A DNA stretch of 45,579 nucleotides from Acidimicrobiales bacterium (GTDB lineage: Bacteria; Actinomycetota; Acidimicrobiia; Acidimicrobiales; CADCSY01), in assembly GCA_025463335.1 (NCBI GenBank), contig JAOBWJ010000185.1, positions 1 through 45,579 on the forward strand, written 5' to 3'. Made by a program: the position numbers and the translations under genes. The notes beneath the pieces are model-generated. The model was not told the origin of the DNA, did no database searches, and saw only the letters and a list, made by a program, of their open reading frames with translations. Shown piece by piece: positions 1 through 45,579 of the stretch. Position 1 is the stretch's first letter; each line of letters opens with the position of its first letter.

Positions 1-420
1 GCCCGGCGCCAGGCGCCGGCCCGCCGGCGCGCCGGTGGCGCCCGGGAAGATCTCGGGCACGCCCAGGGCACCCACGATCTCGGCCGACGCCCCCTCGACC
101 GACTCGATCGAATCGAGCTGGGCGGCCCGGTCGAAGCGGACGATGAAGGCCTGGGCCGCGGTGCCCGGCTCGCCGACCAGGACCCGCACCCGCACGCCGT
201 CGGCCCCGGCGTCGAGCACGGTGTGGACGGCGACGAGGCGCACCTCCTCGACCTTGCGGGCCGGCGCGCTGCCCTCCAGCGTCGTGGTGCTGGCGGCCTT
301 CACCCGGATCTCGTAGCGGTACGTCGTGCCCACCTCGGGGCGGAACGACACCGCCACGGTGTCGGGCCGGCATCCGGCCAGAAGTCCGAGGAGAAGCGCG
401 CTGGCCGCCAGTCTTCGCAC
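1..420 (-). CDS. Putative lipoprotein (3' end runs off the window)
   Basis: Own translation from GTG at 420: MRRLAASALLLGLLAGCRPDTVAVSFRPEVGTTYRYEIRV...; lipobox LAGC; open to the window edge; -10-like TACTGT 6 nt upstream. Not in the ORF track. Confidence 0.75.
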   Translation of the reverse strand, partial: MRRLAASALLLGLLAGCRPDTVAVSFRPEVGTTYRYEIRVKAASTTTLEGSAPARKVEEVRLVAVHTVLDAGADGVRVRVLVGEPGTAAQAFIVRFDRAAQLDSIESVEGASAEIVGALGVPEIFPGATGAPAGRRLAPG

Positions 421-442
421 CGCTCGACAGTACGGTCTCGGT
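421..442. promoter_or_regulatory. Overlapping bidirectional leaderless -10 elements
   Basis: TACGGT (431-436, +) lies 6 nt before GTG 443; TACTGT (432-427, -) lies 6 nt before GTG 420; no SD for either gene. Confidence 0.6.
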
Positions 443-1210
443 GTGTCCTCGGACCCGTTTGCGCCGTTCCTCGCCGCACCCGAGCGGGCGGGCGTGCTTT
501 CCGACTTCGACGGCACGTTGGCCCCGATCGTCGACGATCCGGCGGCCGCTGCCCCGCTCCCCGGCGTCGTCGACGTGCTCCATCGCCTGGCCGAGCGCTA
601 CGCCGTGGTCGGGGTGGTGTCGGGGCGGCCGCTGTCGTACCTCGTCAGCCAGCTCGGCGAGGGACTGTGGCTCTCGGGCCTCTACGGGCTCGAGACGCTC
701 GACCACGGCCGGAGCATCGAGGCTGCCGGTTCGGCCGAGTGGCGCCCGGTCGTCGACCAGGCGGTGGACCGAGCGCAGGCCGAGTTCGGCGAGGCCGTCG
801 AGCCGAAGGGCTTGTCGCTCACCGTGCACTTCCGGACCCGGCCCGAGCTCGGGCCGGCCATCCGGAGGTGGGCCGACGCCGAGGCCGTCCGCAGCGGTCT
901 GGTGGTCCGCCCGGCGAAAGCGTCGTTCGAGCTGCATCCGCCGGTGACGGCCGACAAGGGCACGGTGGTGCAGGCGGTGGCCGCCGGCCTGTCCGCGCTC
1001 TGCTTCCTCGGGGATGACGTCGGCGATCTGTCGGCGTTCGACGGGCTCGATCGCTTGGCCGAGGCCGGCGTGCACACGGTGAAGGTGGCGGTGTCGACCA
1101 CCGAGGCGCCGGCCGTGCTGCTGGAGCGGGCCGACGTGGTCGTGGACGGACCGGCCGGGGCCCTCGCCTTGCTGGAGCGCCTCGCCGGTCAGCCGGCGGC
1201 CGACACCTGA
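443..1210 (+). CDS. otsB: Trehalose-6-phosphate phosphatase (HAD family)
   Basis: DFDGTLAP motif I, VSGR, ADKG, GDDVGD motif; adjacent to otsA; start trimmed to GTG 443. Confidence 0.92.
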   Translation: MSSDPFAPFLAAPERAGVLSDFDGTLAPIVDDPAAAAPLPGVVDVLHRLAERYAVVGVVSGRPLSYLVSQLGEGLWLSGLYGLETLDHGRSIEAAGSAEWRPVVDQAVDRAQAEFGEAVEPKGLSLTVHFRTRPELGPAIRRWADAEAVRSGLVVRPAKASFELHPPVTADKGTVVQAVAAGLSALCFLGDDVGDLSAFDGLDRLAEAGVHTVKVAVSTTEAPAVLLERADVVVDGPAGALALLERLAGQPAADT

Positions 1211-2559
1211 TCGTCGAACCAGTCGACCGGCGTGCGGGCCGACACCCGTTCCCGCACTGCGTCGGCGTGGGTGCGGCGCTCGTCCGCACTCATCGACAAC
1301 GCCCGGTGGAGGACGTCGGCGGTGCCGGCCACGTCGAACGGGTGGATGCCGAGGGCCACCTCCCCGAGCTCGGCCCACACGCCGGACTCGCGGCTCAGGG
1401 CCAGTACGCCGTCGCGCTGGTTGACGATCATGCCCTCCTTCGCCACCAGGTTCAGGCCGTCGCGCACCGGGTTCACCAGGAGCACGTCGAAGCGCTGGAG
1501 GGCGGCGACGGAGCGGGGGAAGTCGTCCTTCGGGTCGTAGAGGATCGGCGTCCACGTCGGCGTGGCCCACTCGGCGTTGATGCGCTCGATCACGCCTTCC
1601 ACCTCCTGGCGGTAGGCCTGGTACTCGGCCAGGCCCTCGCGTGAGGGGTAGACGAAGGCGCCGAAGACCACCCGCTCGCGCCACTCCGGGTAGGTGCGGA
1701 GGAGGTCCTCGAAGGCGAGGAAGCCGCGGACGATGTTCTTGGAGAGCTCGATGCGGTCGACCCGCACGATGAGGCGGCAGTCGCCCACCGCTTCGTCGAG
1801 CTCGGCACCGGCCGCCGCGCATTGGTCGCCGGCCGCGACCCCGCTGATGTCGCCGGCGTCGGCCGCCGCCGGGGTGACGAACGTCGCCGGTGTCCGGCCG
1901 AGCACCTCGGCGCAGCACGCCTCGAACGCGGCCGCCCAACGGGCGTTGTGGAACCCGCAGGCGCGGAAGGCGGCAAGGCCCCGGAGGAGCTCTTCGCCGG
2001 CGTCGTCGGGCAGCACCCGGAAGGCGTCGGCCGAGGCGAAGGGCGTGTGGTGGAAATGCACGGCGGCCAGGTCGGGCCGGGCCTCGGCCAGCGGCTCGCC
2101 CATCAGGGCCAGGTGATAGTCCTGCACGAGGACGACGGCTCCCTCGGGCGCACGCTCGGCCACGTGGGCCGCGAACGCCTGGTTCACCCGCCTGTAGGCG
2201 GCCCACGCGTCCCGCCAGACCCGGTCGAACCGCGGCCGCCGGGGCGTGTCCCACAGGCCGTGGTGCAGGAACCAGAGGGTCCCGTTCGAGATCACGTCGT
2301 AGTAGGCACGGTGGTCGTCGTCGTCGAGGGCGAGTAAATCGACGTTGAAGCCCTCGGCCTCGACCGCCCCCTTGGCCGCCGCCATGCGGTCCGCCTCCGA
2401 GAGCGCGCCGGCGACCCACAGGGTGCCGGTGCCTTCGACGGCGGCGCCCAATGCCGTCACCAGCCCGCCACCCGCCCGCTTGGTCCGCAGCGCGCCGTCA
2501 GCGACGGTGAACGAGAGCGGACCGCGGTTGGAAACGACGACGACAGGGCGGTCGGGCAC
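1189..2559 (-). CDS. otsA: Trehalose-6-phosphate synthase (GT20)
   Basis: VSNRGP, GGGLV, YY..SN..LW..HH, QDYHL, HTPF, RVDRIELSKN, PSR, DGLNLVAKE motifs. Confidence 0.93.
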   Translation of the reverse strand: MPDRPVVVVSNRGPLSFTVADGALRTKRAGGGLVTALGAAVEGTGTLWVAGALSEADRMAAAKGAVEAEGFNVDLLALDDDDHRAYYDVISNGTLWFLHHGLWDTPRRPRFDRVWRDAWAAYRRVNQAFAAHVAERAPEGAVVLVQDYHLALMGEPLAEARPDLAAVHFHHTPFASADAFRVLPDDAGEELLRGLAAFRACGFHNARWAAAFEACCAEVLGRTPATFVTPAAADAGDISGVAAGDQCAAAGAELDEAVGDCRLIVRVDRIELSKNIVRGFLAFEDLLRTYPEWRERVVFGAFVYPSREGLAEYQAYRQEVEGVIERINAEWATPTWTPILYDPKDDFPRSVAALQRFDVLLVNPVRDGLNLVAKEGMIVNQRDGVLALSRESGVWAELGEVALGIHPFDVAGTADVLHRALSMSADERRTHADAVRERVSARTPVDWFDDQVSAAG

Positions 2560-2656
2560 GTGGGCGACGGTACCCGGGCGTCAGGAGCGCCTGCGACTAG
2601 CCCGAGTCGAGCGGAGCCTGCGGAGCGAGACCATCGAACGGGGCACCATGGTGGTC

Positions 2657-3646
2657 GTGAGAGTCGTCGCCGTTCCCGACAAACTGCGCGGCTCGGCGAC
2701 CGCGGCCGCGGCGGCGGCCGCCATCGGCCGAGCGGCGCGTGCCGCCGGGTGGGACTGCGAGGAGATCCCCGTCGCCGACGGGGGCGAGGGGACGCTCGAC
2801 GTCCTCGGCGGCGCCAACCGCACGACGATCGTGTCGGGCCCGCTCGGCGACGACGTCGAGGCTGCGTGGCGCTACGGTCGGACCGCCGTCATCGAGATGG
2901 CCCGTGCGTCCGGCCTCGCCCTGCTCGAAGATCCGGAGGTCAACGACCCGGTGGCGGCGTCCACTGCCGGGACCGGCGAGCTGATCGCAGCGGCGGTCGA
3001 CGCCGGGTGCAAGCGCATCATCGTGGGCGTCGGCGGCTCGGCCACGACCGACGGCGGCCTGGGCGCCCTCCGCGCCCTCGAACCGCTGTCCCGCCTCCGC
3101 GGCATCGAGCTGGTCGTGGCCTGCGACGTGCGCACCACGTTCGTCGACGCCGCCCGCGTGTTCGCGCCGCAGAAGGGGGCCACCCCGGCGCAGGTCGAGC
3201 TGCTCCACCGGCGGCTGGAGCGGTTGGCTCAGGTGTACGAGGAGTCCTACGGCGTCGACGTCCGGGACGTGCCAGGCTCGGGCGCGGCGGGTGGACTGGC
3301 CGGCGGGCTCCTGTGCGCCGGCGCTCGCCTGGTCCCGGGCTTCGATGCGATCGCCGACGAGCTCGACCTGGACGAGCAGCTCGAGGGCGCCGATCTGGTG
3401 GTGACCGCGGAAGGCTTCCTCGACGCCCAATCGTTCGAGGGCAAGGTGGTGGGTGGGGTGACCGAGCTGGCTGTGGCCAACGGCATCCCGGCGTTCGCCG
3501 TGGTGGGCCAGGTCCTCGACGGCGTGGCGGTGCCGCACGGGCTCGAGGTCGTGTCACTGGTCGCCGAGTTCGGGGAGGCCCGCGCCTTCGCGGAGACGGT
3601 GGCGTGCATCGAGGAGGTCATCGGTGCCCGACTCGGTCGGCCCTAA
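2657..3646 (+). CDS. glxK: Glycerate kinase (GlxK/GarK family)
   Basis: PDKLRGS, ADGGEGT, GVGGSATTDGG, FAPQKGA, GAAGGLAGG, EGFLDAQSFEGK; start 2657 (CACCAT -10, 7 nt upstream) or 2648. Confidence 0.9.
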   Translation: MRVVAVPDKLRGSATAAAAAAAIGRAARAAGWDCEEIPVADGGEGTLDVLGGANRTTIVSGPLGDDVEAAWRYGRTAVIEMARASGLALLEDPEVNDPVAASTAGTGELIAAAVDAGCKRIIVGVGGSATTDGGLGALRALEPLSRLRGIELVVACDVRTTFVDAARVFAPQKGATPAQVELLHRRLERLAQVYEESYGVDVRDVPGSGAAGGLAGGLLCAGARLVPGFDAIADELDLDEQLEGADLVVTAEGFLDAQSFEGKVVGGVTELAVANGIPAFAVVGQVLDGVAVPHGLEVVSLVAEFGEARAFAETVACIEEVIGARLGRP

Positions 3647-3656
3647 CGTCCCCGGG

Positions 3657-4790
3657 GTGAGCGAGCGGATAGGACGCGCCGGGCAGGTCTCCTGGGCTCT
3701 CTTGGGCTTGACGGCCCTGATCGCCGTGCTCGGTGTGGTGGGTTGGCAGATCCGCGTGATCTGGCCACCGCTGATCCTCGCCGGCGCCATCGTGTTCGTG
3801 CTCCACCCGATCGTGACCCGCCTGCAGCACCGGGGCGTCCCTCGGGTGCTGGGCACGGCGATGACCTACCTCGGCATCGCCCTCCTCTTGGTGCTTCTCG
3901 GGTTGCTGATCACCCCGCTCGTGAGCCATCAGAGCGACCAACTCTCCGAGGAGTGGCCCCAGATCCGTCGGGACGTGGAGCGCTCGATCGACGACTGGGC
4001 CGAGCGGTCGAAGAACTGGGCCATCCAGATCCCGACGGTCAAGGAGATCGAGCGCGAGCTCGACGCCCGGGGCGAGAAGTCGATCGGTGAGCGCATCACT
4101 CAGGTGCGGGAAGTCGGGAGTCGGGTCTTCCATGTGGCCCTGATCTTCTTCCTGGCCCCCGTGCTGGCGTTCTACCTGCTGGTCGACCTGCCCCGGTTGC
4201 GGGTGGCGACCGAATCGCTGTTGCCGCCAGCGTCGAAGGACGAGGTCATTCACGTCGGTCGGCGGCTCAGTCGCGCCATCGGTGGCTTCTTCCGCGGTCA
4301 GCTGCTCGTGGCCCTGATCGTCGGCATCATCGTGTCGACCGGGCTGGCCATCCTGGGGCTGCCGTTCTGGCTGCTGGTGGGCATGGTCGCCGGGGTGTTC
4401 AACATCATCCCGTTGATCGGCCCGTGGGTCGGTGCCGTGCCCGGGGTGATCATCGCCCTGACGACGAGGGACGTGGCCGCTGCCCTCTGGGTGGCGGGGA
4501 TCATGGCGGGGGCCCAGCAGATCGACAACCACTTCATCAGCCCGCTGGTGATGCAGCGGGCAGTCAAGCTCCACCCGGCGGCGGTGCTCCTGGCGCTCCT
4601 GGCCGGAGGCACGCTCGGCGGCTTCTTCGGCCTCTTGCTTGCCGTGCCGACCGCCGCCGTGGTGAAGATCCTGGCCGGTCACCTGTGGCGCACCTACGTG
4701 CTCGGCGAGCCCTACGACCAGGCCGTCGCCGAGGAGGAGTCGGACGAAGGGCCGGAGCCGGGGCTGGTGCGCGACGTCACCCAGCCCTAG
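3657..4790 (+). CDS. AI-2E (PerM/UPF0118) family transporter
   Basis: Multiple TM helices; FFRGQLLVA, FNIIPLIGP, QQIDNHFISPLVM..VKLHP, GGFFGLLLAVP signature. Confidence 0.9.
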   Translation: MSERIGRAGQVSWALLGLTALIAVLGVVGWQIRVIWPPLILAGAIVFVLHPIVTRLQHRGVPRVLGTAMTYLGIALLLVLLGLLITPLVSHQSDQLSEEWPQIRRDVERSIDDWAERSKNWAIQIPTVKEIERELDARGEKSIGERITQVREVGSRVFHVALIFFLAPVLAFYLLVDLPRLRVATESLLPPASKDEVIHVGRRLSRAIGGFFRGQLLVALIVGIIVSTGLAILGLPFWLLVGMVAGVFNIIPLIGPWVGAVPGVIIALTTRDVAAALWVAGIMAGAQQIDNHFISPLVMQRAVKLHPAAVLLALLAGGTLGGFFGLLLAVPTAAVVKILAGHLWRTYVLGEPYDQAVAEEESDEGPEPGLVRDVTQP

Positions 4791-4792
4791 AG

Positions 4793-4810
4793 TTCAACTG
4801 ACAGGTTGAA
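4793..4810. promoter_or_regulatory. ArsR-type operator palindrome TTCAAC-N6-GTTGAA
   Basis: Perfect 6-6-6 inverted repeat immediately upstream of an ArsR-family gene. Confidence 0.7.
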
Positions 4811-4821
4811 CAACTGAAGGG

Positions 4822-5184
4822 GTGAGCATCGTGGCTACCGATCAGCTCAGCAGGACGTTCGCCGCGCTGGCCGACCCCACGCGGCGCGAGATCCTCCAAC
4901 GGCTCGCCGGGGGTGAGGCGACGGTCAACGAGCTGGCCGAGCCCTTCACGGTGAGCCTCCAGGCCATCTCGAAGCACCTGAAGGTGCTGGAAGCGGCCGG
5001 GTTGATCACCCGTGGGCGCTCGGCCCAGCAGCGGCCGGCCATGCTCCGCGGCCGACCGCTCGAGGACGTCGCCCAATGGCTCGAGCGCTACCGGGAGTTC
5101 TGGGAGGGCAGCTTCGACGGCCTCGACGAACACCTGCGGGCCATCCAGCAGGCGGGCACCGAGGGCGCAGACCCCGACGCCTGA
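4822..5184 (+). CDS. ArsR/SmtB family transcriptional regulator
   Basis: FAALADPTRREIL, ELAEPF..SLQAISKHLKVLEAAGLI, WL..YR.FW...FD.L; start may be GTG 4831. Confidence 0.9.
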   Translation: MSIVATDQLSRTFAALADPTRREILQRLAGGEATVNELAEPFTVSLQAISKHLKVLEAAGLITRGRSAQQRPAMLRGRPLEDVAQWLERYREFWEGSFDGLDEHLRAIQQAGTEGADPDA

Positions 5185-5232
5185 GAGCCCGGGCTGGGCA
5201 GGTTGCGGATCGCCGTGGACGGTGGTTTGCTG

Positions 5233-5259
5233 TTAGCACTCGAACATCGAGAGTGCTAA
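5233..5259. promoter_or_regulatory. CIRCE element (HrcA operator)
   Basis: Exact TTAGCACTC-N9-GAGTGCTAA, 15 nt upstream of the groEL start. Confidence 0.97.
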
Positions 5260-6903
<1,644 letters not shown>

Positions 6904-6926
6904 GGGTCGACCCGTTTGGCACTTCC

Positions 6927-6957
6927 AAAGGACCCGGGCATCGAGCCCGGGTCCTTT
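6927..6957. terminator. Intrinsic terminator, probably bidirectional
   Basis: AAAGGACCCGGGC-ATCGA-GCCCGGGTCCTTT, a perfect 13-bp stem between the convergent groEL and SpoIID genes. Confidence 0.85.
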
Positions 6958-6973
6958 CGCGTCTGGCGACCGG

Positions 6974-8482
6974 TTACGGCTCTCGGTCTTTGCGGAGGGT
7001 CGCGAAGCCGTAGGCGCCGGCCGCCAGGACGAGCGTGAGCAGGGAGGGGAGGGCCCACCCTGGTGCGCCTTCGTCGTCGTGGCGGACGGGTCGATCCTCG
7101 ACGGTCGCCTGCTCGGTCTTGGGGCCGGTCGCTGAGGTGGCCCGGGTGACTTGGTCGGGCAGGTCCTGGATCTGGATCGTTGGTGGTGGGGGTGGCGGGG
7201 CGGCGCCGAGTTCGGTGCGCACCTTCCACTTGGTGGAGCGGAGGCCGAGGGCTCGCGCCAGGTCGGTGGCGGCCACGGTCTTGGGGCCGGTGGTGCCCTC
7301 GAGCGCCACGGATATGGGGCGGCCCGATGGGCCGGTCTGGGCCACCCGGACGGTGGTGAGGTTGCCGCCGTAGTGCACGCGTTCGGCGAGGTCGGCGAGG
7401 GCGATGCGGACCTGCCACGGGTCGGGCGACTTGGTCTCGTAGGCCGAGGCTCGGAGGTAGGGATAGGTGCTGTCGGGGGTGCCGAACCCTTCGCTCGGGC
7501 TCGCCGACACGCCGCCGCCGTTGGCCGAGTAGACCGCCGCCGCGAACCCGCCGCCGAAGGTCAGCACCTTGCCGGCCGTAGCGGCCACGGCCCGGTCCAT
7601 GGCGGCGTACTCCGCCTGCTGACCCAGGTAGACCTGGCACCTCTGGGTGTCGCACAGCTCGCCACTGGCCTTCATGGCCCGGAGGGCGTAGGTGCGGGCA
7701 GCCACGGCTTGCGCCTGGAGCGACGCGTCAGGCCACGACGGGTTGCGGACCTCGCCCATGCCGCGCAGGTACTGCTCGACGTCGACCTGGTTCACCAGGC
7801 GCAGCGCCCCGCCGCCGGCCGCCGCCTCGACCGCACCTCGGTAACGGGCACCGCGGTCGGGCACGCCGACGGTGCCGCCGCCGGCCGGCACGGCCCACAC
7901 GGTGCTGGCCGTGGTCCGCTCGGGGGTTGTGGTGGTGGTTGTCGGGGCCATGGTCGACGGGGTGGAGGGCGGCGGAGCGGGCCGGCGCGGCGACGGGGGC
8001 CGCAGCAGCGTGGTCGTCGTCGGGGTCCCGGGCAGCGGCAGGAGTTGGGCCCGTGCGGCCGACTGGGCCCGCACGGCCCCCACCGACACCACGTGGTAGC
8101 TGCTGTCGTGGCGGATGCGGATGGCACCGCCGGGTGCCACCGCGATGGGGAAGCCGGTCGCCTGGGGACCGGTGCGAGGACTGCGCACCTCGCCGCCGTT
8201 CGGGAACGTCACGGTCGTGTCGGCGTCCTCGTCGGTGAGCACGACGACCCGCACGTCACCGCCCGCCCGGCCGATCGACACCCCCGGGTAGAAGTGGCCG
8301 ATGATGTCGCCGAGCGAGGCGCCGGACCGGCCCATCCAGTAGGCGCCGTCCTGGGCCATGCCCACACCGTGGCCGAAGCCCTGGCCGTCGACCACGAGCA
8401 CCGCGACGGCGGCGGACGAGGGCGCTGCCCCGACCAGCAACACGGCTGCGACCGCGAGCGGCAGCAGCGCTTTCGAGCGCAT
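6974..8482 (-). CDS. SpoIID/LytB domain protein (peptidoglycan lytic transglycosylase-like), secreted with a C-terminal TM anchor
   Basis: Signal peptide MRSKALLPLAV; GQGFGHGVGMAQDGA, YRG, VEQYLRGMGEV, LQAQAVAARTYA, CDTQRCQVY, YPYL; Pro/Thr linkers. True start 8482, not 9646. Confidence 0.88.
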   Translation of the reverse strand: MRSKALLPLAVAAVLLVGAAPSSAAVAVLVVDGQGFGHGVGMAQDGAYWMGRSGASLGDIIGHFYPGVSIGRAGGDVRVVVLTDEDADTTVTFPNGGEVRSPRTGPQATGFPIAVAPGGAIRIRHDSSYHVVSVGAVRAQSAARAQLLPLPGTPTTTTLLRPPSPRRPAPPPSTPSTMAPTTTTTTPERTTASTVWAVPAGGGTVGVPDRGARYRGAVEAAAGGGALRLVNQVDVEQYLRGMGEVRNPSWPDASLQAQAVAARTYALRAMKASGELCDTQRCQVYLGQQAEYAAMDRAVAATAGKVLTFGGGFAAAVYSANGGGVSASPSEGFGTPDSTYPYLRASAYETKSPDPWQVRIALADLAERVHYGGNLTTVRVAQTGPSGRPISVALEGTTGPKTVAATDLARALGLRSTKWKVRTELGAAPPPPPPTIQIQDLPDQVTRATSATGPKTEQATVEDRPVRHDDEGAPGWALPSLLTLVLAAGAYGFATLRKDREP

Positions 8483-8539
8483 CAACGTCAATGACCCCCA
8501 ACCGTGAGGTTCGAACGGGGCGACCTCTACCCTGAAGTG

Positions 8540-9226
8540 ATGTCTGACGTGCTCGCGCCCTCCGAGGGCTGGGGTGTCCTCCACCTGTTCTGCAAGGTCC
8601 GGCCGGGGGTGGACCCCGAAGCGGTGACCAGCGCGGTGAAGGCAGCAACCGGCGGCGACCACCAGGTCGTGCCGGTGGCCGTGCTCGGTCACAAGGCCGA
8701 CCTCGGCTTCCTGGCCGTCGGTCCCGACCTGTGGCGGCTCCGGGCCCTGCAGACCGACCTGCAGTTGGCCGGCCTCGAGGTGGTCGCCTCCTACGTGTCG
8801 CTCACCGAGCTGTCGGAGTACTCCGCCAACGTCCCCGACGCCCAGAAGCAGGCCCGGCTCTACCCGGTGCTGCCGCCCGAGGGGAAGACGGCGTTCTGCT
8901 TCTATCCCATGTCGAAGCGGCGCAACGTCGACCAGAACTGGTTCGCCCTGCCGTTCGAGGAGCGGCTCGAGCTCATGTACGAGCACGGCAAGTCGGGCCG
9001 TACGTTCGCCGGCCGCATCGTTCAGCTCGTCACGGGCTCCACCGGCCTCGACGACTTCGAGTGGGGCGTCACCCTCTTCGGCGTCCACCCCGACGACCTC
9101 AAGGCCTGCGTCTACACCATGCGGTACGACCAGGCCTCGACCCACTACGCCGAGTTCGGGCCCTTCTACACCGGGCTGCTGGCCGACCTCCCCGACGTGC
9201 TCCGCCGGGTCGGCATCGGCTCCTAA
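8540..9226 (+). CDS. hemQ: Coproheme decarboxylase / chlorite dismutase family heme protein
   Basis: EGWGVLHLF, GHKADL, YVSLTELSEY, FYPMSKRR, EHG..GR, GLDDFEWGVTLF, MRYD..S..YAEFGPFYTG. Confidence 0.88.
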   Translation: MSDVLAPSEGWGVLHLFCKVRPGVDPEAVTSAVKAATGGDHQVVPVAVLGHKADLGFLAVGPDLWRLRALQTDLQLAGLEVVASYVSLTELSEYSANVPDAQKQARLYPVLPPEGKTAFCFYPMSKRRNVDQNWFALPFEERLELMYEHGKSGRTFAGRIVQLVTGSTGLDDFEWGVTLFGVHPDDLKACVYTMRYDQASTHYAEFGPFYTGLLADLPDVLRRVGIGS

Positions 9227-9714
9227 CCCAGCGCCTGAGCCAGCTTCCGGCGATCGTCGGAGTTGGCCTTCCGGGCCGCGTCGGCGGCGTGCAGGACGGC
9301 GGCGTAGGTGATCCGGGCTGGTGCCGCGTCGGTGACGGCCGGGTCGATCTGGCGCAACCGGTCGAGGAACGTCGGATCGGGACCAGCCGCCGCCGTCTCC
9401 GGGCTCGCGCCGCCGGGATGGAGCCCGTCGACGGTGACCACGACGTCGGCCCGTTGGCGGTCGACGACGACGACCGGGTGGCCGAGCACGCCACCGGCCC
9501 GGTTCAGCTCGGCCACGGCCAGGTCGACACCGGCGAGGGCGGCCCGGTCGCCGGCGGGCATGTCGGCGGCGATCCCGAGGCGGCCGTCGGTGGCCCGGAG
9601 GGGCGGCACCGTGGTCGGCGTGGTCCGCGCCTCGCCGGTGCTGCACCCGGCGAGCACGACCAGCAACAGGAGCGCGAGCGTGGTCCGCAGGAGGCCCAGC
9701 GTAGGGCGGTGCAC
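9223..9714 (-). CDS. Small lipoprotein resembling a truncated LivJ-type ABC substrate-binding protein
   Basis: Lipobox LAGC; GVDLAVAELNRAGGVLG and YAAV...A.AARKANSDD resemble the two ends of Leu/Ile/Val-binding proteins; only ~160 aa; start uncertain. Confidence 0.6.
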   Translation of the reverse strand: MHRPTLGLLRTTLALLLLVVLAGCSTGEARTTPTTVPPLRATDGRLGIAADMPAGDRAALAGVDLAVAELNRAGGVLGHPVVVVDRQRADVVVTVDGLHPGGASPETAAAGPDPTFLDRLRQIDPAVTDAAPARITYAAVLHAADAARKANSDDRRKLAQALG

Positions 9715-9723
9715 ACTGGTGGG

Positions 9724-10515
9724 GTGGGTGACCTCGCCGTGCTCCGATCCCGTCTGCGGGAGCTCGACCGCGTGGTGGTGGCGTTCAGCGGCGGAGCCGA
9801 CTCGGCCTTCCTCGCCTGGGTGGCCCACGACGAGCTCGGCCCCGGCCGGGCGGCGGCGGTGACCGCCGTGTCCCCGTCGCTTGCCCCCGAGGCGGAGGGC
9901 GAGTGCCGGGCCCTCGCCGAGGAATGGGGCCTGCGCTGGCTTCCCGTGCTCACCGACGAGCTGGCCAACCCGGCCTACGGCATCAACGACGGCGAGCGCT
10001 GCTACTACTGCAAGGCCGAGCTGATGGACGTGGTCGGTCCCGTCGCCGCCGAGGCGGGGGCCACGGTCGTGCTGGGCGTGAACCTCGACGACCTGGGCGA
10101 CCACCGCCCCGGGCAGCGGGCCGCCGCCGAGCGGGGCGCCGCCTTCCCGTTGGTCGAGGCCGGCTTCACCAAGGACGACGTGCGGGCCGCCTCCAAGTTG
10201 CTCGGCCTGCGCACGTGGGACAAGCCGGCCGCCGCCTGCCTGGCCTCACGGGTGCCTTACGGCACCCCGGTCACGCTGTCCGTGTTGCGCGAGGTGGCCG
10301 CCGCCGAGTCCGGGCTGCGGGCCCTGGGGTTCCGGCAGCTCCGCGTGCGCCACTACGGCGACCTGGCCAGCCTCGAGGTGCCGGTCGACGAGCTGGCCGA
10401 CGTGGTGGCCCAGCGGACGGCCGTGGTCGACGCGGTCCGGGCCGCCGGTTACCGCTACGTGACCCTCGACCTCGAGGGATTTCGTTCCGGCAACCTCAAC
10501 GCCGCCTTGCCGTGA
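9724..10515 (+). CDS. larE: ATP-dependent sulfur transferase LarE (PP-loop)
   Basis: VAFSGGADS, ERCYYCKAEL, DDLGDHRPG, WDKPAAACLASRVPYG, RVRH, VTLDLEGFRSG. Confidence 0.92.
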   Translation: MGDLAVLRSRLRELDRVVVAFSGGADSAFLAWVAHDELGPGRAAAVTAVSPSLAPEAEGECRALAEEWGLRWLPVLTDELANPAYGINDGERCYYCKAELMDVVGPVAAEAGATVVLGVNLDDLGDHRPGQRAAAERGAAFPLVEAGFTKDDVRAASKLLGLRTWDKPAAACLASRVPYGTPVTLSVLREVAAAESGLRALGFRQLRVRHYGDLASLEVPVDELADVVAQRTAVVDAVRAAGYRYVTLDLEGFRSGNLNAALP

Positions 10516-10540
10516 GCGAAGCCTTGCCGTGAGCGAAGCC
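10504..10540 (+). repeat. Exact 17-bp tandem duplication at the larE/downstream gene junction
   Basis: GCCTTGCCGTGAGCGAA twice (10504-10520, 10521-10537) plus GCC. Confidence 0.9.
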
Positions 10541-10996
10541 GACCGCCGAGAGGCCGACCGCCAGGAAGCCGACGAGGCGCTGGCCGAGTACGGGGCGGTG
10601 CTGGCCGAGGCGATCGTGGCCGCGCTCCCGGCGTGGTCGTCGCGGGCGGTGGCTGCCCACCGCCCCGACCTCGCCGACGCCGGCGCGGCCGCCGGCCGGG
10701 AGGCGGGCACCGCCCTCGGCCCCCGGCTGCAAGCGTTGCTGGCGGCCGACGTCGACCAGCAGCGGACCAACCCCCTGGCGCTGGCTCGGGAGGCGGTGGC
10801 CTGGCCCACGGCCGTGCTGCGGGATGCCGGCGTGCCTCCGGTCGAGCGCGACGCTCACGACCGGGCCCACTTCCCGGACGACCTCTATGGCCTGACCCCC
10901 ATGTCGTTCGCCGAGCTCGACCCGTCCCTGAACGAGCCCGGCATCCTCTGGGGTGCCATCAAGGCCCGAGCCCACCTCCTCCGGCACCAGCGATGA
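10529..10996 (+). CDS. Hypothetical protein
   Basis: GC-typical coding frame; DVDQQRTNPL, FPDDLYGLTP, WGAIKA; ATGA overlap with the next gene. Confidence 0.75.
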   Translation: MSEADRREADRQEADEALAEYGAVLAEAIVAALPAWSSRAVAAHRPDLADAGAAAGREAGTALGPRLQALLAADVDQQRTNPLALAREAVAWPTAVLRDAGVPPVERDAHDRAHFPDDLYGLTPMSFAELDPSLNEPGILWGAIKARAHLLRHQR

Positions 10997-11313
10997 TCGT
11001 CGTCGCCCTGACGCCCGACCTCGCCGATCGTGCCCGCATCGCGGTGATCGTCCCCGATGTCCGTTTCGTGGGCGCCACCGGCCTCCTGACCGGGGCGGCC
11101 AAGGGCGCCGACGTGGTGCTCGTCGACCTGAGCCGGCCCGGAGTGCTCGACGTGCTCGACGACGTCGTGGCCCTCGGGGGACGGGTGGTGGGCTACGGAC
11201 CGCACGTCGACACGGCGCTGCTGGCGGCCGCCACCGCCGCCGGCGTCGAGGCCGTGCCCCGTTCCCGCTTCTTCCGGGACCCGACTCCGTTCATCCATCC
11301 GAAACAGTCGTGA
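10993..11313 (+). CDS. Stand-alone receiver-like (CheY-fold) protein
   Basis: MIVVALTPDL, ADVVLVDL, VVGYGPHVD, AATAAGVEAVPRSRFF; no output domain. Confidence 0.65.
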   Translation: MIVVALTPDLADRARIAVIVPDVRFVGATGLLTGAAKGADVVLVDLSRPGVLDVLDDVVALGGRVVGYGPHVDTALLAAATAAGVEAVPRSRFFRDPTPFIHPKQS

Positions 11314-11316
11314 AAC
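11290..11316 (+). promoter_or_regulatory. Putative GlnR box
   Basis: TTCAT-N6-GAAAC-N6-GAAAC matches the actinobacterial GlnR a/b-site spacing, upstream of amtB. Confidence 0.7.
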
Positions 11317-11370
11317 AGCGTTTCGCCATCCTGTCGCCGTCAGCTTGTCGACAGGATGGAGCAACGAACG

Positions 11371-12672
11371 ATGAACACGGGCGATACGGCATGGTTGCTG
11401 GTGGCAACCGCCCTCGTGCTCTTCATGACCCCCGGGCTGGCGTTCTTCTACGGCGGCATGGTCCGCAGCAAGAACGTCCTGGGCATGCTGATGCAGAACT
11501 ACGTGGCCATGGGCGTGGTCGGCGTCCTCTGGGTGCTCGTCGGCTTCACCCTCGCCTTCGGGCATCCCGGTGACGGCGGCTTCATCGGCAACTTCGATTT
11601 CATCGGCTTCAAGGACGTCAACGGCAACGGGGTCGGGCCCGAGTTCTTCAACCTGACGATCCCGTTCATCCTGTTCGCCGGCTACCAGATGACGTTCGCC
11701 ATCATCACGCCGGCGCTCATCACCGGCGCCACGGCCGACCGCATGAAGTTCAGCGCGTATGTGACCTTCATCAGCGCCTGGCTCGTCCTCGTCTACACAC
11801 CGGTCGCCCACTGGGTGTTCGCCGGCGGCTGGCTGGCCGACATGGGCGCCCTCGACTTCGCCGGCGGTGCCGTGGTCCACATCAACGCCGGCGCCGCTGC
11901 TCTGGCCGTGGTGCTCGTGCTCGGTGCCCGCCGGGGCTTCGGTCGCGACGCCATGCCGCCCCACAACCTGCCGCTCACGTTGCTCGGCACCGGCATCCTG
12001 TGGTTCGGCTGGGCCGGCTTCAACGCCGGTTCCGCCCTCGGCGCCAACGGGCTCGCCGCACAGGCCCTCGTCAACACGTTCGTGGCCGCTTCGGCTGCCA
12101 TGCTCGGCTGGCTCGTCGTCGAGAAGGTCCGCGACGGTCACGCCACCACCCTCGGCGCGGCGTCCGGTGCCGTGGCCGGCCTGGTCGCCATCACCCCGTG
12201 CGCCGGCTTCGTCGGCACGCTCCCGGCCATCCTCATCGGCTTCGTCACCGGCGGCGTGTGCCTGCTGGCGATCGGGCTGAAGAACCGCTTCGGCTACGAC
12301 GACTCGCTTGATGTGGTCGGGGTCCACCTGGTGGGCGGGCTCATGGGCTCGATCCTGCTGGGCTTCTTCGCCGACCGGTCGATCAACGCCATCGTGTCCA
12401 ACGAGGGGCTCTTCATCGGCGGCGGGGCCGACCTGCTGGTCGACCAGATCGTGGCCTCGGTGGTGACGCTGGTGTTCTCGTTCACGGTCTCGTTCGCGCT
12501 GGCCAAGGTCATCGACAAGACGATCGGGCTCCGGATCAGCGCCGACGAGGAGCTGGAGGGCCTCGACCGCAGCCAGCATGCCGAGACCGCCTACGCCCTC
12601 AACGAGCTGACCTCGAACCTCGGCACCCTGACCCATCCGACCGCCGACCACGAGCCGGCCCGGACGCACTGA
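11371..12672 (+). CDS. amtB: Ammonium transporter
   Basis: NTGDTAW, MTPGLAFFYGGMVR.KN, YQMTFAIIT, DFAGGAVVH, LWFGWAGFNAGS, YDDSLDVVGVH; SD GGAG before 11371 (alternative start 11356). Confidence 0.97.
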   Translation: MNTGDTAWLLVATALVLFMTPGLAFFYGGMVRSKNVLGMLMQNYVAMGVVGVLWVLVGFTLAFGHPGDGGFIGNFDFIGFKDVNGNGVGPEFFNLTIPFILFAGYQMTFAIITPALITGATADRMKFSAYVTFISAWLVLVYTPVAHWVFAGGWLADMGALDFAGGAVVHINAGAAALAVVLVLGARRGFGRDAMPPHNLPLTLLGTGILWFGWAGFNAGSALGANGLAAQALVNTFVAASAAMLGWLVVEKVRDGHATTLGAASGAVAGLVAITPCAGFVGTLPAILIGFVTGGVCLLAIGLKNRFGYDDSLDVVGVHLVGGLMGSILLGFFADRSINAIVSNEGLFIGGGADLLVDQIVASVVTLVFSFTVSFALAKVIDKTIGLRISADEELEGLDRSQHAETAYALNELTSNLGTLTHPTADHEPARTH

Positions 12673-12678
12673 CAGGGC

Positions 12679-12858
12679 TCAGTCGTCCTCGAACCGCTGC
12701 CATCCGGCATCGGTGATGGAGCGGTGCTCGAAGAACAAGCAGTGCTCGGGGCAGGCGAACGGCATGTCGTCGTTTGCCCCGAGCCGGCATCGCTGCACGA
12801 GATCGGCGCCGCCCGTCGATCGGGTCGAGTAGTGGCGGCAGTCCCTGCGTACCTCCAT
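12679..12858 (-). CDS. Small 59-aa Cys-rich protein
   Basis: Own translation MEVRRDCRHYSTRSTGGADLVQRCRLGANDDMPFACPEHCLFFEHRSITDAGWQRFEDD; fills the amtB-oxidoreductase gap; -10-like TACGGT upstream. Below the ORF-track cutoff. Confidence 0.7.
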   Translation of the reverse strand: MEVRRDCRHYSTRSTGGADLVQRCRLGANDDMPFACPEHCLFFEHRSITDAGWQRFEDD

Positions 12859-12878
12859 GGCCCTCTACCGTACGGCGG

Positions 12879-14231
12879 ATGGGAGAGCGGCTCGTGGTCA
12901 TCGGTGGGGATGCCGGTGGCATGGGCGCGGCCTCGACGGCCCGCCGGCTCCGTGCCGACCTCGACATCGTGGCCCTCGAGAAGGGCGACCACACGAGCTA
13001 TGCGGCGTGCGGCATCCCGTACCTCATCGGCGGTGAGGTGGAGCGGGTCGACGACCTCGTCGCTCGCACGCCGCAGGAGTTCCGCAACCACCATCGCATC
13101 GACGTGCGCATGCGGCACGAGGCCATGGGCATCGACCTCGACCGGCGCGAGGTCGAGGTCCGCGACCACGAGCACGATCGCACGTTCCGCCTCGGCTTCG
13201 ACCAGCTCGTGCTCGGCACGGGGTCCCGTCCGATGCGGCCGGAGCTGCCGGGGATCGACGGTCCCGACATCTTCGGCGTGCAGACGCTGGACGACGGATC
13301 CCGCCTGCTCCAGCGCGTCACCGAGCGGCCGGTGCAACGCGTGGTGGTCGTGGGTGGCGGCTACATCGGGCTGGAGATGGCCGAGGCGTTCGTCCGTCGG
13401 GGGGCGGCGGTGACGGTCGTCGACCACTCGCCCGAGGTCATGGGCACGCTCGATCCCGACATGGGCGCGCTGGTGAGCCGGGCCATGCGGCGCCACGGTG
13501 TCGAGGTGCGGTGCGGGACGGGCGTCACCGGCTTCGAGCCGGGCGTGGTCCACACCGATGATGGTGACCTCCCCGCCGACCTGGTGGTGCTCGGGATGGG
13601 TGTCGTGCCCAACAGCGAGCTGGCTGGCGAGGCCGGGCTGAAGCTCGGCGTGAGAAACGCCATCGTCGTCGATCGTCGCCAGCACACGTCGGCCGACGGC
13701 GTGTGGGCGGCGGGCGACTGCGTCGAGTCGTACCACCTGGTGTCGGGCCATCCCGTCCACATCGCCCTGGGAACGGTGACCAACAAGCAGGCTCGGGTGG
13801 CCGGCACCAACATCGGGGGCGGGTACGCGACCTTCCCGGGCGTGGTGGGCACGGCCGTGTCCAAGATCTGCGACACCGAGGTGGCCCGCACCGGTCTGAC
13901 CGAGCGGGAAGCGACCCACGCCGGCTTCGAGTTCCATGTGGCCAAGGTCGACGCGAAGACGCGGGCCAGCTACTACCCGGGGGCCGGGGACATCACGGTG
14001 AAGATGGTGGCCGAGCGGCGCAGCGGCCGGCTCCTCGGTGCCCAGCTGGTGGGACAGGAGGGGGCGGCCAAGCGCATCGACGTGGTAGCGGTGGCGCTGC
14101 ACGCGGGCATGAACGTGGAGCAGATGACCGCCCTCGACCTCTCCTACGCCCCGCCGTACTCGCCGGTGTGGGATCCGATCCTCGTGGCCGCCCGGCAGGC
14201 GACCGGCCTGGTGGCCAAGGGGATGGCGTGA
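12879..14231 (+). CDS. FAD-dependent CoA-disulfide reductase / NADH oxidase family protein
   Basis: IGGDAGG, SYAACG (single redox Cys), GGGYIGLE, WAAGDC, LDLSYAPPYS. Confidence 0.9.
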   Translation: MGERLVVIGGDAGGMGAASTARRLRADLDIVALEKGDHTSYAACGIPYLIGGEVERVDDLVARTPQEFRNHHRIDVRMRHEAMGIDLDRREVEVRDHEHDRTFRLGFDQLVLGTGSRPMRPELPGIDGPDIFGVQTLDDGSRLLQRVTERPVQRVVVVGGGYIGLEMAEAFVRRGAAVTVVDHSPEVMGTLDPDMGALVSRAMRRHGVEVRCGTGVTGFEPGVVHTDDGDLPADLVVLGMGVVPNSELAGEAGLKLGVRNAIVVDRRQHTSADGVWAAGDCVESYHLVSGHPVHIALGTVTNKQARVAGTNIGGGYATFPGVVGTAVSKICDTEVARTGLTEREATHAGFEFHVAKVDAKTRASYYPGAGDITVKMVAERRSGRLLGAQLVGQEGAAKRIDVVAVALHAGMNVEQMTALDLSYAPPYSPVWDPILVAARQATGLVAKGMA

Positions 14232-16531
14232 AGGCGGGGGCCGCCGCCCTGCTCGACGGTCGGACCGCCGTCATCGACGACACGTCCCTGCGGGGTCGGG
14301 CGATGTGCCGGGCTCTGTCGGACGCCACCGACCGATGGTTGGCCGCGTTGTTCGAGGAGGCGACGAGGGGCGACGGACGGGGCCTCACGCTGGTGGCCAC
14401 CGGCGGCTACGGGCGCCAGGAGCTGGCCCCGGGCAGTGACCTCGACGTGTGGCTCCTGCACGACGGCCGGGACGACGTGAGCGCGGTGGCCGAGCGGCTC
14501 TGGTACCCGATCTGGGATGCCGGGCTGAAGCTCGGTCATGCCGTGCGCACGCCGAAGCAGGCGCAGGCCATGATCGGCGAGGACCTCGACACGGCGACGG
14601 CGTCGCTCTCGGCCCGGCATGTCGCCGGGGAGACCGCCCTGGCGTCCGATTTCGTCGGCGTCGCCCTCGATCGGTGGCGCAGGAAGGGCGTGCGCTGGCT
14701 CGACACCCTGCACGTGCGACTCATCGCTCGGCACGGTCTGGCCGGCGAGGTGGCGTTCCTCCTCGAGCCCGACCTGAAGGAGGGGCGGGGTGGGCTGCGC
14801 GACATCCATGCCCTCCGGTGGGCCGAGGCCACCCGGCCGGTGATGCTGCCGGGCGACGCCGAGGTGCTGACCGCCGCCGAGGACACGCTGCTCGACGTGC
14901 GGGTCGCCCTCCACCGGCTGACCAAGCGGGCCGCCGACGATCTGCTGCTCGATCGCCAGGACGAGGTGGCCGCCGCGCTGGGCGACGCCGACGCCGACGC
15001 GCTCATGGCCCGCGTGTCGGCCGCCGGCCGGACCGTCGCCTGGGTCAGTGACGAGGCGTGGCGGCGCGAGATGTCGACGTTCCGGACGTCGATCGGGCGG
15101 GCCTTCCGCCGGGAGCGTTCGGTGGGCCCCGGCCTGGTGCTGCGCGACCAGGAGATCCACGTCGACCCGGCCGCCGACTTCGAGGACCGGTCGCTCGTGC
15201 TGCGGGCCGGCGCCGTGGCCGCCGCCAGCATGATGCCGATCGACCGGCAGTCGCTCGACCTCCTCGCCGCCCGGGCGCCGGCGCTCGACGGGCCCTGGCC
15301 CGATGCCGCCCGCGAGGCGCTCGTCGACCTGCTGTCGAAGGGCCACGCCGCCATCCCGGTGCTCGAGACGCTCGACCAGCGCCACCTGCTCGAGCGGGTG
15401 CTGCCCGAGTGGGGGGCGGTGCGGTCGAAGCCCCAGCGCAACGCCCTGCACCGCTTCACCGTCGACCGCCACCTGTGCGAGGCGGCGGCCAACGCCGCCG
15501 GCTTCACCACCACGGTCGGCCGACCCGACCTGCTGCTGATCGGCACCTGGCTGCACGACATCGGCAAGGGCTACCCGGGCGACCACACCGACGTCGGCAT
15601 CGAGTTGGTGACGGCCATCGGTGCCCGCATGGGCTTCCCGCCGGACGACGTCGACACCCTCGTGGCCATGGTGCGCCATCACCTGCTGTTGCCCGACGTG
15701 GCCACGCGGCGAGACCTGTCCGACCCCCACGTGATCCAAGGTGTGGCCGCCGCCGCCGGCTCGCTCCAGACGCTCGAGCTGCTGGCGGCGCTCACCGAGG
15801 CCGACAGCAGGGCCACCGGTCCGTCGGCGTGGGGCCCGTGGAAGGCCGAGCTGGTCAACGAGCTCGTCCGGCGGGCGGCCCACGTGCTGCGGGGTGGCGA
15901 GCCCGAGGAGCAGGTCGACGGCTTCCCCGGCGCCGAGGTCCGGGCGCTGATGGCGCTGGGGCGAACGGTCGTGCGCGTCGACGCTCCCCAGCTCACGGTG
16001 GTCGCGCCCGACCGGCCCGGACTGTTCAGTCGGGTGGCCGGGACGCTCGCCCTCAAGGGACTCACGGTGCTGGCCGCCGAGGCCGGCGGCGGCGACGGCA
16101 TGGCCGCGTCCCAGTTCCGGGTCGAGTCGGGCGGCACCGAGGTCAGCTGGGACGAGGTGGTGGCCGACGTGCGCAAGGCGATCGACGGCCGTCTCGCCAT
16201 CGAGGCCCGGCTGGCCCAACGGGCCCGCACCGGACGACGCATGCCGGCCGCCATGCGTCTGGTGGCCGAGCCCAGCGTGCGGGTCGACAACACGGCGTCG
16301 GGCAACAGCACGGTGGTGGAGGTGCGGGCGCCCGACCGGCTCGGCGTGCTCTACCGGATCACCCGGGCGTTCGCCGATCTCGACCTCGACATCCGGTCGG
16401 CCAAGGTGGCCACCCTCGGCCATGAGGTGGTCGACTCCTTCTACGTGCGCACCACCTCGGGCTCCAAGATCGAGGACCGCGACCACGTCCGCGAACTGGA
16501 GCGGGCCATCCTCCACCAGCTGAGCCTGTGA
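14228..16531 (+). CDS. glnD: PII nucleotidylyltransferase GlnD
   Basis: ATGGYGRQELAPGSDLD, WYPIWD, EPDLKEGRGGLRD, HRFTVDRH, LHDIGKG (HD domain), two C-terminal ACT domains; GTGA overlap with the previous gene. Confidence 0.95.
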   Translation: MKAGAAALLDGRTAVIDDTSLRGRAMCRALSDATDRWLAALFEEATRGDGRGLTLVATGGYGRQELAPGSDLDVWLLHDGRDDVSAVAERLWYPIWDAGLKLGHAVRTPKQAQAMIGEDLDTATASLSARHVAGETALASDFVGVALDRWRRKGVRWLDTLHVRLIARHGLAGEVAFLLEPDLKEGRGGLRDIHALRWAEATRPVMLPGDAEVLTAAEDTLLDVRVALHRLTKRAADDLLLDRQDEVAAALGDADADALMARVSAAGRTVAWVSDEAWRREMSTFRTSIGRAFRRERSVGPGLVLRDQEIHVDPAADFEDRSLVLRAGAVAAASMMPIDRQSLDLLAARAPALDGPWPDAAREALVDLLSKGHAAIPVLETLDQRHLLERVLPEWGAVRSKPQRNALHRFTVDRHLCEAAANAAGFTTTVGRPDLLLIGTWLHDIGKGYPGDHTDVGIELVTAIGARMGFPPDDVDTLVAMVRHHLLLPDVATRRDLSDPHVIQGVAAAAGSLQTLELLAALTEADSRATGPSAWGPWKAELVNELVRRAAHVLRGGEPEEQVDGFPGAEVRALMALGRTVVRVDAPQLTVVAPDRPGLFSRVAGTLALKGLTVLAAEAGGGDGMAASQFRVESGGTEVSWDEVVADVRKAIDGRLAIEARLAQRARTGRRMPAAMRLVAEPSVRVDNTASGNSTVVEVRAPDRLGVLYRITRAFADLDLDIRSAKVATLGHEVVDSFYVRTTSGSKIEDRDHVRELERAILHQLSL

Positions 16532-17196
16532 CGCTCCGGCCCCAGGACCTGTTGCGGTGGAGCGAGGCCCTGGCCGGCATCGCCCGCACGGGCCTCGGCT
16601 TCACCGACAACCCCTACGAGGCCGAGCGGTTCGACGAGATCCTCCACATCGCGGCCGACATCGGCGTGGCCGCGGGACGCGACTTCGCCAGCGACGAGCT
16701 CGTCCAGGAGTGGATGAAGCACGTCGGCCGCGGCGTACCCGGCTACCAGACGCCCAAGGTGGGGATCGGCGCCGTGGTGGGAAACGACCGGGGCGAGATC
16801 CTGCTCATCCAGCGGGCCGACTCGGGAGTGTGGCTGTATCCCACGGGGTGGGCCGACGTCGGCTACTCCCCGGCCGAGGTGGCGGTGAAGGAGGTGTTCG
16901 AGGAGACCGGCATCGTCTGCGTGCCCGAGCGACTCATCGCCGTCATCGACGGGCTGCGGGCCGGGTTCACCAAGATCCCGCTCTACTCGCTGGTCTTCCA
17001 GTGCCGGGCCGTGGGTGGCGAGCTGGTGGCCCATCCCCAGGAGGTCCTCGACGTGGGCTGGTTCACCGAGGACGCCATGCCCCAGCCCCTGGCCGGCCGG
17101 GAGCAGTGGGCGACCGTCTTCGCTGCCCTACGGGGCGAGGACGTCGACGTGTACTTCGATGCCCCGCGCAACCCGGTGTGGGAGAGGGAGGACTGA
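16528..17196 (+). CDS. NUDIX hydrolase with N-terminal Nudix_N domain
   Basis: LAGIARTGLGFT, GYQTPKV, Nudix box GWADVGYSPAEVAVKEVFEETG. Confidence 0.9.
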   Translation: MTLRPQDLLRWSEALAGIARTGLGFTDNPYEAERFDEILHIAADIGVAAGRDFASDELVQEWMKHVGRGVPGYQTPKVGIGAVVGNDRGEILLIQRADSGVWLYPTGWADVGYSPAEVAVKEVFEETGIVCVPERLIAVIDGLRAGFTKIPLYSLVFQCRAVGGELVAHPQEVLDVGWFTEDAMPQPLAGREQWATVFAALRGEDVDVYFDAPRNPVWERED

Positions 17197-17567
17197 TGCT
17201 CGATCACCTGTCGATCCAATGTGCGGACGTGGCGGCCAGCGCCGCGTTCTACGACACCGTGCTGGCGCCGCTGGGCGGCGGACGGGTCCTGGACTTCGGA
17301 GAGGTCATCGGCTTCGGAGTCGGGGGCATGCCCGACTTCTGGATCGGGCCACGCTCGACCGGCGAGGGTTTCCGGGAGGCCCACATCGCCTTCGCCGCGC
17401 CCGACCGGCCCGCCGTGCGCGACTTCATGGCCGCCGCCGTGACAGCCGGCGCCGAGGTCCTGCACGAAGCGCGGGTGTGGCCCGAGTACCACCCCGCCTA
17501 CTACGGCGGCTTCGTGCGCGATCCCGACGGCAACAACGTCGAAGCCGTCTGCCACGTGCCGGAGTAG
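17196..17567 (+). CDS. VOC / glyoxalase family protein
   Basis: MLDHLSI, FYDTVLAPLG, HIAF, YHPAYYGGFVRDPDGNNVEAVCH. Confidence 0.92.
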   Translation: MLDHLSIQCADVAASAAFYDTVLAPLGGGRVLDFGEVIGFGVGGMPDFWIGPRSTGEGFREAHIAFAAPDRPAVRDFMAAAVTAGAEVLHEARVWPEYHPAYYGGFVRDPDGNNVEAVCHVPE

Positions 17568-17582
17568 CTGTCGGCGACACTG

Positions 17583-18944
17583 TCACGGTGCGGTGAGGGC
17601 GACGATCTTCCTGTCGGTGGGCACGAAGAGCTGGCTGGGGGCGGCGGCCAGAGGGGCGAAATGCGTCACCGGACCGAGCGGGAGGTCGGCCTGACGGGCC
17701 CCTGTGGCCAGGTCGAAGGCGCCGAGCCTCCCGCGCCCGATGTCCACCACCCACGCCGTGCTGCCCGCGACGATCGGCGTGCCGGCATCCATCCCGCCGG
17801 CTCGCCACGCGACGGTGGCCGAGCGGGCACTGACGTCCACCCGGACCGCGACGAGGCCGTCGCGGCAGGGTACGAGGACGATGCCGGCGGCCACGGCCGT
17901 ACCGCCATAGGCGCCGCTGCCCGGGCACACGTCGACCGAGGCGACCTGGCCGCCGACGCCGCCGAGGTGCGCGGCGTCGAGCAGGTAGCCGACGCCTTCC
18001 TTGCCCCCTTGGAGGAGCAGCCCACCGTCGAGCACGGCCGGCGAGGTCGACCCGAGGTCGGTGTCGTTCTGGTCGAGCTGGCGCCAGTTGGCGGGGGTGA
18101 AGATGTCCCGTACCGCGAGGTCGGGACTCAGCCGGAGCACGCTGCTGGATTCGACCGGCTGTCCGGTCGGCTCGCCGTTGCCGGTGACCACGAGGACGTC
18201 GCCGCCCACCACCACCGGACCGGGCGGGGCCCAGATCCCGGCCTGGGCGGCGGCGACGGTGAAGGAAGCCTGCGGGCCCCCACTGGTGGGGACGGCCACG
18301 ACGCGGCCCCGGTAGGGGCCGCAGTCGCCGTCGCGCCCGCCGAAGGCCACGAAGACCTTGCCGCCGGTCAGGGCCAGGGCCGGCCGCTGCGACTGCACGG
18401 CGGGGTCGGAGCCGGGCACGTCGATGGTCCGGCGGCTCCGGACCGCTCCCGTCGCCACGTCGATGGCCACCAGCTCGTGGTGGAGGGGGGCTGAGAACGC
18501 CACCGCGTAGAGGAGGCCGGCCCCGCGGTCGACGACGGGGGTGCCGGTGATGCCGACCGGGTCGATGTTGCCGCACGGGAGCGATCGGCCGGGGACGGGC
18601 TGCCCGACGTTGGTGTGCCACCGCACGGCGCCGGTCGTGCGGTCGAGGGCGTAGACCGAGTCGCCCTCGGTGGCCACCAGGACCTGGTCGCCCACCACCA
18701 GCGGCTGCGCGTACACCTGGCCGTCGAGCGTCGCCGACACCCAGCGCCGGGCGGCCCGGGCCGGGTCGACGCCCGCGGTGACGTAGCCGTGGCGGGCGGC
18801 GTCGCCCTGGTAGGTCGTCCACGCCCCGCCGGCGGCCGGCGTCGTGGTGGTGGTCGACGGGGCGGCCGGGGACGACGAACCGGCGCCGCAGGCGGCCGCC
18901 GCGAGCATCACCGTGGCGAGCCACGGAGCCAGTCGGCGGCGCAA
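17583..18944 (-). CDS. PQQ-like beta-propeller repeat lipoprotein
   Basis: Lipobox AAAC; YALDRTTGAVRW repeats, GITGTPVVD, GIW, DTDLGSTSP, GGKEG. Confidence 0.8.
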   Translation of the reverse strand: MRRRLAPWLATVMLAAAACGAGSSSPAAPSTTTTTPAAGGAWTTYQGDAARHGYVTAGVDPARAARRWVSATLDGQVYAQPLVVGDQVLVATEGDSVYALDRTTGAVRWHTNVGQPVPGRSLPCGNIDPVGITGTPVVDRGAGLLYAVAFSAPLHHELVAIDVATGAVRSRRTIDVPGSDPAVQSQRPALALTGGKVFVAFGGRDGDCGPYRGRVVAVPTSGGPQASFTVAAAQAGIWAPPGPVVVGGDVLVVTGNGEPTGQPVESSSVLRLSPDLAVRDIFTPANWRQLDQNDTDLGSTSPAVLDGGLLLQGGKEGVGYLLDAAHLGGVGGQVASVDVCPGSGAYGGTAVAAGIVLVPCRDGLVAVRVDVSARSATVAWRAGGMDAGTPIVAGSTAWVVDIGRGRLGAFDLATGARQADLPLGPVTHFAPLAAAPSQLFVPTDRKIVALTAP

Positions 18945-18998
18945 GCACCCGGCGATGGCATCAACGCTAGGGGGGCACCGCCTGGTTGGTGGATCGAG

Positions 18999-19472
18999 CT
19001 AGTCGCCGGCGAGCTGGTCGAGCAGTGCCGCCACGATCGAGATGCGGCCGTTGGACCGTTCCCACTCGTCACCGATGCGCACGTGGTCGGCCAGACCAGC
19101 GGCGTCGGGCGCGATGCCGAGCGCCTCGGTGGCCGCCGCCGCAAGCGTCGCCGGCTCGACCTCGTCGCCGTAGGCGGCGAACACCTCGAGGCCGTCCCAC
19201 AGGGCCTCGACCGGCGCCACCGGTTCTTCGCCCTGGGCCACGGCCAGGGCGACGGACGGGAACAGGTCGTAGGTCGTCACCGTGGCCGGCCGCTCGAAGC
19301 CGGGGACCGGGTGGAGCCGCCATTCGAGGGCGATGCCGGCGGGGCCGTCGTCGCGCAACCACACCTGGGAGCCGTTGACGTAGGCGTCGACGGGTTCGCC
19401 GAAGCGATCGTCGAGGGCGACGACGAGCCCGGGTGTGGCCCGCCAGACGCAAGTTGGGACCAGGTCGGGCAC
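18999..19472 (-). CDS. Hypothetical protein
   Basis: Coding-like frame (GEPVDAYVNGSQVW, EWRLHPV); TAGGGT -10 lies 6 nt upstream of the GTG. Confidence 0.75.
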   Translation of the reverse strand: MPDLVPTCVWRATPGLVVALDDRFGEPVDAYVNGSQVWLRDDGPAGIALEWRLHPVPGFERPATVTTYDLFPSVALAVAQGEEPVAPVEALWDGLEVFAAYGDEVEPATLAAAATEALGIAPDAAGLADHVRIGDEWERSNGRISIVAALLDQLAGD

Positions 19473-19504
19473 CTCCGGACCCTACCGACTGTCACCATGG
19501 GGCC

Positions 19505-20932
19505 ATGCGGTGGCGTGCGCTCGTCGTCCTCGTGGTCCTCGCCGCCGGTTGTGCCGGTGCCGGCGACGCTTCCTCAGCCCGGCAGGCCACCACGACCGGG
19601 TCGTCGACCACCACGAGCAGCTCCACGAGCACGACGTCCACGACGGTCGTGGCCGCCGTCGCCGGGCAACCGGCCACCGCGACCTGCCCGGCGGTCCCGG
19701 CGCGGGTCGGGCCCGACCCCGAACGGCCCCGGTACCGGCTGCGGCTCGACGTCCAGCCCGCCGGCAACGTGGTGACCGGCGACGTCACGGTGCGCTTCAC
19801 GCCCGACGTGGCGACCGACCGCCTCGTGTTCCGGCTCTGGCCGAACGGGCCCAAGCTCCAGGCCGAGGGAGCCCGTCTCGACGTCGGACCGGTCTCGCTC
19901 GATGGCGCAGCAGCGAAGCCCGGCGGCCTCCCGAACCCAACCACGCTGGTGGTCCCTCTGGGCCGCACGCTGGCCGCCCACCGGACGGTCACGGCCAGCC
20001 TGCCGTGGCGGCTCACCCTGCCGGGACTGGTCAGCGATCGCATCGCTCGCTCTGGTGACACCGTCAGGCTGGGTTCGTTCTTCCCGATCCTGGCCTGGGA
20101 GCCGGGGCGCGGGTGGGCCACCGAGCCGCCGACCACCAACTTCGCCGAAGCCTCGACGGCACCGACCGCCGACTTCGATCTCACCGTCACCACCCCGGCC
20201 GGGTTGCAGGTGCTGGCGTCCGGCGTGCCCGACGGCAACGGCCACTGGAAGGCGGATGCCGTCCGCGACGTGGGCGTGACCGTCGGGCGCTTCCGGCTGG
20301 CCGAGGGCATGGCCGGCGGGGTGCGAGTCACCGTGGGTGTCGACACCGGACTGCGAGACGACCCCCGGAGCTACCGCGACGTCGCCGTTCGGGCCATCGA
20401 TGACTTCAGCCGCCGATTCGGCCCCTACCCGTGGCCGACGTTCACGCTGTCGATCACCCCCGGACTGTCGGGTGGCATCGAGTACCCGACGCACGTGATG
20501 CAAGGCCCGAGCACGCAGGGACGCACGACGCCGCACGAGGTCGGGCACCAGTGGTTCTACTCCCTGGTCGGCAACGACCAGGGCCGGGACCCGTGGCTCG
20601 ACGAGGGCCTGGCCACCTGGGCCGAGGCCCGCTACCTCGGCAACCTGACCACGTTCCGGGGCCGCACGGTGCCGGCGGACGCCCGAGGCCGGACGGGTGC
20701 CCCGATGACGTACTGGAACGGGCGGTCGTCGTACTACGTCGGCGTCTACGTGCAGGGCGCCCAGGCCATCGCCGCCCTCGGCGACCCCGACCGGGTCGAC
20801 TGCGCCCTGCGCCACTACGTGGCCCGGAACGCCTACCGGGTGGCCCGGCCCGACGATCTCGTCAGTGGGGTCCGGGCGGTCTTCCCCGACGCCCGGGCCG
20901 TGCTGGCGCGCTACGGCGCCGTCGGGCGCTAG
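19505..20932 (+). CDS. M1-family zinc metallopeptidase, lipoprotein
   Basis: Lipobox AAGC; GGIEYP, HEVGHQWF (HExxH), PWLDEG, Y..G motif. Confidence 0.88.
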   Translation: MRWRALVVLVVLAAGCAGAGDASSARQATTTGSSTTTSSSTSTTSTTVVAAVAGQPATATCPAVPARVGPDPERPRYRLRLDVQPAGNVVTGDVTVRFTPDVATDRLVFRLWPNGPKLQAEGARLDVGPVSLDGAAAKPGGLPNPTTLVVPLGRTLAAHRTVTASLPWRLTLPGLVSDRIARSGDTVRLGSFFPILAWEPGRGWATEPPTTNFAEASTAPTADFDLTVTTPAGLQVLASGVPDGNGHWKADAVRDVGVTVGRFRLAEGMAGGVRVTVGVDTGLRDDPRSYRDVAVRAIDDFSRRFGPYPWPTFTLSITPGLSGGIEYPTHVMQGPSTQGRTTPHEVGHQWFYSLVGNDQGRDPWLDEGLATWAEARYLGNLTTFRGRTVPADARGRTGAPMTYWNGRSSYYVGVYVQGAQAIAALGDPDRVDCALRHYVARNAYRVARPDDLVSGVRAVFPDARAVLARYGAVGR

Positions 20933-21765
20933 CGCGAGCCGGGCGGGCGCTGGTCGCGCAGGAAGCGCTCGACCTCTTCGACCAGCGACGCGGGCGAGGG
21001 CACGCCGTCCTCTGAGTCGTAGCGCTCCTCGAGCCGCTCGACGTACTCGGTCATCTCCTCGTCGTCGGTCACCACCTCGGACACCTGGCGCTCGTAGGAG
21101 GCGGCGGCGATCTCGAGGTCGGTGGCCATGATCGGGATGTCGAGCAGATCACCGACCCGCTCGACCAGGGCGAGGGCGGCCTTGGGTGAAGGCGCGCCGG
21201 GCACGTAGGCGGAGACCGCCGCCCAGAGCGAGGCTGACTTCAGTCCGGCCTGGGCGCAGGCGTCGTGGATCACGCCGACGATGCCAGTGGGACCTTCGTA
21301 CTGCGAGACGGCCAGGCCACTGTCGGGGTCGTCGCCCGTGGCCATGATCGAGGTGGGGCGGGTGTGGGGCACTTCGGCCAGGAGCGCGCCCATGGTGATG
21401 AGCAGTTCGGCGTCGACCTCTCGGGCCACGCTGATGACCTGGTCGGTGAACGTCCGCCACCGCAACTGGGGCTCGGAGCCGAGGACGACGACGACGTCTC
21501 GGCCGGCCGCGCTGCCGGCGCTGAGCTCGGTGAGGGGCCAGTCGATGCGCCGCACGCCGTCGTCCAGTGCCACCTGGGGCCGGGTGGTGGTGAAGTCGAA
21601 GAACTCTTCCGGGTCGATCTCGGCGAACACCCGAGGCGCCCAGCGATCTCGCAGCCAGCGGGCGGCGGTGGTGGCGGCGTCACCAGCGTCGTTCCAACCC
21701 TCGAAGGCTGCGATCACGACCGGGCGACGGAGCGCCGGTCGGCTCGTCCAGCGGAGGTGCTCCAT
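20929..21765 (-). CDS. PAC2 family (proteasome assembly chaperone-like) protein
   Basis: AAFEGWNDAG, DPEEFFDF...RP, EPQLRWRTF, GALLAEVPHTRP, YEGPTGIVG, PSPKAALAL. Confidence 0.9.
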   Translation of the reverse strand: MEHLRWTSRPALRRPVVIAAFEGWNDAGDAATTAARWLRDRWAPRVFAEIDPEEFFDFTTTRPQVALDDGVRRIDWPLTELSAGSAAGRDVVVVLGSEPQLRWRTFTDQVISVAREVDAELLITMGALLAEVPHTRPTSIMATGDDPDSGLAVSQYEGPTGIVGVIHDACAQAGLKSASLWAAVSAYVPGAPSPKAALALVERVGDLLDIPIMATDLEIAAASYERQVSEVVTDDEEMTEYVERLEERYDSEDGVPSPASLVEEVERFLRDQRPPGSR

Positions 21766-21792
21766 GCCCCCGAGGGTACCGGGGGCCTCCCG

Positions 21793-21957
21793 CTAGGCGG
21801 CAGGCGCGGCGAGGGCAGGGTTGTCGATGGCCGCCATCCGTTCGACGAAGGCGGTCAGGGCCCGATCCTCGGCCTGGCGGGCGAGGAGGGCGTGCTCAGC
21901 GTTGCGAACGGCACCGGGGGTGCCGAGGCTGGCGAGCAGCGTGCGCAGCGTCTCCAT
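21793..21957 (-). CDS. Small hypothetical protein (54 aa)
   Basis: Own translation METLRTLLASLGTPGAVRNAEHALLARQAEDRALTAFVERMAAIDNPALAAPAA; CACAGT -10 lies 6 nt upstream of the ATG. Confidence 0.55.
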   Translation of the reverse strand: METLRTLLASLGTPGAVRNAEHALLARQAEDRALTAFVERMAAIDNPALAAPAA

Positions 21958-22079
21958 GGGGGGACTGTGACGGATGCACGTGGCGGGCGATCGACGGAGC
22001 GGTGACCATCAGATGTGGGCGGGCTGAACATTTTCTGGCCAGACGTAAGCTCGCTCCCCAGACAGCCGAGGAGGCACCC

Positions 22080-23615
22080 GTGTCCGCAGCACCCCGTCGC
22101 ACTGTGGGTGAGCTGATGAGCAGCCCGCCGGTGACCGCCAGCTCGTCCGAGACCGTGGCCGAGGCGGCCGCCCGCATGGCCGACCACAAGGTCGGATCCG
22201 TGGTGGTCGTCGATGGTGATCGAACCACCGGCATCCTCACCGAGCGCGACCTGATCCGCTTCGCCGCAACCGGGGCCGAGGCCCACGGCACCAAGGTCTC
22301 GGAGTGGATGACCGAGCATCCCGACGTGGTCGCGCCCGGACTCGACGTGGCCGACGCCCTGGCCAGCCTCTCGTCCCATGGTTACCGCCACATCCCGGTC
22401 GTCGACGCCGGCGCCCTGGTCGGCGTGGTGTCGATGCGAGATCTCATGCGGGTCGCCCAGGTCCAGCCCGTCGTGCACCCCGGCACCATCGAGGCCCCGC
22501 CCGGGCTCGAGGGCGTGATCGTCGCCGACACCGAGGTGGGCGACGTGCGGGGAACCGAGGGCTTCTACCACTACCGCCAGTACAACGCCGTAGAGCTGGC
22601 CGACAAGCGGTCGCTCGAGGACGTGTGGCACCTGCTGTTCGAGGGCGAGCTGCCGACGGACGCCCAGCGGGCCTCCTTCCTGGCCGAGATCCGGGCGGCT
22701 CGGGAGATCCCGGCTTCGGTGCTCGAGGTCTATCCGCAGATCGCCCGGGCGTCGTCGAACGTCATGGAGGCCGTGCGCACGGCGGTGTCGTTCCTCGGCG
22801 GGGTGGAGGGCTTCCAGCCCACGCTCGACATCGACCATGCCGAGCGTCGGCGCAATGCCCTGCAGACGTGCGCCGTCATCCCCACGCTGATCATGGCGGC
22901 CCACCGGCTGCGGTCAGGGCAGGAGCCGATCGCCCCGCATCCCGAGCTCGGCTACGGCGCCAACTACCTCTGGATGCTCCATGGCGAGATCCCCGATCCC
23001 GACGTGGCGCGGGCTGTCGAGCAGTACCAGATGACCACGATCGACCATGGCTTCAACGCTTCGACGTTCACCGCCCGGGTCATCACGTCCTCGGGTGCCG
23101 ACGTGGCCGCCGCCGTGGTGGGGGGCATCGGCGCGCTGTCCGGCCCGTTGCACGGCGGGGCGCCCAGCCGGGCCCTCGACCTGCTCGACGCCATCGGCAC
23201 GCCCGAGAACGCCCGCCCCTACCTGATCGAGGCCGTCCAGCGGGGCGAGAAGATCATGGGGTTCGGCCACCGGGTCTACAAGACCGACGACCCCCGCTCG
23301 GTGTTCCTGCGGGGCGTGGCCGAGCGGGTCGGCGCCGAGAAGATCACGTTCGCCAAGCAGGTCGAGCAGACGGTGGTCGACGTCCTGGCCGAGCTGAAGC
23401 CGGGCCGCAACCTGTACGCCAACGTCGAGTTCTACGCCGGTGTGGTGATGGATCACTGCGGGCTGCCGCGGGAGCTGTTCACGCCCACGTTCGCCTCGAG
23501 TCGGGTCATCGGGTGGTGCGCCAACATCCTCGAGCAGGCGGCCGACAACCGGATCATCCGTCCCAGCGCTCGCTACGTGGGCGCGCCGCCGCCCCAGCCC
23601 GTCCCGGAGGCCTGA
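22080..23615 (+). CDS. Citrate synthase (type I / methylcitrate-like) with an N-terminal CBS pair
   Basis: TVGELMSSPP...GILTERD...YRHIPVV..GVVSMRDL (CBS pair) followed by GLEGV, DHGFNASTF, GPLHGGA, IMGFGHRVYK, ANVEFY; SD GAGGAGG. Confidence 0.92.
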   Translation: MSAAPRRTVGELMSSPPVTASSSETVAEAAARMADHKVGSVVVVDGDRTTGILTERDLIRFAATGAEAHGTKVSEWMTEHPDVVAPGLDVADALASLSSHGYRHIPVVDAGALVGVVSMRDLMRVAQVQPVVHPGTIEAPPGLEGVIVADTEVGDVRGTEGFYHYRQYNAVELADKRSLEDVWHLLFEGELPTDAQRASFLAEIRAAREIPASVLEVYPQIARASSNVMEAVRTAVSFLGGVEGFQPTLDIDHAERRRNALQTCAVIPTLIMAAHRLRSGQEPIAPHPELGYGANYLWMLHGEIPDPDVARAVEQYQMTTIDHGFNASTFTARVITSSGADVAAAVVGGIGALSGPLHGGAPSRALDLLDAIGTPENARPYLIEAVQRGEKIMGFGHRVYKTDDPRSVFLRGVAERVGAEKITFAKQVEQTVVDVLAELKPGRNLYANVEFYAGVVMDHCGLPRELFTPTFASSRVIGWCANILEQAADNRIIRPSARYVGAPPPQPVPEA

Positions 23616-24055
23616 TGCCCGTCACGGTCGAGGAAGCCGGTGCCGTCACGCCCGACCTCGTGGAGGCGTTCGAGCGCCTGGTCCCGCAGCTCTCCCGTTC
23701 GTCGCGCCCGCCCACCGAGGCCGAGGTGCAGGAGATGGTCGACGCCCCCGGCACCCATGTGCTGGTGGCCCGGGGTGAGGACGGAAAGCTCCTCGGCAGC
23801 CTCACCCTGGTGATCTTCCGCATCCCGACGGCCATGCGGGCGTGGATCGAGGACGTGGTCGTCGACGAGGCCGGCCGAGGCCAGGGGGTGGGCGAGGCAC
23901 TCAACCGTCACGCCCTCGACCTCGCCCGCAGCCAGGGCTGCAAGACGGTCGACCTCACCTCCCGGCCCTCTCGGGAGGCAGCCAACCGGCTCTACCAGCG
24001 CCTCGGCTTCCAGCTGCGGGAGACGAACGTGTATCGGTACGACTTGGACGGCTGA
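23615..24055 (+). CDS. GNAT family N-acetyltransferase
   Basis: RAWIEDVVVD..GRGQGVG, VDLTSRPSREAANRLYQRLGF; TGATG coupling. Confidence 0.9.
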   Translation: MPVTVEEAGAVTPDLVEAFERLVPQLSRSSRPPTEAEVQEMVDAPGTHVLVARGEDGKLLGSLTLVIFRIPTAMRAWIEDVVVDEAGRGQGVGEALNRHALDLARSQGCKTVDLTSRPSREAANRLYQRLGFQLRETNVYRYDLDG

Positions 24056-24121
24056 GCCCCCGGGCCATTGCGGTGACGGACGTCCTCCCCGGGTTCTGGT
24101 CACCGTCAGCACGGCACTCCG

Positions 24122-24913
24122 CTAACGGCGCTGCACCAGCTGGGACGTGGAGGCAACGGCGAAGATGCCAGAGCTGTCGGACAACGTGGCCGACGAGATC
24201 CCCCGGCCGATCGCTGCTTCGAAGCGGGTTTCGCCGGTCACCGCGATCCACTCACCTGCGGGTGGACGCAGAACGTGGGCGGTCACGTCGGGGTTGATCA
24301 TCGTCATCGTCGGCATCGCCCGTTCCATGTCGGCGTTGATGAGCTGGGCGAAGTCGAAGCCGACTGCCATGCACGAGGTGGCGCGGATGGGTTCACCGGC
24401 GACGACCGGCACCGCCAGACGGATCCACACCCCCTTCCCCGGCGCCTTCCGCATCTCGATGCCGCGCAGGAAGCCGGGCGCGCCGGCCGCCTCGCCAAGG
24501 CGGTCGCACCGCTCCGGCGGGGGCAGCTGCGTGTTCGGGTCGGCGAGCGAGGTGCCCGCCAGCAGCTCCGCCCCCTCGTCCCCGAGGTCATCCACCCGCA
24601 AGCGGAGCGCCGTCGCCCGGACGTGCACGAGGTCATGGGTCAGCAGCTCCAGGAGCACGACCTGGATCTTCTTGCCCTCCCGGACGACCGTCGACCGCAC
24701 CACGAGCCGGGGGCCGATCGGAACCGGCCGCACGAGATCGACCGTCAGCCGTGCCACGCCCATGGGCACCAACGTCGGCACGTCCTCGAGGCAGTGGCCG
24801 AGCAGCGCGAGCACGACGGCACCGTTCTGCGCTCCGGGGTCCCAGCCGCCCTGGGTCAGGATCGTGCCGACGAACCCGTCGCCGTCGGGGAGATAGAGGG
24901 CCGGTTCTTCCAC
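24122..24913 (-). CDS. Acyl-CoA thioesterase-like (double hot-dog) protein
   Basis: GGWDPGAQNG, RLTVDLVRPVP, VREGKKIQV, INPDVTAHVLRPP.GEW; start uncertain. Confidence 0.8.
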   Translation of the reverse strand: MEEPALYLPDGDGFVGTILTQGGWDPGAQNGAVVLALLGHCLEDVPTLVPMGVARLTVDLVRPVPIGPRLVVRSTVVREGKKIQVVLLELLTHDLVHVRATALRLRVDDLGDEGAELLAGTSLADPNTQLPPPERCDRLGEAAGAPGFLRGIEMRKAPGKGVWIRLAVPVVAGEPIRATSCMAVGFDFAQLINADMERAMPTMTMINPDVTAHVLRPPAGEWIAVTGETRFEAAIGRGISSATLSDSSGIFAVASTSQLVQRR

Positions 24914-24974
24914 GACCCCACCCTCGCGCACGGCGAGGCCCGCTCCGCTACTGCCTGACCTTTCCGCCGTACGG

Positions 24975-27179
24975 TCAGACGACGTGGCGGTCCCGGGCTG
25001 CTTGAACAGCGGCTTTGCGGTCGCCCACGCCGAGCTTCCGATAGATGGCCCGGCAGTGGGTCTTGACCGTGTTGAGGGACACGAAGAGCTCTGAGGCGAT
25101 CTCGCGTTGCGACATCTTGGATGGCAGGTACCGCAGCACCGATAGCTCGCGGTCGGTGAGTTGATCGCCGATGGCGCCGCGGTTGGTCGTTGTTTGTTCG
25201 GCGAAGCCGTGGCGCGACTCGGCACGTGCGAGGTAGCGACCGGCGATGCCGGGATCGGGGAGCCGATCGATGACCGTCCGAGCTTCGGTGAGGAGCGTCT
25301 TGCCAGTCGCGTCACCGAGCTCGAGGAGCGTGTCACCGCACACGGCGAGCACGTAGGCGAGCACAAGCTGGGTCGACGAGCGTCTGGCTGCGTCCACGGC
25401 GTGCGACGCGTCGGCTCCCGGTTGCTCGCTGCCGGTGCGCGACCGGATCGCATAGGCGGGCGCGACGCTGTGGTAGGTGGTGAGGCCGTACGCCTCGGCA
25501 GTGGCGATGGCTGTTGACGCAGCTGCGTGCGCGCTGGATGCCGGTCCGTCCTCGAACTCCACGATGGCGAGGTGTGTGAGCGCGTTCAGCTCGACGGCTC
25601 CGACCCGTTCCACGACCGCCTTCTGCACGGCGAGTCGGAGGACCCGGCGGGCGTCGTTGTGGCGCCCCGCCCAGGCGTAGGCGGCACCGGCGGCCGAGGC
25701 TCGGGTGCACGAGTGCGCCGAAAGCTGGTCGGTGGCCTCCAGCTCATGCGCGGCGGCGAGTGCGGTCGCGACATCTCCTCGAGCGAGGGCATTGTTCATG
25801 CGCGGCGCGATCGCGAACGCCTGGTCGAAGTCGTCAGTGGCGACCTCGGCCATGGTGTCGAGCCATCGGTCGGATTCGTCGTAACGGCCGGCAAGGAACT
25901 CGCACCAGCCGTAGAGCAACGCCGGCCACGCAGACGTTCGGGCGGTGTCGCCGAGCTTCTCGAGGATGTGGCGGAGCGTGTCGCTCTGACCGTCGGCAAG
26001 GAGGCGCGGTCCGTGCGCGCTCAACAGGTCGGCCGCCTGGTGCACGGCCCCGGCGGCGAGCCAGTGGAAGATGGCTTGGCCGTTGTCGCCCTGCGATGCG
26101 AACCAGGCCGCGGCACGAGCGTGGAGCTCGCCGATCCGCTCCGGGAAGGCGCGTTGCGCTTCCAGCCGAAGGAGGTCGCGGAGGAGGTGGTGGTAGCGGA
26201 ACCACGTACCAGTCCGGTCGAGCGCGATGACGAGTTGATTGCTGCGGGCCGTATCCCGGAGCCACGTCGCGCCTCCTGCCGTGCCGGTAGCAGCGTCGAC
26301 GAGGTCGCCGCTCATCTGATCGAGCACGGAGGTCTCGAGGAGCATCCGGCGGTCGTCAGCGCCGACACTCGTGAGCAGCTCGTCCCGCAGGTACTCGACG
26401 ACGAGTTGATCGTCACCCCGGAACGCCTCGACGAACGCTGCACGGTCGGACGACCGCTCCAGCGAGAGGCCGGCGAGGATGAGCCCGGCAGCCCAACCCT
26501 CCGTGCGGCCGCACAGCTGGCCGGCCAGCTCCCGTTCGAGTGGGCGGGATGCGGAACCCAGCAAGTTCGACGCCTCGTCGACGTCGAACCGAAGATCGTC
26601 AGCACGTACCTCTGCGAGACGATCGCGCACGCGGAGCCGGCCGAGCCGGAACGGAGGGTCGAAGCGCGTGGCGAGCACGATCGTGACCTGGGTCGGGCAC
26701 AGGTCGATGAGACGCTCCATCCCCCGGTGGATGTCGAGGTTGTCGATCAGGTGGTAGTCATCGATGACAACGATGAGCGGTTCGAGGACGACGGCGAGCG
26801 CGTTCACCAGCGCTGAGACGACGACCTCGTCGTCGCCCTGCGATCCAGCGATGGCCGCCGTCAGCTCGACCACGGGGATCGCACGCGCCAGGGCGATGGC
26901 CTGGATGAGGTAGGCCCAGAAGCGGGCGGCATCGGAGTCGCGCTCCTCCACCTGCAGCCAAGCAACGCCGCCCGGTCGGTCGGCCGACCAGGCGGCGACG
27001 AGGGTGGACTTGCCGGAGCCCGCTGGGGCACTCACGAGCAGGAGCCGAGCCCGGCCACGCTCGACCTCGGCGTCCAACGCGTCGTCGAGGCGTGACCGAC
27101 GAACGAGCCGGCGAGGTGGCAGCGGTGGGCGGAGCTTGGTTGCCGCCGGGCCCGCCTCAGACCCGTGGTTCACCCCCAC
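24975..27179 (-). CDS. MalT-like LuxR family ATP-binding transcriptional regulator
   Basis: TKLRPP, Walker A APAGSGKST, IDDYH, TEGWAAGL, WFRYHHL; C-terminal LTDRELSVL...SLNTVKTH HTH; start may be 27173. Confidence 0.92.
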   Translation of the reverse strand: MGVNHGSEAGPAATKLRPPLPPRRLVRRSRLDDALDAEVERGRARLLLVSAPAGSGKSTLVAAWSADRPGGVAWLQVEERDSDAARFWAYLIQAIALARAIPVVELTAAIAGSQGDDEVVVSALVNALAVVLEPLIVVIDDYHLIDNLDIHRGMERLIDLCPTQVTIVLATRFDPPFRLGRLRVRDRLAEVRADDLRFDVDEASNLLGSASRPLERELAGQLCGRTEGWAAGLILAGLSLERSSDRAAFVEAFRGDDQLVVEYLRDELLTSVGADDRRMLLETSVLDQMSGDLVDAATGTAGGATWLRDTARSNQLVIALDRTGTWFRYHHLLRDLLRLEAQRAFPERIGELHARAAAWFASQGDNGQAIFHWLAAGAVHQAADLLSAHGPRLLADGQSDTLRHILEKLGDTARTSAWPALLYGWCEFLAGRYDESDRWLDTMAEVATDDFDQAFAIAPRMNNALARGDVATALAAAHELEATDQLSAHSCTRASAAGAAYAWAGRHNDARRVLRLAVQKAVVERVGAVELNALTHLAIVEFEDGPASSAHAAASTAIATAEAYGLTTYHSVAPAYAIRSRTGSEQPGADASHAVDAARRSSTQLVLAYVLAVCGDTLLELGDATGKTLLTEARTVIDRLPDPGIAGRYLARAESRHGFAEQTTTNRGAIGDQLTDRELSVLRYLPSKMSQREIASELFVSLNTVKTHCRAIYRKLGVGDRKAAVQAARDRHVV

Positions 27180-27247
27180 ACGGTACGGCGACTCACCGGA
27201 TGAGACCGCTGAACGTGAACACCCGCCGCGTCGGGGAGACTGTGGGG

Positions 27248-27508
27248 GTGGCGTGGCACAAGTTCGTCGAGGACGAGTCGTACGAGGTCGGCAAGGTCGC
27301 CAGCGCGATCCGGAAGCACCTCGACGCAGGTGGCGTCGACGACACCGCCCTCAAGCGCACGCACCTCTCCGTGATCGAGCGGGCTGCGGGGCCGCTGACG
27401 TTCGCCCCCGACGGCTGGGACCACGAGGACGTGGGGTGGGAGCGGTCGCCGATGAACGCCCGGGCGTGGGTGGACGCCACGGGCGCTCGGCTCCGCGGTC
27501 CCGACTGA
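27248..27508 (+). CDS. Small hypothetical protein
   Basis: MAWHKFVEDESYEVGKVASAIRKHL...; GC-typical codons; alternative start 27200. Confidence 0.5.
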   Translation: MAWHKFVEDESYEVGKVASAIRKHLDAGGVDDTALKRTHLSVIERAAGPLTFAPDGWDHEDVGWERSPMNARAWVDATGARLRGPD

Positions 27509-27521
27509 GCCCCCGCTCCCG

Positions 27522-28025
27522 TCAGGCCGGCGCGGCCCCGGTGCCGAGCAGGTCGTCGATCTGCGAGATCGCCTCCGTCATGCCCTCGACCATCCCCATG
27601 GCGATCATCTGATCCATGGCCTCGGCCGACGGGAACGCGGTTCGGATCGCCATCCGGGTGCGACCGTCGAGCTGCTCGTCGAGGGCGACGCGGATGGTTG
27701 TCGTCGGCATGTCCGGGTTCGGGACGCCGGCCTCGTCGGCGAAGCCGTCCTCGAACTCGAGGTGGTGTGGCGCGTCGACGGCGAGCACTCGCCAGTAGCC
27801 CCGCGGCTGGTCGCCCTCCGGACCCGTCATGAGGTAGTTGACGGTCCCGCCGGGGCGGAGGTCGTGGTCGACCACGGTGGCCGGGTAGGTCGGCGGGCCC
27901 CACCACCGCTCGAGCTGGCGGGGGTCAGCCCAGAGCTGCCACACCCGTTCGACTGGCGCGGCGAACTCCGCCGTGATCGTCATGGTCCTGGTCTCGGTGT
28001 CCTTGTGAACGTCGGTCACGCTCAT
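27522..28025 (-). CDS. SRPBCC/AHSA1 domain protein
   Basis: APVERVWQLWADP..LERWWGP, DLRPGG...Y.MTGPEG, F.DGFAD, GM.EG; SD AAGGAG. Confidence 0.9.
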   Translation of the reverse strand: MSVTDVHKDTETRTMTITAEFAAPVERVWQLWADPRQLERWWGPPTYPATVVDHDLRPGGTVNYLMTGPEGDQPRGYWRVLAVDAPHHLEFEDGFADEAGVPNPDMPTTTIRVALDEQLDGRTRMAIRTAFPSAEAMDQMIAMGMVEGMTEAISQIDDLLGTGAAPA

Positions 28026-28036
28026 GCTGGGCTCCT

Positions 28037-28375
28037 TCAGGTTGCTTTGTCGGCGAGGATCTCGCCGATCCGGTCGATCCGGCCGCGCCACAGCGTTTCG
28101 AGCTGGTCGAGCACGTGGGCGGCCTTGCTGATGGTGTCGACGTTGCCGCTGACGAGCTGCTCGCGGCCCCGACGCCGCTTGGTCACGAGCTCGGCGCCTT
28201 GGAGCACGGCAACGTGCTTCTGGACGGCGGCGAAGCTCATCGGATAGAGGCGGGCGAGGGCGGAGACGGAGTGCTCGTCTCGCAGGGTGCGCGCCACGAT
28301 GTCGCGCCGGGTGGCGTCGGCGAGCGCATGGAAGATGCGGTCCATCTGCTCCCGGTCGGCAAGACGTACAACCAT
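28037..28375 (-). CDS. ArsR family transcriptional regulator
   Basis: MVV start inside the operator; FHALADATRRDI, MSFAAVQKHVAVL. Confidence 0.9.
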   Translation of the reverse strand: MVVRLADREQMDRIFHALADATRRDIVARTLRDEHSVSALARLYPMSFAAVQKHVAVLQGAELVTKRRRGREQLVSGNVDTISKAAHVLDQLETLWRGRIDRIGEILADKAT

Positions 28376-28384
28376 ACAGTTGTA
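28367..28384. promoter_or_regulatory. ArsR operator palindrome TACAAC-N6-GTTGTA
   Basis: Perfect 6-6-6 inverted repeat overlapping the ArsR start codon. Confidence 0.75.
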
Positions 28385-28441
28385 GATTATGGCGGGCCGG
28401 GCTCGTGTGCAAGGGGGTCGGGCGCCCTGCTCCACGAATCG

Positions 28442-28906
28442 TCAGGCCGTAGCCGATCGGTGGCGAAGCACCTCGAGGGCGCTGTCGGCGTGGCTGTTCA
28501 TGTTCATCTGGCTATCGAGCACGGCCAGGACGGTGCGGTCAGTGTCGATGACGAACGTGGTGCGGCGATTCGGTCCGACGACGCGGAGCATCCGCTTCAC
28601 GCCCAGCGATTCGGCCACGGCGCGGTCGGGATCCGAGAGCAGCGGGAAGTCGAACGTGTGCTTCTCGGAGAACGCGCGCTGCTTGTCGACATGGTCGGCG
28701 CTGATGCCCACCCGCTGGGCCCCGACGGCGGCGAACTCGCTCTGGAGATCCCGAAAGTGGCAGCTCTCCCTGGTGCAACCAGGCGTCATTGCGGCCGGAT
28801 AGAAGAACAGCACCACCGGGCCAGCAGCGAGAAGGTCGCTCAGCCGGCGAGGCGCCCCGGTCTCGTCGGGCAGCTCGAAGTCGGGAACGACGTCACCTGG
28901 CTGCAT
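28442..28906 (-). CDS. bcp: Peroxiredoxin, BCP/PrxQ family
   Basis: PDFELPD, FFYPAAMTPGCTRESCHFRD, FPLLSD, RTTFVID; SD AAGGAG. Confidence 0.92.
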   Translation of the reverse strand: MQPGDVVPDFELPDETGAPRRLSDLLAAGPVVLFFYPAAMTPGCTRESCHFRDLQSEFAAVGAQRVGISADHVDKQRAFSEKHTFDFPLLSDPDRAVAESLGVKRMLRVVGPNRRTTFVIDTDRTVLAVLDSQMNMNSHADSALEVLRHRSATA

Positions 28907-28982
28907 CGGATCTCCTTGGTCGACCATCGCCGCCACTGGCGACAGCCGCGACAGTCTGTCGGTCGCGGCTCGCCGATGGGCG

Positions 28983-29693
28983 CTACCTCGGGGGCAGGTA
29001 GGAGCGGAGGAAACCGACGCCGCACTCATGGGCCTTGACCACCAGCTCGACTCGGCTACGAGCGGCGAGCTTGTCCCTGAGGTGCTGCACGTGCGTGCGG
29101 ACGGTGGCGAGGGAGACGACGAGGCGGTCGGCGATCTCCGCGTTCGTGGCTCCGGCGGCCACGAGCACCAGCACCTCCAGCTCGCGCGCGGTGCACGTCG
29201 AGGGGAGCGGCTTGGGTCCGTTGGCGGCGACGTGATCGAGGAGCCACCGCTGCACGATCGGTGACATCGCCGGCTCGCCTCGGGCGACGGATCGGACGAC
29301 GCGGGCGAGGGCCTCCGGGCTGTCCGCGGTCGTGCAGAACCCGGTGGCGCCGGCACGGAACACGTCCAGAGCAGTGCGTTCGGCCACCGTCATCAGCACC
29401 AGCAGCCCCGGGCGACCGGGAACGCCGACGAGTGCTCCGGCCGTGGACACTGCGTCCGCGCCCAACGTGGCCAGGTCGAGCACGACCACGTCGGGGCCGA
29501 GGCGGTCGACGGTGTCCACGGCCGCGCCGCGGCCCGTCACCCGGGCGATCACCTCGATGCCCTCCTGGGTTGCGAGGTTCTTCACCACGCACTCGCCGGC
29601 CATGGCGTCGCCGTCGACCACGACGACCTCGGTGTTCGCCCCGTCGCGACTGAGCGCGAGTGGGGGCGCCGTCGGGGGGACCGCACGTCGCAT
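28983..29693 (-). CDS. Orphan NarL/LuxR-family response regulator with an atypical receiver domain
   Basis: PDVVVLDL receiver; C-terminal TARELEVL..VA.G.TN.EIA..L.VS..TVRTHV HTH; the conserved receiver Lys appears absent (GFCTT). Confidence 0.85.
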   Translation of the reverse strand: MRRAVPPTAPPLALSRDGANTEVVVVDGDAMAGECVVKNLATQEGIEVIARVTGRGAAVDTVDRLGPDVVVLDLATLGADAVSTAGALVGVPGRPGLLVLMTVAERTALDVFRAGATGFCTTADSPEALARVVRSVARGEPAMSPIVQRWLLDHVAANGPKPLPSTCTARELEVLVLVAAGATNAEIADRLVVSLATVRTHVQHLRDKLAARSRVELVVKAHECGVGFLRSYLPPR

Positions 29694-29768
29694 CGACTGG
29701 ACCGTAACCCTTCCTTCTCCGCCGGAGAATCATCGTTTGGACCGATGGTGCCGCAACCCGATGTCTCT

Positions 29769-29783
29769 TACCTTCGGAAAGTA
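29769..29783. promoter_or_regulatory. Candidate NarL-type operator TACCTTC-G-GAAAGTA
   Basis: Imperfect AT-rich palindrome in the intergenic region between the regulator and the PKS. Confidence 0.4.
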
Positions 29784-29902
29784 CCGGCCGCTCCTGTAGG
29801 GGCCGTCCGGTCCGAAACCCCCCAATCGCACCTCCCCAGACCGTTGATCACGCCGCGAGCGCGTGCGCCTCGTCCCCGGGACCCGTAGCAAGCGAGGCTG
29901 TC

Positions 29903-32900
29903 GTGGCAGGTGCCTGTGCGCAGGGAACGCTGGACCGAGTGTGGGGGGTGACCCCGTTTGGCGTGCCGGACGCCGACCTCGCCGTCGCCGTGGCGCGGGC
30001 GGGCGGGTTCGCCCTCGTCGACGTCGGCCGTCCGGCGGTCGACGGCTCGACCACGGCCGGGTGGGACGCTGTCCGCGAGGTGGCTCGGCGCGTCGGCTCG
30101 CCGTTCGGGATCCGGGTCCCGCCGGCGCTCCCGGATGGGTTGGTGGACCTGCCCGTCGGCGTGACGACCGTGCTCATCGCCTCGTCGGATGCGATCGATG
30201 CGGCCACCGTCGAGCGGTGGCGCCCGAGGCGGGTGGTGGTCGAGGTCACGTCGCTCGACGAGGCCGAGCGGGCCGCCGCCGCCGGTGCCGACGGGCTCGT
30301 GGTCAAGGGCGCCGAGAGCGGCGGCCGGGTCGGTGTGACCGGCGCCTACGTGCTCCTGCAGCAGGTGGTCGCCGCCGTCGAGCTGCCGTGCTGGTGCCAA
30401 GGAGGCATCGGGCGACACACGGCCGCCGCCGCCATCGTCGGCGGCGCCGTCGGCGTGGTCCTCGACGCCCAGCTCGCCCGGACGCGTGAGGCTTCGGTCA
30501 TCGGTCCTGCGGCGGCGGCCGCGCTCGATGGCATGGACGGCTCGGAGACGGCCGTCGTCGGCGGCCACCGCGTCTTCACCCGGCCCGACCTCCCGAAGCC
30601 GGTACCTGACGACCCGGAGACGATCGAGTCCCGGCTCGGCACCGACCTGCCGGCCGACCTGTTTCCCGTCGGCCAGGACGGCGCCTTGGCCGCGCCGCTG
30701 GCCCGGCGCTACCACACCGCTGCCGCTCTGGTGCGAGCCGTGCGCGCCGCCGCGGACGGCAACGTCCGGCTGGCCCGCCGACTCCCGATCCTCGGTGAGG
30801 GCGCACCGTTCGCGGCCCGCTACGGGCTACGCCACCCGATCGCCCAGGGGCCGATGACGAGGGTCAGCGACCGGCCCGCCTTCGCCGCCGCCGTGGCCGA
30901 GGGCGGCGCCCTGCCCTTCATCGCCCTCGCCCTGATGGAGCCCGAGCCGGCCCGCGCCCTCCTCGAGGAGACGGCGGCGCTGCTGGGCGACCGGCCATGG
31001 GGCGTGGGGATCCTCGGCTTCGTCCCGCCCGAGCTGCGAGCCGGCCAGCTCGAGGTCCTCCGCCAGGTCCGCCCCCCGGTCGCCCTCATCGCTGGCGGGC
31101 GGCCCGCTCAGGCCCGTTCCCTCGACGAGGCCGGCATCGCCACGTTCCTCCACGTGCCTTCGCCCGGGCTGCTCGAGCTCTTCGTCCGTGACGGGGCCAA
31201 GCGCTTCGTGTTCGAGGGTCGCGAGTGCGGCGGCCACGTCGGGCCGCGGTCGAGCTTCGTGCTCTGGGAGCAGCAGGTCGAGACGCTTCTGGCGGGCGAC
31301 GTCGAGGACATGGACGTGCTGTTCGCCGGCGGCGTCCACGACGCCCGCTCGGCGGCCATGGTCGCGGCGCTGGCCGTGCCCCTGGTCGAGCGGGGGGCAC
31401 GGGTCGGCGTGCTGATGGGCACCGCCTACCTCTTCACCGAGGAGGCGGTGCGCTCCGGAGCCATCCAACCCGCCTTCCAGGACGTGGCCGTCGGCTGTCG
31501 GCGCACGACCCTGCTGGAGACGGCACCCGGTCACGCCACCCGGTGCGCCGACAGCGACTTCGCCCGCGCCTTCGAGGCGGAGCAGCGGCGGCTCGACGCC
31601 CAGGGCATGCCGTCGAAGAAGGCATGGGCGGCGCTGGAGGAACTGAACCTGGGGCGGCTGCGGATCGCGGCCAAGGGCATCCGCCGGGAGGGCGACCGGC
31701 TGGTCGACGTCGATGAGGAGGCGCAACGCATCGACGGCATGTACATGCTCGGGGACGTGGCGGCGCTGCGGTCGTCGCCCACGTCGATCGCGGCGTTGCA
31801 CGACGACGTCTCGCGGGGGAGCCAGGAGATCTTGGCCGCGGCCGAGCCCGACCCGACCCCCGTGGACGGGCGCGGCCCGCTCGACGTCGCCATCGTGGGC
31901 ATGGCCTGCATCTTCCCCGGGGCGCCGGACGGGGCCCGCTACTGGTCCAACATCGTCGCCGGGACCTCGGCCTTGACCGAGGTGTCCCCGCAACGCTGGG
32001 ACGCCGAGCGCTACTCGTCGACCGAGGGCACCGGCCAGCGCAGCACCCCGGTCCCCTCGCGGTGGGGCGGCTTCCTGCCACCGGTGCCGTTCGACCCCAT
32101 GCGCTTCGGGATGCCGCCGACCTCGCTCGGATCGGTGGAGACGTCCCAGCTCCTCAGCCTCGAGGTGGCAGCCCGGGCCGTGGCCGACGCCGGCTACGCC
32201 GACCGGGAGTTCGACCGGTCCCGAACGGCGGTCGTCTTCGGTGCCGAGGGAGCGTCGGAGCTGGCGACCGCCTACGGCTTCCGGGCCCTCGCCCCCACCT
32301 ACTTCGGCGGCATGCCCGCCGGCCTGGACGAGCAGCTCCCGGCCCTGACCGAGGACTCCTTCCCGGGTGTGCTCACCAACGTCATCGCCGGCCGGATCGC
32401 CAACCGCCTCGACTTCGGTGGCGCCAACTACACCGTCGACGCCGCGTGCGCGTCGTCATTGGCGGCCCTCCACCTGGCCTGCGGCGAGCTGCTGAGCGGC
32501 GACGCAGACATGGCCCTGTGCGGCGGCGTCGACCTCCACAACGGGATCTTCGACTACCAGCTCTTCGCCAGCGTGCGGGCGCTTTCGCCCACGGGTCGGC
32601 CCCGGCCGTTCGACACCTCCACCGACGGGATCGCGCTCGGCGAGGGGGTCGCCTGCCTCGTGCTGAAGCGGCTCGATGACGCCGAGCGCGACGGGGACCG
32701 CGTCTACGCCGTGGTGAAGGGGATCGGGGCGTCCAGCGATGGACGCAGTCTCGGCCTCACCGCCCCTCGACGGGAGGGTCAACGGGCCGCCCTCGAGCGG
32801 GCGTACCGACGGGCGGGCGTGGCGCCGAGCGCCGTCGGGTTGGTAGAGGCGCACGGGACCGGCACCGTCGTCGGCGACCGCACCGAGCTGGCCACCCTCA

Positions 32901-35900
32901 CCGAGGTGTTCGGCGACGCCGGCGCCGGGCCCGGCGCCTGCGCCATCGGCTCGGTCAAGGCCCAGATCGGGCACACCAAGTGCGCGGCGGGGCTGGCCGG
33001 GGTCATCAAGGCGGCGCGGGCCGTCTACCACGGCGTCCGGCCGGGGATCCCGCACCTCATCCAGCCGGTGACACCGGACACCGGTCGGCCGTCGCCATTC
33101 GCCTTCAGCTCGGTGAGCCGCCCCTGGCCCGACGAGGAGCGAGTGGCGGGCGTCAGCGCGTTCGGCTTCGGGGGCGCCAACTTCCACGTCGTCCTCGCCT
33201 CCCACGACGCGCCCGCCCACGGGCTCGACGCCTGGCCGGCCGAGCTCGTCGTCTTCGCCGGCGACGAGGACGAGGTGCGCGACGCCCTCGAGCGCCTGCG
33301 GGCCCGCCTGGGTTCGCGGGAGGAGCACGCCGCCGACGGGGCCCGGCTGCGGGTGCTGGCCGAGGAGCAGTGGCGGTCGGTGCGGGGGCCGATCCGGGTG
33401 GCCGTCGTGGCCGGCGACCTCGCTGACCTGGCAGCCAAGGTGCAGGGCGCGCTCGACGCCCTCGCGACACCAGGCACCCCGCCTGGCCCTGGCGTGCACA
33501 TCACCGGCGCGGGTGCGACCGGCCCCGTCGCGCTGCTGTTCCCCGGCCAGGGCAGCCAACGGCCCGGCATGCTCGGCGACCTCTTCCTGGCCTTCCCCCG
33601 GCTGGGTGAGCTGCTGCGGGAGGGGGCGCCATGGGCCGACGTGATGTTCCCCGCCGCCAGCCCCGACCCGGCCACGACCGCCGCCCAGGAGGCGGCGCTG
33701 ACCGACACCCGGGTCGCCCAACCAGCCCTGGGCATCGCCGGGCTGGCGGCCGCCCGTCTCCTCGGTGACCTCGGTGTCCGCCCCGACGCCGTCGGCGGCC
33801 ACAGCTACGGCGAGCTCGTCGCCCTGGCGGCGGCCGGCGTGCTCGACGTCGGCGACCTGCTGCCCCTCAGCCAGGCTCGGGCGGAGGCGGTGCTGGCATC
33901 GACCGGAGATGACCCCGGCACCATGGCCGCGGTTGCGGCACCGGCAGACGAAGTGCGCCGGCTGCTCGACGGCTGGGCGGGCGTGGTCGTGGCCAACGAC
34001 AACTCGCCGTCCCAGGTGGCCATCTCCGGCGCCACGACCGCCGTGCACGACGCGGTCGCCCGACTGGCCGAGCAGGGCATCAGCGCCCGGATGCTCCCGG
34101 TGGCCTGCGGGTTCCACAGCCCTCTGCTGGCGGGGGCGGACCGCCGCTTCGCCGACGACCTCGCTGCAGTCGAGCTGCGCTCGCCGCGCCTGCCGGTGTG
34201 GTCGAACTGGTCGGCGGCGCCCCACGTGGACGACGTCCAGGGGATCCGCGAGGCCCTTGCCGCCCAGGTGACGTCCCCCGTGCGCTTCCGCGAGCAGGTG
34301 GAAGCCATGTACTCGGCGGGCATTCGCATCTTCGTCGAGGCCGGCCCCGGCACCGTGCTGTCGGGCCTCGTGGCCCGCACGCTCGAGGGTCGGCCCCACC
34401 AGACCCTCCCGATCGACCGTCCGGGCGTGCACGGCATCGGACAGCTCCTGCACGTGCTCGGCGCCCTGGCGGTGGCCGGCGTCCCGGTCGACCTCGGCCC
34501 GCTCTTCGACGGGCGGGGCAGCGGCGAGACCGAGCGGGTCGCCACCGGCCGTTGGGTGATCGACGGGCCGTTCGTGCGCGACGCCGACGGGTCGCCGGTG
34601 CCGGGCGGCCTGCGCCCCGCCGACCAGGTCGTGACAGTCGGAGCACACCACCCACCGCACGACAACGAGGCCTCCGCGCCTCACGTCCACCGAGAGGACA
34701 TCGCCGTGACCGTCCCCCGTCCCGTACCCACCATCAGCTCGACCCGCGACACCGTCATGCTCGAGCACCTCCGGGGGCTGCAGGACGTGGTGGCCGCCCA
34801 GCGCGACGCCATGGCCCGCTACCTGGGCGGGACCGGCACCGCCGTCCCCGATCCCGTCACCTGGGAGGAGCCGCCGGTGGAGGCCGTGGCCCGTCAGCGC
34901 ACGACCGCCGAGGTCGTCGCCGGGCCGCCACCCGAGCTCGAGTCGGTCCCGGCACCGGCACCGGTGGCCAGCACCCCGGCCCCGGCCCCCGCACCGGTGG
35001 CCAGCGTCCCGGCGCCGCCGGTGAGCCGCACCCTCGACCGCGCCGAGCTGCTCGCCACCATCACCGCCGTCGTGAGCGAGCGGACCGGCTACCCAGTGGA
35101 GATGCTCGGTGCGGAGCTCGACCTCGAGGCCGACCTGAGCATCGACTCCATCAAGCGCATCGAGATCGTCGGGGCCCTGGCCGCCGACGCCGGCATCCTC
35201 GCCGGCGCCGACGTCGAGCTCGACGACGCCGTGGCCGAGGAGCTAGCCGCCCAGAAGACCCTCGCCGGCATCGTGGACTGGGTACTCGGCCACAGCGCAG
35301 GTGGTGACGGTCCGGTGCCGGGGTCGCCGCCTGGCGCTCCCGCTCCCGGGGCGACCCGGACCGCCCAGCCGGCGACCGAGCCGTCGCCCGTCGTCGCCTT
35401 CGCCGCCACCCCCGCCGCCCGTCCAGCGGCGAGCGAGCCGGTGGCGGCCGACCCGTGGTCTGGCGCCGGGTCTCGGACGAACGGTGCCGAGGTCCCCGCC
35501 CTGGCCATCCGGTACGTGCAGCGGGTCGAGCGGTGCGCCGCGCCCGGCGCCGACGATCGCTTCGACGGGGTGACGATCGCCGTGACTGACGACGGCCTCG
35601 GCATCGCCACCGCGCTGGCCGCCCAGCTCGAAGGGCGGGGCGCGAACGCCCGCATCGTCGGCGCGGCGACGGAGATCGGTGCTGCCGACGTCCTCGTGCA
35701 CCTGGGTTCGCTGGCCGCCGACCCGCCCAGACTCGAGACCGTCCTGGCGTCGACGATGGCGGCGATCGGGTGCGGGGTGCGGTCGGTGCTGCTCGTCTCG
35801 GGCACCGGGGGCGCCTTCGGGCGGGAGATGGTGGCCGGGCGCGATGCCAGCGGCCTGCTCCCCGGTGTCGGGCTGCGCGCCATGGCCAAGACCCTCGCCG

Positions 35901-36937
35901 CCGAGCACCCCGACCTGCGGGCCAGGTGCGTCGACGTGGAGCCGAAGACGGAGGCGTCGCTCGTCGCCGGCCAGATCGTCGCCGAGCTCCTCGCCGACGA
36001 CGGGCTGCTGGAGGTGGGCTACCAGGAGGGCCGCCGGCAGCGCCTCCACCTCGTCCCCGAGCCGTTGGAGCAGGATGGCCGGCGGGGCATCGAGCTGGCC
36101 AGCGGCGCCGTCGTCCTCCTCACCGGTGGCGCCCGCGGCATCACGGGGCACCTGTCGCGGGCGCTGGCCGGTCGTGGCTGCCGGGTGGAGCTGCTGGGCC
36201 GCACCCCGCCCCCGGCCGGGCCCGAGGACCCGGTCACCGCCCCCTGGGAAGATCCACCCGACCTCCGACGGGCGCTCATTGCCGTCGGGATCCGCCAGCC
36301 GGCCGAGATCGAGGCCCGCATCGACCGGCTCCTCGCCGAGCGGGAGGTGCGAGCGACGCTCGACGAGCTCGCCGGCCACGTCCGCTACCACGTGGCCGAC
36401 GTGCGCGACAGCGACGCCGTGGCGCGGGTCGTGGCCGACGTCTACGAGCACCACGGCCGACTCGACGCCGTCATCCACGGCGCCGGGGTCGTCGAGGACC
36501 GCCTGGCCCGCGACAAGGACGCCGCCTCCTTCGCCCGGGTGTTCGACACCAAGGTCGAGGGCGCCCACGCCCTGCTGCAGGCCCTGCGACCCGGGACCCG
36601 GGCGGTCGTCCTGCTCGGCAGTGTGGCCGGCGTCTTCGGCAACCGGGGCCAGGTCGACTACGCCGCGGCCAACGAGGCGCTGGAGGCCATTGCCTGGCAG
36701 CACAACGGCGTCACTGCCGACCGGGTGCTGTGCGCCCACCTCGGCCCGTGGGCGGGGCCGGGCATGACGTCCCCCGAGCTGGCCGAGGCCTTCCGGCAGC
36801 GAGGCATGGGCCTCATCGATCCCGAGGACGGCGTGGACTGCCTGCTGCGGGAGCTGGCGCTCGGCTCACCATCGCTGGCCTCGGTGTTGCTGATGCGGGC
36901 CTGGCCGGCGGCGCTGAGCGCGGCGGGGCCGCGGTGA
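29903..36937 (+). CDS. Iterative type I PKS, PUFA-synthase-like: 2x FMN enoyl-reductase (NMO/PfaD-like)-KS-AT-ACP-KR
   Basis: KGAESGG and PIAQGPMTRVSD/EGRECGGHVG (NMO-like barrels); KS VDAACASS, EAHGTGT, IGHTKCAAG; AT FPGQGSQ, GHSYG, GFHS; ACP DLSIDSIKR; KR GGARGIT, GQVDYAAAN. Confidence 0.93.
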   Translation: MAGACAQGTLDRVWGVTPFGVPDADLAVAVARAGGFALVDVGRPAVDGSTTAGWDAVREVARRVGSPFGIRVPPALPDGLVDLPVGVTTVLIASSDAIDAATVERWRPRRVVVEVTSLDEAERAAAAGADGLVVKGAESGGRVGVTGAYVLLQQVVAAVELPCWCQGGIGRHTAAAAIVGGAVGVVLDAQLARTREASVIGPAAAAALDGMDGSETAVVGGHRVFTRPDLPKPVPDDPETIESRLGTDLPADLFPVGQDGALAAPLARRYHTAAALVRAVRAAADGNVRLARRLPILGEGAPFAARYGLRHPIAQGPMTRVSDRPAFAAAVAEGGALPFIALALMEPEPARALLEETAALLGDRPWGVGILGFVPPELRAGQLEVLRQVRPPVALIAGGRPAQARSLDEAGIATFLHVPSPGLLELFVRDGAKRFVFEGRECGGHVGPRSSFVLWEQQVETLLAGDVEDMDVLFAGGVHDARSAAMVAALAVPLVERGARVGVLMGTAYLFTEEAVRSGAIQPAFQDVAVGCRRTTLLETAPGHATRCADSDFARAFEAEQRRLDAQGMPSKKAWAALEELNLGRLRIAAKGIRREGDRLVDVDEEAQRIDGMYMLGDVAALRSSPTSIAALHDDVSRGSQEILAAAEPDPTPVDGRGPLDVAIVGMACIFPGAPDGARYWSNIVAGTSALTEVSPQRWDAERYSSTEGTGQRSTPVPSRWGGFLPPVPFDPMRFGMPPTSLGSVETSQLLSLEVAARAVADAGYADREFDRSRTAVVFGAEGASELATAYGFRALAPTYFGGMPAGLDEQLPALTEDSFPGVLTNVIAGRIANRLDFGGANYTVDAACASSLAALHLACGELLSGDADMALCGGVDLHNGIFDYQLFASVRALSPTGRPRPFDTSTDGIALGEGVACLVLKRLDDAERDGDRVYAVVKGIGASSDGRSLGLTAPRREGQRAALERAYRRAGVAPSAVGLVEAHGTGTVVGDRTELATLTEVFGDAGAGPGACAIGSVKAQIGHTKCAAGLAGVIKAARAVYHGVRPGIPHLIQPVTPDTGRPSPFAFSSVSRPWPDEERVAGVSAFGFGGANFHVVLASHDAPAHGLDAWPAELVVFAGDEDEVRDALERLRARLGSREEHAADGARLRVLAEEQWRSVRGPIRVAVVAGDLADLAAKVQGALDALATPGTPPGPGVHITGAGATGPVALLFPGQGSQRPGMLGDLFLAFPRLGELLREGAPWADVMFPAASPDPATTAAQEAALTDTRVAQPALGIAGLAAARLLGDLGVRPDAVGGHSYGELVALAAAGVLDVGDLLPLSQARAEAVLASTGDDPGTMAAVAAPADEVRRLLDGWAGVVVANDNSPSQVAISGATTAVHDAVARLAEQGISARMLPVACGFHSPLLAGADRRFADDLAAVELRSPRLPVWSNWSAAPHVDDVQGIREALAAQVTSPVRFREQVEAMYSAGIRIFVEAGPGTVLSGLVARTLEGRPHQTLPIDRPGVHGIGQLLHVLGALAVAGVPVDLGPLFDGRGSGETERVATGRWVIDGPFVRDADGSPVPGGLRPADQVVTVGAHHPPHDNEASAPHVHREDIAVTVPRPVPTISSTRDTVMLEHLRGLQDVVAAQRDAMARYLGGTGTAVPDPVTWEEPPVEAVARQRTTAEVVAGPPPELESVPAPAPVASTPAPAPAPVASVPAPPVSRTLDRAELLATITAVVSERTGYPVEMLGAELDLEADLSIDSIKRIEIVGALAADAGILAGADVELDDAVAEELAAQKTLAGIVDWVLGHSAGGDGPVPGSPPGAPAPGATRTAQPATEPSPVVAFAATPAARPAASEPVAADPWSGAGSRTNGAEVPALAIRYVQRVERCAAPGADDRFDGVTIAVTDDGLGIATALAAQLEGRGANARIVGAATEIGAADVLVHLGSLAADPPRLETVLASTMAAIGCGVRSVLLVSGTGGAFGREMVAGRDASGLLPGVGLRAMAKTLAAEHPDLRARCVDVEPKTEASLVAGQIVAELLADDGLLEVGYQEGRRQRLHLVPEPLEQDGRRGIELASGAVVLLTGGARGITGHLSRALAGRGCRVELLGRTPPPAGPEDPVTAPWEDPPDLRRALIAVGIRQPAEIEARIDRLLAEREVRATLDELAGHVRYHVADVRDSDAVARVVADVYEHHGRLDAVIHGAGVVEDRLARDKDAASFARVFDTKVEGAHALLQALRPGTRAVVLLGSVAGVFGNRGQVDYAAANEALEAIAWQHNGVTADRVLCAHLGPWAGPGMTSPELAEAFRQRGMGLIDPEDGVDCLLRELALGSPSLASVLLMRAWPAALSAAGPR
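34946..35026 (+). repeat. Imperfect tandem repeats encoding a PAPAPVAS linker before the ACP
   Basis: GCACCGGTGGCCAGC occurs twice; protein PAPAPVASTPAPAPAPVASVPAPP. Confidence 0.6.
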
Positions 36938-39900
36938 GCCTCGCCGGCGACGAGGAGGGCGCCGTCGCCATCATCGGGATGGCGGCCGTGTTCCCGGGGG
37001 CGGGCGACCTCGACGCCTACTGGTCGAACCTCCTCAACGGAGTGGACGCCATCGGCGAGGTGCCGCCGCAGCGCTGGGATCCGGTCTTCTACGACCCAGC
37101 CGACACCGGCCCCGACCGCTTTTACTGCAAGCGGGGCGGGTTCGTCGACGGCTTGGTCGACTTCGACCCGACCGACTTCTCGATGATGCCCGCCACGGTC
37201 GACGGCATCGAGCCCGACCAGCTCATCGCCCTGGCCACGGCCGCCGCCGCCCTCGACGATGCCGGTGGCCCGGAGGTGCTGACCGCCTCGAGCCGGGCCG
37301 GCGTGGTCCTCGGCCGCGGTGGCTACATCGGGGCCGGGCAGGCCCGCCTCGACCAGCGCACGCGGGTCGCCGAGCAGCTCGTGCGTTCCCTGGGCGAGCT
37401 CGTCCCCAGCCTCGGCCACGCCGACCTGGCCGCCGTGCGCGATGAGTTCCAGAGCCGGCTCGGGCCGCAAGGAGGCGAGGACGCCATCGGGCTCGTGCCC
37501 AACCTGGTCGCGTCGCGAGTGGCCAACCGCTTCGACCTCCGCGGTCCGGCCTTCACGGTCGACGCCGCCTGCGCCAGCTCCCTGGTCGCCGTCGACCACG
37601 CCGTCCAAGAGCTCCAGGCCGGGCGCTGCGACCTCATGTTCGCGGGCGGCGTCCACCACTGCCACGACCTGACCCTGTGGAGCGTCTTCACCCAGCTCGG
37701 CGCCCTCAGCCGCCGGGGCGAGATCCGCCCGTTCGACCGGTCCGCCGACGGGCTGCTCATCGCCGAGGGCACCGGCATGGTGGTGCTCCAACGCCTCGCC
37801 GACGCCGAGCGTGCGGGCCACCGCATCTACGCCGTGATCCGGGGGGTGGGCGTGGCCAGCGACGGGCGAGCCACCAGCCTCATGCGCCCGTCGCCCGAAG
37901 GGGAGGCCGAGGCCATCCGCCGGGGGTGGGATGCGGCCAGGCTCGACCCGGCCACCGTGGGGCTGATCGAGGCCCACGGGACGGCCACGCCGATCGGCGA
38001 CGAGGCCGAGCTGTCGGCCCTGGCCGACGTCTTCGGCCCCCAGGACGGGCCCCGCGTGCCGCTCGGCTCGGTGAAGTCGATGATCGGCCACGCCATGCCC
38101 GCCGCCGGCATGGCTGGGCTCATCAAGACGGCCCTGGCCTTGCACCACCGGGTCGTGCCGCCGACCCTGCACTGCGACGAGCCCCACCCGGCGCTGGCCG
38201 CCACCCGCTTCCGACCGGTGACCGAAGCCGAACCGTGGGCCGCCGACGGTGGGCCCCGGCGAGCGGGAGTCAACGCCTTCGGGTTCGGGGGCATCAACGC
38301 CCACGTCGTGCTCGAGGAGCACGGCGTCGAGCGGCGGGCCGTGGCCCGGGCCCGTCACGGTCAGCGGGCGCGCACCGAGGGTTCGCCGGCGGCCGAGGAG
38401 CGGGTGATCCTCTGCGCGGCCGGAGATCGCGACGAGTTGCTCGCCCAGCTCGATGCCGAGCTGCGGGAGGTGGGCGCCGCCGGTCGGCTCGACCCCGCGG
38501 CGCCCCTGCGCCTGGCGGTGGTCGACCCCAGCCCCCAACGGATCGCCATGGCCCGCAACGCCGTCGCTCTGGGTGAGCCGTGGCGGGGCCGCCTCGACGT
38601 GTGGTTCACGCCCCGGCCGCTCCTCGCCGCGGGCGGCAAGCTGGCGTTCCTCTTCCCGGGCCTCGAGGCCGACTTCTCGCCCCGCATGGACGACGTGGCC
38701 GAGCAGCTCGGCCGTCCCGCACCGCAGGCAGCGGAGGCCGCCGGCCTGGGTGGCCACGGCGTCGAGGTGACGGCGCTGGGCCGGCTCTTGGAGGAGGCCC
38801 TCGGGCAGCTCGGGGTCGAACCCGACCTGGTGGCGGGCCACAGCGTCGGCGAGTGGGCCGGGATGTTGGCCACGGGGATGGTGCCGCCCGACCAGGTGGG
38901 CGACTACCTGGCTGCCCTCGACCCGGCCAACCTGCGCGTCCCCGACGTGGTCTTCGCCGCTGCCGGGTGCGGGGCCGAGCAGGTGGCGGCCATCATCGAC
39001 GGCATCGACGGCGTCGTGGTCTCCCACGACAACTGCCCCCACCAGTCGATCGTGTGCGGGCCGGAGGCGGCGGTCGCCGCCGTGGTCGCCCGGTGCAAGG
39101 CACGACGGATCCTCTGCGAGCAGCTCCCGTTCCGCTCGGGCTTCCACTCACCCATGCTCGAGCCCTACCTCGACCCCATCCGCGAGGGCCTCGAGCGGCT
39201 CTCCCTGCAGCCCGCCCGCGTCCCGCTGTGGTCGGCCACGACGTGCCGGCCCTACCCCGACGACCCCGCCGCCGTCCGCCAGCTCGCCCTGCGACACCTG
39301 GTCGAGCCGGTGCGCTTCCGCGAGCTGCTGCTGGCGCTGCACGACGCCGGCGCCCGGGCGTTCGTGCAGCTCGGGGTCGGGAGCATCGTCGGCTTCGCCG
39401 ATGACACCCTGCGGGGCCGGGAGTACGTCGCCGTGGCTGCCGCGAGTCCCAAGCGCGACGGCCGCGCCCAGCTGCGCCGGGTGGCGGCCGCCCTGTGGGC
39501 CGAGGGGGCGCCGGTCCGCATGGACGCCCCCCTGCTCGGGGGTCGCCCCGACCCCGGGCCGAGGTCGACTGGGTCCGGACGGCGGGCGCTCGACCTCGGC
39601 ACCCGGCTGGTCTCCCTGGAGGGACTGACCCTCCCCGTCGCGGGCGGCGACCGCCGCCCACCGGAGGCGCGGCGTGTCGTCGAGGTGGTGTCGGTCGAGC
39701 GCATGCCCTGGCTGGCCGACCACAGCCTGTTCCGCCAGCGCCAGGGTTGGCCGTTCCTCGCCGACCGCCACCCGGTCGTCCCGTTGACGACGATGATCCG
39801 CTGGATGGCCGAGGCCGCCGGCGCCGCCGCCCCCGGCTGGGAGGTGGTGGGGCTGGAACGGGTGCGAGCCAACCGGTGGCTGGCGGCGGCCCCGCCCTCG

Positions 39901-41124
39901 GAGGTCACGATCACCGCCACTCCCGTGGGTCCCGACCGGGTGAAGGTCGTCATCGAGGGCTACGCCCAGGCCACGGTGGTGCTGGGCGACCGGATGCCAC
40001 CGGCCCCGCCGCCATCGCTCGACCCGACCGCCGACGAGGAGCTGTCGCTGATCTCGGCCGCCCGGCTCTACGCCGACCGATGGATGTTCCACGGGCCGAG
40101 CTTCCAGTCGGTGCACGAGGTGACCGCCATCAGCCCGTCGGGCCTCCGGGGTTCGCTGCAGGCCCTGCCGGCCCCCGGCTCCCTGCTCGACGGGGCCGGG
40201 CAGCTCGTCGGCTACTGGGTGATGGCCCGGCTGGCCACCGACCGCGTCGTGCTGCCCACCGGGGTCGACCGGATCGAGCTGTTCGGCCCCGAGCCGGCCC
40301 CGGGCAGCGTGGTCGACTGCGCCGTCGCCATCACGTCGGTGGACGACAGCTCGGTCCGCGCCGACGTCGAGCTGGTCTCGTCGGGCGGGGTCTGGGCGCG
40401 GCTGTCGGGTTGGACCGAGCGCCGGTTCGAGACCGACGGGTCGACGTGGGCGGTCCACCGGTTCCCCGAGTTCAACCTGCTCTCCGAGCCGCGCCGCGGC
40501 GGTTGGGTGCTGACCCGCGAGCGGTGGCGGCGCACCGCATCGCGGGACGTCATCGCCCGCCACTACCTGGCCGGACCGGAGCGGGCCGAGTACGAGCGGC
40601 TGAACCCCCTCGCCCAGCGCCAGTGGCTCCTCGGTCGCGTCGCCGTCAAGGACGCGGTGCGGGACTGGCTGTGGGGCCATGGCGCGGGGCCCGTCTTCCC
40701 GGCCGAGGTGCTGACCGGCCACGACGAGCACGGGGCACCGACCGTGCGGGGGGCGTTCGGCACCGACCTGCACGTGTCGGTGGCCCACCGGGGGTCGCTG
40801 GCGGTGGCCATCGCCCGCGAAGGCGCCCCGGTCGGCATCGACGTCGAGCTCGTGGCCGAACGACCCGAGCGCTTCGCGGAGGTCGCCGCCACTCCGGCCG
40901 AGCGGGCCCTCGCCGGGCTCGAGGGCGAACCGGACATGACCCGGTTGTGGGTGGCCAAGGAGGCTGCCGCCAAGCGCACCCGCGCCGGCCTGCAGCACAA
41001 CCCCAAGCGCTTCGAGGTCACCGGGGTCGACCTGCCGACGCTGGCCGTAGGCGACGTCCAGGTGGAGACCGAAGCCGTCATCGAAGGAGGAGAGACCTAT
41101 GTCGTGGGCTGGACCACACACTGA
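36934..41124 (+). CDS. Type I PKS: KS-AT-DH-PPTase
   Basis: KS VDAACASS, EAHGTAT, IGHAMPAAG; AT FPGLE, GHSVG, GFHS; DH WLADH..., FHGPSFQ, LLDGAGQ; Sfp-like PPTase VGIDVE, WVAKEAAAK; GTGA overlap with PKS1. Confidence 0.92.
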   Translation: MSLAGDEEGAVAIIGMAAVFPGAGDLDAYWSNLLNGVDAIGEVPPQRWDPVFYDPADTGPDRFYCKRGGFVDGLVDFDPTDFSMMPATVDGIEPDQLIALATAAAALDDAGGPEVLTASSRAGVVLGRGGYIGAGQARLDQRTRVAEQLVRSLGELVPSLGHADLAAVRDEFQSRLGPQGGEDAIGLVPNLVASRVANRFDLRGPAFTVDAACASSLVAVDHAVQELQAGRCDLMFAGGVHHCHDLTLWSVFTQLGALSRRGEIRPFDRSADGLLIAEGTGMVVLQRLADAERAGHRIYAVIRGVGVASDGRATSLMRPSPEGEAEAIRRGWDAARLDPATVGLIEAHGTATPIGDEAELSALADVFGPQDGPRVPLGSVKSMIGHAMPAAGMAGLIKTALALHHRVVPPTLHCDEPHPALAATRFRPVTEAEPWAADGGPRRAGVNAFGFGGINAHVVLEEHGVERRAVARARHGQRARTEGSPAAEERVILCAAGDRDELLAQLDAELREVGAAGRLDPAAPLRLAVVDPSPQRIAMARNAVALGEPWRGRLDVWFTPRPLLAAGGKLAFLFPGLEADFSPRMDDVAEQLGRPAPQAAEAAGLGGHGVEVTALGRLLEEALGQLGVEPDLVAGHSVGEWAGMLATGMVPPDQVGDYLAALDPANLRVPDVVFAAAGCGAEQVAAIIDGIDGVVVSHDNCPHQSIVCGPEAAVAAVVARCKARRILCEQLPFRSGFHSPMLEPYLDPIREGLERLSLQPARVPLWSATTCRPYPDDPAAVRQLALRHLVEPVRFRELLLALHDAGARAFVQLGVGSIVGFADDTLRGREYVAVAAASPKRDGRAQLRRVAAALWAEGAPVRMDAPLLGGRPDPGPRSTGSGRRALDLGTRLVSLEGLTLPVAGGDRRPPEARRVVEVVSVERMPWLADHSLFRQRQGWPFLADRHPVVPLTTMIRWMAEAAGAAAPGWEVVGLERVRANRWLAAAPPSEVTITATPVGPDRVKVVIEGYAQATVVLGDRMPPAPPPSLDPTADEELSLISAARLYADRWMFHGPSFQSVHEVTAISPSGLRGSLQALPAPGSLLDGAGQLVGYWVMARLATDRVVLPTGVDRIELFGPEPAPGSVVDCAVAITSVDDSSVRADVELVSSGGVWARLSGWTERRFETDGSTWAVHRFPEFNLLSEPRRGGWVLTRERWRRTASRDVIARHYLAGPERAEYERLNPLAQRQWLLGRVAVKDAVRDWLWGHGAGPVFPAEVLTGHDEHGAPTVRGAFGTDLHVSVAHRGSLAVAIAREGAPVGIDVELVAERPERFAEVAATPAERALAGLEGEPDMTRLWVAKEAAAKRTRAGLQHNPKRFEVTGVDLPTLAVGDVQVETEAVIEGGETYVVGWTTH

Positions 41125-41422
41125 CGGGTCGGGGCCGACCCCGGCCGAGCTGAACCAGGCCACCGCCGAGATCGCCGCGTTGCTCGGCGAGCTCCTCGGC
41201 GAGGACGTGGTCATGGCCATCGGGGTCGAACCCGAATCCTCCCTCGTGGCCGACATCGAGCTGGAGAGCATCGAGTTCGTGGCCCTGGCCGAGATGATCA
41301 GTGAGCGTTACGGGGAGGAGGTCGACTTCGTGGCGTGGATGGCCGACATGGACATCGACGACATCACGGGGCTGACCGTCGGTGCCCTGGCGGCGTTCGT
41401 CGCCGGTGGCCGGCGGCCTTGA
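41099..41422 (+). CDS. Free-standing acyl carrier protein
   Basis: Small acidic protein; DIELESIEFVAL (Ser attachment site), LTVG.L; SD AGGAGG. Confidence 0.85.
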   Translation: MSWAGPHTDGSGPTPAELNQATAEIAALLGELLGEDVVMAIGVEPESSLVADIELESIEFVALAEMISERYGEEVDFVAWMADMDIDDITGLTVGALAAFVAGGRRP

Positions 41423-41426
41423 GTCC

Positions 41427-42302
41427 ATGGCGAACATGGTGGCCAACGGCGTGCGCTTCAACGTCCAGCGTCTCGGCTCGCCCGGGCCGGCGGGCACGAT
41501 CGTCTGCCTCCACGGCCTGCTCCTCGACAACCTGTCGAGCTTCTATTACACGCTCGCCAACCCGCTCGCGAAGGAGATGGAGGTCGTCCTCTACGACCAG
41601 CGGGGCCACGGGAGGAGCGAGCGGCCGCCGAACGGCTACGGCATCGACGACGCGGTGGGTGATCTCGTCGCCCTGCTCGACGCCCTCGCCCCCGAGCCGC
41701 CGCTGTACCTGTGCGGCAACAGCTACGGGTCGCTGGTCGCCCTCGAGCACGAGCTTCGCTTCCCCGGTCGCGTGGACGGGCTGATCCTCATCGAGGCCCA
41801 TCTCGTCCTGCCCACCTGGGGTGAACAGATGGCCGAAACGATCGACCTCGGCTTGTGGACGGTCAACGAGCTGGCTGCCGCCGACGACGACCGCGGTCGG
41901 GTGCGGGCCGATCGCAAGCTGCAGCGCCAGATGGCCGACGCCCGCGAGATGGTGGCGACCACCAGCCTGGTTCACGACCTGCGCTTCGCGCCGCTCACCT
42001 CCCTGGCCTCCCTCGAAGAGGTGGAGTGCCCGGTGCTGGCGCTGTACGGCGAACGCTCGGATGTGGCCCACGTGGGTCGCCTTCTGGCCGAGAGCATGCC
42101 CACGTGCGAGCTGCGGGTGGTCGCTGACAGCGGCCACTCCCTGCTGATGGAGAGCCCCGCGCGCGTGCTGAGCGAGCTGCGGTCGTGGCTCGCCGAGCTC
42201 GCCGACCAGAGGAGAACCTGCGATGGCCCGCTACTTGATCGTCGTCCCCCCGCTCGTCGGCCACATCAACCCGACCCTGTCGGTGGGCCAGCAGCTCCGT
42301 GA
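41427..42302 (+). CDS. Alpha/beta-fold hydrolase (candidate thioesterase/acyltransferase)
   Basis: LHGL, YDQRGHGRS, nucleophile elbow GNSYG, SGH catalytic His. Confidence 0.88.
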   Translation: MANMVANGVRFNVQRLGSPGPAGTIVCLHGLLLDNLSSFYYTLANPLAKEMEVVLYDQRGHGRSERPPNGYGIDDAVGDLVALLDALAPEPPLYLCGNSYGSLVALEHELRFPGRVDGLILIEAHLVLPTWGEQMAETIDLGLWTVNELAAADDDRGRVRADRKLQRQMADAREMVATTSLVHDLRFAPLTSLASLEEVECPVLALYGERSDVAHVGRLLAESMPTCELRVVADSGHSLLMESPARVLSELRSWLAELADQRRTCDGPLLDRRPPARRPHQPDPVGGPAAP

Positions 42303-43392
42303 GCGTCACCACGAGGTGGCGTGGTGCGGCTACCCCGAGCCGCTCACCGAGCTGCTCCCGCCGGGGGCGAAGTTCCTGCCGGTTGGCCCGGAGGTGCCGC
42401 CGTCGTTGGCCCGAGCAGCCCGGGAGTCCGTGGGGCTGCGGGGGCCGATGGCCCTCAAGTTCCTCTGGGAGGGCTTCATCGTCCCCCTCGCCCGGGCCAT
42501 GGTGCCGGGCGTGGCCAGGGCCGTGGAGGCGTTCGAGCCCGACGTCGTGGTGGTCGACCAGCAGGCGCCGGCGGGTGCCATCGTCGCCCGCCAGGCCGGT
42601 GCCGCGTGGGTGACCTCGGCCACGACCTCGGCCGAGCTGGTCGATCCGTTCGCCGGCCTCCCCAAGGTCGCCAACTGGATCGCCGGGTTGCTGCAGGAGC
42701 TGGAGCAGGCGCACGGCGTGGCGCCGGGGGGCATGGCCCGCGACCTCCGCTTCTCCGACCAGCTCCTGCTCGCGTTCACCAGCAAGGCGCTGGTTGGTGA
42801 GCACGCCGGCTTCCCATCCCATTGGGCCTTCGTGGGCCCGGCCGTCGACGGTCGCCCCGAGGAGGTGCCCTTCCCGTACGACGCGCTGTGCCCCGACGTG
42901 CCCAAGATCCTCGTCTCGCTCGGCACCGTCAACGCGGAGGCCGGCACCCGCTTCTTCGGCCAGGTGGTCGAGGCGCTCGGGCGCCTACCCGTGCAGGGGA
43001 TCGTGGTGGCACCGCCCGAGCTCATCGGGGACATCCCGCCCAACGTGCTCGTCTTTCCCCGGGTGCCCCAGCTCGCCCTCCTGCCGCACATCGACGTCGT
43101 CGTGTGCCACGGAGGACACAACACGGTGTGCGAGGCCCTGGCCCACGGCGTGCCTCTCGTGATGGCACCCATCCGGGACGACCAGCCGATCGTGGCCGAC
43201 CAGGTCGTCCGGGCCGGGGCCGGCAAGCGCCTCCGGTTCGGGCGGGTCCAGTCCGACGACCTGGCCCGGGCCATCGTCGCCCTGCTCGACGAGCCGAGGT
43301 ACCGGGAGCGAGCCCGCCGGATCCAACAGTCCTTCCGGACGGCGGGCGGCGCCCCGGCGGCGGCGGACCGACTCGAGGAGCTCGTCGCGTGA
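42223..43392 (+). CDS. GT1 (MGT/UDPGT-like) glycosyltransferase
   Basis: PPLVGHINP, VSLGT, VPQLALL, CHGGHNTVCEAL..GVP, DQP; SD GAGGAG. Confidence 0.92.
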   Translation: MARYLIVVPPLVGHINPTLSVGQQLRERHHEVAWCGYPEPLTELLPPGAKFLPVGPEVPPSLARAARESVGLRGPMALKFLWEGFIVPLARAMVPGVARAVEAFEPDVVVVDQQAPAGAIVARQAGAAWVTSATTSAELVDPFAGLPKVANWIAGLLQELEQAHGVAPGGMARDLRFSDQLLLAFTSKALVGEHAGFPSHWAFVGPAVDGRPEEVPFPYDALCPDVPKILVSLGTVNAEAGTRFFGQVVEALGRLPVQGIVVAPPELIGDIPPNVLVFPRVPQLALLPHIDVVVCHGGHNTVCEALAHGVPLVMAPIRDDQPIVADQVVRAGAGKRLRFGRVQSDDLARAIVALLDEPRYRERARRIQQSFRTAGGAPAAADRLEELVA

Positions 43393-45260
43393 GCGCCGTC
43401 TGTGTGGTGTTCGCCCTCGGCTTGGTGCTCTCAGCCCTCGCTCGCCGGCTCCGCCTGTCGGGCCTCACCGCCCTCGTCTCGCCAGGCCCGGCGGGCTCGG
43501 TCTGGGATCCCGAGTGGCTCCTGGCCAGCGCGGCCGGGGTCGAGGTCGACGAGGCGACCGTCGCGGCCGCCGTGACCCACGCCGAGGCGCGGGGCCTCGA
43601 AGTCCTCGACCTCGTCCCGGGCGACCTGCCCGTCGCCCAGGTCCTCGAGCTGGCCGGCGCCGTCGACACCACCCGCTACCGCGCCGACCGGTTCGCGACC
43701 GGCGCCGGCGCCGGCCAGGCGACGCTGATCCGCCGCCCGGTCCTCGAACGCATCGGCCCGCCAGGTCTCGGTCCCGACCTGAGCAACCTCGACCCGGTGG
43801 CATACGCCTCGTTGCTCCGCGAGCTCAAGCTGGTCGCTTCCGACGCCACCGACCTCGCCATCGCGCCGCGCATGCGGGCCCGGCCGCCGACCATCGCCGA
43901 CCAGCGCCGGCTGCTCGAGGCTCGCACGAGCGCTCCGACCCTGGTCGGCTCCGCCCTCCCCGCGGTGCTGGCCGGGCGCGCCGCGGGCGTCGCGGTGGCC
44001 GCCGCCGGCCTCTGGCTGCGACCGATCGCCGGGATCGCGGTCGTGGCCGCCTACTGCGCGCAGCCGGCCATCGTCATCGCCGGCCGTGGGCTGCGCCCTG
44101 CCGACGGGGTCCGGGCGACGGCGCTCCGCTGGCTGGTCGGCCCCATCCGACTGGCCCGCCTGGCCGTCACCGGCTTCGCCCGCCGGGGCACAGATGTGGG
44201 CCGCGACGCCGGGTTCGGCGATCGCCGAGCCGTCTACGACAAGCTCCTCGCCGAGGGCACCGAGGGGTTCTTCGAACCCCGGCGAGCGACGTGCCCGTGG
44301 TGCGGGGCCGGGGCCCTTCGCCGGGTCCTGCGGACTCGGGACCTCTTCCAGCACAAGCCCGGCGCGTTCACGCTGGATCGATGCCTGCGCTGCAGCCACG
44401 TCTTCCAGAACCCTCGTCTGTCGGAGGACGGGCTGGACTTCTACTACCTCGACTTCTACGACGGCCTCGGCGAGGAGCTGATGGACGGGGTGTTCGCCAC
44501 GACGGTGCACTCCTACGAGGCGCGCGTGGCGTTGCTTGGCTCGGTCGCCACGCCGGAGCGTTGGCTCGACGTCGGCGGCGGGCACGGCCACTTCTGCGCC
44601 GTCGCCCGCGACCGGTGGCCGGAAGCCACGTTCGAGGGGTTGGACCTCGGCGACACGGTGTGGAAGGCGGTCCGCCGCGGCTGGATCGACGCCGCCCACC
44701 AGGGGATGTTCCCCGAGCTCGCCCCCAGCCTCGCCGGCCGGTACGACGTCGTGAGCATGCACCACTACCTCGAGCACACCACCGATCCTCGGGCCGAGCT
44801 CGACGCGGCGGCGATCGCGCTCCGGGTGGGTGGCCATCTGCTCATCGAGCAGCCCGACCCCGAGTTCGGCCTGCGTCGGGTGCTTCGTTCGGCGTGGCTG
44901 CCGTACTTCCAGCCTCAGCACCTGCACCTGGCCAGGGTCGGCAACATCGTCGCCGCGCTCGAGGAGCGAGGCTTCACCGTCGTCGCCGAGGAGCGTGGCG
45001 CCGCCCACCAGGGCGGTGACCTCGCCTTCGCCGTCTTCCTGCTCCTGTCGCGCCTCAGTCGCCCACCCGATCTCCCGTGGCGCCCACCCGGGGGTCGGCT
45101 GCACCGGGTCTGGCACGGCTCCCTCCTGACCGCGCTGCTGCCGTTCTTGGCGCTCGCCGCCCTCGCCGACCGCGTGGTCGCCGTCCCCCTGGCCCGGCGG
45201 GCCCGCCACGGCAATGCCTACCGCCTTGTGGCCCGCCTCGACGACGCGCCCGCCGTCTGA
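43389..45260 (+). CDS. Membrane-associated class I SAM methyltransferase with a CxxC...CxxC zinc motif
   Basis: Hydrophobic N-terminal region; CPWCG...CLRCSHVFQNPR; WLDVGGGHG; YDVVSMHHYLEH; C-terminal TM segments; GTGA overlap. Confidence 0.85.
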   Translation: MSAVCVVFALGLVLSALARRLRLSGLTALVSPGPAGSVWDPEWLLASAAGVEVDEATVAAAVTHAEARGLEVLDLVPGDLPVAQVLELAGAVDTTRYRADRFATGAGAGQATLIRRPVLERIGPPGLGPDLSNLDPVAYASLLRELKLVASDATDLAIAPRMRARPPTIADQRRLLEARTSAPTLVGSALPAVLAGRAAGVAVAAAGLWLRPIAGIAVVAAYCAQPAIVIAGRGLRPADGVRATALRWLVGPIRLARLAVTGFARRGTDVGRDAGFGDRRAVYDKLLAEGTEGFFEPRRATCPWCGAGALRRVLRTRDLFQHKPGAFTLDRCLRCSHVFQNPRLSEDGLDFYYLDFYDGLGEELMDGVFATTVHSYEARVALLGSVATPERWLDVGGGHGHFCAVARDRWPEATFEGLDLGDTVWKAVRRGWIDAAHQGMFPELAPSLAGRYDVVSMHHYLEHTTDPRAELDAAAIALRVGGHLLIEQPDPEFGLRRVLRSAWLPYFQPQHLHLARVGNIVAALEERGFTVVAEERGAAHQGGDLAFAVFLLLSRLSRPPDLPWRPPGGRLHRVWHGSLLTALLPFLALAALADRVVAVPLARRARHGNAYRLVARLDDAPAV

Positions 45261-45350
45261 CGTCCGAGCCCTCGAAGGCGCACACCTAGGCGAGCGAGCC
45301 CACGTGATAGCGCCCCTTCGGTGGGGGTCGGTGAAAAGCAAAGACGCTCC

Positions 45351-45396
45351 CAGGGCGAGGGCCGCATTGCTCACGTCGGTGCGGCCGTTCGCCCTG
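45351..45396. terminator. Long GC hairpin, possible terminator
   Basis: CAGGGCGA-G-GGCCGCA ... TGCGGCC-GT-TCGCCCTG; no clear U-tract. Confidence 0.4.
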
Positions 45397-45417
45397 AGTT
45401 CTGGGCAGTTCTTGGGG

Positions 45418-45579
45418 GGCGGTCTCAACCGGTGTGCGCAAGAAGCTCGGACAGCCGTTCCGATGGTTTCATGAATCCGAGGGTTTCGCGGGGTCGGTTG
45501 TTCAGGCTGCGGGCGAAGCGGTCGAGGTCGGCTTCGCTGAGCAGGGACAGGTCGGTGGCTTTGGGCATGTATTGGCGTA
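45418..45579 (-). mobile_element. IS30-family insertion sequence, right end (partial)
   Basis: Transposase C-terminus ends inside a probable terminal IR, GGCGGTCTCAACCGGTGTGCGCAA (45418-45441). Confidence 0.85.
45425..45579 (-). CDS. IS30-family transposase, C-terminal fragment
   Basis: Own translation ..RQYMPKATDLSLLSEADLDRFARSLNNRPRETLGFMKPSERLSELLAHTG*; RQY.PK and LN.RPR..LG are IS30 signatures. Confidence 0.9.
   Translation of the reverse strand, partial: RQYMPKATDLSLLSEADLDRFARSLNNRPRETLGFMKPSERLSELLAHTG

Follow-up and report, generated by a model that had tools for sequence, protein, structure and literature searches.

The alkylresorcinols and alkylpyrones of Azotobacter vinelandii are phenolic lipids made by a pathway (Type P), in which the chain from the type I fatty acid synthase ArsA/ArsD is taken over by two type III polyketide synthases (PKSs). 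In Hgl systems, the chain is reduced to the alcohol by a thioester reductase. According to the text of a survey of secondary lipid synthases (Shulse & Allen, PLoS One 2011, PMC3098273), the product of Type P consists of C22-26 alkyl chains, while Hgl (Type F) has an HglC protein composed of KS-CLF-AT and no DH/I domains, and Type L comprises pfaD, pfaA and a fused KS-CLF-DH2-AT. The same survey catalogued a Type M occurring in Frankia spp., Renibacterium salmoninarum, Actinosynnema mirum and Streptomyces avermitilis, whose product was given as uncharacterised in 2011 and still is in the text of a 2026 paper (PMC13291983). In the latter, the Renibacterium cluster is described as consisting of two fused genes, the first ER-PfaA-like and the second with a PPTase end. 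For Renibacterium, Shulse & Allen suggested that there may be no complete fatty acid pathway other than the Type M synthase (PMC3098273).

Organization of the operon

The window analyzed here (45,579 bp) covers a draft-genome contig in full, and the contig end 319 bp beyond the methyltransferase gene limits the downstream view. It contains an operon (29903-45260, + strand) of six coupled genes with intact and conserved catalytic residues. Domain searches with Pfam and NCBIfam profiles and a coordinate check confirmed the number, strand and coordinates of the genes listed in the first-pass annotation. None of the six proteins reached an NCBIfam equivalog cut-off.

29903..36937, + strand: PKS1 (2344 aa), an ArsA homologue with a FabK-like putative pseudo-ER, FabK-like ER, KS, predicted malonyl-type AT, one ACP and KR
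36934..41124, + strand: PKS2 (1396 aa) with KS2, AT2, PKS-type DH and Sfp-type PPTase, the C-terminal half being homologous to ArsD
41099..41422, + strand: free-standing ACP (107 aa; Ser57 within an ESI motif; PP-binding 1.6e-4)
41382..42302, + strand: alpha/beta hydrolase (GNSYG nucleophile elbow, His252; Abhydrolase_6 1e-23)
42223..43392, + strand: GT1 glycosyltransferase, MGT/YjiC/OleD-like, NDP-sugar (TIGR01426 9.7e-54)
43389..45260, + strand: membrane-anchored class I SAM methyltransferase (MT; PF13489, Methyltransf_23 core, 3.6e-25)
28983..29693, - strand: NarL/LuxR-family response regulator (Pfam GerE and NCBIfam NarL-like matches)

A single operon is supported by overlapping stop and start codons. 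PKS1 and PKS2 overlap by 4 bp (GTGA), the GT1 and methyltransferase genes likewise by 4 bp, and the ATG of the free ACP, preceded by aaggagg, is situated 26 bp within the 3' end of PKS2. The hydrolase gene has an alternative ATG at 41427, 5 bp past the ACP stop. GC values at the third codon position ranged from 0.84 to 0.93 in the six reading frames. The response regulator gene is divergent from PKS1 and separated from it by a gap of 209 bp. Among 80 related loci, only one gave a weak match to this regulator, which lay elsewhere within the locus. The regulator is outside the conserved unit and possibly acts locally on the operon.

Domains of PKS1 and PKS2

For PKS1, the following domains were assigned:

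29930..30787, + strand: N-terminal NMO/FabK-fold domain (Pfam NMO 4.6e-11; match to FabK 4iql at 3.5e-11)
30788..31852, + strand: FabK-type enoyl reductase (canonical motifs QGPMTRVSD and FEGRECGGHVGP; TIGR03151 FabK 7e-37)
31883..33316, + strand: KS1 (Cys-His-His in DAACASS, EAHGTGT and GHTK; Pfam 2e-62 and 3.5e-35)
33527..34414, + strand: AT1 (GHSYGE; Pfam 9e-33, FabD 1e-51)
35057..35197, + strand: integrated ACP (LSIDSIKRIEI; PP-binding 1.2e-4)
36107..36754, + strand: KR (GGARGITG, YAAAN; Pfam KR 3.6e-28)

The initial description of the N-terminus as ER-ER is correct insofar as two FabK-fold domains are present (AF2 didomain model: pLDDT 91, pTM 0.92), but only the second one contains the ECGGH motif. 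In the first domain, Arg replaces the conserved GG-His of FabK (GAESGGRVG) and TPFG replaces QGPM. At the His site, 58 of 63 family members have Arg and one has His. In the second domain, 62 of the 63 have His and one shows a gap. The N-terminal domain is possibly a divergent ER-like domain which does not reduce. The second domain matched FabK structures at 4.5e-18, and Foldseek yielded FabK as top matches (target TM 0.88) but only 0.49 for PfaD (4z9r). Judged by sequence and model, the ER of PKS1 is FabK-like and not PfaD-like.

The active-site Cys of KS1 is kept in 61/61 sequences, as are the Ser of AT1 and the Arg 25 residues past it (61/61). In E. coli FabD, this Arg binds the malonyl carboxylate; AT1 is predicted to be of the malonyl type. 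The integrated ACP, whose motif is PUFA-style, gave a weak PP-binding match (22.7 bits, cut-off 20.8) only when the segment was scanned alone, and aligns to the ACP region (1365-1481) of the PfaA model. Its Ser and the Tyr of the KR are both kept in 36/36. The best NCBIfam model for PKS1 was TIGR02813 (PfaA), colinear with the protein and scoring 828 bits against a cut-off of 1010, so that the PfaA-like style previously ascribed to KS-AT, ACP and KR holds, albeit below this cut-off.

PKS2 comprises four domains:

36961..38340, + strand: KS2 with active-site Cys (C213, H348 and H386 invariant in 15/15)
38641..39513, + strand: AT2 (GHSVGE; Pfam 5e-19)
39670..40437, + strand: PKS-type dehydratase (PS-DH; PF14765 1.4e-11, and PF21089)
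40531..41121, + strand: Sfp-type PPTase domain (PF01648 2.5e-11; GIDVE, WVAKEAAAK)

Since KS2 has its active-site Cys, it is no chain-length factor (CLF); its identity is 41% with KS1 and 44% with the KS of the ArsA-like protein. AT2 has Leu at position +25 instead of the malonyl-binding Arg (among 15 family members, 13 have Leu and 2 have Phe) and is probably a non-malonyl acyltransferase, which may serve for starter loading, chain hand-over or off-loading. Residues His930 and Asp1086 of the DH are invariant, and so are D1303, E1305, K1342 and E1343 of the PPTase. With KR, DH and ER the domain content provides the full reductive set that had been anticipated. Among the families matched in the operon at E<=0.001, neither a FabA-type DH/isomerase nor a thioester reductase was present.

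Accessory genes, distribution and host

Ser57 of the free ACP is kept in 67/67 sequences. In the hydrolase, which also showed a weak Thioesterase match (8e-6), position 114 is Ser (67 sequences) or Cys (3 sequences) and His252 is kept in 70/70; the enzyme is a candidate for release or transfer of the chain. The TIGR01426 match of GT1 falls below the 260-bit cut-off of this model. Its PDB relatives YjiC, Kcn28, CalG2 and OleD disclose a likeness to small-molecule UDP-glycosyltransferases; His14 occurs in 65/66, and HGGHNT and DDQ are conserved. According to hydropathy, the methyltransferase possesses hydrophobic helices at residues 1-23, about 189-230 and 570-605, and a Cys4 zinc ribbon is located at 302-335 (Cys302, 305, 332 and 335 invariant, n=24). 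Structural neighbours of its AF2 model (pLDDT 89) were generic class I methyltransferases (target TM at most about 0.7), which did not pinpoint the acceptor. Most Streptomyces homologues align to residues 280-618 only. A Rhodococcus variant carries a second methyltransferase together with an extra GT1, which is consistent with methyltransferase action on sugars.

Out of the 80 related loci, 59 were usable for studying the downstream genes, i.e. they contained the PPTase end and at least 6 kb downstream. Behind PKS2, the ACP and the hydrolase were found in all 59, GT1 in 58 and the methyltransferase in 53 loci; 51 of 59 had all four in this order. Of the loci with 7.5 kb or more of upstream sequence (n=65), 64 had both ER-like domains and KS-AT. 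The relatives belong to many actinobacterial genera, including Streptomyces and Pseudonocardiales relatives, and to a few non-actinobacterial MAGs. Across genera no conserved genes were found beyond the six and the flanks vary, which bears out the view that the operon is self-contained. The same gene order in dozens of genomes is far beyond chance. The operon family is not rare: when 201 Streptomyces-genus genomes were sampled, 71 gave a DH-PPTase match. The host, in agreement with its designation as poorly studied, is represented by a draft genome, and its GroEL shares 79-85% identity with Acidimicrobiia-type genomes. Elsewhere, this genome contains FabD-, FabF- and FabZ-like genes.

Comparison with known systems

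The operon fits Type M, an assignment based on the text of the survey, the layout described for Renibacterium in 2026 and a syntenic MAG carrying the label Frankia alni (L075), which has the identical six genes in identical order. Common to Type M and the operon are the fused ER-PfaA-like gene and the subsequent fused gene terminating in a PPTase, while the Acidimicrobiia-like host is outside the listed hosts. Furthermore, the conserved tail of ACP, hydrolase, GT1 and methyltransferase and the His-to-Arg exchange in the ER-like domain are not mentioned in the parts of the two papers' text available to us (PMC3098273, PMC13291983). The gene set itself is not new; it represents a widespread family, ordinary as such and an orphan by product. 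The S. coelicolor cluster SCO0126/0127, to which the layout had been likened, is probably a Type L cluster. Both are actinobacterial Pfa-like clusters with unknown product, but in Type L pfaD and pfaA are separate and the second protein is KS-CLF-DH2-AT without PPTase fusion; this analogy is not supported.

By sequence, the closest characterised relative is the ArsA/ArsD synthase, for which the homologous cluster on the Beijerinckia indica plasmid pBIND02 (NC_010578.1) served as reference. PKS1 and the Beijerinckia ArsA-like protein are colinear (ER'-ER-KS-AT-ACP-KR in both) and 41% identical over 1676 aligned residues (KS 52.5%, ER 51%, AT 39%, ER' 32%, ACP-KR 31%). Both N-terminal ER-like domains are devoid of the His, Gln being present in Beijerinckia and Arg here. 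The ACP motif DSIKRIEI is shared and occurs twice in the ArsA-like protein, which has two integrated ACPs compared to one in PKS1. The ArsD-like protein consists of PS-DH and PPTase and is 32% identical to the DH-PPTase part of PKS2 over 85% of the length of that part. Unlike Ars, PKS2 has an additional KS-AT fused ahead of DH-PPTase, and the operon lacks type III PKS genes, for which the host genome (90.9% complete) likewise gave no match. Instead, the operon continues with the free ACP, the hydrolase, GT1 and the methyltransferase, whereas in Beijerinckia GT4 and transporter genes follow.

With Pfa (PfaA-D/E), the operon shares an iterative type I KS-AT-ACP-KR protein with TIGR02813 as best model, an FMN-type ER and an Sfp-type PPTase. 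However, a KS-CLF pair, FabA-type DH/I domains and tandem ACPs are all lacking, the ER is FabK-like and the PfaA cut-off was missed. The analogy to Hgl drawn in the first-pass annotation is a loose one. Both combine a Pfa-like synthase with a linked glycosyltransferase and a long-chain glycolipid is expected, but KS-CLF-AT and a thioester reductase were not found here, while a PKS-type DH and a methyltransferase are present.

Possible products

As the family has no member with a known product, all chemical details given below are predictions. We favor, with a probability of roughly 0.55, the reading that the operon encodes an Ars-like synthase of long-chain saturated or hydroxy acyl chains, the product of which is then glycosylated and methylated. 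It is unlikely, though worth consideration, that the operon merely is a second fatty acid synthase whose long saturated fatty acids go into membrane or storage lipids, with GT1 and the methyltransferase being dispensable or acting on another acceptor. Ars homologues give plain saturated C22-26 chains, and a primary role in fatty acid synthesis has been proposed for Renibacterium, in the text of Shulse & Allen (PMC3098273), which implies that the operon might yield ordinary fatty acids. The lack of a detectable methyltransferase in 6 of 59 loci and of GT1 in one indicates that the decorations are not obligatory. On the other hand, the linkage of GT1 in 58/59 loci extends across phyla with overlapping reading frames, the Fab-like genes of the host make a replacement synthase unnecessary, and the extra KS2-AT2 and the free ACP would be left without a role.

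The six genes encode all the enzyme classes required for macrocyclic dilactone glycolipids of the glucolipsin, fattiviracin and cycloviracin type: GT1 would glucosylate long hydroxy fatty acids, the hydrolase would release them through esterification of the carboxyl group to a sugar hydroxyl with dimerisation and lactonisation, and the methyltransferase would give 2-O-methylglucose. These compounds are actinobacterial, contain hydroxy fatty acids (C19 to about C33) and glucose joined by C1-acid to C6'-glucose esters, and are 2-O-methylated on glucose in cycloviracins, according to the text of PMC4365757. The operon family exists in Streptomyces and Pseudonocardiales relatives, and a literature search on the compound names listed no paper on biosynthetic genes. 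Nevertheless, this product is improbable. The iso-branched, 2-methyl chains of glucolipsin are not obvious from an Ars-like malonyl-only synthase, several hydroxyls would need to be served by a single GT1, and with the cluster in about a third of the sampled Streptomyces species these rare compounds should be observed more often, unless it is silent. A strict PUFA or heterocyst-glycolipid synthase, releasing polyunsaturated acids or a fatty-alcohol glycoside, is very improbable. Of the NCBIfam models, PfaA ranks first for KS-AT, ACP and KR, and like hgl clusters the operon includes a glycosyltransferase, but both KS retain their Cys and a CLF is missing, the integrated ACP is single and not part of a tandem array, the ER is FabK-like and not PfaD-like, and the FabA-type DH/isomerase and thioester reductase are absent at the above threshold. 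Moreover, Type F is described with KS-CLF-AT and without DH/I domains in the survey text (PMC3098273). Finally, TIGR01426 is named 'macrolide family glycosyltransferase' and OleD/OleI are among the relatives of GT1, yet we consider it extremely improbable that GT1 is a macrolide-inactivating self-resistance enzyme beside an unrelated PKS, as it scores far under the cut-offs of resistance families (80 vs 700 bits), is translationally coupled on both sides and is co-inherited with the PKS in 58/59 loci.

In the favored Ars-like pathway, PKS1 and the DH-PPTase half of PKS2 would form the core corresponding to ArsA/ArsD, the PPTase activating both the ACP of PKS1 and the free ACP. AT1 would load malonyl units, and iteration of KS1, KR, PKS-type DH and FabK-type ER would lead to a long, largely saturated acyl chain, by analogy to Ars of C20 or more. 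That the chain is saturated rather than polyunsaturated is suggested by the presence of an ER and the lack of a FabA-type DH and a CLF. In place of the type III PKSs of Ars, KS2-AT2 and the free ACP may take over the chain, with at least one hydroxyl left or created. The logic of hydroxyl retention is not readable from the sequence, and a fully reduced chain would offer GT1 only a carboxylate. After release or transfer by the hydrolase, GT1 would attach a common NDP-sugar and the membrane-anchored methyltransferase may O-methylate the product at the membrane. A glycosylated and methylated lipid is a reasonable expectation, and the pathway would thereby yield a long-chain glycolipid, methylated and located in the cell envelope or exterior.

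Gene layout of the contig and of the operon

The sequence is a complete contig (C122; ~73% G+C) from a draft genome of 3.98 Mb (424 contigs, 90.9% complete). Positions 1-28900 contain housekeeping genes for trehalose-phosphate synthase and phosphatase, GroEL, AmtB, GlnD and CBS-citrate synthase as well as genes for two LuxR-type regulators. The following features are relevant to the text:

6974-9646, minus strand: long ORF with a SpoIID domain
8504-9226, plus strand: chlorite-dismutase-like (HemQ-type) gene
11356-16531, plus strand: AmtB, then a pyridine nucleotide-disulphide oxidoreductase, then GlnD
22002-23615, plus strand: citrate synthase with a fused N-terminal CBS pair
24122-27179, minus strand: MalT-like large LuxR ATPase regulator and acyl-CoA thioesterase-like (4HBT_3) ORF
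29903-45260, plus strand: operon of PKS1, PKS2, free ACP, alpha/beta hydrolase, GT1 glycosyltransferase and membrane methyltransferase (MT)
43431-45578, antisense to the MT gene: long ORF, rejected

The six-gene operon described in the first-pass annotation was confirmed with its genes, domains and coupled ends. Neighboring genes overlap or abut: the PKS1 stop and the PKS2 start share the sequence GTGA, the ATG of the free ACP, preceded by aaggagg, lies 26 bp within the 3' end of PKS2, and the last 4 bp of GT1 are shared with MT. All six reading frames are supported by their third-position G+C content of 0.84-0.93. The antisense ORF over the MT gene gave no Pfam match and showed a third-position G+C content of 0.76, compared to 0.92 for the MT frame.

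Some observations were made outside the operon. The citrate synthase matched the Pfam families CBS (3e-28) and Citrate_synt (1.5e-113). Actinobacteria usually carry a PII gene (glnK) between amtB and glnD; none was found among the scanned ORFs of this interval. The SpoIID ORF overlaps the HemQ-type gene, and only its portion below ~8450 is likely to be real. The MalT-like regulator and the 4HBT_3 ORF are located 3-5 kb upstream of the operon, and clustering of flanking ORFs did not reveal them beside the operon in other genera.

Domain architecture of PKS1 and PKS2

According to Pfam and NCBIfam scans, PKS1 (2344 aa) is composed of an NMO/FabK-like domain (ER'), a second FabK-like domain (ER), KS1, AT1, ACP and KR. 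ER exhibits the motifs QGPMTRVSD and FEGRECGGHVGP, the KS the residues Cys-His-His, the AT the motif GHSYGE and the KR the motifs GGARGITG and YAAAN. The single ACP harbors LSIDSIKRIEI and reached only 22.7 bits with Pfam PP-binding when the segment was scanned alone.

The assignment of the N-terminal part as ER-ER in the first-pass annotation holds for the fold of both halves and for the catalytic histidine of the second one only. In an AF2 model of residues 1-650 (pLDDT 91, pTM 0.92) both halves form FabK-fold barrels, the best Foldseek matches of the didomain being FabK structures (target TM 0.88), while PfaD (4z9r) gave just 0.49. A sequence search against solved structures (E<=0.001) likewise yielded FabK entries and no PfaD entry. 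We aligned the ER domains of the window and 62 relatives, leaving out two of 64 candidates whose halves are encoded by separate ORFs. The His of the ECGG-His motif, which we take to be the FabK catalytic residue, is kept in the second domain of 62 out of 63 sequences, the remaining row showing a gap. At the same position the first domain has Arg (58 sequences), Pro (3), His (1) or Gln (1), and TPF(G/E)EP replaces QGPM. Judged by this alignment, the first ER-like domain appears to be devoid of the FabK His family-wide; we thus regard it as a conserved, divergent and possibly non-reducing ER-like domain.

PKS2 (1396 aa) comprises a KS with active-site Cys (KS2), an AT with GHSVGE (AT2), a PKS-type DH and an Sfp-type PPTase. 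KS1 and KS2, both retaining the active-site Cys, are the only KS domains of the operon, and the only dehydratase families detected in the synthase are PS-DH and PKS_DH_N (Pfam). The two ATs differ at a position 25 residues past the active Ser, which is Arg in AT1 of all 61 family members and Leu (13) or Phe (2) in AT2 of 15 members. In E. coli FabD, the Arg at this position binds the malonyl carboxylate. On this ground, malonyl would be the unit loaded by AT1, and AT2 would be expected to act on acyl groups that are not carboxylated. In PUFA synthases, product off-loading has reportedly been assigned to a PfaB-type AT. There are also AT-DH-PPTase proteins of ~950-1030 aa without a KS, mostly in Pseudonocardiaceae (P0013, P0019, P0032, P0066 etc.), indicating that KS2 is sometimes split off or absent. 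A Kutzneria genome (G408; C2:45783-47027) gave three DH-PPTase matches.

Accessory genes

The free ACP has 107 aa and carries Ser57, and the alpha/beta hydrolase contains GNSYG and His252. GT1 is probably of the MGT/YjiC/OleD kind; it scored 182.9 bits with TIGR01426 (cut-off 260) and exceeded the cut-offs of Pfam UDPGT and EryCIII-like_C. Catalytic residues of ACP, hydrolase and GT1 are conserved in the family, which for GT1 applies to His14, HGGHNT and DDQ. The MT (623 aa) combines a Methyltransf_23 core with a Cys4 zinc ribbon and has hydrophobic helices at either end as well as in its central part. Foldseek retrieved generic class I methyltransferases only, including zinc-ribbon sugar C-methyltransferases and RebM/AtmM, matches that do not decide on the acceptor. 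The N-terminal region of the MT (residues 24-185) gave no Pfam match and is left unaligned by most Streptomyces homologues, which align to residues 280-618 only. None of the six operon proteins reached a curated NCBIfam cut-off.

Probable assignment to Type M and comparison with other Pfa-like systems

Pfa-like "secondary lipid synthases" have been sorted into Types A-T (Shulse & Allen 2011, PMC3098273). In the sections of this catalogue available to us, Type M is listed for three Frankia genomes, Renibacterium, Actinosynnema and S. avermitilis, its product being uncharacterised. The operon resembles Type M in that its PfaA-like KS-AT-ACP-KR protein carries a fused ER and a second protein joins KS, AT and DH functions with a PPTase, a layout also described for Renibacterium in PMC13291983. 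Moreover, a MAG labelled Frankia alni (L075; not strain ACN14a) encodes a PKS2 with 51-52% identity, followed by colinear ACP, hydrolase, GT1 and MT genes, and this synteny indicates orthology with the cluster of a listed Type M host, as far as a MAG represents it. Searched for a characterised product, the literature yielded nothing beyond the 2011 catalogue and a paper of 2026 in which the layout is said to be uncharacterised; the available sections of both assign no product to the cluster. In Frankia alni nodules, the "polyketide synthase" FRAAL4072 exceeded its abundance in culture 4.6-fold (PMC8951365, Table 1); it may or may not be encoded by the Type M operon.

The first-pass annotation had likened the layout to SCO0126/0127 of S. 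coelicolor. According to PMC3098273, S. coelicolor belongs to Type L, which is marked by a KS-CLF-DH2-AT fusion. In a Streptomyces genome paper, SCO0126-0127 are identified with the predicted "eicosapentaenoic acid" cluster. By joining these two papers, we infer that SCO0126-0127 is the Type L cluster and that the analogy therefore picked the wrong type.

A Pfa PUFA synthase was rejected for several reasons. The best NCBIfam match of PKS1 is the PfaA model TIGR02813, with which it is colinear over KS-AT, ACP and KR, but the score of 828.5 bits is below the cut-off of 1010.1 bits. There is no KS-CLF pair, both KS domains having the active-site Cys, no FabA-type dehydratase/isomerase domain was found with Pfam, and the ER is of the FabK and not of the PfaD type. 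A PfaA above the TIGR02813 cut-off was found in none of 14 control genomes.

An Hgl synthase was discarded as well. In Hgl systems a thioester reductase yields a fatty alcohol, and the matches of the six proteins listed at E<=0.001 include no reductase-terminal family. Type F (Hgl) synthases are described in the available text of PMC3098273 as KS-CLF-AT without DH/I domains, in contrast to the operon, which lacks a CLF and contains a PS-DH.

Relationship to the ArsA/ArsD synthase

A tblastn search of plasmids with the DH-PPTase half disclosed a match in pBIND02 of Beijerinckia indica. This species and Azotobacter vinelandii are listed in PMC3098273 under Type P, which makes the C22-26 alkyl chains found in phenolic lipids; B. 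indica itself is not known to make such lipids, according to that paper. ArsA/ArsD chemistry is used here as given there and as general background.

Gene order of the Ars-type cluster on pBIND02 (locus L086)
Gene 1: 2674-aa type I PKS with two NMO-like domains, KS, AT, two PP-binding domains and KR
Next: two type III PKS genes
Next: 629-aa PS-DH and PPTase protein
Next (L086 15728-20351): GT4 glycosyltransferase, ABC transporter and RND adaptor

With these last three genes, the Beijerinckia cluster might give rise to a glycosylated export product. PKS1 is colinear with the 2674-aa ArsA-like protein from residue 10 (41% identity over 1676 aligned residues) and shows the identical Pfam order.

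Amino acid identities of the operon domains
KS1 and ArsA-like KS: 52.5%
ER and ArsA-like ER: 51%
AT1 and ArsA-like AT: 39%
ER' and ArsA-like ER': 32%
ACP-KR and ArsA-like ACP-KR: 31%
DH-PPTase and ArsD-like protein: 32%
KS2 and ArsA-like KS: 44%
KS2 and KS1: 41%

Thus, the ArsA-like ER'-ER-KS-AT-ACP-KR protein is present as PKS1, while the ArsD-like DH-PPTase corresponds to the C-terminal half of PKS2, where an additional KS-AT precedes it in the same protein. The Beijerinckia ER' lacks the FabK His, too (Gln there). Unlike the Ars clusters, the operon contains no type III PKS (ArsB/ArsC), as PKS1 and PKS2 leave no gap between them, and it adds KS-AT, free ACP, hydrolase, GT1 and MT. A search of the host genome (90.9% complete) did not detect a type III PKS (PF00195) either. 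Because of the homology, the colinearity and the His-less ER', Type M can best be viewed as an ArsA/ArsD-like synthase altered in these two respects, the loss of the type III PKSs and the added genes and domains. Judged by these comparisons, the closest relative of the operon appears to be the Ars fatty acid synthase and not the SCO0126/0127 or Hgl systems. Of the earlier interpretation, the six-gene lipid-synthase unit stands, while the kinship with those two systems gives way to the nearer Ars homology.

Conservation and distribution of the six-gene unit

With a profile of PKS2 relatives we retrieved 80 loci from species-representative genomes, on which the window proteins were placed by local tblastn. 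Downstream genes were counted in the 59 loci comprising the PPTase end and at least 6 kb of downstream sequence, 21 loci being too truncated. ACP and hydrolase occurred in 59/59 loci, GT1 in 58/59 and MT in 53/59, and in 51/59 all four genes were colinear directly 3' of PKS2. The eight exceptions were five loci without an MT match, one (Plantactinospora) with neither GT1 nor MT, one rearranged "Proteobacteria" MAG and one Rhodococcus locus with altered gene order. Upstream of PKS2, both ER-like domains and the KS-AT were present in 64 of the 65 loci with at least 7.5 kb of upstream sequence. Clustering of flanking ORFs revealed no additional family common to different genera, so that the inherited unit consists of exactly six genes; it includes no dedicated sugar-synthesis or transporter gene.

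Some loci contain a second hydrolase between ACP and hydrolase. The locus of Rhodococcus daqingensis (L054 14400-23722) is enlarged: besides a GHMP-kinase-like ORF, it holds an additional alpha/beta hydrolase, membrane MT and GT1, which points to a product bearing more sugar and methyl groups.

Cultured or named carriers include Streptomyces, Kitasatospora, Kutzneria, Catenulispora, Rhodococcus, Plantactinospora and Aquihabitans; carrier MAGs include those labelled Frankia alni, Solirubrobacteraceae, Myxococcales, Kofleriaceae and Gemmatimonadota. Using the DH-PPTase half as query (E<=1e-30), matches were obtained in 5 of 401 genomes drawn evenly from the phylum, the host counted; the 19 listed genomes of the same order and the single one of the same family gave no match. 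A sample of 201 genomes from the genus of one Streptomyces carrier gave 71 matches, a count that takes in the centre carrier and one genome flagged unpublished (G538). As a stand-in for kinship between the host and other carriers we compared GroEL, which was 85% identical to that of an "Actinomycetes" MAG, 81% to an Acidimicrobiales MAG and 79% to Aquihabitans, all of them carriers, and 65% to Frankia. The host is probably an Acidimicrobiia-like organism with patchy occurrence of the cluster. In Streptomyces sp. NBC_00984 the six genes (L087 2060-19123) reside on an 846-kb linear, mobilizable plasmid, where they carry generic PGAP names (PKS1 is a "SDR family oxidoreductase"), with an IS3 transposase gene ~0.9 kb downstream. 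The plasmid copy and the nearby IS3 element are consistent with horizontal spread.

Discussion

The domain content, the intact and conserved active sites, the homologies and the co-inheritance of the genes were observed directly, and the following pathway may be drawn from them. The PPTase domain would prime both the PKS1 ACP and the free ACP, whereupon AT1, KS1, KR, DH and ER would act iteratively to yield a long, mostly saturated chain. A PUFA product is unlikely because there is neither a FabA-type isomerase nor a CLF. KS2, AT2 and the free ACP might take over the chain at the place of the type III PKSs in Ars, leaving at least one hydroxyl. The alpha/beta hydrolase may then release or transfer the chain, GT1 may attach a common NDP-sugar, and the membrane MT would methylate the product.

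Two other roles were considered. For Renibacterium, Shulse & Allen (PMC3098273) proposed that the Type M synthase may be a replacement FAS; FabD-, FabF- and FabZ-like genes elsewhere in the genome make such a role unnecessary in our host. A bolder idea is that the Type M operon is the missing route to actinobacterial macrocyclic dilactone glycolipids of the glucolipsin, fattiviracin or cycloviracin type. An ArsA/ArsD-like very-long-chain synthase would have traded its type III PKSs for a hydroxyl-leaving "head" module of KS-AT and free ACP, GT1 would glucosylate the hydroxyls, the hydrolase would free the chain by esterification to the sugar, and the membrane MT would form 2-O-methylglucose. 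The review PMC4365757 describes long hydroxy fatty acids, glucose and acid-to-sugar esters in all three groups and 2-O-methylglucose in cycloviracins, and the six genes would cover every enzyme class required. A literature search on these compound names gave no paper on biosynthetic genes among those listed. We consider this assignment improbable, a long shot compared with the general pathway of an Ars-like glycolipid synthase.

With the operon of the window, a known, common and uncharacterised family of clusters gains a further member, carried by an unusual host. Since the copies in cultured Streptomyces are no worse an entry point, the individual value of this copy is modest. The Type M gene set ranks among the commonest orphan lipid clusters of actinomycetes, given its frequency in the Streptomyces genus, and occurs also in Frankia, Rhodococcus, Kutzneria, Acidimicrobiia and a few non-actinobacterial MAGs, yet fifteen years after its cataloguing it is still without a known product. 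Our analysis adds the six-gene unit of inheritance, the kinship with ArsA/ArsD rather than with Hgl or PUFA synthases, the probable replacement of the type III PKSs by a KS-AT with a putative non-malonyl AT and a free ACP, and the apparent family-wide loss of the ER' His. If the macrocyclic assignment were true, it would provide a product and a function for a cluster of about one third of the sampled Streptomyces species and of Frankia.
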